Source of the DNA: Protoeuglena noctilucae
Taxonomy: Eukaryota
Direction of reading: 5' to 3'
NCBI GenBank assembly: GCA_958009085.1
Contig: OY253683.1
Span: 62,001-126,000 of the forward strand
Length of the DNA stretch: 64,000 bases
Part shown: one piece after another, positions 1 to 64,000 of the stretch
Position numbering within the stretch: position 1 is the first letter of the stretch
Layout of the letters: every line of letters begins with the position of its first letter
Program-made: the position numbers and the translations under genes
The notes under the pieces: model-generated
What the model saw: only the letters and a program-made list of their open reading frames with translations
Told to the model about the DNA's origin: nothing
Databases searched by the model: none

Positions 1-2109
1 GCGTGGATCTGAGGCAGGGGCAGAAGCGGGTGCTGTGGGGGTGGGACCGCAGCCGTCGCCAAGTGCTGGTTTAACGCGGCAGGGATCGCAAACAACGACG
101 AGTGGATTGGCGAGGCAGGGATCTCGGTCGTCGCTGGCTGCGGAGGTGGAGCGGACGCTGAGCGGGGGACAGGGATCGCCAGGGTCAGCGGCATCCGATG
201 CCGGTGAGTCGCACCCACTCATGCATGCCGTGGCGTTACCATCAGTCGACAAACGACTTATGCTTGCTGCGACTGGCTAGCAGCGTAACTCCCTGCCCAC
301 ATCGCTACCCCCGTCTCTCCCTCGCAGCAGAGGCCGTGCCCCGACTGACCCGGGCGACGTCGGTGGCGTCTCCTCTGGCGTCCCCTGGCGACTCGGCAGA
401 TGGGTGAGGCATGCTATAAGGATAAGCAATGTTGACACAAGCACCACACCTGCCCATGCACGCACCACCCCCTGTGTCGCTCGTTCACCCGCGCTCCCTA
501 CAACCACTCATCGCCTCCTCCCCTGCCCCCCCGCAGCCAACCCCGCGACCGCACCCCCACCCCGCCCCTCCGGCTGCTGGAGACCCGCGCTCGCCGCGCC
601 CAGAGCCTCGTCCTGACGTCAGGCGAACGCAGCGACCGCCCCGCCCGCCCCGCCCGCGGCCCCTCGCGCCTCAAGAGCTCCAGCGGGGCGGGCATGGACG
701 GCGCTGCCTCCGACGCTGCCGCTGAGTCAGACCCAGTCCCTGGCCCCGCGTCACCTCTCGCATCAGGCCCCGCATCTGCGGGCAGTGCCCCCCGCACCTC
801 CATCTTCCGTGTCAAGCGCGGCGCGCCCTCGCCCCTGGCCCGCAGCGCCACCCTGCCCGCCCCCGGCCACAGCGCCAATGTCACCGCTCCCGCCCCGCCC
901 CGCCCCTTGTCTCCTGAGGTCCTGGCCAGGCTGGGGCGGCTGGCGTCGAGGGGTCTTGGGGACCGGGGAGACGAGGGAGCTAAGCAGGGGAGCCGTGGTG
1001 CTTCAGGGAACGCGGGGGAGGGGTCTGGGGAGTCCCAGTCCGGGGTAGGGAGCGGGCCGTCGGGGGCGTGGGGGGCTGGGGGTGAGTCGGGAGGAGGGGA
1101 GAGCACGTGCGGGGAGCAAGAGGTGCAGGGGCCGCGGAGGGGGGTGGAGGGGACAGTGGCTGAGGCTGGGGGTGCGGTGAGCCGCAGTCGCCGCCCGCCA
1201 CGGTCGGGGAGTGGGGGTGGCAGTGGGGGTGGGGGTGACGATGCCTTGTCTGCCTCTGCCACTGCCTCCGCTGCTGTGTCTGCGTCTGCGTCGTTGCGGC
1301 GTGCCGTGTCGCGTTTGGACCGCCGGGTCGAGGCGGTGGAGGGCGGCGTGGCGGCATCCGTGGGGGCGGTGGGGGCGCAGCTGGGGCGGGTGATGGAGGG
1401 GGTGGCGGCGGCACAGCAGGAGCTGCGGGCGCTGGAAACGAGGATTGCAACGCACGTGGCGGCGGCGGAGTCGCGGTGGGAGGAGGCGGCGGAGCGGGAC
1501 CGCGGTGCGTGGGCGGGGCTGGCGGCGCGGGTGGGGCGAGTCGAGGCGGAGGGGGCGCGGTGGGCGGAGGCGGCGGTGGGGCTGGAGCGGGCGGTGGGGC
1601 GGTGCGTGGCGGCGGTGGAGGCGATGCGGGGGGAGCTGGGGGGCCGCGTGGACGCTGTGGAGAGGGCGCTGAGGGGGGACGGTCCCTCGATGGCGAGGGT
1701 GTCGGCCACGGTGGGCGACGTGGCGTTCCGGTGACTGGCGACGCGGGTGCTAGAGATTGGCTGTAAGCATCTGCATTCCCATAGCGTTGCTTGGCAATGG
1801 TGGATTGCGCACGACACGCGGCCCGCTCTATGCGGGTTCGCCGCCAGGCATCGAACCCGCCTGTTCTGTGCACCCAGGCTGTCGCTGATCGAGTCGGCAT
1901 TGGCGGGAAACGGCCCGGCACCCGTCGCCGTGGGGAGCGGTGGCAGGGGAGGGGCGGGACCGTCGCCGGAGCGGCCGGGTGCGTCGGAGAGGGGCGTCAG
2001 GGCAACGGGGGCCGTGAGCCTGGAGGGCGGGGCGTCGCCGGTGCCACCGAGCGGGGCCAAGCGGCCGCCGTCGCTGGCCGACCTGGCAGCGTCCGGGTTT
2101 GCGTTGTGA
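1..2109 (+). CDS. 3' part of a multi-exon hypothetical protein: Ser/Gly/Ala-rich disordered region followed by a predicted coiled coil (5' end outside window)
   Basis: Exons join in frame via GT-AG introns at about 204-327, 404-536 and 1731-1877. The large exon contains ORF 694-1734 with heptad-like LRRAVSRLDRRVEAVEGG...LRALETRI. The last exon continues DVAFR|LSLIESALAG to TGA at 2109. No family recognised. Confidence 0.55.
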
Positions 2110-2900
2110 AGCGTGCTATCGATCCAATTTGACCTGGTTTGCCGGCTGTGATTGCGCTTGTCTTGTTTGTGAGCCTTCAATGCAGCGTCGCGCGGAGATG
2201 GGAGGGGTGGGAGAGCGAGAGAGACCTCGCCACGAATGGGCGCTATTGCCGCCTCGGATGGGCGCGCGATGAATGCCTGGCATGCACATGCGCAATCGCA
2301 AAGGGACGAGACACGAAAGGGACCGAAGGGGGCTGCACGCAACAATGGGCCCGGGAAGCGGGCCTGGCTCTAAGCCCAGCCTGCGGTGGCTCTGGGCGTC
2401 TAAGCTGGTTGGAACGGAGAGGCTGTATTTGAGCTAGGGCCGCACGTGGCTGGGCTACCCTGGAAAGAGCGATGTCGTCTACTCGCCCGCATGGGGCGTC
2501 TCCTGTCGAACCATTCATCCACAAGGGACACTGCCAAGGACCCACCGTCGGGAGTGGCACGGCCCGGACACTAAACGCGATCGATGTGGGAACGCATGGC
2601 TACACCAAAGAGTCGGCAGGGCTGCACCAATGGGTTGGCATGGCTACACCTGTGAGTTGGCACACCGGGGTGTCAAGCCTACTGCTCTGGGCGAGGCGCC
2701 CGGAGGGGAGAGGAGCAACCTGGCAGGGCAGGTCGGGAAATGCGAGATGCGACATGCCAGAGAGGGTGAGCCTGTGACAGATGCAAAGCCTGCGACAGTG
2801 ACGAACGTGCTGTGGACGAGCAGGGCAGAGAGTGACGAGGTGACGCACCATGGCATTCACGCCCAGGCCAGCTACCCGCGTCCCACGTCGGCCCGACCCC

Positions 2901-5900
2901 TCAGCTGCGATGCTCGCTGCCCCGCTTGGCAGCCGCCCCGCCCTCGCCGCGCAACGCCCTTAGGGAGTGGGTCTTGCCGCCCCAGGGCTTGCCGTGGCGG
3001 TACTTCTGCATATAGCAGAGACGAAGAGCGGCGCCGTTACAACTGCGGTTGCCACGAGCGCACCCATGACCACCGCCCCGCACCGCCCTGCCACGCTGCG
3101 CTCACCCGGCTGGCGGCGGGCCTCGGATGCGGGGCCGCACTGCCGCCCCTGGCCGCGTCTGCTGCGCTGTCCTGGGACATCTTGGAAGTGCGGCTGCCGG
3201 AGCCACGCTGCGGGGGGAGGGATGCCGCAAGCCCCGTGAGCCGGTCATCCATTCATTCTCCACCCATCACTAACATCACCATCATCCCCAGCCATCTTAT
3301 ACCCCAGGCATCGTGAGCCACTCTCCATCCCACAACCCAAGCCCCGCTCGACAGCAACTACCAAGCACCGGACACATAGCACAAGCACCCCGCCACCACG
3401 CCCCGTGTTCACCCTCATACCTCCCATACAATCTCCCATGTCCCCATGTCAGCAACGACACCCTCTCAGGTCACCTTGGACTCCCGGTCAGCCTCGGCGT
3501 CGGACAGGTACGCCCGCCCGTGCGCCCACAGGGGCTCCTCCTCGCCCTCGCCCTCCTCCAGGCACCCAGGCACCCGATCAAATCCCCGGGGAGTGCCCTC
3601 GCGCGCCAGGAGGCCCACCCCGGCGCTGCCGCGGGGGAAGGAGGAGCCGTCCGAGCCGCGGGTGGGGGCGCCGGACCAGGGCGCGCCCTCCGACCCCGTC
3701 CCCGCAGACCCGCCCAGCCGGTGACGGGACGCTGCGCCCGGCGACGCGCACCCGACGCTCACGGAGGACTCCGCGGCGCCGTCGCCCGGCACCGCCACGG
3801 CGAGGCTGGCGGCTGGGACCGATCCGGCCTCTGCCAGGGAGGGGGCGGACCGCGGGTGGGGCAGCGGCAGGTCCATCTGAAGAGGACTGGCGCCGGGGGG
3901 CGTCCCCGCGGCCATCTCCGCCAGGGAAGGCGCGGCGTGGAGGTGCGGGAGCGGCGGGGTCGCCTCCACCCCACTGCGCGCGCCCAGCGCCCCCAGGCCG
4001 CCCCAGGCGGAGCTCGGGTGCCGGTCTCCCGGCTGCGTGCCCGACCCTGGCCAGTCGCGCTCTGAGGTGCCAAGGGCGTCCGCGTCGCTCTCCAAATACC
4101 CCACCCACGTGTGGTTCTTCTTCCTGAGAGGCAAGAGCAGCGCATGGCATGGTGAGCAAATGAGGGGCTGGTGGGTAATCAACCACGGGGGGTGATCGAC
4201 ATGTACCACGCATGGCATGGGACATTCCCCAACCAATAATGCAGCAAGCACTACCGATGTTACGTCACGTGTGACTGACCACAACCACCCCGTCGCACCT
4301 GGCGGACACCCGGGGCCGCAGCTCGGCCATCTCGCTGGGAACAGCCGCGTCCCAGGGGAGGTAGCTGTCTGCGTCCCCGGTCGCATCGGTGCCACGCCTG
4401 GGGAGCGCGGCCGGACGCGACGACAGGGCCATGCTCTCCTTCAGGACCTGCATGAGCGTGAAGTGACGCGAGATGCATGAGCGTGGGGTGACGCGAGATG
4501 TCGCGGCGGAGGAGGGGGCTTCTAAGCGGCGGGGGCAACGATGTCGCAAGTGCACTGCGAGCATCGCAGCAAACGACAACCGGCCCGCGGCTGCAGGTGA
4601 GGCACTCCGGAGTGCCTTTGCATCTCGCCTGCAGACAGAGGCTGTCCACCCTCCGCCTCATGGATGTGTGCATGGGGTCCTCGGCACGGGCGCCCTGCGG
4701 CCAAGGACGCGGCTCTGTCGAGCTGGCCCCCATCGACCCTCCATCACACCGAGCAACCCCTCTCTTTACACGAGAGATCAACACCATCCGGATGCACCCC
4801 ATACACCCCACGCACCCTTCCCCCGGGCACGTGCCACCCAAAGGCGCTCCACCGCTTCTCCGGCCCCGGTTTGGGCGCCGCGCGGTCGAGGAGGTCCGAT
4901 CGCGAGCTCTGGGACGGCTCCGTGGAGAGCTGACCCGGGAGGTGCGTGGTGGGGAGGAGGTGGTCGAGTGAGACGTCGGCAGGTGGGGGCGACGGCCGAT
5001 CCGGGGAGCTGGAGCCGGCGGGGTGGCGAGGCGCTGCGGCATCGTGCAGGCGGCGCGCGGACGGCCGGCGTTGGTGGGGCGCGGGTGCAGGTGCAGGTGC
5101 AGGTGCGGGCGGTGTGCCTGGTGAGGAAGCGCCGTCTGCAGCCAGAGCGTCTGCCTGGGTGCTGGACAGGCCCAGGCGGGAGTTCCTGCGAATACAAAGA
5201 AGCCGGGCGGGGTTTCGTCACACAACACGCTTGTTGCGAGGCGCCAGGTCCCGACCGCGGCTCTGCATGCGCCCGCACCTGCGCTGGGGCCTGGCCCGGT
5301 CCTCCTGGCTGCGAGAGGAGGCGCGGGCGACTTGGCGCGTGGCGTGGTGGAGGTGCGCGGAGCTGGGAGACCCGATGGCGGCCCCGCTGTAGCTGCGGTG
5401 GAAGCCCGTAGTCTGCGTGAGGCTCCCGTGGCCGCGTCGCGTGGGGGATCCGAGGCCCGGGGCGCGCGAGGGGGCGGGGGACGGCGCGGAAGACGTGGTG
5501 GTGGACGTGGGGACGTCGCCCATGCCCACGCTCTGCGGGCGAGGGGCGGCGGGGCATGGGTGTCTCAGGCGGAGGTCGCAGTGCCGAGATGCAGCATGGG
5601 CGATGCCGGCACGCAACGCGGGCGTCGCAGGCCGCCTCACCAGGCGCCCCTCGGCGGTGCTGTCCGTACCGTTGGAGAAGTAGCTGGGGCCAGCCGACCG
5701 CTTGCGCCTGCGTGGGAAGCGGCGGTATATATATCAGCGCCCATGCGATGCGATGCCCAACACTTTGCCTTCGCCTCCTAGTGCCTTAAAGTGTCAGTGC
5801 TCCACTTCGGTTCACGACCCCTCACCGCGTGGTGTCGCACGTGAGGTCGGCCATGACGGCCGACGCCAGACGGCCCAGCAGGTCCGCGACGGCGGCCAGC

Positions 5901-6337
5901 ACGCGCGAGACGAGGCCCGCGATGCCCTGCGGCGCCTCCTCCTCCGCCGGGGTGCCCCCGGGGGAGGGGCGCTCCCCGGTGTCAGGAGGGCCCTCCGTGA
6001 GGCTGGCCGACGGGCTGGCAGAGGGCCGGTCGAGGGACGCGGTCAACGCCAACGGGTGCGACCGGCGCCGGAAACGACCCACGTCGGACCGCCGCGATCC
6101 GCGCCAGGTCGCCCGGGCCGGCGACGAGTGCGGGGTGCTGGCAGCCCCGGGGGACCCCGAGGCCTCGTCACGGACCCACGCGCCGCCCGTGAAGTCCCAG
6201 GGGCTGACGTGCGCCCCGTCTCGGCGATCCGTCCCGGGGATGAGGACATGCGCCTCCGTCATCCGCAGCGGGCGGTAGGACCGCCGCGGGGCGTCCAGCA
6301 GCACTCCCGCATGCTCCGGCGCAACCCACGCGTCCAT
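2901..6337 (-). CDS. Multi-exon hypothetical Ser/Pro/Gly-rich (probably disordered) protein
   Basis: ORF pieces 6337-5826 (MDAWVAPEH...), ~5707-5641, ~5532-5279, ~5136-4820, ~4446-4299, ~4050-3474, ~3208-3107 and ~3006-2901 (KYRHGKPW...HRS*) are mostly bounded by GTG(A/C) donors and cgcag/tgcag acceptors. Some internal boundaries are uncertain. No family recognised. Confidence 0.45.
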
Positions 6338-7108
6338 CTCCGCGGGCGGGGAGCGCCGGGCCTCCCCGCCGCGGCTCTCGACGTGCGATAATCCTGGCAG
6401 GACGGAACCTCGGGCCGGGGGCGTCCGCGGTGCGCGCGGCTGCGTGAACTGCGGGTCAAACAGAGCAGGACCGTCGCGTCCGCGCCAGCGATCCGTTGGC
6501 GCTTGGCGGGGTCAGCGGTGGCCAGAAACGAGCGATTCGCGTGGAAGGCATCGCGGAAGGGAGCTCGGGGCCTCTTGGGGGGCGGCGAGAGCTGCGTTTC
6601 CGCGGAGCCTTAACGCCGCAGCCGTTTTCGCAGCGTGTGGGCTTCCCAGGCCCGCAGCGAGCCGGACGAGCTCCAGCGATGCCAACAGTCATCCGTGACA
6701 AGAAAGGACGCCGGCCGGGCGCGGGCCATTGAGGGAGGGCCCGTGCTGAACTCCGCCAAGCACGGCTCCCGGCGCGAAAAGGGCCGCGTGTCTGTGGCAG
6801 CCCCAGCACGATCACCTCTGCACGACACGGATTCTGCGGCACGCCACGGAAGAAGTGTTGCCGGGAGCTGGCACCCCTCGAGGCTCACGAGCTGCGCCTC
6901 GGTCGCCCGTCGCTGGGAATAGAACCCAAGGGATTGCGCGAACTGAAGCGCAAGCAACGCCCGCACCGCACTCTTGACAGCAAACTGACCTGGGTCGAAC
7001 CCCTGTCAGGCGTAGGACGACGTCGGAGTGGCGAATGTCGTGCCTACTCGTGCTTGTCAGCGTCAGATAGCCTCTGTTGACGGATCCGAGGCCTTCGTGG
7101 TGCCAGCC

Positions 7109-7703
7109 ATGCGGAGGGCAGCGACCTTGAGCCCGAGCACGCTGCTGGGGAGGAGCGATGGGCTGGTGACAGCAGCAGCAGGGACGGTGGGCGCAGCGGC
7201 CAGTGGCATTCGTGGGTGGTATGCTCGAGGTGGACGCGCCGAGACGACGGGGGACGCCACGCGGCGCGACGAGGGGAGCGGGAATAAGGAAGGCGATGCC
7301 TTGGGCGCCTTCCAACGCAAGGTGGATCACAGGTGCGTCGAGAAAACGTTGCGACTGGCCGCGGGTGCGATGGACGTTGCCACTGCCCGGATTTGCGGGA
7401 AGCACGCCCAGCACCCCGACCACCACCCCCGTGTGTGGGGTCGCAGGTCGCAGGAGGCAGAGAGGAAGCTTCACGAGCTTTTGAAGAACGCACAGGAGGC
7501 TCGGTTTGGGGAAGGTGACGCGGACAGGCGCAGTGCTTGGATCTGGACTGGGCATCGTCATGTGGTCTACGCGACGCCAAGGGCTCCTTTGTGCCAAGCC
7601 CGCAGAGGAGAAGGGCAGGGCGGAGCAGAAGGAGGGGGTTCAACAGAAGCCGGGGGAGGGGAAAGAGGGCGGGGGAGAGGTCGGGGGACCCAGGTGGGCG
7701 TAG
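7109..7703 (+). CDS. Small 3-exon hypothetical protein
   Basis: MRRAATLSPS...FQRKVDHR | SQEAERKLHELLKNAQEARFGE | EEKGRAEQKEG...RWA*, with GT donors and cgcag acceptors that keep the frame. The start codon is uncertain. Confidence 0.35.
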
Positions 7704-7852
7704 CGCGGATGCAGACGGTGGGGGTGTATGCACGCCAGGTGCGCAATAACAAGCACGGGAACTGCCCTCCGAGTTCGCAGCGGGCCAGAGCCCACGAGGT
7801 TCGGCGACTGGGAGCGCAAGGGCAAGTGCGTGGATTTCTGAGGAGCTGCGCC

Positions 7853-8739
7853 TCACTCGCCAAGACCCCGACGTATCTGGTCCCACTGGTTTACCGGCGC
7901 CGCCACGGGCTCATCCGACACGATCCCGGCGGTGTCCTGGTCCGAGGCCATGAGCCCCGCGAGCGTCTGCGGGGGCAGACATATAGTGCCCCTTTGCGCC
8001 AGCTACGCGTTTCAGCCTGCCTGCATGCCCCTGCCCGCCGCGAGGTCGAACCTTGACGCGCTTCGTGACGACCAGCTGACGGTGCTCGCCCCAGGGATGG
8101 TCGCAATTGCAAACCCATGGGGAGTGGAACTGCTGGCAGCGGCAGTTGGCCTGCACGCAGCGGGGGGCGTCTGTTCGGGCCCGCGCTGGCACCGGCCCCG
8201 CGGCGCGCGACGCCCTCGGCCCGGCCGGTCGAAGTCACCTTGGCGCACTGCTTCGACACGGGGTCGTGTTCGGTGTGCTTGTGCTTGCAGCTGCATCGCA
8301 GGACCCAGGACCCCTCCGCTACGATGAAGTAGAAGGCCGGGCAAGCGCACTTTGCCGACCGGCAGCAGCAGCGGCCGCCCCGCCCCTCGTGCTCCCGGAA
8401 GCGGTGACCGCAGAGGCACCGCGACTCGGACCGAATGGGCACGCAGTCGTGGTTGCACGTCCCGCAGCGCCACACGACGACTTCCACGTCCTTCTCCAAA
8501 ACCTGCGGGGAATGGCGCCGGCCGTGTGTGGCTCTGCGACCTGTGCCACGTCGCAGCGGTCGCCGCGGTCAGGCATGTGCACCCTCCCGCACCTCTGGCA
8601 CCTCCGCAGCCTGGCTCCTGGCAGCTGCAGCCGCATCCACATCCCCTGCTCCAGAGTCTGCCCCGGGCTTCTTCGCCCGGCTCAGGCTTCTCTTCAGCGC
8701 GCTGAGCGCCTCGGCACGCCCGGGCGCCTCTCCCTCCAT
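7853..8739 (-). CDS. FAM221A/B-like (DUF4475) Cys/His-rich protein
   Basis: Spliced translation VLEKDVEVVVWRCGTCNHDCVPIRSESRCLCGHRFREH...CACPAFYFIVAEGSWVLRCSCKHKHTEHDP...CRCQQFHSPWVCNCDHPWGEH matches the FAM221 CxCGH / CxCKHxHxxH pattern. Last exon TLAGLMASD...NQWDQIRRGLGE* ends at 7853. The 5' end is uncertain and further exons up to ~9300 are possible. Confidence 0.75.
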
Positions 8740-9550
8740 CAGCCGCCTCCTCCGTGACGCCTCGCCCACACCACCTTCTCGGGGGCCCCTCTTTTACCCT
8801 CCGCCGGCCCTGCGTGCCCGGGGATCCGCCGCGCGACGTGAGGGCGCCGTCCAGCGGGCGGAGCGGACGACGTCGCTTTGCAACGAGCCCCACCTGCTTG
8901 CGCCTGGCGCGCCGCCGGCAACAGCTCCGTCACAGCTTGTGAAAGGGTCTTCTCCTCGCCAAACAGCTCCTGGTAGCGGGGATGCGATCGAGCGCTGCGA
9001 AGAAAAAGCGGGCGACTTGCTTTGAAAAGGATCCGGGCGACGGCGGGCGAAGATGAGGCCAAAATAGCGACGCTCACTCTTCAAGGCTGATGTGGATGAG
9101 ATAGGCCCACGCGGCGAAGAATGCTGTGACCCCCGCACCGCGCTGCAAGCACGACACCCAGCAGTTAGTTTGATACAGACAGCGGTCGGGTCGCAGCCCT
9201 CTTCGCAGCGCATAAGTTGAATCCGAAGTCGCACCCACAGGTTCTTCTTGCTCGCAGGGCTCAGCCGGTTCAGGCTCCACTTAATGTCGGCCAGCATCCG
9301 CACCAGGAGGTGAACATGGCAAGGGCGGCAGATTCATGAAGTGGTAAATGGTCCGATCTGTTGTACGTGACGGCGGGTGGAGCCCAAAAACGGCTGCGTT
9401 TCTTTTTGGGGAGAACCCTGACCCTCCCCGGTTTCTACTGGGCAGAATTGAGCTCCCCAGGGAAGCCCAGCGCCGCAGTCTTGGTGGCACTACCTGTGTG
9501 AGCACCTGACACACCCCCTTTTGCGCAAACCTCCTTCTCCTGCACAAGCC

Positions 9551-11218
9551 ATGGCGACCCTGCGTGCCCCGGCGCCTCCTACGCGCCATCCCCAAGATGC
9601 CTTGGGAGGGGCGGGTCCGTTTCACCGGGTCGTGCCTACGAGCAGCACGGCTTGCGGGAGGCTGGTGAGTTGTGGCCTCGGCCAGCTCAGCGTGTTGGCT
9701 CTAAACGCTCGGGGCACTTTTGAGCTTAAAAGGCTCCCATCGCTTCAGTTTAGTTGTCGGAATACTTCTAGCGCGGCGGCTCCTTGCTCTATCATGTCCC
9801 CGCGCCGCTGTTGTGACGCGAGGATGCCTGAGCATGGCACCCGCTCGCCCGCTCACCCGTCTCCCGCCTAGTCCCCGTATCCCCTTTTTTGATGTGTAAT
9901 GACCTTGCCATGCGACGGAGGGGGACCTGCGTCGCGCCGGGACCGCGCGCCGACCGCACGCCCATCCAAGTGTTTGACCGGCCCGCGAGAGGCGGCCCGG
10001 CTACGATTGGCATCCCCGCCCCGCTCTCCGCTTCCAATTATCCAGGGCTTTCACTCGATCTCACTCCGAGCGCGCTTTCTGCATCTCGCAGAGAGAGATT
10101 CGTGGGAAGCGCATCGAGCTTCGGCAAAGCGACAATGCCGCATGGCAGCCGCTCACCATCGACGGGAACACGCTGAACATGAAGGGCTTATCCTACAACG
10201 AAGTCGATCCTGGGCTCTTCGTCGGCAGCCAGCCTCTCAAAGTGAGCAGCTGGACCCATGTGCAATCCTGCGCTGCCGTTTGGCCCCCGCGTCTGCTGAG
10301 GCTCGAGCGCCGCCTGCACCCGCAGCGGGAGGACGTCCGCTTCCTGGCCGAGACGGAGGGCGTCACGCACATCATCAGCATGCAGGAGGAGGCCAACCAG
10401 CGGGCGTGGAGGGTAGACCCGCGCGAGATTGCGGCTGCATGTAGCGACTGCGGCGTCCTGCTCACGCGCATCCCCACCCGGGACCACAGCATCTCCATAC
10501 ACCAGGAGGGGTGGCGGGTGAGGCACTGCGAGTTGGCCAGGGCCCACCTGATGTCGCATGGCAGCGCCCACTGGCCGCATCGCAAACGCCCATCTCTCTA
10601 ATCCCCCGCAGTACGACGAGCGCATCATGTGCACCCGCGCCCGCGTGCCCATCGTCGTGGCCGCGCTGGGGCGGGCTCTGATGAACGGCGACTGCGTGTA
10701 CCTGCACTGCACGGCCGGTGAGACGCTTGATTTGATCTGGAGGGGCGTCGCATAGTTACAAAGCCACTGTGGCGTGTCCCAGCAGCTCTCCCGTCTCTCC
10801 CGTGGTCGCAGGCATGGGCCGCGCCCCCTCGGCAGCCATCGCCTTCCTGTACTGGGTGCGGAACATGGACCTCGACGAGGCGAGGGAGTTCGTGCGGCTG
10901 CTGCGGCCCGGGGCGGTGCCGGACCGTGACGGGGTACGAGGGGCCACGTTCAATATCCTCGACGCCGAGAACGCCAACCACCGGTGGCTCGACCCCCGCG
11001 CCGACCCCTTCCCCCGCAAGCCCCGGCAGGCGTGGGCGTATTTGAGCGAGAGCGACCGCGTGCGGCTCTGCGAGCGCCTGGGCATCCTCGACGTCTGGCA
11101 CCACTACAAAAGGCTCGAGAGCGGGTCGCAGGCCTACGCGGAGGGCTCCGACGCGGCGGCGGATGCCGACGGGGTGCTGCTCGAGGCGGCCAGCAGCCCC
11201 AATGCCTGTCTGTTATGA
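9551..11218 (+). CDS. Phosphoglucan phosphatase, LSF2/SEX4-like dual-specificity phosphatase, probably plastid-targeted
   Basis: YNEVDPGLFVGSQP motif. The catalytic HCTA|GMGR loop is split by an intron at ~10718-10811. Followed by AIAFLYW...RGATFNIL and a C-terminal LSESDRVRL motif, with no CBM downstream. Putative first exon MATLRAPAPP... is transit-peptide-like; 5' exons are less certain. Confidence 0.8.
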
Positions 11219-11677
11219 CTGGGGGTCAGCTTTGGCCTCCTAGACTCAGTGAAATGTCTAGCACGCCCCGCTGCCGCGCCAGGCATGCGGGGTCGTGCGT
11301 TGTCTCCCAGGGTCGGGCTCCATTGACGGCCCTGTCCCCATTACTCTGGTCTCCTCTCCCCTGCGATCTGTGCGGCTGCCCGCGTGACCACGCTCCTTGC
11401 TGAGAGCGGTTTTTCACCGGACGCGCGATCAGCTTCCCGCAAGAGCACGAACTGTTTTGAAAGCACCGGCCGATGCGCCCGATCGTGACGGCTTTTTGGG
11501 GAATCCGTTCTGTCAGAGTTGCATCGACGCCGCAGGGCGAGTGCAGCAAGCCCCCGCGCTGTCCTCCGCCTGCGTCAAGTCTCTCTCATAACGGGTAGGG
11601 TCCTGGGGGTTCCCTGCCCGTCCTCTCCTTGAATCCTCACTGGTAACTTGGAAGTCTTCGCAACCCTACCAACCCCG

Positions 11678-13759
11678 ATGTGCACGGATGCCGGAGAACG
11701 CGAGCGCGATGGGGGCATCACCCTGCGCAGCGTCCTCCGCGGCATGCGGATGCTGGTGAGCTGCTTCATGCTCGCGTCGCCGTCCCGTCACGTGCCGAAC
11801 ATCTCATCGCAGTTAGGCGGCTCCCGCAGTCGCCTCTGGGAGTCCGGACGCTCCGCCTGTCGTCGGAATTCCTCTCTGCGGTCCCCGTGTGGGTGGCCGA
11901 ATTCTGAGACGCCCAGGCGGTGTACCTGACGCACAACCGCATCGCGACCGTCGACCACCTCGCGTCCCTGGCCGGCCTGCGGTGCCTCTTCCTGGGGAAC
12001 AACGCCCTCACGTCCCTGACGTCGCTCGCGGGCCTCTCCCAGATCGCGGTGCTCCACGTCCAGCACAACCAGCTCGAGTCCCTGGCGGGCGTGGAGGGGC
12101 TCGCGAGCCTCACCTGCCTCAACATGGCAGACAACCGCCTGAGCGACGCCAACGAGCTGCGACGGTGAGCTCTCTGCTTTGCTGGGTCCCACACGCCTTA
12201 CCCCCACCGCCCCATGCAAGCGGAGGCCTTTGAGTCGCCCTCGCAGGCTACAAGGCCTCCCTCTGGCGGAGCTGGACGTCTCAGCCAACCGCCTGGGAGA
12301 CCTACCGCTCCTCACGGCTGCTCTCGCGGCGCTCCCTGCCCTCGAGAACCTCTCCGCGGCCGGCAACCCCGCCGCGACACCCAGGGGCTACCGCCGTGCC
12401 ACGGTCCTCGCCCTCCCAGGGCTCGTGACGCTCGACCACCGCCGCATCCGTGACGCTGAGCGAGCCTTCGCGATGGAATGGGCCACCAGCGGCGGCGGCG
12501 ACGCAACGGCAGCGACGACCTCCCCCACTGCTGCTGATGAGGCATTCGGCAGCAGCGCGGCCCTGCCGTCACCCACTGCCGCTGATGAGGCAGAGAGCAG
12601 TGCGGCCCTGCCCTCCCCCACTGCCGGGGTGGATCCGCCCGACCTTGACCCAGGGGAGGAGGGCGCCGCAGAGTGGCCGCTGGCCGTGCTGCTGCCCGTC
12701 ATGGAAATGCTGGACACGTCGGACCTGCCCGCCGCGGCGCTGGTCTCGAGGGCATGGAGGGACGCCGCGCTGTCCGAGATGCACCTGCGTCGCGTGTCGG
12801 GGGCTCACAGGGAGCTCCGGGCGGCCCAGGACGCCGTCTCGAAGGCCGAGGCGCTTCTGGGGCGCTACGAGGACCTCTCTGAGCTGGAGAGGTGGAAGGG
12901 CGAGAGCCTGCCGCCCCGCCACCTTGTCCAGCTCGCAGCGTCGGCCCTGCTGCTGTGGCGGGCTGCGTGGGCCGAGGTTCGCCGCGGGGGTGGCTGGCAA
13001 CCTCGACCACGCAGCTCTAGGGAGGGGGAGTGCGCGATGGGGCGCGTGCAGGAGAGCTCGGGGGTGTGCGAGAAGTGTGTGGTGGGACAACGGGCGTGGG
13101 ACAACTCATGTCGCCTGGGCGACTGTGGCATTGGCTGTATCCCAGATGGGGAGCCTTTGCCCTGTTCCTGCTCTGTGCTGGAGTCGCCGTGTCACTCGCC
13201 AGGCGGAGGTGGGGCGGCCCATGAGCCATGGGGTCATGGGGGACATGACCCTACGATGAAGATATGCGACGAGGACGACCTGCACAGGGGCCCAGCCACA
13301 GGTGAGGTATAAGCCATTGACCGTGTCATGCGGCGTGAACCGTCGAGCCTCGTCCACTGACAGCCCCAGCTCTGGGACGCAGAGGGGCGCTTGGACCCGG
13401 AAGACGTGGCGCAGTGGCTGGAGTCGCACACGTTCCGTTGCCAGATCCTGGCCAGTGCTATGAGCGAGGTCTTCCGGCCACGGTTCGACGCCCGTTTCCT
13501 GACGCGGGGCGTGCCCCTGGGCGAGGACGACGCGTACAACGTCCGCATGATCACCGGCACGGAGCTGAGTGCGTCCGCGTGGGTGTCGGAAGAGATGAGG
13601 CTGGAGGCCGTGGAGGTCGATGCCCCGGCACTGGCGCCCCTGGCGCGGTACGTCCAGGCTCTCGCAGAGGAGTCGCGGTGTCAGGAGGCCCTCGCTGACG
13701 CGCTCGCGGCGCAGGCCGGGTTTGACCCCATGTCAGCACGCAGGGCATCCTCTCCTTGA
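11678..13759 (+). CDS. SDS22-like leucine-rich-repeat protein with LRR cap, F-box-like motif and helical C-terminal domain; in-frame TGA at 11905-11907 in one splice model
   Basis: 22-aa LxxLxLxxNxL repeats (AVYLTHNRI, CLFLGNNAL, VLHVQHNQL, CLNMADNRL, ELDVSANRL, NLSAAGNP). LRRcap YRRATVLALPGLVTLD. F-box-like WPLAVLLPVMEMLDTSDLPAAALVSRAWRDAA. The last exon ends at TGA 13759. Confidence 0.7.
12518..12627 (+). repeat. Imperfect tandem duplication (~45-48 nt unit, ~2.3 copies) in a coding linker
   Basis: cccactgctgctgatgaggcattcggcagcagcgcggccctgcc / cccactgccgctgatgaggcagagagcagtgcggccctgcc, encoding SPTAADEAFGSSAALP / SPTAADEAESSAALP / SPTA. Confidence 0.8.
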
Positions 13760-13982
13760 ATCCTCAGTGGCGAAAGAAGAAAGAGCACTTAATGGTGCGC
13801 AAACTGTCGTCCAAGCTGCAGCGTGTAGAGGACCTGCGGGTCGTGTCGTCGCGAGAGCAAGCAGGCAAGGCGTTGGACCCGGCCTGGGGCTCCACGCCAT
13901 CCCTCAGCGCAGGCGTGCACGCGGGTTCGCACTTTCAGCTTTGTAGGTCCCGCGCGCTGAGGCGGGAGGGCCGCGGGGTCCT

Positions 13983-16228
13983 ATGAGCCTCTTCCGTGTT
14001 TGGGAGCAGCTCGTTGATTGCATTTGTCGACCGCCAAGGGATGATTACTCCGAGGAGGACCTCAAAGGCGGTCGCCGCGGGGTCTTCGCCATCGGTGCAC
14101 GCAAATTCAAGGTCAGCTCGCGCGTGAAGCGTGACCTGCGGCGCACAGTTTTGCGTGCGTGGGCCGCCCCGCCCTGCCCCCGCGGGCGCGGCAAGGTGCG
14201 GTCCACGCGTGAGCGTGGGCATCAACCATCTTTATCCCCAGTCACGCTCTGCCCCCGCAGCGCGTGGACTTCGAGCTCACGAACGTTCGCAATGAGCGCT
14301 TGAAATGCAGCCACTGGCTGCCGGAGCCCTTCAACCATGCCGCGGACAAGATTCCCGTCGTCGTGTATTGCCACTGCAACAGGTGCCGCGCCCGATCCGG
14401 CGCTTCGGATCCCCTCGCCCAAGGTTGTCACATCGCTGCCCTCACCATTCCCTTCCCCCCGCGGCCCCAGCGGCTCCCGGCGCGATTCGGAGGAGGCGCT
14501 CTTCACGCTATTGCCCTCGGGCATCTCCGTCTTCGCCATGGACTTCGCCGGGTCGGGGCTGTCGGACGGCAAGTGGGTGACGCTCGGCGCGCGGGAAGTG
14601 GATGACCTGGAGGCGGTGGTCAAGTTCCTGCGCACGCGGCCCTTCGTGTCGACCATAGGACTCTGGGGCCGCTCCATGGGCGCCGTCACGGCGCTGCTCT
14701 ACGCCCACCGCGACCCGACCGTGGCGGGGATCGTGCTGGACAGCCCCTTCTCTCGCCTGACGGACCTTATGATGGAAATCGTCGCGCACCAGGTGAGGAC
14801 GCGGGCTGTGACCAGATACAAGCAAGCGCGGGCGAGGGATGCCGCACCGCACTGGGAGAGGCGAGAGACGGGGCGCCCTCGCTTGCAGCCGCAGCGCATC
14901 TCCATCCCCAAGAGCCTCCTGAAGATCGCCCTGGCCATGATGCGCCGGTCCGTGCGCAAGCGCGCGGGCTTCGACCTCACCAAGGTGGCCCCCATTGACA
15001 CGGCGCCCGAGGCGTTCATCCCCGCCCTCTTCTCCCACGCACAAGGGGACGACTTTGTCCCAAAGCACCACTCCGAGCGCCTCCAGAAGGCCTACGGCGG
15101 CGACAGCAACTACAGTGAGCGCCCCGGTGTATGTTCTCACGTGTCGAGCATTTTGCAAATGGCCCGCATCAACAGCAATGCGTGACTGTTGGGTCCTCCC
15201 CCTGCCCCCAGTCACCTTCCCCGGCGACCACAACAGCCGCCGCCCTCCGTTCTTCTACTCCAGCGTCTCTATTTTCTTCCACAACGTGCTCCAGCAGCAC
15301 GCCACTGCCCTGGAGGGGGGGTCCAAGAGCGCCCCCGGGGGGATTGCCGTGGGCCGCCCGAACGGCACCGCGGCCGTGTACCTGAAACCAGCGACCGAGG
15401 TGAGTCGATGCGTTCAAAAGCGTTGCGGCCCTGCGTCCGCCCAGAGCTCACTCCGGCACCCACAGACCTGCCAGACTTGCCCCCCTGCCCTTGGCACCCG
15501 CAGCCCTCATCATGGCGAACGAGTCGAGACAGCTCCGCTCACAGCCACCTGGTGGAGGAGAGGAGCCTCGGGGTGCCGCCGGCGCTGGCGGGTTCGCCCT
15601 CAACAACCGCAAGCCGAGGTGACGCAACAGCACGCCCCGCCACCATTGCACCCCTCCAACTTCAAGAGCTGCGAGAGCTGTCGCGCCCCTCCACCCACCT
15701 GGCACCCACACATAAGACCCACACGTAAGGCCACCTGCCGCATCTCACTTCGCCGCCCGTTGGCTCCCCTCCGCAGATGCCAGCCGATGGCGGAGCCGCA
15801 CCGCAGATGCCGCCGTCCCCAGCGCCATCCCCAGCGTCTCCTTGGTCAGCGCGCACGCGGCGTCGGGGCGGCCACCCAGCGGTCGCTCGGAGGCCCTTCC
15901 GTCGCGCTCGGTCCGCAACGGGTCCGTCCTCGAGGCATACCAGGACCCCGCCTTGACGGGGTTCGATCTTCCCGCGCCCACGGCCCACCGCCACGACGGG
16001 GTGCCTGAGCTGGGCGCGTGCGTGCCCGAGGGAGATCTGATGGCCGCGCTGGCCATGGCCGAGGCGGATGGGTCCGGCAGGGACTCCCCGGGATCAGAGG
16101 CGGCCCCGCCTGGGCAGCCGCTCCCGGAGGGGTGGGAAGGGGCAGCGGCATACAGCGCCGAGGAGGAGGACGCGATGCTGGCGCGAGCCATCGAGGAGAG
16201 CTTGCGGACGGCGGGGCGGTCGGACTGA
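13983..16228 (+). CDS. Alpha/beta-fold serine hydrolase (YqkD-like plant/algal family) with a C-terminal ubiquitin-interacting motif
   Basis: ICRPPRDDY N-terminus; YCHCN|SGSR; FAMDFAGSGLSDG; nucleophile GRSMG; GDDFVP (Asp); GDHN (His); terminal EEEDAMLARAIEESL UIM. Exons join in frame with GT-AG introns. Confidence 0.88.
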
Positions 16229-16567
16229 GGCCACGCCGACACCTGTCTACTAGCGCTGGCGTCGAGCCCGCAGTCTTGCAACTTGCCAGAGCCCTAGCCG
16301 GTTTGCGGGGCGCTCAGGTGGCCCCCGCGCCCTCCCTGCGAGGACAGTGTGATGTGAAGCCCGCGTCGAAGATCGCCAGCGCTGGCGACGGCATCTGCTG
16401 TGTGAACTGCGAGCTTTTGTGTCTTGGTCACGCCGGGGCCCGTCCTCCGCTGCGCGCTGCATCGCAGCTGGCAGCCCCTGGTCCGAGCGGGAGTGCATTG
16501 TGCTCCCACGCACCTAGCTACGCCTCGTCACCGCGCGGCCCGCGAGACGACTAAACCCACACCCACG

Positions 16568-17917
16568 ATGAAATTTTTCGGCAATTTGCTCGGAGCGAAG
16601 CGTGGAGGGCTGTGCGGGAAGGAGATGCAAGTGGGCCCGTTCTCCATCAAGATCGGAGAGGGTGAGAACACGCACCGCGCACGCGACGGGGACGCTGGCC
16701 AGCGTTCGGGGCACAGTGGCACCGCTCGCCGGCCGGCCAATCAATCGACGCGCGCAGAAGGCCCCTGCTCGAACGAAGAGTCTCTCATTTCGTGCAGCCT
16801 TCGCGGAGGGAGGCTACGGGTCCATCTACCACGCCACGGACCGAACGACGGGCGAGGCGATGGCCCTCAAGCACGTGATGATTATGGACAGCTCCGACAT
16901 CCGCGAATGCATTCAGAAGGAGATCTCCATTTTGGAAACCCTGGCGAGTCCCGCGGCCACGCCGATCGCGCCGACTAGGAGCCCCTGCGGTGTCGCGCGC
17001 ATCTCGGGGCCGTCCCGACCTCCTCCGGCGATTTAACGAACCGTCGCCGTCGTAGATATCTGCTTTGGTAACTCGATACCTCGTGCAGTCACTCATCGCC
17101 TCGATCCCGCCCGCTGCGCGCAGCGTGGACAGCAGTCCATTGTGCGCCTCCACGCCCACTGCTTCGTGGGGCAGAAGGAGTCGGAGGCCGCGTTTCTGCT
17201 CATGGAGTACTGCCCTAGAAGCCTCGTGGAGCATTTGACGACCTCGAACGTCAGGTGCGCAGGCGGCGCGGCGTTTGGTGCCCCACCCGGCGAACCCACG
17301 CTCGCAGTTGCTCCACGCGGCCCCGACGGCCCGCGCCTCACCCGCAGTGAGGAAGAGAAGCTGGCGATCTTTGCCCAGGTCTGCCAGGGCATCGCGACGA
17401 TGCACGCGGAGTCGCCCCCGGCCACGCACCGCGACGTCAAGGCCGAGAACGTGCTGCAGCAGGCGGACGGCCACTGGTGCCTCTGCGATTTCGGCTCGAC
17501 GTCCTTCTTCGAGGGCCAGATCGGCTCGCACCAGGTCCTGGCCCAGCAAGAGACGCAGATCCAGCGCATGACGACACCCGCGTACCGTGCGCCCGAGCTT
17601 TGGAACCTGGTGAGGCCACCCTGCCCCTCGTGGCCCCAACGGAGACGGCCACGGCGACCTGTCGCGCCCATCTCCGCCCCCCTGTCCTCTGTGCAGTACC
17701 TGGGCCAGCGCATCGGCCCCAAGTCGGACGTCTGGGCGCTCGGGTGCCTGCTGTACTGGATGCTCACGAACGGCCAGCGGCTGCCCTTCGACAACGCGAG
17801 TCAGGTCGCCGTCCACACGGGGCAGTTCAGCCCCCCGCCCGGTGCCAGCCCGGCTGCCAAGTCTCTGGTGGAGGCGGCGCTGAGGGTCAGCGTGGACGAG
17901 CGGCCCGACGCGTTCAC
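16568..17917 (+). CDS. NAK-family (AAK1/BMP2K/GAK-like) Ser/Thr protein kinase, truncated by the assembly gap
   Basis: AEGGYGSIY, ALKHV, LLMEYC, HRDVKAENVL, LCDFGS, TTPAYRAPE, IGPKSDVWALGCLLY. The AEGGF/Y loop, CDFGS and TTPxYRAPE are NAK-family signatures. One intron has a GC donor (16944). Confidence 0.88.
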
Positions 17918-18117
17918 NNNNNNNNNNNNNNNNNNNNNNNNNNNNNNNNNNNNNNNNNNNNNNNNNNNNNNNNNNNNNNNNNNNNNNNNNNNNNNNNNNN
18001 NNNNNNNNNNNNNNNNNNNNNNNNNNNNNNNNNNNNNNNNNNNNNNNNNNNNNNNNNNNNNNNNNNNNNNNNNNNNNNNNNNNNNNNNNNNNNNNNNNNN
18101 NNNNNNNNNNNNNNNNN
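17918..18117. other. Assembly gap (200 N)
   Basis: A run of exactly 200 n characters. The round length suggests a placeholder of unknown true size. Confidence 0.99.
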
Positions 18118-19295
18118 GCACTACCGCGCGCAGAGGTGGCAGGAGGCGGCGCAGGCATACTCAGAGGCCGCTGGGGGGGCGAGCTGCTGGGGGGTCCACC
18201 CGTGGTGGCGGCCGTGCTGCACAGCAACCGGGCGGCGTGCTTCCAGAGCATGGGGCGCATGACGGACGCGCTGGCGGACGCCTGTCGCGCCCACGCCCTG
18301 TGCCCCACCTACCCCCGGGCGCTGAGCCGCCTGGCCTCCCTCCTCATGCTCGTGCGGCGTGCCGACGACGCCACCACGCACCTCCGCGCACTCCAGCGGC
18401 TGCCGGGATGCGGCGCGGACGTCCAGGGTGACGGCTGCGGCCCCAGAGCGCAGCATGTCTCGCGCGCTGCCCTGCCCCGCCCTCACCCTCTCTTCATTCC
18501 CTGTGGCCTGCAGCAGCGTCTGGTCGAGGCGGAGCGCGCCCAGAGGGCCGCCTGGCCTCCGGACCACTTTAAGCTCCTGGGCCTGCCCGAGACGTGCAGC
18601 ACGGCGGACGTGCGCAAGGCGTACAAGCGGTGTGCGCTCGAGCTGCACCCGGACAAGGCGGTCATGCGGTGCGGGGGGCGCGTCGGTGGGGCAGCCGGGT
18701 TCGGGCCCCTGGCTGTGTGGGCCGAGGGGGGCTGGGAGGAGCGGGCGAGGGAGCTCGCGGACTGGCTGTTCAAGTGCCTGGGGGAGGCCCACGACTGCCT
18801 CGTCGACGAGGTGAGGACGAGGGTGCAGCATGCGTGATTGCAAGAGCTGTGTGTCATGGCACTGGCCTGCGTCTGAGACGAACTCGTATGTCTCTCTTGC
18901 AGACTGCGAGGTTCACGTTCGAGGGACAGCACATGGACGCATTGCGAGGCGCCCAGCGCGGCGGTCACCGAATGGGCAGGCGAGGGATGGCGAAGTGGCT
19001 TGGCAGGGTACAGCGTGCGCGTGTGTGGGTGTGCGGCCTACCTGCAGGGCACCGCACATTTGCCGCTTGGGTCCGCCGACGCAGGTCGCGATCGGATCGC
19101 AGCGCGTATGGGTACGGGAGGAGGGGTGGGCGCCAGGGGAGCTTCGGATATGGGGGCTTCCACCAGGGCGGTGGTTCGCGTGGGTTCTACGACCAGTGGG
19201 GCTTCGATTTTTCGGAGATGCCTGAGACGTTCCGCGACAAGTACGAGGGCTACGGTTTTGAGTACGAGTTTGATGACGCAGACATCTATTGGTAG
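18118..19295 (+). CDS. TPR + J-domain (DnaJ/DNAJC7-like) co-chaperone, 3' part
   Basis: TPR-like YRAQRWQEAAQAYSEA...AVLHSNRAACFQSMG...ALADA...PTYPRALSRLA. J-domain DHFKLLGL...VRKAYKRCALELHPDK...LFKCLGEAHDCL. G/F/Y-rich tail ends DADIYW*. An apparent frame offset near 18170-18190 (G-run) may be a sequencing error. Confidence 0.82.
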
Positions 19296-19566
19296 CCGTG
19301 GCACGCGCCACCGCCAGCTCTGGCATGCGCACTGGCTGGCGGTGCCGTGGAGCATCCGTCGTGCTACCCAGCTACTCGTGGCTAGTTGTCGCATGCATTT
19401 CAAACGCGGTCGCAAGATGATGGGAGCTGCTTGATCGGCAGACACAGACACAAACGCGAAGCAGGGCTGGCGGGTCGTTTGGACCGCTGCTCCGCTCTAC
19501 ATGATGGCGGTGCGGCACAGCGCAGCCCCTTGCGCCCCAGGTCACTCCACGCTTCGAACGCGCAGC

Positions 19567-20341
19567 TCAGGAGTGCAGATAGATGTTTGGCTGCATGGCG
19601 CCGATGGCGAGGTACATCCTGCATGACGGGCCAGAGGCGGCTCCTCAGCCAGGGCCGCTGCACCCTGGCTCGCTGCATGCACGCATCAAGACAACACACG
19701 CAGAGACGCCCGCGCGGAACGCACCCGTTCGAGCTCTTGTCGAGCGTGATGTGGCTCGCGATGCGGCTCGTCTCCCGCACGTCGCCCCTGTTGACCAGCC
19801 GGCCCAGTGTCCTCTTCTCCAACGCGTCCGGCGAAGGCAGCGCGGCGTGCCACTCCTTGGACAAAATGACGTGCACGTCCACCTCCCCCGGCAGCATCTC
19901 GTCCTTGTACGAGTTGGTCCTGCGCCTCGGCGAGACAACTGTCCGCGACCCCTTCCCCAACGATTAGCAACGAGTTCATCGCCCGCACGAAGCCTGCGGG
20001 CGCGCCTCCGCGCCGCGGAGGGGGCGTTTTGGTGCCGCGACTCACAAGTTGAGCAGGTTGGCCTGCTGCAGCGCCGCGGAAAGCGAGTCCCCCTCGAACG
20101 CCCGCACGATAGTCCGCTCGCCCTTCTCCGTCACGCACATGAACGAAATCCTGCGACGCAAGGTGCTCCCTTGACGTGGCGTCGCCGTGCGGGCATCAGG
20201 CCCGCGCGAGAACCTCCGCTTCTCCCCCACGCGCACTCACACTCGCTCATAGACCGTCGGGGTGCGGCCGTTGTGGCTCGACGAGCTGTGGCTTCCGAAC
20301 GAGCGCAATGCCTGGGCGAACCGCCGGCCCACGGACGCCAT
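19567..20341 (-). CDS. Mitochondrial complex I ferredoxin-like bridge subunit (NUOP3 / C1-FDX-like), lacking Fe-S cysteines
   Basis: Four exons splice to MASVGRRFAQALRSF...RTPTVYERVISFMCVTEKGERTIVRAFEGDSLSAALQQANLLNLTNSYKDEMLPGEVDVHVILSKEWHAALP...SRIASHITLDKSSNGMYLAIGAMQP...*. This is an adrenodoxin-like pattern with a mitochondrial presequence-like start. It is not visible as one ORF in the track. Confidence 0.7.
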
Positions 20342-20586
20342 GCCGTCGCCCTGTCCCCGATGCCCGATGCTCAACGGTGGCCAATGCTGGAGCCGGACGG
20401 TGTGGCGGGGGGCGGCCAGCGCGATCGCTGATGACCGCGAAATGTCAGTGTGCCAGCGGCGCGACCCCTGTGTCGCCCCCTTGATCCCGCCCAGGGCGAT
20501 GCCCGGATCGCGAGTTCATGTTGCCTTTCTCAGTTGCTTGATTGTCAGGGGGAGAACAGCTTCCATCTGTGGCCAGGGGTTGAGAA
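20342..20586. promoter_or_regulatory. Short divergent intergenic region (candidate bidirectional promoter)
   Basis: 245 bp between the head-to-head ATGs of the NUOP3-like gene (20341, minus) and CPOX (20587, plus). No specific motif identified. Confidence 0.45.
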
Positions 20587-22303
20587 ATGCAGACGGCCGT
20601 CTGCCGGGCCCCTCCGGCGCAAGTGCGTGTCGCTCCTGTCGCGAAGCGGTCCGTGGCCCGGCCTAACGCTTTCTCGGATAAAACTGTGAGTGACGCGCCG
20701 TGCCATCAGCCGCGAAGCCTCCCCGGTAGGCGCGAGCCGACACAGTTGCAGTGCATTTCGTCGTTCGACGCGGTGTGCGCGGCGAGGGCGCGGTAGACCC
20801 GAGTGCGGGGGTGCGCTCGGTAACTGCTTAGGCAGATTCGCGCGCTCGACGCCGGAACTTGCGCATTTGACCGCAGGGGCGGAGGATGAGCGGACCCCGG
20901 GAGTGCAGCACCCGCGCGATTGCCGCGGTGAGCGCCCTGCATCGGGCGCGGGCTGCTCTCGACGGTCCATGCTCAGTCATGGTGTCGACGCCAGGCGTGG
21001 ATGGCGCGCACGCGCCGCGAGAGCCGGCCTTGAGCAGCGCGCGTGTCCCCGACGTGCCCCGCAGGAGCAGATCACGGAGACGGTGCCCGACTCCCTTGTG
21101 CGACCTGGGTTGGATGACAAGCCGGGCTCGATGCGGGCGCGCTTCGAGAAGATGATTCGGAAGGCGCAGGTGCGGGCTTTGGGTGGATGGGTCTCTGCGG
21201 GAAAGAGGCGTGCCGCGGGTCGGCGGGGCGACGCGCTCGCCCGCTCCCTTTCGCAGGACGATATTTGCAACGCAATTTCGGAGGTGGACGGCAAGTCGTT
21301 CCACCAGGACGCGTGGACGCGCGCGGATGGGGGCGGTGGGATCACGCGGGTGCTCTCCGAGGGCAACGTGTGGGAGAAGGCGGGCGTGAACGTCTCTGTC
21401 GTCTACGGCACCATGCCGGCTTCCGGTTACCGCGTCGCCACCGAGCGCAAGATCGACATCCCCGACGGCGCGCGTGTCCCCTTCTTCGCTGCGGGCATTT
21501 CGTCCGTGATGCACCCCCGGAACCCCCACGCGCCCACGATGCACTTCAACTACCGGTATTTTGAGACGGAGGAGTTCATGGGCATCCCCCCCCAGTGGTG
21601 GTTCGGCGGCGGCACCGACATCACGCCCAGCTACCTGTACGAGGAGGACATGAAGCACTTCCACGGAACGTACAAGGAGGTGAGGGCAGCTGCATGATAT
21701 GCGGGTGCGACGGCGGCATGCTGGCGAATGTCTGTTGCACCCTACTTCCATCTGTGCATGCATCGCCCCGACCAGGACCACCCCTGCATGCGTCGTGTGT
21801 TCATTACCCCCTGCTCGCTCACCCACGCGCCCCTCTCCTCTTCCCCCCAGGTGTGCGACAAGCACGACCCCGAGTACTACGCCAAGTTCAAGAAGTGGTG
21901 CGACGAGTACTTTGTGATCAAGCACCGGGGGGAAACGCGGGGCCTCGGGGGCATCTTCTTCGACGACCAGAACGACCGCGACCCCGACACCATCTGCAAC
22001 TTCAGCGAGGACTGCGTCAACGCCGTGGTGCGGTCCTACGTGCCCCTGGTGGTCAAGCACAAAGACGACGCCTTCACCGAGCAGGAGAAGCGGTGGCAGC
22101 AGCTGCGGCGGGGGCGTTACGTGGAGTTCAACCTCGTGTACGACCGCGGCACCACGTTCGGCCTGCGCACGGGCGGCCGCATCGAGTCCATCCTCATGTC
22201 CCTGCCCCTGACGTGCCGGTTCGAGTACGACATGAAGCCGGAGCCGGGCAGCCGGGAGGCGGAGATCATGGACTGCTTCAAGAACCCCCGGGAGTGGGTC
22301 TGA
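20587..22303 (+). CDS. CPOX: Oxygen-dependent coproporphyrinogen III oxidase, plastid-type
   Basis: [104 protein letters not shown]. First exon [22 protein letters not shown] is transit-peptide-like. Confidence 0.96.
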
Positions 22304-22668
22304 GGCGGGGTGCTGCAGGGCGCATCGGGGCCGCATTGGCACGGGCGCTGGCGCTGGGGTGTGGGAGCGCATGGGGCGCTCTTTTAGCGGACGAGTGGGG
22401 AGTCGGTGGCTGCTTGAAGCAGGCGGAATAGCGAGACAGGGCTGTCATCAAAGGGTGTCATCCTTCAAGCAAGCGCTAGCAGCTCACTAACTGCCGCGGC
22501 ATAGACGAGCGTGCCACACGCGCGCAGTGCCGGCCAAGCCCGCAGCTTCCCGTCGCCTAGCTCCCCCGAACCCTCCTCTTATGCAACAATCGGGTGTCCT
22601 GTCACCCCCTCCTCTCCAATGCTTGCGAAATCAACCTCCTCTGCTAGGTGCTACCTAGAAACACCAAG

Positions 22669-25600
22669 TCACTCATCCCCCTCCTCCTCCTCCTCTCCCT
22701 CCTCATCTCCCTCCTCATCGCCCTCGTTGTCGTCATCACCGTCCTCATCAGCCGCGGCGCCGGACCCCAGCACCCCGCTCACGGTCTCCTTCATCCCACG
22801 CACGGCCGCCGCGGTCGCCTCGTGCGCGCGCCTCACGGCGGCGTCCGTGGCCACCTGCGCGCACAACGAGCATCGCCACGATGATCGAGATGATTCAAAA
22901 GTGGTGGTTTTTGAAAGAAACACCACCGCACCCGCCGGCAGTGCTGCGGCGGCGTCTCGTCTGTTACAACACAGCCAGCCATGCGCCCCGCACCTTGAGC
23001 GTCGTCCCGACCGTCAGCGCCCCCTCCCACCCCCTCTCCCGCGCCTCCTCCGCCACCGCCGCCAGTCTCTCCAGGAGCTCCTCTGCCGAGGTGGCCACGA
23101 CCGCCGACCCACGCCCCACGCGCGCGGGGATGTCCAGCAGCCACACATCCTTCATGAGACCGGGCACGGCCGGCAGGAGCAGCGCCATGAAGACCGTGGG
23201 CGCCATGAGGCCCACCATGGGGCCCGACAGGAGCGACTGGGCCCCCATCACCTTCGCAAACTTTTGGAGGGCGGTGTATTCGACGTACGCGGCCCAGGCG
23301 AGGAGAGCCACGGACACGGGGTGCGCAGAGGCCATGAACAGGGCCGGGAGGTACTGCGGGGGCGGCGGGGTGTGCACGTGTCTCGCTCAGCGTCTCTCTC
23401 TTTGAGCGATGTGGGTAGGCGGGGGCTACGACAGGCAGCGAGCGATGGAGAGGAAGGGTCGTTGTGGTATCAGATACCCACAGAGACGGTGCGGAAACAG
23501 CAACAGTAAGTTCCTTGTACCAACGGTGAATTTTGCGAAGTGTCCCGCCAAGACCTCACCAGGTCATGCGCCGGCATCGGCCCCAGCATCCGCCGCACGG
23601 CGCGGATGGCCGCGGGGGTCGCAGGGACCGGGGGGGTGGCCCCGGCGGCCGTCTTCGCATCGCGGGGTGTCTTGGGCTCCTCCGCGGCCGCCGCACCGCG
23701 CCGGCGGCTTGCGGTGCGCTTGGGCTGCACGGCCTGACCGTCGGTGTCAGGCTCGCTCACTGCAGACTTGGAGGCCCCCCGGCGGGGCGCGGAAGCTGCG
23801 GGGAACACCAAGGGCATTGCACCTGTCCGCCAAAGCACCTGCATGCCACCCGCTGCGGCGGGGGTGCTGTGGGTTGCCACGGCCAGGACCGCCCACAATG
23901 GTGTGACGCGGTGCATGCCATGACCATGCGCCACTACAACCAATGCGCCCGCTCACCCGCTCCCTTGCCCGTGGAGTAGGGCGTGAGGACCGCCACGGCC
24001 TCGCGGGTGTCCCGGGCCTGCCGCGCGCGCACGCCCATCTGCGTCCCCCCCAGCGTGAAGGCCGCGAAGGCCACCAGGGCCAGCAGGGCCGTCAGCTGCA
24101 CAAGCAGAGACAGTGGGGAAATCGGTCACATTCTCCATGCAGAGACCACACTTAGGAATGCAATCCGTGAAAGCAGATGCCGGTGCTATGCTGCCCGGGA
24201 CTTCACGATGCACCCCTCTCAACAGGCAGGCGTGCGTGCCCACATCCTGCGCAAGCGTGGTGTTCCATGCAACACCATCTCCCCACCTGCTCGAGCGTCA
24301 TGAGGACCACGTCCGGCAGCACCACGGTGGTGACCTTGCCCTCCAGGTTGCGGTACACGATGCCCCACCAGAAGAGCACCGGGTGCAGGCCCTCAAAGTC
24401 ATCTGTGGGAGAGGAGAGAGACGAGCGAAGCTGCGTCACGCAACTGTGTGCGACATGCTGGGCTGCGGTGGGATGGCGTCTTGAATGCATTCTTGTTGCC
24501 TTTGTCACTCATGCCCGACATGCCGAGCCCCTGCCCCTGCAGGAGCACCGCAGTCGGCACAGCGTAACACCAATTGCCGCGCCACTCATGACACTCACGA
24601 GCGGCGTTGAGGATGGACCCGAATGCCCAGGGCATCATGGCGGCGGCGAGGACGAGGAAGAGCAGGGCGTTGCGGGACGGCGCGACCTGGGCGGCCAGGC
24701 AGAGGCGGTAGGGGATGCCGGCGATGAGGGACCCCACCGTCCACCGGGGGTCACCCAGGATCTGAGAGAAGAAGGGGTGGCGGGCCAGGTGTTATGCAGG
24801 CGAGGTGCTCATACAGGCGAAGATGCTTGTGCAAGCCACGTGCTCATGCTGCGGTGCGACGAGGCTGTGCCCGTCGCAGGGTGGTCGCACAAGTGCCATG
24901 CTCTCTCGAGCCCCAGCACTGCTGGGGCTCTATCGAGAACCGCTACGAGCGATGAGCCGCACCTGGGATTCGGCCGGGAGGTCGGCGCCGGGGATGGTGG
25001 CGCGCGGGGTCAGAGGCGGGCTGACGACGTCGGACTTGCGCGCCTCGCCCGCCGCTCCCGGCCCCGCAGGGGGTGAGCCGTACACGGCCCGCTCCATGAC
25101 CCGCATGAGGGGCGTGGCGGAGACGAGCCAGGGCAGGGCGATGAGGGCCATGGACGCGGCCCATAGGGCAATGGAGATGTAGAAATGCTGGTAGGTGGTC
25201 TTCATGGCGAGGACCAGGCGCTCGGCCCAGGTGTGCCGGATGGGCTCCGTGGACGTGCTCTGCGTGGAGGACGTGTACGTGCCCGGGCGGCGCACCGTGA
25301 GCATGGCGGACGTGGAGGTGTGGCCGTCGCGGTCCGTCATGACGGCCTGGGGGGGCGCGCCGGGGGCAGAGATTGAGCGGCCTATCTCGTGCCTGACTTG
25401 ATACTAGCAGATTGCACTCCTCGGTGTTATAGCCCGCCGACTGGAGGGTCAGCAGCGCGCCTAGGGTGGACAGCCGCCCCACCCCTCGCCCTCGCCTGCA
25501 CGGTCAGGTTGCCCCGGCACCCCGCGATCTCGGCCGTGGGCCACTGCCCGACGAAGAGGTTGGAGTAGGAGCCCGCGTAGGCGAGGCGCAGGCTGCCGCG

Positions 25601-27940
25601 TAGGGTGGACAGGGCCTTGGGGTCCTTGGAGGCCAGGTCATACCCGGGGCACGCCCACTGAAGGGACGCCTCCATGCTCTGGAGCCAGGACTGCGAGGGG
25701 GAGGCGGCAGAGTGGATGCCTGGGCAGAGCGTCGCAATGATGCGGCATATGAGGCGGCAAGTTGCGACTGAGAAAAGTAGCTTGATGCTCTTACTATTGA
25801 TGGCCGTGGCGTCACTCACCATCTGCGCGTCAGGCGTGCCACGCGTGTTGGCCCCGAGGGGCCACGCCAGCACGCGAATCTCCGAAGAGACGGGTTGCGG
25901 GGTGACGGGGGAGTAGCGGGCGTCGGGCGGCGACGCGATCATCACCAGGGCGTTGTCCACCGTCTGCGCACACGACACAGCATGCCCCTCTGTTCTTCAT
26001 TCCATCCCATCGCGACTGCCGCACACCCGACGAGTCGTGGTCAAATCTCCCCCTCCAAGTGTCACACACCTGCGTGTGGTCGAGTCCCTCCACGCGCCCG
26101 TCCCCCTTGTACACCAGGTCCACGTGCTGCACGTGGCCGTGCTGCACCGCCACCACACGGAAGGCGCGGTGGACCTTCCAGTCGGGGGCCATGATGTCGA
26201 AGAAATAGTGCTCTGTGGGTGTGGGGCAGAGAGAATCCCGAATGCGGTAGTGTAATGTTGCTGCCGGCCGCGCCTCGGTCCCACGCGGCAGCAAGGCAGC
26301 ACCCTAGCGCTGTGGAGGTGCACTGGAACACGCAGGAAGCCGCAATCGTATACTCTTAAAACTCACCGACGTCGGGGGTATCGCGGACGGTGAGCCGCCG
26401 GTGGAGGCTGTCGCCCACGTGGCGGTGGAGGTGGCCGGACAGGTACACGCTCACGTCACGCGATGCCAGGAAGCCCTGGGCGCTCGGGCTGCGGCCCATC
26501 GGGGTGACGCACGAGAGCGGGAAGTGCCCGAACGCCACGATGGGCAGCACGTCCTGCAGGCCGTACCGCGTCGCGCGGCTGCACCGCATGGCCTTCAGGC
26601 TCTGGGTGCTGCGGGTGGGGTGGAGTGGTGGAGGCGATGGGCGCGGGGTCAAACAATCGGCGTTCTAGCTACACAAGAGGCCTACGGCAGCATTGCAAGA
26701 CCGCCGGCATGGACGAGTATGGAAGCAGACTGACCCTTTGACCCTCTGTGACGTCACCCACCACCCGCCCCAACAGCACGGCTACCTCCCTGCATCCTAC
26801 CAAGGTCCTCACCGCAGTTCCTCGTCGATCTCTTTCTCCATCTCCGCCGTCAGCTGGCCCCAGGAGGTGAAGGGCGACCGCAGGCCCAGCTCGGGCGAGA
26901 AGTCGACTTGCGTGAGGATGCCGGCGGGGCAACGGATGTTGTCGGCCACGCGCCACTCGGACCCCACGCGCTGCAGGCGCGGCATCAGGTCCACGGACCA
27001 CGCACGCGCCAGGCGCTGGGCCTCGGTCCCCGCACCGTAGACGGCAAAGAGGTCCCCGCCACCCCCGCGAGGGCCCCCGTTGAAGCGGTCGTGGTTGCCG
27101 CGCGTGTCAAGCACGCGGCTGCGGGAAGCGATAATACGAGGAGCGGGTGAAAGGGCCGCGGAGACCAGTTCACCAGCACATTGGCTGGTGGCGTTTGCGA
27201 CTGCTCACATCTTGCCCGCCTCCGTCTGCTGCACGAAATCCTGGTACATCTGCCACTCCTTCTCAGACATCCCGGAGTCGCCCTTGCCCGGCTTGCCCTC
27301 CGTGAGGTCCCCGGAGACGACGACATACGCTGCGGAAAGGGGCATACGCGCATTTAACGCCCATGGCCCAGTGGCTTGCAGAGAGACGCAGCCTCGCGGA
27401 GTCTAAACGCGCTGGAATATCGGAGAAAATGTCGCACTTACTGCATGCAAGATCGGTCCCGGTAGCGCGCCTGGCCGTGGCGGGCCCGCAAAGCTTTTAC
27501 CCGGATGCTTGGCGGGAAACGCGCCGCGCTCGGGCATCGCAGGACGGGAGGCACCGGCGCGATGCATTCCACGAAAGATACCGAGCCCAGGGCGCTCACC
27601 GGGTGCAATGGCGGGCAGGATCTCCTTGCCCCAGTTGAGCAGGTCCGTGTGCCGCGTCTTGTCCCCCCTGCAGTAGTGCTGTGGACCGGGACGGGGGACA
27701 CCGATGCTGTGAGATGAGCGAGAGTGAGCCAATGGAGCGCGCGCTGGCCAACGCGCCGCGGATGCCGCTCCACAGGAACCTGCCTACCTCGCACAGGTGC
27801 AGGTCGCTGACTTGGACGAACCAGGCGAGGACCTCGGTGTCGCCGGAGCCCGGCGACACGTTGGCCGCATTCGCGAGGGTCGCGCCGACGAGGCACAGCG
27901 CCCACAGCCATGCCTGGTGGCGCAGCCAGGCCGCCCGCAT
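22669..27940 (-). CDS. TMEM62-like membrane metallophosphoesterase (calcineurin-like domain plus C-terminal transmembrane region, acidic tail)
   Basis: Signal peptide, then WFVQVSDLH, VSGDLTE, DTRGNHD, FGHFP, YLSGHLH, DWKVHRAFRVVAV. Several hydrophobic TM exons lie at ~25190-23000. Ends in a D/E tract. About 13 exons, one with a GC donor (25495). Confidence 0.8.
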
Positions 27941-28257
27941 CGTCGCCCGACTGGATCCCCGCCGACAGGCTGCCCAACTAGCCCACTAGCCGGCCGGCAA
28001 TTGCAGGCCGATGTGGTGGTCCCTCCGCATCCAGCACCCGCCACCGAGGCTTGCTTTTTGAACTGGCGCCCGAAACCGCGTTTTCCTCCAGCGCTCGACC
28101 GTCCCAACGTGCTTGCCGTGGCATCAGATCCTTCGCCGAGGTGGCACGATACCTGCTTAGCGCTCCGACATCCCAATTCGACTTCAGGGGACTTCGGGCC
28201 CTCGCAGTTCAAAGCTCCGGGCGCTTTCCGCCCACGTGGCGGCGTCTCGGCATTGCC
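27941..28257. promoter_or_regulatory. Short divergent intergenic region (candidate bidirectional promoter)
   Basis: About 317 bp between head-to-head ATGs of the TMEM62-like gene and RPA70. Contains tggcgcccgaaa (~28063-28074), loosely E2F-site-like; this is inference only. Confidence 0.4.
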
Positions 28258-31200
28258 ATGGCGAACTTCATCACTCCCAACTGCATTCCCGTCCTGGCGT
28301 CGAATGAGCAGCACCGCATCCAGGCCACGGTGCAGGTCACAGGTGCGCTGCCGCGTGGGGCGCCTCACCGAGCCTCCTCTGTATCGAGATGAAGCGGGTT
28401 TTGCTTGCGTGTGCCGCGCTGGCGCTCCCTGGGGGTCCCCTGGACTCCCTGGCCGGCTGCACTCGCGTGGGCCGGCCACGCTGAGCTTGCTGGCCCGGCC
28501 GCGGTCCCGAGGCGCCTCCCGCGCTCGCGCTCGCAACGCCGGCCGAATCTTGTATCGTCACTCGCTTGTTGTGGCCACCGCGGTGCTTTCCGGCCGGTTC
28601 AGGGGCTTCCCGGGGCTGCGTGCTCCACGGTCGCAGAGCCTCGCCTCTCAGGAACGAGCGACCTCCTCGTTTGCCACCGCCTTCGCGCTGTGGCGTCCTT
28701 GTGTTCGAATGCGTTCGTTTGGCGCCGCCCTTTGCGCCCGCGCGCCCCCACCGTCGCCGGCCATGAGCACAACTGGGGACGACCGCGCATATGCCCGCAG
28801 ATGTCCGCCTCCTGACCTCCACGTCGGCGGTGAACGGCGTCCAGAACCGCTACAGGCTGGAAATCTCGGACGGCTCCCACACGTGCGTCGCGATGCTCGC
28901 CACCCAGCTCAACCCGCTAGCAGAGGTGCGGACAGCTGGGCGCACCCACGCCCCGCGCCTTCCCGCCCCGCGCCGCCGCCCCCGTGGTTGTTTGCGTTAC
29001 GAAGCTGCCGTTACCAACCCGCGCTGGACGCTCCGGGCCCCGCGGCGCGGCCTTTATCTGCTGCGCTGTGGACGCTGCGCTCCAGAGCTCACCGCCCCGC
29101 CCCGCGCAGAGGGGCGACATCCGCGTCAACTCGATCATCCGCATCAAGGAGTCGTTGACGAGCGACGTGCGCAAGGGCGACGTGGGCAAGAAGTGCAACA
29201 TCGTCATCCTCCTCGACGTCGAGGTCGTCGCCACGAACGCCGCCCTGGTGGGCCGGCCCGAGCCCTACGTGGAGGGCGGCCAGGCCGTCTCCACGCACCA
29301 GGTCCCCGCGCGCGCGCTTGCCTCGCGCTGCCCCGCCGCACCTGGCACCTGGCCTGCGGCTCACGCTTGGGACCATGGTCGTGCCCCCAGCAGGTGTCCC
29401 CGATGGGCCAGCCGGACGCCAAGCGCGCGCGCATCGAGCCGTCCGCCGGCGGTCCCGGCTCCTACGGTGGCCCCGGCGCTTACGGCGCCCCCCCCGCGTC
29501 CTTCGCGTCCCACGGCGCGGTGGTGCGCAACACGGCCGACGCCCGGATCGTGCCCCTCAAGAAGCTCACGCCCTTCCAGAACCGCTGGACGATCAAGGCG
29601 CGCGTTACGTCCAAGCCGGACATGCGCACATTCAGCAACGCCCGCGGCGAGGGCCGGCTCTTCTCCTTCGACCTCACGGACAGCGACGGGGGCGAGGTGC
29701 GTGGGGCTGAGACGCAGTCGCATGCGACGATGAGGGAGGGCAGAGAACGTGCCGCGCGCGCGATTCGAACTTGTTGCGTGGTGCTTACGTGGTCGCATGC
29801 AGTGACGAGGGGGGGCAGCGAACCCGCCGCGTGCGTGATACGAATCCGCTATGCTCTTTGCCTCATCTCAGATCCGCGTGACGGCGTGGAAGGAGACGGC
29901 GGACCGCTTCTTCCCGCTGGTGGAGGTGGGCAAGGTGTACCAGATCTCCAAAGGCCGCCTGCAGCCGGCGCGGAAGCAGTACAACCACCTCAAGCACGAG
30001 TACGAGATTACGCTTGAGAACACCTCCGAGCTGGAGCTGTGCCCGGACGACGGCGCCATCCCCGCCATCAGCTTCAGCTTCGTGCGGATCGAGGAGGTTC
30101 AGGGCAAGGCGGCGGGGGACATGGTGGACGTCATCGGCGTGGTGGAGTCGGTCGACCCGTGGACGGAGATCACGCGCAAGAACACGGGCACGAGCGTGCA
30201 GAAGCGCAGCGTGACGGTGCGCGACGCCTCGAACCACTCGGTCGAGGTCACGCTCTGGGGGCAGCTGGCCACGGGGGACGTGGGGCAGCAGCTTGAGACG
30301 CTCGCGGCCTCGCGGCCCATCCTCGCCGTCAAGGGAGCCAGGCGAGAGGCGGGGGAGGGTAGCGGTTGGGGTTCGCCATTGGGTGTGTGCCGCAGTCGCC
30401 CTCCATGTTAGACCGCACTGACCGCTGCTTTCGGCCGTGTGCTTCGCCAGGCGTTGATGCGTTGATTAGGGAGTGCAATAGCAACATGGCAGGCCACTTG
30501 GCGACGCCGATGCTGACAAGCGTCCGTTTGTCCCTCTCGCAGGGTGGGCGACTTCAACGGCAAGACGCTGTCGACGATCAGCAGCTCGACGGTGCTGGTG
30601 AACCCGGACATCCCCGAGGCCACGGAGGTCAAGCTGTGGTACACCGAGTACGGGTCGACGCAGCAGGCGGCGGCGCTGTCGGGCCGGGGCGGCGGGAACG
30701 ACGAGACGTCCGCCGCCAACGCGGGCAAGCGCCGCTCGACACTGTCGATGATCGCGGACGAGGGCATGGCGCAGGACGGCTCGACGGTGTGGACGTCGGT
30801 GCTGGCGACCGTGCAGTACGTCAAGACTGACAACATGTTCTATCCCGCGTGCACCAACACCCGCAACGGGCGCCAGTGCAACAAGAAGCTCGTCGAGCAG
30901 AACGGCGGCATGTTCTGCGAGACGTGCTCCGTCGTCGTCGAGCCCGAGGTGAGGGATGTGGCATATACCACAGCGCGTGGTGCGAGATGCGCGGCACGGA
31001 TCGCAGCGCCATGCGCGTGTGCCAGCGTCGCACCAGCCCCTCCGTTCCCTCCGCAGTACCGCTACATCGCCAGCATCCAAATCTCGGACTTCACCGGCTG
31101 CCGGTACGTCACGGCCTTCCAGGAGGCGGGCACGGAGGTCTTCGGCATGACCGCCAACGAGATGCACGCCAAGCAGGAGGCCGCGGAGATGGAAGCCGGT

Positions 31201-31748
31201 GAGTGACGGCGCGACTTGGGTGGAATTTTCGAGCTGCTTTGCTGTGCTGTGCTGGGCTGTGCAATGCTTGGCTATGTCGCGCACATCGTTGCTCGTCCCA
31301 CGTACCTCGCTCCCACCCTCAGCCCTCTCACTGTCAGTCACCTCCTGTTCTCGTGACCGCAGTGGCGTCTTCGACCAACTGGACCCACCGCCGCTTCCGC
31401 CTCAAGGTGGCCCAGGACACGTACATGGACGAGGCGCGCATCAAGGTGCAGGTGCAGAGCGTGCACCCGGTCAACTACAAGTACGAGAGCAAGGTGCTGC
31501 TGGACTTCATCGGGCGACTCGAGCGCAGCGAGCCGGTGTTCGTGCGGGAGCCGGGGCAGGCCGCGGGGCAGGGGCGGGGGAGCATCGGACAGTACGGCGG
31601 CAACCAGCGCTACAGCGGGGGCGGCGGCGGCGCCAACGACTTCGGGTACCGGGGCGCGGGCGGGGGCGCCGGCAACGGCAACGGCTACGGCGGGGGTGGC
31701 GTCGGGTACGGGGCTGGCGACGCCGCCGCCTTCGCGTTTGCCGCCTGA
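28258..31748 (+). CDS. RPA1: Replication protein A 70 kDa subunit
   Basis: N-terminal OB (ITPNCI...VQVTD|VRLL...RYRLEISDG...MLATQLN). DBD-A LTPFQNRWTIKARVTSK...GEGRLFSFDL. DBD-B VDVIGVV...VEVTLWG...AVKGAR|VGDFNGKTLS. C4 zinc finger YPAC...CNKKL...FCETC. DBD-C, then a Gly-rich tail. Confidence 0.95.
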
Positions 31749-32188
31749 TGGCTTCATATCCCCCACAGCTGCCGCCATCAGGCAGTGCCGTGCTTGGGCC
31801 ACGCCTGCTCGCCAGTCCTGACTGCCTGCGTCACCATGCATTTGTGCACCGACAGTGGACGCCATGCCCTTTCATGTAGAGTGTCGTATCTACTCATTAC
31901 TAGAGCCTTGGAGCTTTGAAGACACTCGAAGCTATAGAGGCCCTTGCCGGGCTGCCAACAGACCCGCACGCTGCGCCACAGGCAGGATGCAAGGACAGGT
32001 AGCCGCTGCAAGGGGGCAAAGAGGCACAAGGCCTAACTAGGCACACGCTCAGCATGACTGGGAGCCAGCACGGTCCCGCACAAATATAACTCCGTCTGTG
32101 TGGACACCGCAGCGACTCGCGAAGCGATTGTCCCACGCTCCCAGCCCTTGAGCCCGGTCCCGCTCCCAACGTCAAACCCACCATCATG

Positions 32189-33610
32189 CTAAGTCTCCAT
32201 GGCTTCCCCGTGCTCCCCGTTCTCCTGGCCCACGCGGATGCTGCAAATGGCCGAGATCGTTCCAAAGTCAACTCAGCATCACCCATTGGCACGGCCCCAT
32301 TGTCGCCTGGTGCAAAGCCATGAGACCGGACAAGCCGCGAGTGGCCAATCACAACTCGCCTGGCAGGCATCTCCCCCATCCTCAGGGCGCGCTCCAGCTC
32401 CTCGACCTCTTGCACCGTCGTCGCATTCGCAATCTGCGCGCGGCAACCGCACCAGCTCACAACCCACTCCCACAACAGTCGTGCCGTCGCATGTGCACTC
32501 GTGCCACGCAACCCCGCGCGGCCTCACCATCGCCCGCAGTGCCGTCGACTCCTCCGCCGTCAGCGCCCTCTTGCCCCCCGCGGGCTGCGCCTCCCCGCGC
32601 TCCTCCGCCCCCGCCCCCGCCATGTCCTCGTCTGCCGGCGGACCCATCACCTCTGGCACCCCCTCCCCTGGCACAAACTCCCCGTCCACCCTGGCCCCAA
32701 TCTCCCCCTTCTTGTGCAGGTCCTGCGCCAGCTTCCGCTCCCCCTGCCTCACGCGCGCGAAGTCCAGCCACCGCAGCTGCGGCACGGCGTGGATGACGCT
32801 CGATCGGTAGAAGCGCAGCTTGGTGACGGGGTTGTCTATGAGGGAGAGGTGGCGGAGGGACTTGAGCCGGCCCAGCGCCTCCACGTCCTCGATGCGCGAG
32901 ATGCGGTTGTTCGTCAACACCAGCGTCTCCAAGCGGGGCAGGCTGCGCTCGAGGTTGGCGACGCTGATGCGGGAGATGCGGTTGTTGTTCAGCAGGAGCA
33001 TGGACAGACGGGGCAGCGACGGGAAGCCGTCCAGCACGACGATGGCGTTGTCCGTCAGGTCTGCGAGGCACGCGCGTGAGGAGGGTGCATTGCGTGGGGC
33101 GACGGGGACGGGAGCCACCACGCCGCAGGCGCAGCGCGGGCCTCTCTCGCGCCGATAAGGGCTCGGACAGTGAACTAGATGCACAGAGTCGGGGGTAAAG
33201 GCCCCGCGGGTAGCCCTGGCGCGGCCCAGGCGGCTCCACGCTGCGGCCAAGGGATGCAAGGCCCAGCTCCTCACCGATGCAGTCAAACTGGTTCTCTGTG
33301 ACGCCCAAGTTCTCTATGGCCCCAATCTTATTTCCTCGCAAGTCCAGCTCGTACTCCCTGCGGCGGCAGGGCGGCGGAATTCGCCCGAAATCCCCCGGCG
33401 GGCTCGAGCAGGCACCCCGCAGCGCGTGGACGCCCGCCCGGCGCCGAGCCGCCGTGAGCTCAGCGAAGGCACGCGACGCATCCCGTACTCCCCCACGGCT
33501 CGCCTGATCGCGTTCAGGAACTGGGGGGACCGCATGACCAAGTCGGCCGTGAGCCTCCCGAGCAGCCTGGGGCCCAGGCTGGGCACCCGGGCCCCATCTG
33601 TCCCCGCCAT
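32189..33610 (-). CDS. SNRPA1: U2 snRNP protein A'
   Basis: RLTADLVMRSPQFLNAIR|EYELDLRGNKIGAIENLGVTENQFDCI|DLTDNAIVVLDGFPSLPRL...LIDNPV...YRSSVIHAVPQLRWLDF...|IANATTVQEVEELERAL...|IRVGQENGEHGEAMET*. Two of the four introns have GC donors (33503, 32359). Confidence 0.94.
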
Positions 33611-34172
33611 CGTCAATCCCGACAGTCCGCCAGGCTAGCGCCGACGCGCCGGCCCCCCGCGCGCTGTCCAACCCAACGCACACCGCCACGTTCGGAGGGG
33701 TGACCTGCGTGAGCACTGAGGGCGCGCATGCGAGGGGCGCGTGACACGGCAGCGACGTGGAGCCCAGCAGGCCGCGGAAGCGAGGCCGGATCGCCTCGGC
33801 GAAACCCCAGCCGGCGCTGGGCGCCCTGTCGGACCACAGCCCGGCCTCCGTGGGGCGATGCCCGCAGTCACGAGGACACGAATGCATCAGAAACTCACCT
33901 AGTAACGAGCCCCCTGATAGAGGGTCGGTGTTGGCAGCTTCTGGGTGCACCCGGCGTGCGAGAGCGACAGGGGGGTCGTCGGATGCGGTTGAGGTACGCG
34001 GCGTAGTGCGGAGATTGCGCAGCTGTGGCGCTCAGAGGGGGAGGTCGAGGACCGAGTCGGTCCTGCCAGAAGTTTTCTTGCGCGAGCCCGCTCGGCTCAT
34101 ACGCGCCCGGGGCACGGCTTTCCGGGCATTCGGCCCTGTCGAGAGGTGCAGCTGACGATCTCGGGGGCCAGG

Positions 34173-37100
34173 ATGTACGTCATCAAGCGCGACGGGCGGC
34201 AGGAGCCCGTCCACTTCGACAAGATCACCGCGCGCATCACCAAGCTCAGCTACGGGCTGAACCCCGAGTTTTGCGACCCGGTGAGTCCCTCGTGAGGGCG
34301 GCAGGTCGCGTGAGGGCCGCACGCGTCCCTCACCAGCTTCCCGCCCTGCCCGGGTTACGAGCGCCCAGCGCCTTCGCGAGGCCCGCGCGCTCGTCGGTGG
34401 ACGTGGCTGTGCATAAGTTAGACACTTGTCGAACCTCACAACCACCCCGAGCTTCCTTTGCGCCACGCTTTTCAAACTCGTTTGGCAGGGCGCCGAGGAC
34501 AGGCCGCGATGGCCGGGCCGGTCCCTGGCCGCCCAGGCCATCCTGTTCTGTTCATTATGATGATCTTTATCGGCACGCGGCACCTGGGCCCGCGAGGAGC
34601 CACAGGGAGCGCACGCGGGCCCACGCATTGCCGCGTCCCCGCGCCCCGCAGGTCATCGTGGCCCAGAAGGTCTGCACGGGTGTCTATCGCGGCGTCACGA
34701 CCTCCGAGCTCGATGAGCTCGCTGCTGAGACGGCCGCGTCCATGACGGCGACGCACCCGGACTACGCTGTGGTGCGCTGCGCCCTGCCCCTGCGCGCGCC
34801 CGCCCCGCCCGCGCCGCGCCCATAGCCCGGGCTTGCTTATCCATCGCTTTCTTCGATCACACTGCCCGGCTCGGCTGGGAGTCCCGCGCTGGCGCGGGAA
34901 TCCGCTACCTGCCAAAGCTTGGGCAGCGGGGCTCATGTGATGGGGAACGCGCGGCCCCAACTCCATTCACGCCACCTCTTCTCTTGTCCCCGCAGCTCGC
35001 GGCGAGGATCGCCGTGTCTAATCTGCACAAGACGACCCTCAAGTCCTTTTCTGAGACGTGAGTGGCGCGCTGGGCTGTGCGGCGCACTGGCGGCATGATT
35101 CGCGCCGCAGACGGGCGTCCGCGATCGGAGATATTATTCACGCTGCTTGCTGAACGGGGTGCGCTCGTTGCGGCCTCCTCCCGGCGCCCGTCTGTTCGTC
35201 TCGAATCTGCTGCGCTGCTGCCGGAACTGCGTCCCGGGGGCTTCTGGAACCACGCCCGGCGATACCACCTATTCCGTCCTTGTCTTGACTTTGGGGTGCG
35301 GAGCTTTCCCGCTCGTCTGGTGCTTCCGGCGCAGCAGGCTAGGACGTTTGCGCGACGGCGCAGCCAGGCCCCGCCCGCCGCCCATCGCGCCGCTATATTT
35401 TCCCAGGGAGATTGTCCTCGTTTTGTGCAATCCATGCATTGTCCAGACGAGCCCAGAGGCGTCTCCCTCAACGTCTCTTTTCGTTTCACGGTGCCCGACG
35501 GTTCCACGTGTGCACCCCTCTGCCCTCCTGTGCACCCTCGGCCAATGTGCGACGCCTACCAATCCGCGTGACCCCCCTCTCGCAGGGCCAAGATCCTGTA
35601 CACGTACGTCAACCCCAAGAACGGCGAGCCGGCCCCGCTTCTGTCTGAGGAGGTGTACCAGATCATCCAGGACAACGCCCAGCGACTCGACTCGTGCATC
35701 ATCTACGACCGTGACTTCGACTACGACTACTTCGGGTTCAAGGTGCGCGAAAGGCGTTGGTGTTGGTGTTTGGGGCGCCACCGCTCGCGATGTCCCAGCT
35801 GCCACTGCGTGTGGCGATGCAAGGTGCCTTTCCCTTCACGCCGCATCGTCCCTCTGCCGCACATTCCGCAGACTCTGGAGCGTTCCTACCTGCTCCGCGT
35901 GAACGGCAAGGTGGTGGAGCGCCCCCAGCACATGCTGATGCGTGTGGCGGTGGGCATCCACATGCACGACATCGAGAGCGTCATCAAGACCTACCACCTC
36001 ATGTCCGAGCGCTGGTTCACCCACGCCTCGCCGACGCTCTTCAACGCCGGCACGCCCAGGTGTGAGGCCGACGTGACAGGGCATCTGCTTGGATATCGGC
36101 AGCGGTACAGTTGCTAACGTCCACTGCCCTCAGCTGTTGTCACTTGCATTCAGCCGCTGCCGCCTTCCATGTCACTTACCAGCACCACTTCTCCACCCCT
36201 CCCCAGGCCCCAGCTGTCGTCTTGCTTCCTGGTGTGCATGAAGAACGACTCGATCGAGGGCATTTATGACACGCTCAAGGAGTGCGCGTGCATCTCCAAG
36301 TCCGCGGGCGGCATCGGCCTGTCCATCCACAACATCCGCGCGACCAACTCGTACATCCGCGGCACGAACGGCACCTCCAACGGCATCGTGCCCATGCTGA
36401 GGGTCTTTAACGACACGGCGCGGTATGTCGACCAGGGCGGCGGCAAGCGCAAGGGCGCCTTCGCCATCTACCTGGAGCCCTGGCACGCGGACGTCTTCGA
36501 CTGGCTGGACCTGCGCAAGAACCACGGGAAGGAGGAGCAGCGGGCCAGGGACCTGTTCTACGGCCTGTGGACCCCCGACCTCTTCATGGAGCGCGTGGAG
36601 GCCAACGCCGACTGGTCCCTCTTCTGCCCCAACGAGGCGCCCGGCCTCGCGGACTGCTGGGGCGACGCCTTCCGGGATCTCTACGAGCGGTACGAGCGCG
36701 AGGGGCGCGCGCGCAAGGTGGTCAAGGCGCAGCAGCTGTGGTTCGCCATCCTGGAGGCGCAAATTGAGACCGGCAACCCCTACATGCTCTTCAAGGACAG
36801 CTGCAACCGCAAGAGCAACCAGCAGAACCTGGGGACCATCAAGTCGTCCAACCTCTGCACCGAGATCATCGAGTACACCAGCGCCGACGAGACGGCCGTG
36901 TGCAACCTCGCGTCCATCGCGCTGCCCCAGTTCGTCGCCGAGCGCGGCGCGGACGGCGCCAGGCCCGGCGGCCGCAAGCTCATCGGGTCCTTGGACGCTT
37001 CCGGACGTTACTTTGATTTTGACCGCCTGGTGGAGGTGACGGGCCAGGTCACCCGGAACCTCAATAAGATCATCGACATCAACTACTACCCCGTCGAGTC

Positions 37101-38818
37101 CGCGCGCCGCTCCAACCTTCGCCACCGCCCCATCGGCATCGGCGTGCAGGTGAGAGGAGGGGTGCTTGTGCTTGCTGCATGCAGTGGCGCTCGCCATGCA
37201 CCCAAGGCGGCGTTTGGTGCATGGACAGGTCCCGCCTGCTTGGAGTAGTTGCCTCGACTCGTCCACTTGCCCCTCGCTGCTCCGTTGTTGTAGCACCGGC
37301 GCCTGTGACTGGCGGCAGCAAGGCGCTGACATCGCCGCTCACCCGCTTGCCTCGCCTCGCCACCCCCGCAGGGCCTGGCCGACACCTTCATCCTCCTGGG
37401 CATGCCCTTCGACTCCGAGGAGGCCCGGCAGCTCAACCGCGACATCTTCGAGGCCATTTACTACGGCGCACTCCGCGCGTCGTGCGCCTTGGCCGCAGCT
37501 GAGGGTCCCTACGAGACTTACGAGGGGTGCCCGGTGTCCAAGGGCCAGCTGCAGTTCGACATGTGGGGCGTGGAGCCCAGCTCCCGCTTCGACTGGCCCT
37601 CGCTTCGCCAGGACATCAGTCAGCACGGCGTGCGCAACTCGCTCCTCCTCGCCCCGATGCCCACGGCCTCGACCTCCCAGATCCTCGGCAACAACGAGTG
37701 CTTCGAGCCCTTCACCTCCAACATCTACGTGCGGCGCGTCCTGTCCGGGGAGTTCACCGTCGTCAACCAACACCTGCTGAGCGGTGAGCGGAGTGGCTGC
37801 GATGTCATGGTGTCTTGGTCCAGGCTAAGCCTTGCCTCCGACCTCCTCGGCTGCGCCATCGAGAGCCAGCTGCTGCTGGCATCGCTGCCCGTCCTGGCGC
37901 GGCGCTTGGGCGCTCAACATTGCGAGCGTTGATGTTGACAAAACGTCGACAGCCGCTCTGCCCCATCGTGCCCCCCTGCAGACTTGACCCGCATGGACCT
38001 GTGGAATGCGGACCTGAAGAACGAGATGGTGGCGGCCAACGGGTCGGTGGCGGCGCTGGACATCCCCGACAACCTCAAGGACATTTACAAGACAGTTTGG
38101 GAGATCAAGCAGAAGGCGAGGGATGATGCGATGGGTGATGCTGGTGTTGATGACGATGCGGTGTCGATTCCATCCCAACTGTGCATCGGTGCTGCGCTGT
38201 GCCAATGCGTCTCTTCATGTCACCCTCCTTGCGTGCTGCGACGGTACCTGTCGTGTTGCACATTGCGTCACCCCTGTCGTACAGTGACACCACAACGCTC
38301 TTGTGCACCTCCCCTGCAGGTGCTGGTGGACATGGCGGCGGACCGCGGTGCCTACATCGACCAGTCCCAGTCCTTCAACGTGCACATGAGCGACCCCAAC
38401 TTCGGCAAGCTCACCTCGCTCCACTTCCACGCCTGGCGCAAGGGCCTCAAGACGGGCATGTACTACCTCCGCACGCGCGCGGCCGCGGACGCCATCAAGT
38501 TCACCGTCGACCAGCAGGCGCTCAAGGCCAAGCAGGTGAGGCACACACAGCGCTCGGGTGGCAGGGCACTTGACACGCTCAGTCAGAAAACACTGCTGCT
38601 CACACTCAGCGTCTCTCTCGCGGCGCCTGTTGCGTCTCATCCCAATCGTTCCCTTCCCTTCCTCCTCTTCGCAGGCCAACCGCACGCCCACTGCCACGAG
38701 GTCTGCGGAGAAGAAGCCAGCCGCGGCCGCTGCCCCCGCGCTCGACCGTGAGGCCGAGTTAGCCAAGATGGTGTGCTCTCTGGAGAACAAGGATGCCTGC
38801 CTCATGTGCGGGTCTTAA
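34173..38818 (+). CDS. RNR1: Ribonucleoside-diphosphate reductase large subunit (class Ia)
   Basis: ATP cone [95 protein letters not shown]-terminal [14 protein letters not shown]. Plant-type insert [15 protein letters not shown]. One GC donor (38116). Confidence 0.98.
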
Positions 38819-39174
38819 GGCACGATGACCACCCGGGGCGCCCTGTGGTGCGTTGATGGGACCCTTGGTGTTACTATTGACGCTGGGGTTGCACAGCAAC
38901 ACAGCACAGTTGCAACACAGTGCTGCTCAGGCCGCCTCGTATGGCTTGTTGTCGCTCCCTCGATCCGGGCTCGCTTAAGCTGCACTTCTAGGCCCTATTG
39001 TGACGATCTAGGTAAGAATGAGTGCACGTAGCCACAGCCGGCTTACGTGTGCTAGCACCGCCAGCGCGGGCTTCAACCATCAGCTAGCAAAGAAAGGGTG
39101 CGTGTAGTGAAGCAGAGAGAAGCAAGGAGAGCAAAGGGACGCAAATGGCGCTCTCATCTCATCGTCATCTCATC

Positions 39175-40798
39175 TCACTCCGCGTCGTGCATGTATGAAT
39201 CGAACAGCAACAGGACGCGCTCGTTGAAGATGTGGCGCTGCTGACGCGCGACCCTCTCCTCCTCCCTCTCCCTCTCCTCCCTCTCGCTCTCGCTGTCGCC
39301 ATCGCTATTGCTGCCCATGACCTCCACGTCCCCCAACACCACATCCACATCCCATCGCTTCTGCTCCTCCTGACACAGCCTCTCCTTCGCCTCCCTCTCT
39401 TTCAAATGCTCCCTCTCCCACTCCTCCCTGTCCTCCCTCTCCCATCGCTCCCACTCCTCCATATCCACTCTCTCTTCCCCATCGCTCTCGCCCTCGCTGC
39501 GCACCACCTCCACCTCCCCAGCCACCCCAGCCGCCTCCCCTCCCCGCTCCCAGGGGCGCGCCCCCTTAACATCCACCTCCGCCCCTTCCCTCTGCGCACG
39601 AGCGTGACCCGGGCGCATATCCCCATACAACCCATGCCCCCTTGTCGCCTCGTCCAGCATCGCCGACGCAGACGTTGCCCCAAACGCGCCCCCGCCCTCG
39701 ACACCACCCATCCCGGCCACCGTAGACCCCACGCCCTCGTCGAACAGAGGGTCCCCGATGTCACCCTCGGGCATCTCGTCCGTCTCCGAAAGCGGCCTCT
39801 GATAACTGTCGCTGTCGCCGGCAAACACAACGGGGTCCTCGTGCACCACCCCGGCCCCGTGCCGCTGCACCGAGCGCTCGAGGGAAGGAGCCCTGCGCAC
39901 GAAGGGACAACGTTAATGTCAATGTCAAGAAGCACCGTTTGGATAGATGCAAGGTTAGAGCGGGATTCATGCGGCTGCAACAGGGTCAGGTGCCTGGCGC
40001 AAGGGACTGCGTGGGTCACTGGGGCTCACTGGCCGGAGGAGGAGCCACGCAGGTGCAGGGAGGGCGTCACGCGCCTCGAATCGTCGTAGATCCACCTCTT
40101 CAGTGGCTGGAAAGCGGCGCCAGAGAGGCCCATGCGACTGGCGGGACTGGCGAGCAGGCGAAGCGCGATCGTGATCACCACCACAAGCAAGGCCACGCCA
40201 TCCTCTGTTAATTGTCAAGCACAGATACTGATAAAACGCAGTCAGTCACCTTGGTGCCAACCGGCGCTCAGGCTCCGAATCCTCCACAGCAAATGCCTCC
40301 GTCACCACGCCCTCCCGGCACGGGCACGGGCCTGCGTGAACGACAGCCCATGCCTCCCCGACCTCGTCCCACTCAAGCACGACGGCCAACACGTCAGGTG
40401 CCTGCGCGGCAGAAAGAGGATGCGCGCAGTCGCACGATGCAGCAAAGGGACACGTGGGCTGTGCGTATTGCAAGCCTGGCCCCTCGCCTCGTCCGCAGCG
40501 TCGGGCATCTTCACGCGGAGAAACGCGAGATCTTCACTGTCTGCACGGCAGGAGACGAGGCCGTGGTCTTATCGTGTCGCACCGAGCATGTGCTTGGGTG
40601 CGGGGCAAGCGCTCGGCTAGTGCACCGCGTACCCGCAAGCCTGACGTCCTCCAGCAGCTCGCTCGCATCGAAGGTCTCGCGACAGAGGAAACCCCGGACA
40701 GCCTCCTCTATGAGAGGGAGGACGGGCGAAGCAACGCCAGGCCGCTTTCCACGCGCTGGCAGAGGGCCCCGGGGCAGGGGACATGGCCCAGCCTGCAT
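39175..40798 (-). CDS. Hypothetical acidic, E/R-rich multi-exon protein
   Basis: Terminal exon ORF 39175-39893 (EEWERWEREDREEWEREH...). Candidate upstream exons ~40798-40633, ~40401-40250 and ~40147-40029 are bounded by GT/AG. No family recognised. Confidence 0.45.
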
Positions 40799-41228
40799 GC
40801 CCGCGAAAGAGGGGAACGAGGTGAGTGATTGACGACGATGCGATGCCGACTTAGGGCTGGGAAGGCGTCCAAAGCGCCAGCAAGGAAGTCGTTAGCCCCT
40901 GCACTCGCGCTTGCGACAACCGCCGGGGCGACGAGGGAGCAAACACGCACCCTCGCATTGAAATTCACGCGGCGATAATAGCCCGAGCGGCCCACGCTGG
41001 TCGTGGCCGAAGAGCAGGCGAACAAACGCATCGGGGCTCGCAATCGCTTGGTGAGCGTCGCCATTGAGAAAATGGCAATCCATTCAGTCGAAACCTGGAT
41101 TCGAGCCCGTTCCGACGTGGCTGCGGTGTACTGGCGTCAGTTTTCTCCGTTTCAACTAAGTGGGGCGCTGCTTCGCGTGAGGTGGGGGCTAAGTCGAACT
41201 GGGAAAAAGGCTCTCGCTAGGAAATCGA

Positions 41229-44200
41229 TCATGGGGCACGAAGGTAGAAGCACCAGGGGGAGCTGGACTCGGCGCACATGACGGTGAGCATGCCGGTGGT
41301 GCCTGCGTCCGCCACGGGCTTATACTGGACCGAGAAGTTGACGGTGGTTTTGGCCTTGATGACCTCGGTGGCCTTGACCACGAAGGCCGGGTTGTCGACA
41401 ACCAGGTGGTACTCCATCTCGCGATCGAACACGTTGCGGAAGGGGACCGCCCCGCCGCCCGGCCGGACCTCGATGGGCCCGCGCGGCTTGGGCGGGATGC
41501 AGCGACCGAGCAGCGGGCACTTGTACGTGCCCCCGCGGTCGCTCGACACCACCACCGTGTCGCGGAAGTTCTCCCCGATCGCCTTCGGCTCGAACTGAAC
41601 CTCCACGGTGAACTCGGAGCCGTCCTTGCCCGTCGCGGCGGGGACCTTGACGACTCCCGCCGGCGCCGAGAAGCCTGCGGGCAGGGACGCATCCGGGGTG
41701 GTCGGCGGTGGCAGGGACGACATCGGTGCACATGCTCGCATGATTTAAAACGCATCGCCTCGCCACTGCCACTCACCAGCCTTGCCGTCGTTGGCGAACG
41801 ACACGGCGTAGTCGCAGGGCCCCGGCAGGAAGTGCCGGAGGGTGATGCGGCGCACTTCGTGGGAACCGAGGGGGACGCTGAAGTCGACCGAGCTCTCGGG
41901 CCCCGTGGGGAGGCCGCGGAGGTGCAGCTGGAACTCGAAGCGACCCAGGGCGGCGTTGGACACCGTGAGGGTGGCGTGGGACTCTGCCTCGAGAAGGGGG
42001 CGGTAGGAGGCTGTGGAGGGAGGGGCATGCGAGGGGGGGATCAGGCGGGGCGACAATGGGTGCGGCGGGTGTGGTGGCGAGCAGCGAGCAGCCACAAGTG
42101 CCAATGGTTGCGGTGTGTTGAGCAGGCCATGCCCGCGCACTCATGGCCCACCGCATGCGACCCGAACAGCTACCCCCGCCACAGCGCTGTCTAGTCCATC
42201 TCGCGTCTCACCGACGACCTCCCCCGTGGCCTTGCCCGGGACGACGACGCTGGTGGGGACCTCGACGGCGGGATCCGAGCACTTGACGTCGAGCGTGACG
42301 GGGTCGTCGAGGGGGTTGGCCACGTGCACAGACCCTCGCGCCTTCTGCCGCACCGGGCACTCCAGCACCACCGACCCCTGGGGTGCCGGGGCCGTGGTCT
42401 TGAACACGAGGTCGTAGTAGAGGTACTCGCGCGTCTGCTGGTTCGTGAAGGTGACCTTGCCGGTCAGGGAGCCCTCGAGCGGGTTGCTCAGCGTCAGGCG
42501 CAGGTCGCGTGTCGCCAGCCCTGCGATGCAAGAGAGGGATGCAGGGTCAGAGAAGCAGATCTAAACAAACAAACGAAGCCAATCAATAGAAATCATCGCA
42601 TGTCAATGTCAAGAACCGATGTCATCGGTGTGACGCACCGGGCACGTCGATGTAGTCGGCTGTCTCGCACACACACGCCTTGGGGCGGTTGGGCAGGTCC
42701 ACCGACACGGCGAACCGCTGCATGTGCTTGTCCCAGTTGGCCACCTTGACCACCTCCTGGTGCATCGTCTTGGCGGGGACCTGCGGGAGCGGGAGGAGGG
42801 GGTGAGTTATAAGGGGGGAGGCGGGGTCAAGGTGCGATCGATAAGTCATCGCATGCAACGTCACCCCATGCACAGGCATAGCTCCCCATCAGCGCCGACT
42901 GCCTCACCTCGACGGTGATCTTGCCGGCGGCCTTGGGCGCCGTGGCGACCCCGGTGAGCTGGTACAGCAGACCCTGTCCGTTCGGCAGAGGGAAGAAGAC
43001 CGACCCCAGGTGCGGGTTGGCGGCGTCCGCCATGCGCATGGGCTGGTATCGCACCGCGTACGGCGTCTGCTTGCCGGCGGGGACCGTGAGGAACTCCGCC
43101 CCCGACCACGCCTCGTTGTTCACCACCGGGCGCAGGACCCAGTCCGATGCCGATGGGTTCTTGACCGTGATGGCCTTCTCCTGGGTCTCCCGCACGGGCG
43201 TGCTGAAGGACAGCTTGTCCGGCTGCGCCTCCTGCGCCACGCAGGCGCCCGTGAGGGTCAGGAACTGGTCCTCGCACCCCTCCACCGCCAACCGCACCCG
43301 CTCCACGCGGACGTCCGGGTTGGTCTCCCGCGGCTCGAACTTCACGTCCAGCTTGATGTCCTGGCCCGCGGCGATGAAGCCCGTCGTGGGCGCGATCGAG
43401 AAGTGCCGGCCGAGCGCGGGCACGTCCCACGTAAACTTGGTCCCAACGTCGCCCGTGTTCTCCAGCTGCAGGCGCTTGGTGACGGAGCTGCCCAGCACTA
43501 CGGCGCCGAAGGGGAGCGAGTCCGAGGCGAGCTTGACCTCCGTTCCCAGGCACGCGCCCTGCAGCTGGAAGAGCGTCATGGGGCGGCCGGCAGCCGTGAC
43601 CGCCACCTCTTGCGAGAAGGGCCGCAGCCGCGCGGGGGGGCGGAAGAGGAAGGTGAGGTCCAGGGACTCGCGGGGGCCGACGAGGACCGTCCCGGCCGGC
43701 AGCAGCCCGATGCCCAGCTTGGCCAGCTGCTGTGCGGCGGCGGTCAGGTCGACATCAACCGCCACGGGCGCGGCGTTCTTGACCTTGACGGTGCGGGACA
43801 CCTGCTGCCCCACGCGCGCGGACCCGAGGTTGACGGTGTGCGACCCGTCCGCCAGCGCCAGCCTCATGGGCGTGCCCGCGCCCATCACGAGCACCGACAC
43901 CGAGGTAAGGCCGTTGAGTTCGAACGGCACCGTCTCCCGGACGGGCCCCTCGGCGCGCGGGCTGAAGGTGATCTCGATGTCCTGGACCTGCCCCGGCTGC
44001 AGCACGGTGGGCGCGCACTCGACCTGCAGGTGCGGGGTGTTCTCGAACAAACAGTCCATCGTTATCTCCCTCGTGTCGTTGTTGGAGGCCCTGAGCACGG
44101 CCTTGGCGGGCCGCACGCCGCCCTCGACGATGAGCTGCTGCCCGAAGTCGTAGTTGTAGAAGGAGAGGTCCAGGCGGGGCTTGTGGCCGGTGGCGAACAG

Positions 44201-47200
44201 GCGCATGCGGTAGCGGCGGCCGTTGACGATCTGGCACGTGACGAGGTACTCGGAGAGGGTCTCGGGGCGGCGGGGGCTGTAGGCCAGGTCCACGAGGACG
44301 CGGTCGCCGGGGCCCACACGGCCGGAGAGGGGCGAGAGGGAGACGTTGGGGTTGTCGCCTGGGGGGGCGGGGAGGGGAGGGGTGAGAGAGGGGTGAGAGA
44401 GAGGAGTGGCAGGTGAGAGAGGTGGCCTTTGGAAGGACAGAGGTGCACGAGAGATAGGGTGCAGTAGGTAGGGTCATGTGCAATGCGATGTGAGTGATGA
44501 ACCTGGGAGGGCTGGTGCTGTGGTTGCGGCAAGCACATGCAGCGCACAACCATGCCTGCGCATGTATATACCCTCACCGGCATCGAAGACGAACTCGTAG
44601 GGCACCGACCCGGAGTTGACGAGGGACAGCTGCTTGACGGCGCGCTCGTTGATGATGACCTGGCCGAAGTCCACCTGGTTGTCCCCCGCGTCCGTCAACG
44701 CCTGGGGCCGCCCGTCCGCGGTGTCGATGGACAGCGAGTCCCGCAGCAGGAACCCCTCGCCCTTGACGTTCAGCGTCAGGCGCGTGGGCTTGCGGCGGAC
44801 GTTGCACACCACGTTGTAGTTGAACAGGCCCTCGCGGGTCGGCTCGAAGGACACCGTGATGGGCAGGGAGGACTTGGGCGGGACGGACCCGGAGGCGGGT
44901 GAGAAGTCGCAGGTGGGGCGCTGCCCGGTGGCCGCGATGCGCGCCTTGGTCGCCTCGTACGACGCCTTGTCGAAGGAGAACTCGAACGGGATGCCCTCCT
45001 CGTTGACCAGGTGCACCGTCTCGCGCACCTTGCCGCCCACCTGCACCAGCTGGAAGTTGACGGCCGACCGGTCGAGCAGCACCTGCGGCTCCTTGACGTG
45101 GCCGACGATGAGGAAGGGCACCTCGATGCCCTGCTGGGCGATGCGGAAGGCCCAGTGGGACTCCTGCAGCTCGTTGGCCTCGGGGACGTACGAGAAGATC
45201 ATCTCGTACCGCTTGCCGCCCGTGATGACCCCCCGGCGCGTCTGGCACACGAAGGGGCCGTCGGCCGACGCGCTCGTGCCCACGGGCTCCCAGGAGAACT
45301 CGTAGGTGACGTTCGTGGGGTTCAGGACGTAGAAGCGGCGCGTGTTGCGCACGCGCAGGCCCAGGGACTCCATCTCGAGCACCTTGGTCGCAGGGTCGAG
45401 CGGGCCCAGGTTGCCGCGTGCGTCGGGCATCTCCGGGTTGCGGCGGCCCCCGGACACGTAGTCGGACTCCGGCAGCTCGAAGTGGCACCAGGGGCGGAGC
45501 ACGGTGCCGCGCAGGCGGCGCACGAGGGGCTCGGCGGACTCGGGCAGGTGCGGGACCATGCACACGAGCACACGCTCGTAGAACTCCACCTCTCTTGGGG
45601 AGAAGCGCACCGTGATGAGCGCCTCCTCCCCGGCGTCGATGGACCCGCGCTCCGGCGACACCCGGAAGGGCCCCGAGGGGTCCGCCTCGCCCGAGGGCGT
45701 CTCGAGTTTGAATGTGAAGTCCATGCGGGCGTCGGACACGTTGCGGAGCGGGAAGGAGAAGGAGCGCGTCTGGAACATCATCGTCGGGCGGAAGTCGATG
45801 TCCTCGCGGCCCGCCTCGAAGCGGGGGTTGTCCAGCACCCCAAACACGCGGAGGGCGGTGGACCGACTGTCGCCCGCGGCCTTGACACCCGGGGGGTCGC
45901 CGGCCCGGTCCAGGGCGGATCCCGCGCCGCTCTTGTCGCTCGCGTGCGACGCGCCCTTCCCGACGCCCTGGGTGGGCGTGGGCGAGCGGCCCTTGCCGGG
46001 GGCGGGCGTGGGCGCATTGGTGGGGCTCCCCGCCCGCCCCGGCGTCGCCTCCCCGGCCTCCGCCGCCACCTGCGCCGCCGCCGCCGCCTCGCGATCGTCC
46101 CAGTCGAACGGCTCGCCCTCGAACGCGACGGGCTCGTAGGCCACGGACACCTCATGGCCCGTGAGCTTGGCAGGGGCACGGGCGAACAGTGTGGCCTGGA
46201 TGGGCTTGGAGGTGCCGGGGAGCAGGACGCCGCGGGAGGGGACGAGGCGGAGGCAGTCGGGGAGGTTGCGGAAGGCGAAGCGGAGGGCCCTGGATCCCAG
46301 GTTGCGGACGTTGAAGAGCACCTCCTGCCGCGTGCCCAGGGGGCCGTCGGGGAAGTGCAGCTCGTCGGCGAGGTCCCGGGGCAGCGCCGTGAAGACGAGG
46401 TCCTCCTCGAAGCACTCGCCCTGCAGCATGAGCCGGAGCTGCTCGAAGGGGTTGTGCCGCACGCTGAGCGCCAGCTCGTGCATCGACGTGCCCGGCTCCC
46501 GCGGGTCGAAGGCCACCACGAAGCGCCGCGTCTCGCCGGGCGCGGCGGTGAAGAGCCCCGCGCCGGTCTCGAGACGGAACGCCGCGTGGGGCGTGGCCTC
46601 CAGCCGCGCGGTGGTGGGGATGCTCCCGTCGTTGCGCACGACGATCGGCAGCGTGGCGGAGCGGCCCTTGAGCATGCGCGGGAAGCGCAGGACGGGCCTG
46701 CCGGCCGCGTCGCGCTCCGCCGGCTGCACCAGCGATAGGTGGGGCAGCACGCCCTCCCCCCGGACCTCGAAGACCAGAGAGGCGGTCTTGGGGTCTCCCC
46801 CGTTCTCCACCTCGGCCCTGAACTCCCCAGAGTACTGCTGGATGGCCGTGGGCGCGAACCGCACCGTGACGTAACGGTACTCGTGGGGCGGGATGTTGAG
46901 GCGGGGCGGGTCGACGGACATGGGAAAGGGCGGGGGGTTCTTGTCGTTGGCCTCGGGTCCGCGGGATGCGATCTTGAGGTTGACGACGCAGGGGACCTTG
47001 ATGGGGTTGGAGATCTTGAAGGACGCCTTCTGCTCTGATGCCTCTCCCTCGCCGAGGGTGGCGATGACGGCGCCGAAATCGAACACGCGCTCTTGCATGG
47101 CGTACGCGCCCGGCATGGGGTGGAAGGGGTCGAGGCTGTTGACGACGCGGTGCTCCTCGAAGATGGCCGCGACGTCCTCGGCGTTGATCCCCGGGATGCA

Positions 47201-50200
47201 CGACTCCCCAGACACCTCGTAGGGGATGCCCTTGGGGTGGTCGGCCGGGTCGCGCTCGGAGATGTGCACGGCGATCTGCTCGGCGAACTGGCGGCGCCCG
47301 TCGGCCTTGAACACCACCTTGATCGCCTGGGTCTGCCCCGGCTGCACCACGGCCTGCGCCGGCTCAAAGACGAACTGGCCCACCGTGAGGTTGGGCGGCG
47401 GCGGGGGAGCCTTGGCGGCGTCTGCGGGCTTCTCCGGGGGCGCGGCGCCGGCCTTGAGGAGCGCGAGCGTGAAGGGGAAGTCGCCGTTGTTGCGGATGTT
47501 GATGGTGCGGGGCGCCGAGTCGGTCGAGTAGACGTTGGGGCCGAAGTTGAGGCCGCGGGCGGGCGTGATGGTGTACTTGGAGAAAACGGCGCGGAGGCTG
47601 ACGGGGACCGGGATGGTCGTCTCCGTGTTGTCGTTCAGTGGCTCGATGATGTGCAGCGACAGGTGGTTGTTCTCCACCAACGTCACCTGCGGATGACAGC
47701 ACACAGGGTGGGTGTCTCGAGACAGCAGTATGGGTGGTTGTGCATGGGTCCCTGCTGTGCACGCAGTCAGCCGTTCCAGCGTATCTACGGCTTGCTTGGC
47801 AGCGCCAGATCGCGACAGCAATCGCTGCAAGGGCCCCTACTACAAATGCGCATACACGTGCATCCACCATGGACTCGCCTCTGTCTTGAGGGTCTTGGTG
47901 GGGTTGAGCGTGACCTTGATCTCCGCCTTGCCGTTCGGATTAATCTTCCCCTTCTGTGGCTCCACGGCAATGAGGTCCTTGAGCACGTTGCCGCGCATGG
48001 CCACGCTGAAGGCCACCTCGTACTTGCCCGTGTTGGCCAGCACCAGGCTCCTCGTCTCCGTGTCATCAACACGGACGGTGCCGAAGTCGATCCCCGGCTT
48101 ATCTGCTGCCGGGTACTGCACGTCGGTGCTGATGGCGTAGGCCTCGCCCGCGATGACGATGGTCGCGTCCTGCGCGACGGGCATCACGCCCCGCTCGTCC
48201 TGCACCCGCAGCGACACGGACCCGGCCACCTGCCGGGGCGTCTTGGCCGCCAGCTCCACCCGCACCGTCGCGGCTTCCCTGGCTGGCAGCACGCCCTCGG
48301 TGGGGGACACGGACAGCTCCGGTGGCAGGTCCGCCACCTTGTCAAGCCACCACTTGACCGGGAGCAGCGAGTGGTTGTGCAGCTCGAACGTCCGCGTGTC
48401 GCGCTTGCCCAGCAGCAGCCGCTGGAACTTGATGCCCTCCTTGCCGTCCTTGCCCATGCCGCGTATCTCGACGTCGGGCTTGGTGCCCACTGCCCGCAGC
48501 GGCACCACCACAGGCTCCGGGTTCAGCGCCACCGAGCACACGAGCGCGTCCGCGATCTTCTCCACCTTGCCCGGGAACGCAAACACCTGCGGGGGCGCGG
48601 GCCAGCAGGCGTGGGACAGTGGTGGCATGGTCGGCAACTCCACAGCCGGCGTTGGTGTCCACTGCACTGTCGTCACACAGTCGGTGGCTATGCGAACCAA
48701 TAACAATGACAGTAACATGATTTGAATCCATTACTCGCCTGCAGGTCCTGCGTCTCGTCGACCTTGAGCCCCATGGTCGCCGGCCGCACGATGAACTCGT
48801 TGGTCTCCGCCAGCCCCAGCTCTCCCTCCTTCTTGACGGTGCTCTTGAGCCAGAAGCTCGCCTTCAGATCGAAGAGGCCGTTGTTGGTGATGCGGAACTG
48901 CGCCGTGTGCTCCGGGTGCTTGCCGTCCAGGTAGCCCTCCTTGTTGCGGCCGGCCAGCAGCGGGCCAAAGTCAAACACCTGGGAAGGTGGGGCAGATGGT
49001 TGCGGCAGGTGAGTGGCGGTGGGGGAGCTGGTGCCGGGGAGAACGAACAGCAGCAAGCATTCGTGAAAGCAAGCGACTGGCATCGCAGTGCGACCGGGGA
49101 GGTGTGGCCATCGACACCCCTGCGTGCGTGTGTCGACCCACGCACCTCCTCAGAGATGACGAACTGCTTGGATATGGTGGGCGTGGAGGGCCTCCCGCGG
49201 ATCTTCCGATAGAACATGTTGCGGAAATCAGTCGAGATCTGAGGATAGGCGCACGTGCCGGCGCACGACAGGTCCAGCTGGTTGCCGCCGCGGGCCTCTA
49301 AGCCAAACCGCTCCATGAACGTGCCGATGTCCGCGCTCTTGAAGTGCACCTGCGGATGTTTATGCAAATTGCAACGTCGATGGCCCGCAGCGATTCGCTT
49401 ATATGCTCGCAGCTTTGCATGGCGTGCTGTGTTCAGGCCAAGTGTACGCACCTCGAGCTGCACGCGCTCGCCCGGCTGCAGGACCCATCGGGACTCGCGA
49501 GAAAGGGCGATCTTGGGGTCCGCGGCGGGGTCCGGGGTCTTCGTGGGCCTCCCCGCGGGTGCCTTGGCCTTGGCCGCCTCTGCCGCCAGACGCGCCACCT
49601 CCTCCGCCGACCTCTCGCGGACCGTGAAGACCTCGAAGTGCGTCGGAGACTGCGGGGAGAGTCGTTAGGGTGAGAAGGGAGTCATGACAGCATCAAGACA
49701 GCGCATTCAATGCACATGCAGTGCATCTAGTGTGTAACCAGCGGTGCCCTATGTACATAGAGCACGATCTCAAGCACAGAGCCCGCCTCCGCTGACCTGG
49801 CGCTTGGGCCGGGACCGAGGCTTCTTGACGATCTCCAACGTGAAGTCGGGCGGGATGAGGAGGCGGTCGCGGTCGACGCGGGGAAGGCGCGTGGTGAGCT
49901 TCCCCAGGTCAAACTCGATGCCCACCGCGCTGCGCAGGACCTCGTCCTCGCCAGCCGCGGCCGACACCGTCACCACCTCGACGGTCGCCGAGGGGCCCTT
50001 GCCGCCCGGCCCCATCCCTGCCGCCGCTCTCAGTGCGTCCGGCGTCCCCTCCTGCTCCCACTCCCGATACAGCGCCAGCAGCTCGTCCGTGAGCCCCGCC
50101 TCCGCCCCCGCGTCCGCCTTCTCCGCGGCCTTGTCGGCCTTGCCGCCCTTCCCGCCCTTCTCCACCTTAAGCGCCTTCTGCGTGCTCCCGCCTTTGAGCT

Positions 50201-53200
50201 TGCTCGACGTCCGAGCCGGCCGCACCTGCGCCCCGCCCTCCAGCGACCCGCCCGTGCGCGCGAGGATCTCCGAGGGGCCCAGCTCCAGGCACACCACCCG
50301 CAGCATCGCCGCGCCCTCCCACACGTACCGCCCCGTGGCCTTGCCCTTCTCGTCCAGCACTTCCGTACGCACCAGGCCCACCCCGGCCGCCAGCGTCTCC
50401 AGCGATTGCGCGTGCGCCCCGCCAAACACTCCCTCGGCGTCCAGCCCGTCTACCACGAAGCCCTCTTTGTACTTGTCGCCCCGCAGCACCGCGGGCAGCA
50501 CCCGTGCCGCCACCTCGGGCGCCACCCCCTCGAAGGCGCCTGATCCGGCCACCCGCGCGTTCATCACCGCCACGACGCGCTCGCAGGCCTCCGCCAGCGC
50601 CACCGCGGCCGCGCGCTCCTCGGGCGCCACCCCGGGCGCCCCTTCCTCCGGGATGCTCACAGTCAGCTCGCTGGCCTCCTCCACCAGCGACGCCACCGTC
50701 ACCCGGGGCACGCCGTACCGCTCCGCCAGCTTGCGCGCGAGCGTCGAGCGCCCGCTGCCGGGCGGCCCGGTCACCACCAGGTACAGAGCCCGGGACTTGG
50801 GGTCCTCGGGAGCTGCCTCGAGCTCGCCCACCCCCGCCGCCGACACCGGGGTGCGGCCGCGGTCGGCCTCGCCCAGGCCGGCGTCGCCCTCCCCGGCAGC
50901 GCCGGACACGACAGCGCGCTTGGCGCCCACTGCGGGGCTCGCCTGCCGCGACGCCCCCGGCTGGGCCGTGCCTGGCGCCTCTGCCTGGGTCCTCTGCTGC
51001 TCCGCGTCCGCCTGGCGCTGCTGCTTGACCTGCGACGACACAGAGGCGTGGGTTCGATGTTTGAACTAGCTTAGATGGCTGCATGGTGCCACCCCACTCC
51101 TGCAGCGCCATGCACCCGCCGTTTGACTCATAGTGACTAGAGACCCGACACACTCGGAGTCTCCCTCACCTGCTCGGCCATCTGCCGGTACTCTGGCCAG
51201 AACTCCTGCCCCGGCAGCCTGGGCCTGGCGAGGAACTGCCCGTGCTCGTTGTATGTGGGCAGCAGCTGCAGACACTCCTCCTCCTCGCGGTACTTGCTGT
51301 CCATGTCCAGTGAGAAGACCTCAATGGGGAAGTCGCAGGGGTTGAAGAGCTCAACGCGGGCGCGGTTGGGTACCTGGTTGTCGAGGCCGTCCTGCGTGGG
51401 GTGGACAGAGAGGCGACGCATGGACAGGCGCGGTGGGAAGGGATCGTTGCAGCATTGTCGCATGCCACGTGAAGGTGCCGTGGGCTGTCATGGGGGGGTG
51501 CTGGGCTGTGCGGTGCGGTGCATAAGCGGTGCAGGGTATGTGCGGCGCTGGGTATACACAGAAGCACAACGCATGCGCGGCGATGCACATGCCACGCACC
51601 CTTGCGGGCAGGATGGCTCCCAGGTGGAGCGACGACACGGACAGCGCGGCGTTGACCGAGTACCCGTGGCCCTGGCAGACCAGGACGACCTGCTTGGAGT
51701 TGTGCGCGATGCGGATGGGGATCTTTTGGTGGTAGGGCGACTCGCGGCCCCTGGCGGGCGTGAACACCACCCGCATGTTGGTGTAGTCCCCCGGGGGCAG
51801 CGTCCCTGAGTCAGGCTCGCAGGTGAAGAAGTGCCAGTCCGTGTCGCCTTCCATGGGCTTCTTAACGTGCCAGTCGCAGGGCACCTCGCGGGGGTTGTGC
51901 AGCTGCACCGTCACGGCCTGCGGGGGGCGACGCGAGGGGCGTGGCGTGAGCGTTGGCAAGACGGCCGGAGCGCAGACGGCGAGCGGCAATTATGAGGGCA
52001 ACCCGTGGTCGACAGAGCACGTCAGTCGACACTGCGGGACTCAGGGAGCGGTGGTACCAGGGCCAGAGCGGATGCAACCAACACCCCCGCCCACCCCACA
52101 CCCTCCACCCCTTGGCTGATCTCCAAGCAGCCACGCACCTTGCAGTGCCCCGCCTGCACGGCGCCAAAGTCCAGCTGGTCCCGGTAAAGCTGCAGCTCGG
52201 GAATAACCACGTTCCCGCGGATGGTGACGAGGACGGCCGGGCCCGTCTTCACGTCGACCGGCACCGTGCACTGCGTGGGCCCCACGGGCAGCAGCGCCGT
52301 GTCGAGGGTGAGGGAGAAGTTGGCGACGGAAAACTCCGCGAGCTTCAGGATCTTCTCGGGCTCCATGGACATGCCGTGGGCCTGCAGGAGCCTTCGGTCG
52401 ACCGACAGCGACAGGGGCACGGGGGCCGTGTTCTGCAGTCGGAACTTTCGGGTCTTGGTGGTGCCCTTGGTGACGTGGCCCAGGTCCAAGAGGTAGTGCG
52501 CGACGACCACGAGGGGCCGCTTGGGGCCCTGGGACCCCTGGGAGACGAGGCTCTTGGCGGACGCCTCTGCCGGTGGGAGCAGCTCCGTCGCGGCCGTGCG
52601 GTCGGTCAGGATCTGGCACAGGCTGATGCGGTCCGCCTCCATGTCGACCTCCAGCGGCGTCGGCTCGTAAGGCGCGCCCAGGTGTCCTTCGATCTCGCCA
52701 CCAGCGCCCTCCGCCAGGGAAAGCGACGGGCGGCCCCGGAGCGTGCCGGCCGTTCCGGGCCCGGCCGTGCTCATCCCGCGCCCGCGCGCCATGGTCCCCG
52801 TGGCGCGGCCCATCGCGGCGGCGTCCGCCGGGTGCAGCCTCGGCCCGCCCTTGGCCAGGGACTCCCTGGCAGAGTCGCGCAGGGCACGGAAGCCGCCCTC
52901 GTCTAAGCGCGGCAGGGTGAGGAGCACTCCCTGGAAGGTGCCCTCCCCGACGACCCGGATGACCTCGGGCTCGCAGTGCGCCACCTCCAGGACCACCTGA
53001 ACGCGTGTGCGGGAGACGGGTGTCACACATATCGAAGGGGCGTGTCAGCAAGCGGCGCTCGCTGGGCCCGACCTCTGCGTGCGCTCTGTGCCAGCTCGCA
53101 GCCTCACCTCCTCCATGATGCGGTCGGGGATGCCCGGAGTGATCTTGAGCTTGATGAAGTCCTTGTGGCCCGGGCCGACCGTGCCGGTGAGGGAGCTGGC

Positions 53201-56200
53201 CGTGACGACGTTGGGCCGCGTGAGGCGGGACAAGTTGACCACGTAGTTGAATGGCACGCGACCCGTGTTCTGCAAATCGCAACGGAGAGAGAGTTTGGGC
53301 TTGTGTCAGCGAGAGGCAGGCTCTCCACGCAAGCGCCCCGAACTGGGATTACTGTGCGCGTCAGCCATAGCCACCGCAACGCATCCACACGACACGTCAA
53401 CCACCCATCCCGCCCTCGCCCGTCACGCACCTGCAAGCAGACCTCCGTGTCGATGGCCCGATTGTACTGCTGCCGACCAATGTCGACGTGGTGGCGGTCA
53501 ATGGAGAAGCGGATGTGGGAGGACTCCGCACTGAGCCGGACCTCGTAGGAGGGACCACCCGTGACATTGCACACGGCCCAGCAGGACGAGCATGCGTTGG
53601 GGTTGGCGTAGTACGTCGCCTCGATGCGCTCGCTCGCGCCGGGCGCCAACGTGCCGTGCACCGGCAGAATGTCGAACACCTCCCCGGGCGGCAGGTACAC
53701 GGGCCCCTGCTTGCGCTCTTTCACGTCCTCCTCCGGCTGCATCGCCAACGACCATTCGTAGGCCGCGGGGACGCTGGAGACGTTGGTGATGGTGAAGTAG
53801 CGGCGCTCCAACGTGTCTGTCAGGACACAGCCGAAGTCGAGCGTGTCCACTTGCACCTTGAGGTTCGGGAAGTTGATCTCGCCCACTAAATCGACCTGGT
53901 CGCGGTGGGGGCAGTCCAGGTACGAGATCTGCAGCGACGGAGAGGAGGGGCTGTGTGAATGGGGCAGACCAGACCGCATGCGAAGGGTACTGTGCGTGTG
54001 ACACCATCCCAACACGACCTGCTCTGCCCTGCCACCGCCATCCTAACCCGGACATCGCACCGCCCGCCAGCACCCCAGCCCCGCCATCCACTCGCCTGCA
54101 GCTTCCCCGCCACGACCGCCGACTGTTTGTCGGTGCGGAACCCCGGGTCGAACTCGACCACGAGCTCCTCGTCCTGCCCCGGCTCCAGCAGCATCTCCAG
54201 CTTGCTGAGCGTGAAGGGCGGCAGCGTCTTGAGCATCAGGGTGAGGGGGATCTCCGTGACGTTCCGCAACGTCAGGGCCGACTCCATCGGCGCCAGAATT
54301 GAGTCCTCGGACCACATGTACGTGAAGGTGAGCTTGTTCGAGGACAGCTCGAGCAGCGGCTGCGTGCACTCGGCCCGGAAGTCCGCCTTGAAGATGTCCT
54401 TGGTCACGTTGCCCATGCTGGCGCGGAGGTGCACGCGCTCCGTGAAGACGCCCTGCGCCGTGGACAGGCCGGACACCAGCACCATCTGCGCGAACGAAGG
54501 GAGATATATGAGCTGAGAGGGTTGCAGGGAGGGTTAGCGCTGCTCAGAGGGCAAAAGCGGTCGGGGCGCGTCAAACGCTGGTGAGCACTGCACCCCTCGC
54601 ACCTGCGTCTGCCGGGGGTTGATGATGCACCGATCGGGGGTGAAGGAGAAGACGACCTCCGGCACATCCTCCGTCTCGGCGCCTTTCGGCGCCGCACCAC
54701 CCGCCTGGGAGCCTGCCACGCCCACGGTCGCAGTGGCCGCGTTGGTCGCCCCCGCCCCGTTGGCCCCGGCCGTGGCGCCCGCGTTGGTCCCGGAGAGCAC
54801 CGACCCCGACGGCTCTTCGTCCGGCGTCCGCTTCTTCTTGCTCTGCTTCTGCTTGATCATCTTGCTGATCACGTCCTTCATCGTGTTGTGCCACAACACA
54901 GTCTGGGGGCGGCGGCCCATGTTCCGCAGCACCACCTGCGCCTCGAAGGGACGCCCCACGAGCTGCTTCCCGAAGTCCAAAACGTCCTCCACCCCCTCCA
55001 CCACGATGCAGGTGCCCGTGCCGACCGCCTGGAGCGGCACTGACACATCGTCCCCGTCCTGCGGAAAAGACGATCGAATTGGATGCAATCAGATCGGACA
55101 TCGGTCAAATAGAGCACTGGTTATGGTCACGTTGACGACGCGCCGGGCCCGCAGCGTCGGCAGGGACGGGCCAATCGGGCGACGCTTGTCGATGTCGTAA
55201 CAATCCATCTATTGCCACAACAGATGTCTGGACATGGCAATGGCAGCCCCGCACGTCGCCGTCGCTCACCTGCACGAGCACGTGCAGGAGGTCGGTGAAC
55301 TTGCGTGTGTCGTCCATCGTGCACATGACGTCGACGGCCAGGGTGGCCCCCGGCTGCAGCAGCCCCTCGCGGGGGCTGATGCTGAACACGGAGGTGGGGC
55401 TCTCGACGAAAGCCTTAAAGGAGGCCGGGACGGGGCAGGGGTTGAAGATGTTCAGCACGCGGGTGTTGGCCCGCAGCACCGGGCAGGACCCGAAGTCGAG
55501 GTGCGCGCGCGTGGACCGCTTTTCCTTCGGCTGGTCTGCCTGGAAGAACTCGAGGGCCGGGCCGATCGAGCGGGCGCTCATGACGCACTCGAGAGGGTCG
55601 GCGTCGGACCCGAAGATGCGGATGCGCACGGGAAGCTGCATGCGGCCGCGGCGCGCTGTGGACAGCACGACCGTCACGGCCGTCTGGCCCATCGCGGGTA
55701 CGCCGCCCAGCGCGGGCTCGCAGCGGATCGACCCGAGGTTCTTCGACTGGTCGTCCTGGGGCAGTACCTGCGGGGGAAGCGGGGTGGCTGGGGTGGGCTG
55801 GCTGTCGGTGCAGGTGCTTGCATGTGGCCGGTGGCGTGGCAGGCATGCATCGGCACAAGGCACCCCGTCGCATGGCACTCGGACAAAGCGCGACGCGACT
55901 CGCCTCGAACTTGGCCGGGAGCTGGCTCTCGTTGACGAGGGTGATGGTCTGCTTGTAGGGGAACTGCAGGAAGCAGTCGCCATAGTCGATGTTGTCGCGG
56001 TTGAGTTTGATGCCGGGGACGAAGCTCTGGGCCCGGATGGGGATGCTCTGCAGCTGCCGTCCGACGCCAGGGACGTCCACTGGGTGAGGAGGGAGAGGGT
56101 GGTGGCTGGTCAGACACACCAGGCACGGCTCAGCACGTGCGGCAGACCAGACGTAACATGTGATGGGAGGCACTGAGGAGATGGCTTGGAGTCTCTCACC

Positions 56201-59012
56201 GAAGAGGGTGTTGGCGTAGTTGGCGACCCTCTGGGACACGAACTCGACGGCGATGTTGACGCTCTTGTGCGCCTGGAGGACCCCCGAGGCGGGCGCGATG
56301 TGGAACTCCGGGTTCGATGTGTCCCTCTCCCGGTTGACGTACAGGGAGTAGCGCATGGGGATGTCGCAGGTGTTGGAGAGCAGGACGGTCTTGGTGTACT
56401 TGAACCCGAACGACACAGAGCCGAAATCGATCTCCTCGCAGTTGAGCGTGAAGGACGGCCCCACCACCTGCCCCCGGAAGTCGAGCGTGAGGGGCCGGGA
56501 GGACCCCACGACCTCGCAGAGGAACGTCTCGGCAAATTCCCCGAGCGTGTCGGACAAAAAGCGGCACTGGAGGACCTGGACCGTCTCCGGGGCCACCGTG
56601 CCGCTCGAGGGGTGGAATTCGAACATGCGGCCGAAGAAGGTGTCCGGGCGCACCAGGCGGAACTCCGCGGGCACCTCCCCTCGGTTGTGCAGCTCCACCT
56701 GCGCAGCGAGGGGCGGAGGGGTGCTGGTGAGGTCCCAAGGCATGCCTGTACCGCAACGCACTGCAATGCACCGCAACGAAGATGCGCAGTTGCCCCAATT
56801 ACTCCCGTTACCGCTCAAGGAACCCGACGCATCATAGCTGCTCGCACATAGATCCCAGGCACATGCTACCGTGCAAAGCATCGATGTCTAGTGCAAGTAC
56901 GGTCTCACCTCGTACTGGTGCACGGTGTGGACGAACGTGTCGCCCACGTCCAGCACGTCGTACGAGAACATGGCCTTGGGGCCCAGCCCCGAGCCCCGCA
57001 GCACCATGGGCAGCCGGCTGGCGCGTCCCGTGATGTCCAGGAAGGCCGTGGACATGTACTCCGAGTGGCGCTTGGGCGTGAACTGCACCGTCACCTCCAC
57101 CTCGCCCCCGGACCATATCGTGCCCTCCAGGGGCGTGATGCGGAAGAACTGCGAGCGTTGCGTGGCGAGAGAGTCGTCGATTGGGTCGGGACAGATGCCG
57201 ACAAGCCCGCTAGATGGGGCGCGTGGGCCGTGCGGAGAGAGCGGGACTGAACCGCGGACGAGAGCGCGTTAGAGAATACAAGTATAGAAGAGCATCGATT
57301 TGCACCTCGGCCTGGAAGAGGGGCTTCTCCGTGAGCATCGCCCGGCGCTGGCGCTTGAGGGTGCGGGCGGTGCTGACCAGCTGCGACGAGAGGATCCTGT
57401 CCTCCTCGTCGGAACTGCGACGAGTCGGGAGAGGTCGACTTTGACGAAGCTCGCGACAGGCAGCGGGCGGTCGATTTGATGGCGGCAAATGTGCAGCCAC
57501 ATGTCGTCGCATGATCAGGACCACCGCACCTGGCCCCGTAGTTGCGCGGCACGAAATCGGAGTCCCTGCCGAGCATCGCTTCCGGCAGGGCCCGCTGGTC
57601 GCCCGTGGCCGACTGCTGCGTCTCGTAAAGCCGCGAGATCTTGTTGGTCGTCGCCTCGGCGTCCATCACCTCCGTGGCGTACTGGCGGAAGGAGAACCTG
57701 ACGACCGTGTCCGATCGGTTGTAGATCTTAAACGTCTTCTGCGAGACCTTGTTCATGTAGGTCGGGAGCAGCTGCACCTCCTGCGTCGACACCTCCACGT
57801 CCACCTCGTGCCCCCGCCCGACCAGGCGCGTGGCCGTGATGCGCCCGGACTCGTAGCAGAGCTCGAGTTCTCCCTCCACGACCCCGCTGCTCTCGGGGCA
57901 GAAGGTGATGGTGCACTGCAGGGACTCCCCGGGTGACAGCTGGCCCTCCGAAGGGACCACCAGGAACCCCGAGGACGTCTGCATCGTGAACAGGGCCTGG
58001 CTGTTGCCCACGTTGGACACCTGCAGCGGCGGGGCGGCGGGCGGTCGGAGCGCGCGGCCGGCGGAGGCGCAGCGGAGCGGCGAGTCACGCGTGCCACGCC
58101 CGCACCTGGAATGTCCTTTTGACCTCGCTCTTGCACGGGACGGACTCGAACTCAATCACGTCCGGCACGTCCAGCGCCGGCTGCTGGCCCTGGGCGCGGA
58201 TGGGCACCACGAACTTCTCCCGCTCCGTGCACACGACCAAATCGCACGCGTAGTCGCCCGCCGACACGGGCTTGAAGGTGACGACGTACGCCACCTCCAT
58301 GCCCGGCGCGATCGTCGCGCCGCCCGCGCCGGAGTCCGCCGGCGCCCCCGCCCTCTTGGGCGCGAGCTTCGCCACGGAGAAGTAGGGGCTGTGCGGCGGG
58401 AGGACCTTGACGCGCCGGCCCACCGTGTCGTTGTTGCGCAGGTACAGGACGCTTTCGTACGTTTGGAAAGGCTCGTACCCGGAGAAGTGCACCGCGGTGG
58501 GGAAGGGCTGGAAAATGGGCTCCCCGACCGGCACGGTGCACTCGACATGGTGGCTGCGGGCATGGCGGAGTGGGGCGCGATGCGGGAGACGCTCGGGACT
58601 CTGCCCGTTCTCGCAGTCATTGGCCTTCGAAACAAATGCTTCGCTGACCCAGTCCAGTCCTCTCCGCACCTGTAATCGGCAATGTTGAGCAGCTCGACGA
58701 TTTTCGGCTTGGAAGAGGTCTTCGACGCCGTCGCCTGCGCCACCGTGCTCTTGCGGTGCACGTCATCGAGGAGGGTGCTGGGCCTGACCTGCGCGTCGCG
58801 GGCAAAGGGCGGCGCGTGAGCCCGCGGAGAGATGGGTCGCCCCGCCACGCCAGCTGATGTCTCGGGCCTCCCGTCACCTTCATCAGCTCCTCCTCCTCGT
58901 CCTCCTGCCCATACATCTTGTACTTCACGACAGTCTTAGGCCGCAGGCGCGTGGCCCGCCACGACGCCCGGCGACCCAACGTCTGGGTGCCGACGCCCTC
59001 TTGATCCCCCAT
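41229..59012 (-). CDS. HYDIN: Hydin, axonemal central-pair protein (tandem ASH/PapD-like Ig domains plus adenylate-kinase-like domain)
   Basis: About 27 exons, roughly 4,600 aa by manual sum. N-terminal FQPFPTAVHFSGYEPF...LYLRNND; many idFG.v...l.N.g...f.p..G.l.pg repeats; P-loop GPPGSGRST at ~50750; LRPWCHFEL; C-terminal WCFYLRAP*. Four GC donors (55903, 54095, 48738, 47878). Confidence 0.93.
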
Positions 59013-59740
59013 GCTGGCAATGCTCCCTTGCCGTCGGCCGCACGAGGCCCCTGCGCAGCGATTTTGAACCGAACAAGTGAGAAATGGGAGCTCTCTGGGG
59101 ATCGGCAGTTGCGCTGGGGCGGCCAGATGGACACGCATGTCAGCAGGTACGCAACCCCGCTGCAACTGCTGTGGATGCGCTGCGGGGCGACAGCGACGCG
59201 CGCGCGCGGTGTTGGGATGAGAAGAATCGGGCAGTGCGCTCCCATCCCTCGGAGCGCTGCGCCGGCCTGCTGACATTTTGAGCAGCGACGCGGCACGGGC
59301 GCCACGCCGCCCTACAGGGCTGAAAGCCCGGCTAGCCTGCACTGCTGCGCCGCTTGAATCTAGAAGGCCGTACAAATGCCCAATGCGATGTCTCACCGGC
59401 GCTATGCCATGCGTGCTTGTGGCAGCCACACCCTATGTCTCGAAACAAACAAGCCCGCTCGTGACGCTAGTGCGGGGGTCAACTACATGCATGCGCTAAA
59501 GTGTTTGCATGCGCTCAGCAGGGCCCCTACGTGTACACGCCCAGTCCGACAAAACAAGCAGTCAGGAAACAGAGGCGCGAAGGGGGCGAGGTTGGGAGGA
59601 TATTGTCGCAAATGCGAAGAACAGAGCCGCAATGTGCGTGGAGACGTATGTGCGTGGCGACGTATGTGGAAGGAAGCTCTCGCGCAGTCCAGCAGCGCAG
59701 GGCGCCGTGGCAGTGGCGCGGCGGGGACCCCGGCGTCCCC

Positions 59741-62416
59741 CTACTCGTCCTGGACGCTCCGTCCCCCGAGCAGCGCAGGGGCGCTGTGGCAGCGGCGCGG
59801 CGGGGAGCCAGGCAAACGCGGCGCCATGGTCCCCAGCGCGAGGCGCAGGGACTCGTCGAAAACCGCGTCGGCCGCCCCCGTCTCCATGTCGCCCTTGCCC
59901 TTGACCCAGACCGTGTCGCGCTGGAAGCGGTCCCGCACGTCGGCGGGCAGCAGCGCCATGGTCTCTGCGGTGACGTGCACGAATCCCGCCGGGCAGGTGG
60001 AGTGCATGCGCGAAGCCAGGTTGACGGTGTCGCCCGTCAGCGTCAGGAAGTTGCGCGTGTGTCCGATAACCCCCGCAGCCACGGGCCCCGTGTGCATCCC
60101 GATGAGCAGCGACAGGCCTTGCGGGAAGGGCCTCGCCTCCTCGATGGTTTCGGGCGCGTCGATCCACGACGCCACGGCCGCCAGGTCGAACGCGGCGCGC
60201 AGGGCGGACGTGGCGTGGTCCGCGTCGTCCTCCACCAGATTGGCGCAGGCGATGTAGGCGTCCCCCACGGTGGCCAGCGTGGCGAGGCCGTGGCGCGCCA
60301 TCACGTCGTCAGCGCGGGCGAAGAAGGCGTGGAGCAGGTGCAGGGCCGGGGTGGCGTCCTCGACGGCCGACAGTTTGTCGATGCCGTGGATGCTGGCGAA
60401 GAGCACCGTGACGCGGTCGTACTGCCGGTAGTAGACGAGCCGGCAGGGGCCGGCGGGGGCCGCGTCGCGCGCGTCCGGTTGGTCCATGCTCGCCTGGGCC
60501 GTCAGGACTTCGACCTGCTCGTCGATGGCGGTGGCCAGGGACGGCCGCACGTCGTGTCGGCCCGAGAGGGCGCCGGAGTCGGCGGAGATAGCGTGGACCC
60601 ACCCCGACGGCGACGTCGGGGAGTGGAAGGGCGTCGGCATGTCGTGGGCAGTGGTCGTGCGCGACAGAGACCCGGGGGCCCTGCCGTCCCCGGACCGGCC
60701 TTGGCAAGTGCCGCACGTCCTCGCGCGGATGCGCTCGTTGATGAGGGCCCGGGCAACCTCGTTGGGCACGAAGCGCTCCAGCACTTGCTCGCGGTCGGCG
60801 ACCATGGCTGCGGTGCGCAGCTGGCTGTGCCCGGACGACAGCAGGCCCAGCGTGACCACCAGCATCGGGTCCATGACCGTGTCCTGCCCCGTCGTGAGGC
60901 GGTAGATGCACACGGTCAGCAGGAGGTACGCTGCGGGCGGCGGAAGCGAGCGCTGCGAGTGGCGCATGCCGACCTTCGCCGTCGCTGTGCTGTGGATCGC
61001 GAGCACCTCACCGATCCAGGGCACCACCGACTCGATCATGCGGCTTCCCGCCACCACCTCGTACACGTAGACGCAGTAGGCCCAGTTGAGGCGGTCCAGC
61101 CACGACTCCTCTGGGTTGCGCCGGCCCTCTTCCCACATCTGGCGCCGCGCCCTGACCTCCGCGCCCGGCGGCGGGTGCCAACAGAAGCCATACAGCGGCA
61201 CTAGCAGGGTGCGGTTGAGGAGGTCCACGATGGATCCACCCAGGACGTACTTGGTGAAACCCCAGCGCCAGGCGACCGCGTAGGTGAGGGAGCCGTTCTC
61301 AGCCAGGAATTGGAAGACGTAGCAGGCGACGACGTTGAAACAGAGCTGCGGAAATGGAGATGGCGGGCGTCTCGGGTGGATGGGGTATGGGCGGGCGGTG
61401 AACAGCACACAAATGTGCTGCATAGGCGGGTCATTGCTTGCTCTTCATCTCGCTCACCCTATGGTCGCCGCGCGAGAAGATGAGCAGCGCCATGGCCGTA
61501 GCGGAGGCGTGGCCGACGTGAATGATGGACAGGGCTGAGAGGCGCGTGTTGTACCGCCACACGCGCGCCCCGGCGATCTTGCTCAGGCCGCGAAGGAAGA
61601 CAATGAGGCTGCGGGGTCAGGGAGGTGACGTGGCGCGTTCATCGCTTTAAAGCACGGTGTCCCGCTTGTGAGCCACCGCAGCACACGCCTGAGGTACTGG
61701 CCCCTGTAGCGCATCATGAAGGCGCTGGTCGAGCGGTGCAGGTACGCGACCGTGCCCGTCACGACCAGCAGGACCGTCATCGCGACGATGAGCGCCACGG
61801 CCCGGCACTCCAGCTTGACCTGCGCCGACCGAGGAGTGGGCCAAGCAGTCACACGTGCTTCGGGATGCAGAGACGGTCTTGCCTGCGCCACTCGCCTTGT
61901 CGCAGACGTCCGGATCGACGCAGGGGCCGTAGGTGAGAGAGTAGTGGAACCACGGTACATAGATGATGCAGATGGCGCTCAGGAAAGCCATGCGCGCCGG
62001 AGTATCCATTACCATGTTCAAGCCCTCCTTGATGAAGGCACAGGAAGCTCCTGGGGGAATAAAAACCCTCTTTGATGAAAGTTTTAGAAGCATATAGAAG
62101 AGACAATGCCGGCTGCGTCGTAATCGAGCGGCTCCATCGCGGCTCAATCGCGGGCCGAGCTTTCTCGACGGCCCCGCCTCTGCCGCTCACGTTTGAGCCA
62201 GCAGGTGACGTGATCCCACACATGGCGCAAAGAACGCGCCATTCTGAGCCAGTAACAGGGTGGCTTGGGCTCGAAGGGGGCTCGGGAGCCGCCGGGCAGC
62301 CAACACGTCTTCAGCAGTTGAGGAGGGGTGCTGCTTAGTCCGTGGTGGCATCTGCGGCGACCGGAGGCCTCCACCGGCGCCTTCATAAGAATAATGTCGC
62401 TTCGATGCACCCACAT
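59741..62416 (-). CDS. Multi-pass membrane protein with a C-terminal class III nucleotidyl cyclase domain (degenerate active site)
   Basis: Hydrophobic exons, then S-helix-like EQVLERFVPNEVARAL and cyclase core VTVLFASIHG...TVGDAY...IGMHTGPVAAGVIG...GDTVNLASRMHS...VKGKGDMET. Start ATG is 62416 or 62386. One GC donor (61895). Confidence 0.85.
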
Positions 62417-62523
62417 CTAAGGTCCCCCTTTCAAGTGGCGGTCTACAGCAGCGTTTCAGTCATTTTCCTACAAGCCAAGCCAGGGCGCTCCTCGCAACAT
62501 CAAGCGAACTGACCGCCGTCAGC

Positions 62524-64000
62524 TCAGTCCAACCAGACTTGCTCGCCGCGCATGACGCTGAGGAGGGCGTGCACAAGGGTGTTCTTGAGGACGGGTTTGG
62601 AGATGAACCCCGTCATCCCCGCCTCGCGGCAGGCCTTGCGGTCGCGCTCGCCGGCGTTGGCGGTCATGGCTAGGATGGGGAGGCCGATGCGCCTGTCGCG
62701 GATGGCCCGCGTCGACTCGAGGCCGTTCATCTCGGGCATGAGCATGTCCATCAGCACGACGTCGAAGCCCGACGGGTTCCCGGCCACCATCTCCAGCGCC
62801 TCGAGGCCGTTCTGGGCCACCTGCACCTGCACGTTCAGCTGCCGCAGGACCTTGCACGCCACCTTCTGGTTGATGTGGTTGTCCTCCACCTGCGGACCCA
62901 AAAAGCATCGCCGATTCCCTCCAAACGCCGCTTTCTTTCACGCTACCGCGTTCTTCACGCCAGAACCAGTCGCAATGCTCGGCAGGTCACTCACGAGCAG
63001 CACGCGGACGCCCTCCAGCTTGTCCACGCCTCCCGCATCACCCGCGCTGGCCGGCCCCGCTCCTCCGCCGGTGTCTCGTGCAACCGACAGGCTCGACCGG
63101 CCCGGGCTCATCATGAGCGGCGACGCGGCGTAGAGCGACGGGCGCGGGGCCTCTTTGCCCGAAGACGCCGGGTCTTGCGGATGGGGCCCTGCCGCCCCAC
63201 CTGCTGCCCCACCTGCACACGCACTAGACGATCGCCCCGTGGGCTCCTCTGCGAAAAGAGGAGAGCCGTGCCGCGATTACCGAGTGCTGTGACTGGACAA
63301 CGCAGCGCAGTCGTTCCCTGCGACCAACCCAAGCATCACATGCGCACCTCGGCTGCTCCCTGCCGGCGTCCTCGACGCCCGCCACTCCGACAGCGCCTCC
63401 GCCAGACGCGCCGACGCCTGCCCCGCCCGCCCACCCGCCTCCCCTCGCGACCCTCCGCTGTCGTGGCTCCCTTGGGAACCCCCGCTTGACCCCACCCCCA
63501 CCGCCTCCGTGACGCGCCCGTCCTGCCCAGCGCCGCCCCCGCTCGCGCCCGTCCGCGTTCCAGAGCAAGACCCCTCAGATCGACTCACCCCCACCGGCAG
63601 CTGCCCGGGGGAGTAGAGCGCCGATGCCGCTTCGACCCCGCCGGTCCCAAACGCCCCGTGCCCCGTCAAGAAGCCCTCGTGCATGCTAATGCTCGCTTTG
63701 CCCTCGCGCGGGAGACCCTGTCCCTCCCCCGTGGCATCCCCGGCGCCCCACCCGCCCTGCCCAGACACATCCACGCTGTGTCGCCACCCGGACCCCCTGG
63801 CGCGGTCGAGAGACTCTAGCATTATCGACCCGTCCTGCTGCGCCGCGCGGGGTGCCGGGCTGGCTTCGGAGGGCCAAGGGCTGCGGCCCTGCGCCTGGGC
63901 AGGTGGGGGCGCAGGTGGGCCTGCCATGCTGTGGAGGTTGATGACGATACTGCGCGCGTCCCAGGGCAGGGGGCCCTCTAAGGAGACCCGATGCGTCGGC
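62524..64000 (-). CDS. C-terminal response-regulator receiver domain, probably of a hybrid histidine kinase (5' part outside window)
   Basis: LEGVRVLL|VEDNHINQKVA...AQNGLEAL...FDVVLMDMLMPEMNGLESTRAIR...PILAMTANA...CREAGMTGFISKP. The acidic pocket, phospho-Asp, Thr and Lys are intact, and the style is typical of hybrid kinase receivers. It is preceded by low-complexity exons. Confidence 0.88.

Follow-up and report, generated by a model that had tools for sequence, protein, structure and literature searches.

The window, the whole 64,000-nucleotide stretch of Protoeuglena noctilucae DNA considered here, contains genes for a protein kinase, a DnaJ-domain protein, RPA1, U2A', RNR1, Hydin and a nucleotide cyclase in which introns start, or are predicted to start, with GC instead of GT. 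The preliminary description listed 12 such donors, and the sequence GCGAG is present at all 12 on the strand given, preceded by an exonic AG at 11 of them and by CTG at 16944. Eight of the 12 are fixed independently of the gene model, one by RNA contigs and seven by donor-blind protein alignment. The RPA1 intron (30342 to 30542, forward strand; cag/GCGAGA, with the slash at the exon end; 201 nt, phase 2, posterior 0.93) is flanked on both sides by Pfam RPA domains. Contigs from two metatranscriptome runs of one study (X1 and X2) skip these 201 nt, and the 4-base slide of the skip allows one reading of canonical type, GC at 30342 to AG at 30542. This is the one GC junction with direct RNA support; the 15 joints listed out of 55 comprise 14 RNA joints (13 GT-AG and this GC-AG) and one repeat-like DNA joint, and none of these 15 comes from run X3.

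The RNR1 intron (38116 to 38319, forward strand; aag/GCGAGG, 204 nt, phase 0) is recovered with 2/2 references in the donor-blind alignment. Forcing GT-only splicing at this site adds 10 extra residues, and foreign RNR1 transcripts span the junction with a matching letter count. Hydin, on the reverse strand, contains four such introns, each placed by 3/3 references: 55768 to 55903 (gag/GCGAGT, 136 nt), 53929 to 54095 (cag/GCGAGT, 167 nt), 48587 to 48738 (cag/GCGAGT, 152 nt) and 47687 to 47878 (gag/GCGAGT, 192 nt), the latter two also by P0121. Intron 1 of U2A' (33358 to 33503, reverse strand; cag/GCGAGC, 146 nt) is placed by 6/8 references, and the kinase intron without the exonic AG (16944 to 17123, forward strand; ctg/GCGAGT, 180 nt, posterior 0.97) by 6/10. 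P0352 matches the kinase exon at 100% identity but is an unspliced read-through, and was rejected as a junction test for this reason.

The other four donors are calls of the gene model. Probable GC-AG introns are the last intron of U2A' (32241 to 32359, reverse strand, posterior 1.0), that of the nucleotide cyclase gene (61820 to 61895, reverse strand, posterior 1.0), which lies upstream of the cyclase domain, and that of the DnaJ-domain gene (18980 to 19084, forward strand, posterior 0.88), in which the DnaJ domain is found. Donor 32359 is picked by 1/8 references, with a different acceptor, and is therefore not fixed by homology. The intron at 25347 to 25495 (reverse strand, posterior 0.79) is a possible case, in a gene called TMEM62-like, an unconfirmed name; its two flanking exons show no Pfam match, and a GT in the same frame is present at 25501, 6 nt upstream of the donor. 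Outside the earlier list, the gene model proposes further reverse-strand candidates at 40402 to 40487 (gag/GCGAGG, posterior 0.99) and, with an atypical donor, at 61609 to 61688 (cag/GCGTGT, posterior 0.85), besides a weak and doubtful one at 39592 to 39648 (gag/GCGACA, 57 nt, posterior 0.84) and a weak one at 4448 to 4628 (cag/GCGAGA, posterior 0.57).

The earlier argument that the reading frame demands GC donors does not hold. With GT donors alone, the model still preserves the frame at 12/12 junctions, either by using a neighboring donor in frame or by changing the exon ends, so the choice of junction is decided by RNA and homology, and wherever these are informative the junction is GC (8/8).

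Frequency of GC donors in the genome and in other algae

Donors were counted in 760 kb on 23 contigs plus the window, ∼3% of the genome, from which L079 (38% GC) and L080 (29% GC) were excluded; the GC content of the 23 samples is 63 to 69%. The counts are the product of one in-house gene model, which was trained on GT donors only, with donors accepted at a posterior of >0.9, GA/GG donors serving as decoys and a spike-in used for correcting recovery. The model yields 154 GC and 1,071 GT donors and 1 GA/GG decoy, a GC-AG share of 12.6% raw and ∼17% (to 17.5%) after spike-in correction. In the window, GC is found in 16/110 Viterbi introns and 10/90 at a posterior of >0.9; outside it, 144/1136 donors are GC (Wilson interval, 10.9 to 14.7%; p ∼1e-96 against 1.2%). 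GC donors are spread evenly over contigs (clustering p=0.70) and genes (p=0.22). The excess is thus confirmed and extends genome-wide, and the possibility raised earlier of a genomic rate near 1% with a chance cluster in the window is contradicted by the similar rate on the 23 contigs. The uniform GCGAG start is true of the 12 listed donors and does not carry over to the genome, where ag/GCAAG accounts for 12/154 GC donors.

The host is a marine green alga. Its lineage is probably pedinophyte, a placement suggested by the Hydin tree; in the RNR1 tree the window sequence falls loosely at the base of the core chlorophytes (support 0.79). A literature search, largely of open papers, found no publication on pedinophyte splice sites; intron statistics may be contained in the supplements to the YPF701 preprint.

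GC-AG excess in itself is not new, as the preliminary description missed: it has been published for a few GC-rich algae (PMC3033335, PMC4028052), and Iwata and Gotoh termed it an enigma. Protoeuglena falls within the range of these algae (GC above ∼64%, GC-AG well above 2%) with 63 to 69% GC and 12.6 to 17.5% GC-AG. Chlorella NC64A (7.65% GC-AG, 67.1% GC; PMC3033335, supplement 1) is likewise a core chlorophyte of equal genomic GC (67%) with a raised share, but the rate in Protoeuglena is about double. Micromonas RCC299 has 64% GC and 2.7% GC-AG. Micromonas pusilla CCMP1545, with 22.2% GC-AG (PMC3033335; PMC3879977), is also green and GC-rich, and its U1 5' end is canonical; its excess was later tied to introners (PMC3879977), the GC donors being linked to the family IE-A1 (AG/GYGCGT), whereas Protoeuglena shows no repeat family and AG/GCGCG is rare (4 GC versus 132 GT). 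Aureococcus anophagefferens (39.6%) and Emiliania huxleyi (56 to 65%) are GC-rich marine algae with a U2-type GC-AG excess that ab initio models mispredict; they belong to unrelated lineages and reach higher rates, and in Emiliania 4% of curated junctions have GA donors, a type absent in Protoeuglena. In plants and animals, U2 GC-AG introns make up ∼1.2% (PMC6310983), so that they are 10 to 15 times commoner in Protoeuglena, with G at +3 in place of A.

Donor context and spliceosomal RNAs

In ordinary GC-AG introns a strong flanking consensus compensates for the C, and plants, animals and Protoeuglena share this rule. The mismatch of C at +2 with U1 is described in PMC7242645. An exonic AG precedes 95% of the Protoeuglena GC donors, and G occupies +3 in 92% of them and in 94% of GT donors, which bears out the earlier remark that +3 G follows the pattern of the local GT donors. 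After correction, GC makes up ∼47% of AG/G·RAG donors and 0 to 5% of donors in other contexts. Sorted by the number of other Watson-Crick pairs with U1, the share rises from 0/30 at three pairs to 1/238 at four, 27/474 at five, 68/350 at six, 46/111 at seven and 12/21 at eight. Outside +2, GC donors pair with the canonical U1 5' end more strongly than GT donors do; with T placed at +2, GC sites have a mean duplex energy of -11.1 kcal/mol against -8.3 kcal/mol for GT sites. When GA/GG donors were spiked in, their recovery was 0.45 to 0.69 in every context, and GA/GG decoys provide 1/1226 donors at a posterior of >0.9. As a general property, the "relaxed 5' splice-site recognition" put forward earlier is contradicted by this near absence of GA/GG and by the confinement of GC mostly to the strongest donors.

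The base composition of comparable sites was also determined. In coding sequence, AGG-N-GAG is about equally frequent with A, G and C (64, 63 and 61), and intron-interior G[C/T]G carries C in 51%. The raw GC shares in AG/G·RAG donors, 140/369 and 186/430, lie under 51% (p=5e-7 and 0.001), and that in AG/GYGAGT (45/58) lies over it; C at +2 is hence not fully neutral. GT is depleted at intron nucleotides 9 to 40 relative to recovered spikes (6.5 versus 9.0 per 100, p=4e-4). GC and GT introns show no difference in length, acceptor, gene position or branch-point motifs. A nucleosome-linker CpG pattern was rejected as driver, as the autocorrelation of CG is not periodic; the observed/expected ratio of CpG is 0.95 overall, and within introns it is 0.83.

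U1, U2, U5 and U6 were located with intact functional motifs. The single U1 found has the canonical 5' end AUACUUACCUG, the single U6 found has a canonical ACAGAGA box, and loop 1 of U5 is canonical as well. The variant U1 or U6 proposed earlier is therefore not borne out, since this one U1 and one U6 carry no compensating alteration at the 5' end and the ACAGA box, respectively. A U1 pattern with positions 5 to 7 left free matches the known U1 and one other site, unlike U1 by eye, and a relaxed tRNA scan aimed at Pol III terminators gave mostly noise. U12-type introns were rejected, since the donors read GCRAG and are not of the ATATCC type; for U6atac, no match at E<=0.1 appeared among the 45/497 candidates scored. 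Judged from these sequences, the GC-AG introns would be ordinary U2-type introns excised by the major spliceosome.

Origin of the GC donors

The explanation considered probable for the observed rate, confinement to strong donors, canonical snRNA ends and lack of introner signs is that these are U2-type introns in which T-to-C change at +2 is near-neutral wherever U1 pairing is in surplus. C at +2 would cost one U1 pair and be tolerated only with spare pairing, that is, an exonic AG and R-A-G at +3 to +5, with T at +6 raising the tolerance further. Strong existing donors would then drift at +2 to the mutation equilibrium (∼50% C, G-Y-G), and the remaining weakness of the donor may be offset by T at +6 and by fewer competing GT nearby. 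As AG/G·RAG makes up ∼30% of all donors, a genome-wide GC share of 13 to 18% would follow. The GC-biased T-to-C conversion suggested earlier survives in part: the likeliest origin is a switch between T and C at a site that already existed, and a strong GC push is needless because intron-interior G[C/T]G is itself 51% C. One GT/GC switch at a shared intron position is documented, at U2A' intron 1 (33503), where the read-through residues of a relative's protein, P0233, imply a GT donor.

The rate is not predicted by GC content alone, so some extra tolerance may be needed; it is higher than in Chlorella NC64A, whose GC content is the same (p=3e-9). An altered spliceosomal protein (Prp8, U1C, LUC7 or a proofreading helicase) that lowers the +2 C penalty and adds to the pairing threshold is considered unlikely, even if for other algae Iwata and Gotoh put forward causes in proteins or in RNA modification. 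In Prp8, 3/15 exons were compared. The RNase H exon carries Q1816H, V1826T, A1837S, V1863A, M1868L, H1875N and P1912N (human numbering) at positions common to the human, 8xi2 and 8ro0 chains, and the exon covering 1506 to 1752 carries S1524T, I1566L, F1577M and S1588A relative to the human and 8xi2 chains. These substitutions may be plain divergence, and the positions of the Caenorhabditis elegans Prp8 5' splice-site suppressors (T524, R540, G654 and D1549) are unchanged in 4/4 cases. LUC7 is present at one locus, which would fit a protein change, and the U1C gene is found; the intolerance of GA/GG donors and the presence of a METTL16 homologue speak against it. The narrower proposal that +2 is barely checked past the U1-pairing threshold and that the substitution cluster in the Prp8 RNase H/endonuclease region is the cause, without transposon input or snRNA change, is distinctly improbable; if true, the genome would amount to a naturally occurring allele series on proofreading at +2, read out by ∼6,000 to 8,000 GC donors.

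A quite improbable origin is an old burst of introners with GY donors inserting after AG, as in the IE-A1 elements of M. pusilla, 53% of which have GC donors (PMC3879977). The AG before 95% of GC donors would agree with it, as would the intron-poor close relatives, in which 2 of the 26 Hydin introns are found. These relatives retain the 5'-most introns only, a pattern that commonly points to intron loss and may here reflect loss in the relatives. Similarity between introns (matches of at least 40 nt) is present in 1/154 GC and 8/1071 GT introns, while the introner-laden locus L090, as positive control under looser BLAST, gives 516 matches among 44 introns; the test covers ∼3% of the genome, and old elements may have decayed fully. 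Target-site duplications and terminal inverted repeats show no excess, slide and inverted-end distributions are as in GT introns, and the downstream exon begins with GC in 21/154 GC introns versus 38/229 matched GT introns. A k-mer classifier on the first 40 nt separates GC from GT introns weakly (AUC 0.66), a signal that reflects G/GT depletion and no motif. Selection of GC donors as weak, regulated sites promoting alternative splicing or retention, a role proposed for mammals in PMC7242645, is very improbable here: a first-intron bias is absent (12% versus 17%), the spread over genes is random and GC donors occur in the housekeeping genes RNR1, Prp8 and RPA1. A prediction artefact or chance window cluster is largely refuted and hardly credible; the frame-preserving GT-only parse and the single RNA-supported junction would favor it, but the 8/8 informative junctions, the 1/1226 decoys and the even rate on 23 contigs oppose it.

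Protoeuglena offers a case that is apparently free of introners, in which the canonical snRNAs are single-copy and the GC share climbs steeply with U1 pairing, and the amount of other pairing that buys C at +2 becomes a quantity to be measured in different species. For annotation, the earlier warning that standard gene finders mis-model these genes proves justified, as GT-only prediction shifts the GC junctions. The resulting proteins are in frame, often with a high posterior, so the errors are silent; at least one GC donor is present in 104/267 sampled gene models with confident introns.

GC donors in the window and across the genome

The excess of GC-AG introns in this genome is real, genome-wide and far over the textbook rate. 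All 12 GC donors listed in the preliminary description read GCGAG, and an exonic AG precedes 11 of them. A gene-structure HMM trained on GT donors only, with C, A and G at +2 each given a prior of 0.03 and the weights derived from GT, found all 12 unprompted. Over the window plus 760 kb on 23 contigs (two low-GC loci, L079 and L080, excluded), donors with a posterior of >0.9 comprise 1071 GT, 154 GC, 1 GA and 0 GG; the Viterbi path gives 1257, 220, 8 and 13, respectively. Expectation maximization converged at 18% C. The pattern AGG-N-GAG in coding sequence is equally frequent for decoys and C (64, 63, and 61). Spiking in 474 GT donors changed to GA or GG gave a recall of 0.45 to 0.69, and the corrected GC share is 17.5%. 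A chance cluster, named in the preliminary description as an alternative, does not fit the counts outside the window, where GC donors make up 144 of 1136 and are homogeneous across 24 segments (p=0.70). The sampled density of 1498 introns in 824 kb, scaled up to the assembly (26.3 Mb, 27 contigs), suggests ∼6,000 to 8,000 GC-AG introns. The Prp8 gene (L098:2255 to L099:2970, contig G000:C14) has two among its 14 introns.

For RPA1, RNA contigs from two metatranscriptome runs of one study bridge 201 nt with no mismatches, and the joint resolves to GC(30342)..AG(30542); 13 of the 14 RNA joints listed are GT-AG. A custom-written spliced protein-to-DNA aligner, in which the acceptor AG is obligatory and all donor dinucleotides are weighted alike, picked 38116 with both RNR1 references and the Hydin donors 47878, 48738, 54095, and 55903 with 3/3. 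It picked 33503 (U2A') with 6/8, 16944 (kinase) with 6/10, and 32359 (U2A') with 1/8; 18980 (DnaJ), 25495 (putatively TMEM62-like), and 61895 (cyclase) are gene-model predictions. Limiting the alignment to GT required insertions or dropped conserved residues. The earlier argument that the reading frame requires GC fails, as a GT-only gene model stays in frame at 12/12 junctions, and frame alone is therefore no proof of GC donors.

A gap of 200 N (17918-18117) lies between the kinase and DnaJ genes; protein P0352 from another assembly continues beyond it, and window sequence is therefore missing there. On the minus strand (59741-63684), visual reading gives a membrane-type nucleotide cyclase gene adjoining one with a receiver-like domain at its end; the cyclase domain is confirmed by Pfam.

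Donor context

GC donors show A(-2) in 95%, G(-1) in 100%, R(+3) in 100%, A(+4) in 97%, G(+5) in 99%, and T(+6) in 38%, compared to 58%, 92%, 98%, 68%, 89%, and 23% for GT donors. The corrected GC share is 47% in the strong class AG/G·RAG (exonic AG, G, any +2, then RAG), in contrast to 0 to 5% in the four remaining classes. Counted in what we take to be the U1-donor pairing register, the GC share rises from 1/238 to 12/21 as more of the remaining U1 positions are paired. Inside introns, G[C/T]G is 51% C, which places the strong class near neutral expectation; against this value, raw AG/G·RAG counts are somewhat lower and AG/GYGAGT (45/58) is higher. GC and GT introns are alike in length, acceptors, branch-like motifs, and gene position. 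GT, GTG, and GAG are scarcer directly 3' of GC donors, also compared to recovered spikes, a sign that GC donors are still weaker.

Host lineage and intron history

The host is probably a marine pedinophyte. Pedinophyceae sp. YPF-701 has the best named homologue of the window Hydin (50% identity) and also the best full-coverage match to the RNR1 exon (86%). A FastTree tree of a Hydin segment places the window in a group with two relatives (support 1.00), joined next by YPF-701 (0.95), and is better resolved than the RNR1 tree. RNA matching the window is found in marine metatranscriptomes. Contigs C26 (L079; 38% GC, 45 kb) and C27 (L080; 29% GC, 101 kb) are probably organelle genomes.

An excess of GC-AG introns is already known from other algae. 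Shares listed in one survey are 39.6% in Aureococcus, 22.2% in M. pusilla, 7.65% in Chlorella NC64A, 2.7% in RCC299, 2.4% in Volvox, and 2.0% in C. reinhardtii, with U1 canonical in the three species checked there (PMC3033335). Figures given elsewhere are 56 to 65% for E. huxleyi (PMC4028052) and 1.2% for plants (PMC6310983), and M. pusilla GC donors are linked to introner IE-A1 (PMC3879977). The main text of the YPF701 preprint contains no splice-site data, and a literature search found no report on GC-AG introns in pedinophytes. What this genome adds is a clean donor-strength threshold and an origin apparently free of introners.

The sampled introns of this genome show no introner signal. 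A clear signal is found in metagenome locus L090, where the Hydin gene of another alga (L090:575-16263) is an introner invasion: its ∼44 introns have ends GYAGGG...CCCT, target duplications, mutual similarity, and, in many, GC donors. One of these introns shares its codon position with window intron 47878.

L084 (L084:1153-15634; Hydin 61% identical), the nearest relative with DNA, has 2 Hydin introns compared to 26 in the window, both at shared positions and both GT; in its small sample of modelled introns, 0/7 are GC. A 2130-residue open frame in a second relative spans several window Hydin intron positions. Large intron gain or loss has occurred inside one pedinophyte clade. Intron loss tends to leave the 5'-most introns, and the relatives keep only these, which suggests loss in the relatives; gain in the window lineage may also have occurred and is compatible with the tree. 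At the position of 33503, a relative's U2A' protein includes the translation of an in-frame intron, whose residues imply a GTGYG donor, pointing to one GT/GC switch at a shared site.

Splicing machinery and proposed mechanism

U1 (5' start AUACUUACCUG) and U6 (ACAGAGA present) are each found in one copy, and U5 loop 1 is canonical. By inspection, the U2 5' end pairs over 10 bases with the diverged U6 3' segment, which argues that the single U6 copy is functional. No U6atac match was found at E≤0.1 among the 45 of 497 candidates scored. METTL16, U1C, and one LUC7 locus are present.

The rate, context dependence, canonical snRNA motifs, and absence of repeats are observations, from which the mechanism, which we infer, is kept apart: T-to-C changes at existing strong donors would drift to near mutation equilibrium, with the ceiling presumably set by high GC content (67% in the window) and the overall share by the abundance of strong AG/G·RAG donors. 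Prp8 substitutions as the cause of GC tolerance are a lead only, from three exons compared with solved structures from outside the pedinophytes. The four residues of C. elegans 5' splice-site suppressors are unchanged, ∼11 residues common to the compared structures differ, and substitutions cluster in the RNase H exon. P1912 is presumably among the yeast splice-site suppressor positions, for which a literature search gave no confirmation.

The sole U6 gene (L002:1501-1970, G000:C12:80512 onward) ends without a T run, the nearest TTTT lying ∼360 nt downstream. Like U1, U2, and U5, the gene carries the CCCCCGCTC element and a TATA-like box, here at a spacing ∼8 nt shorter; their 3' box is absent.
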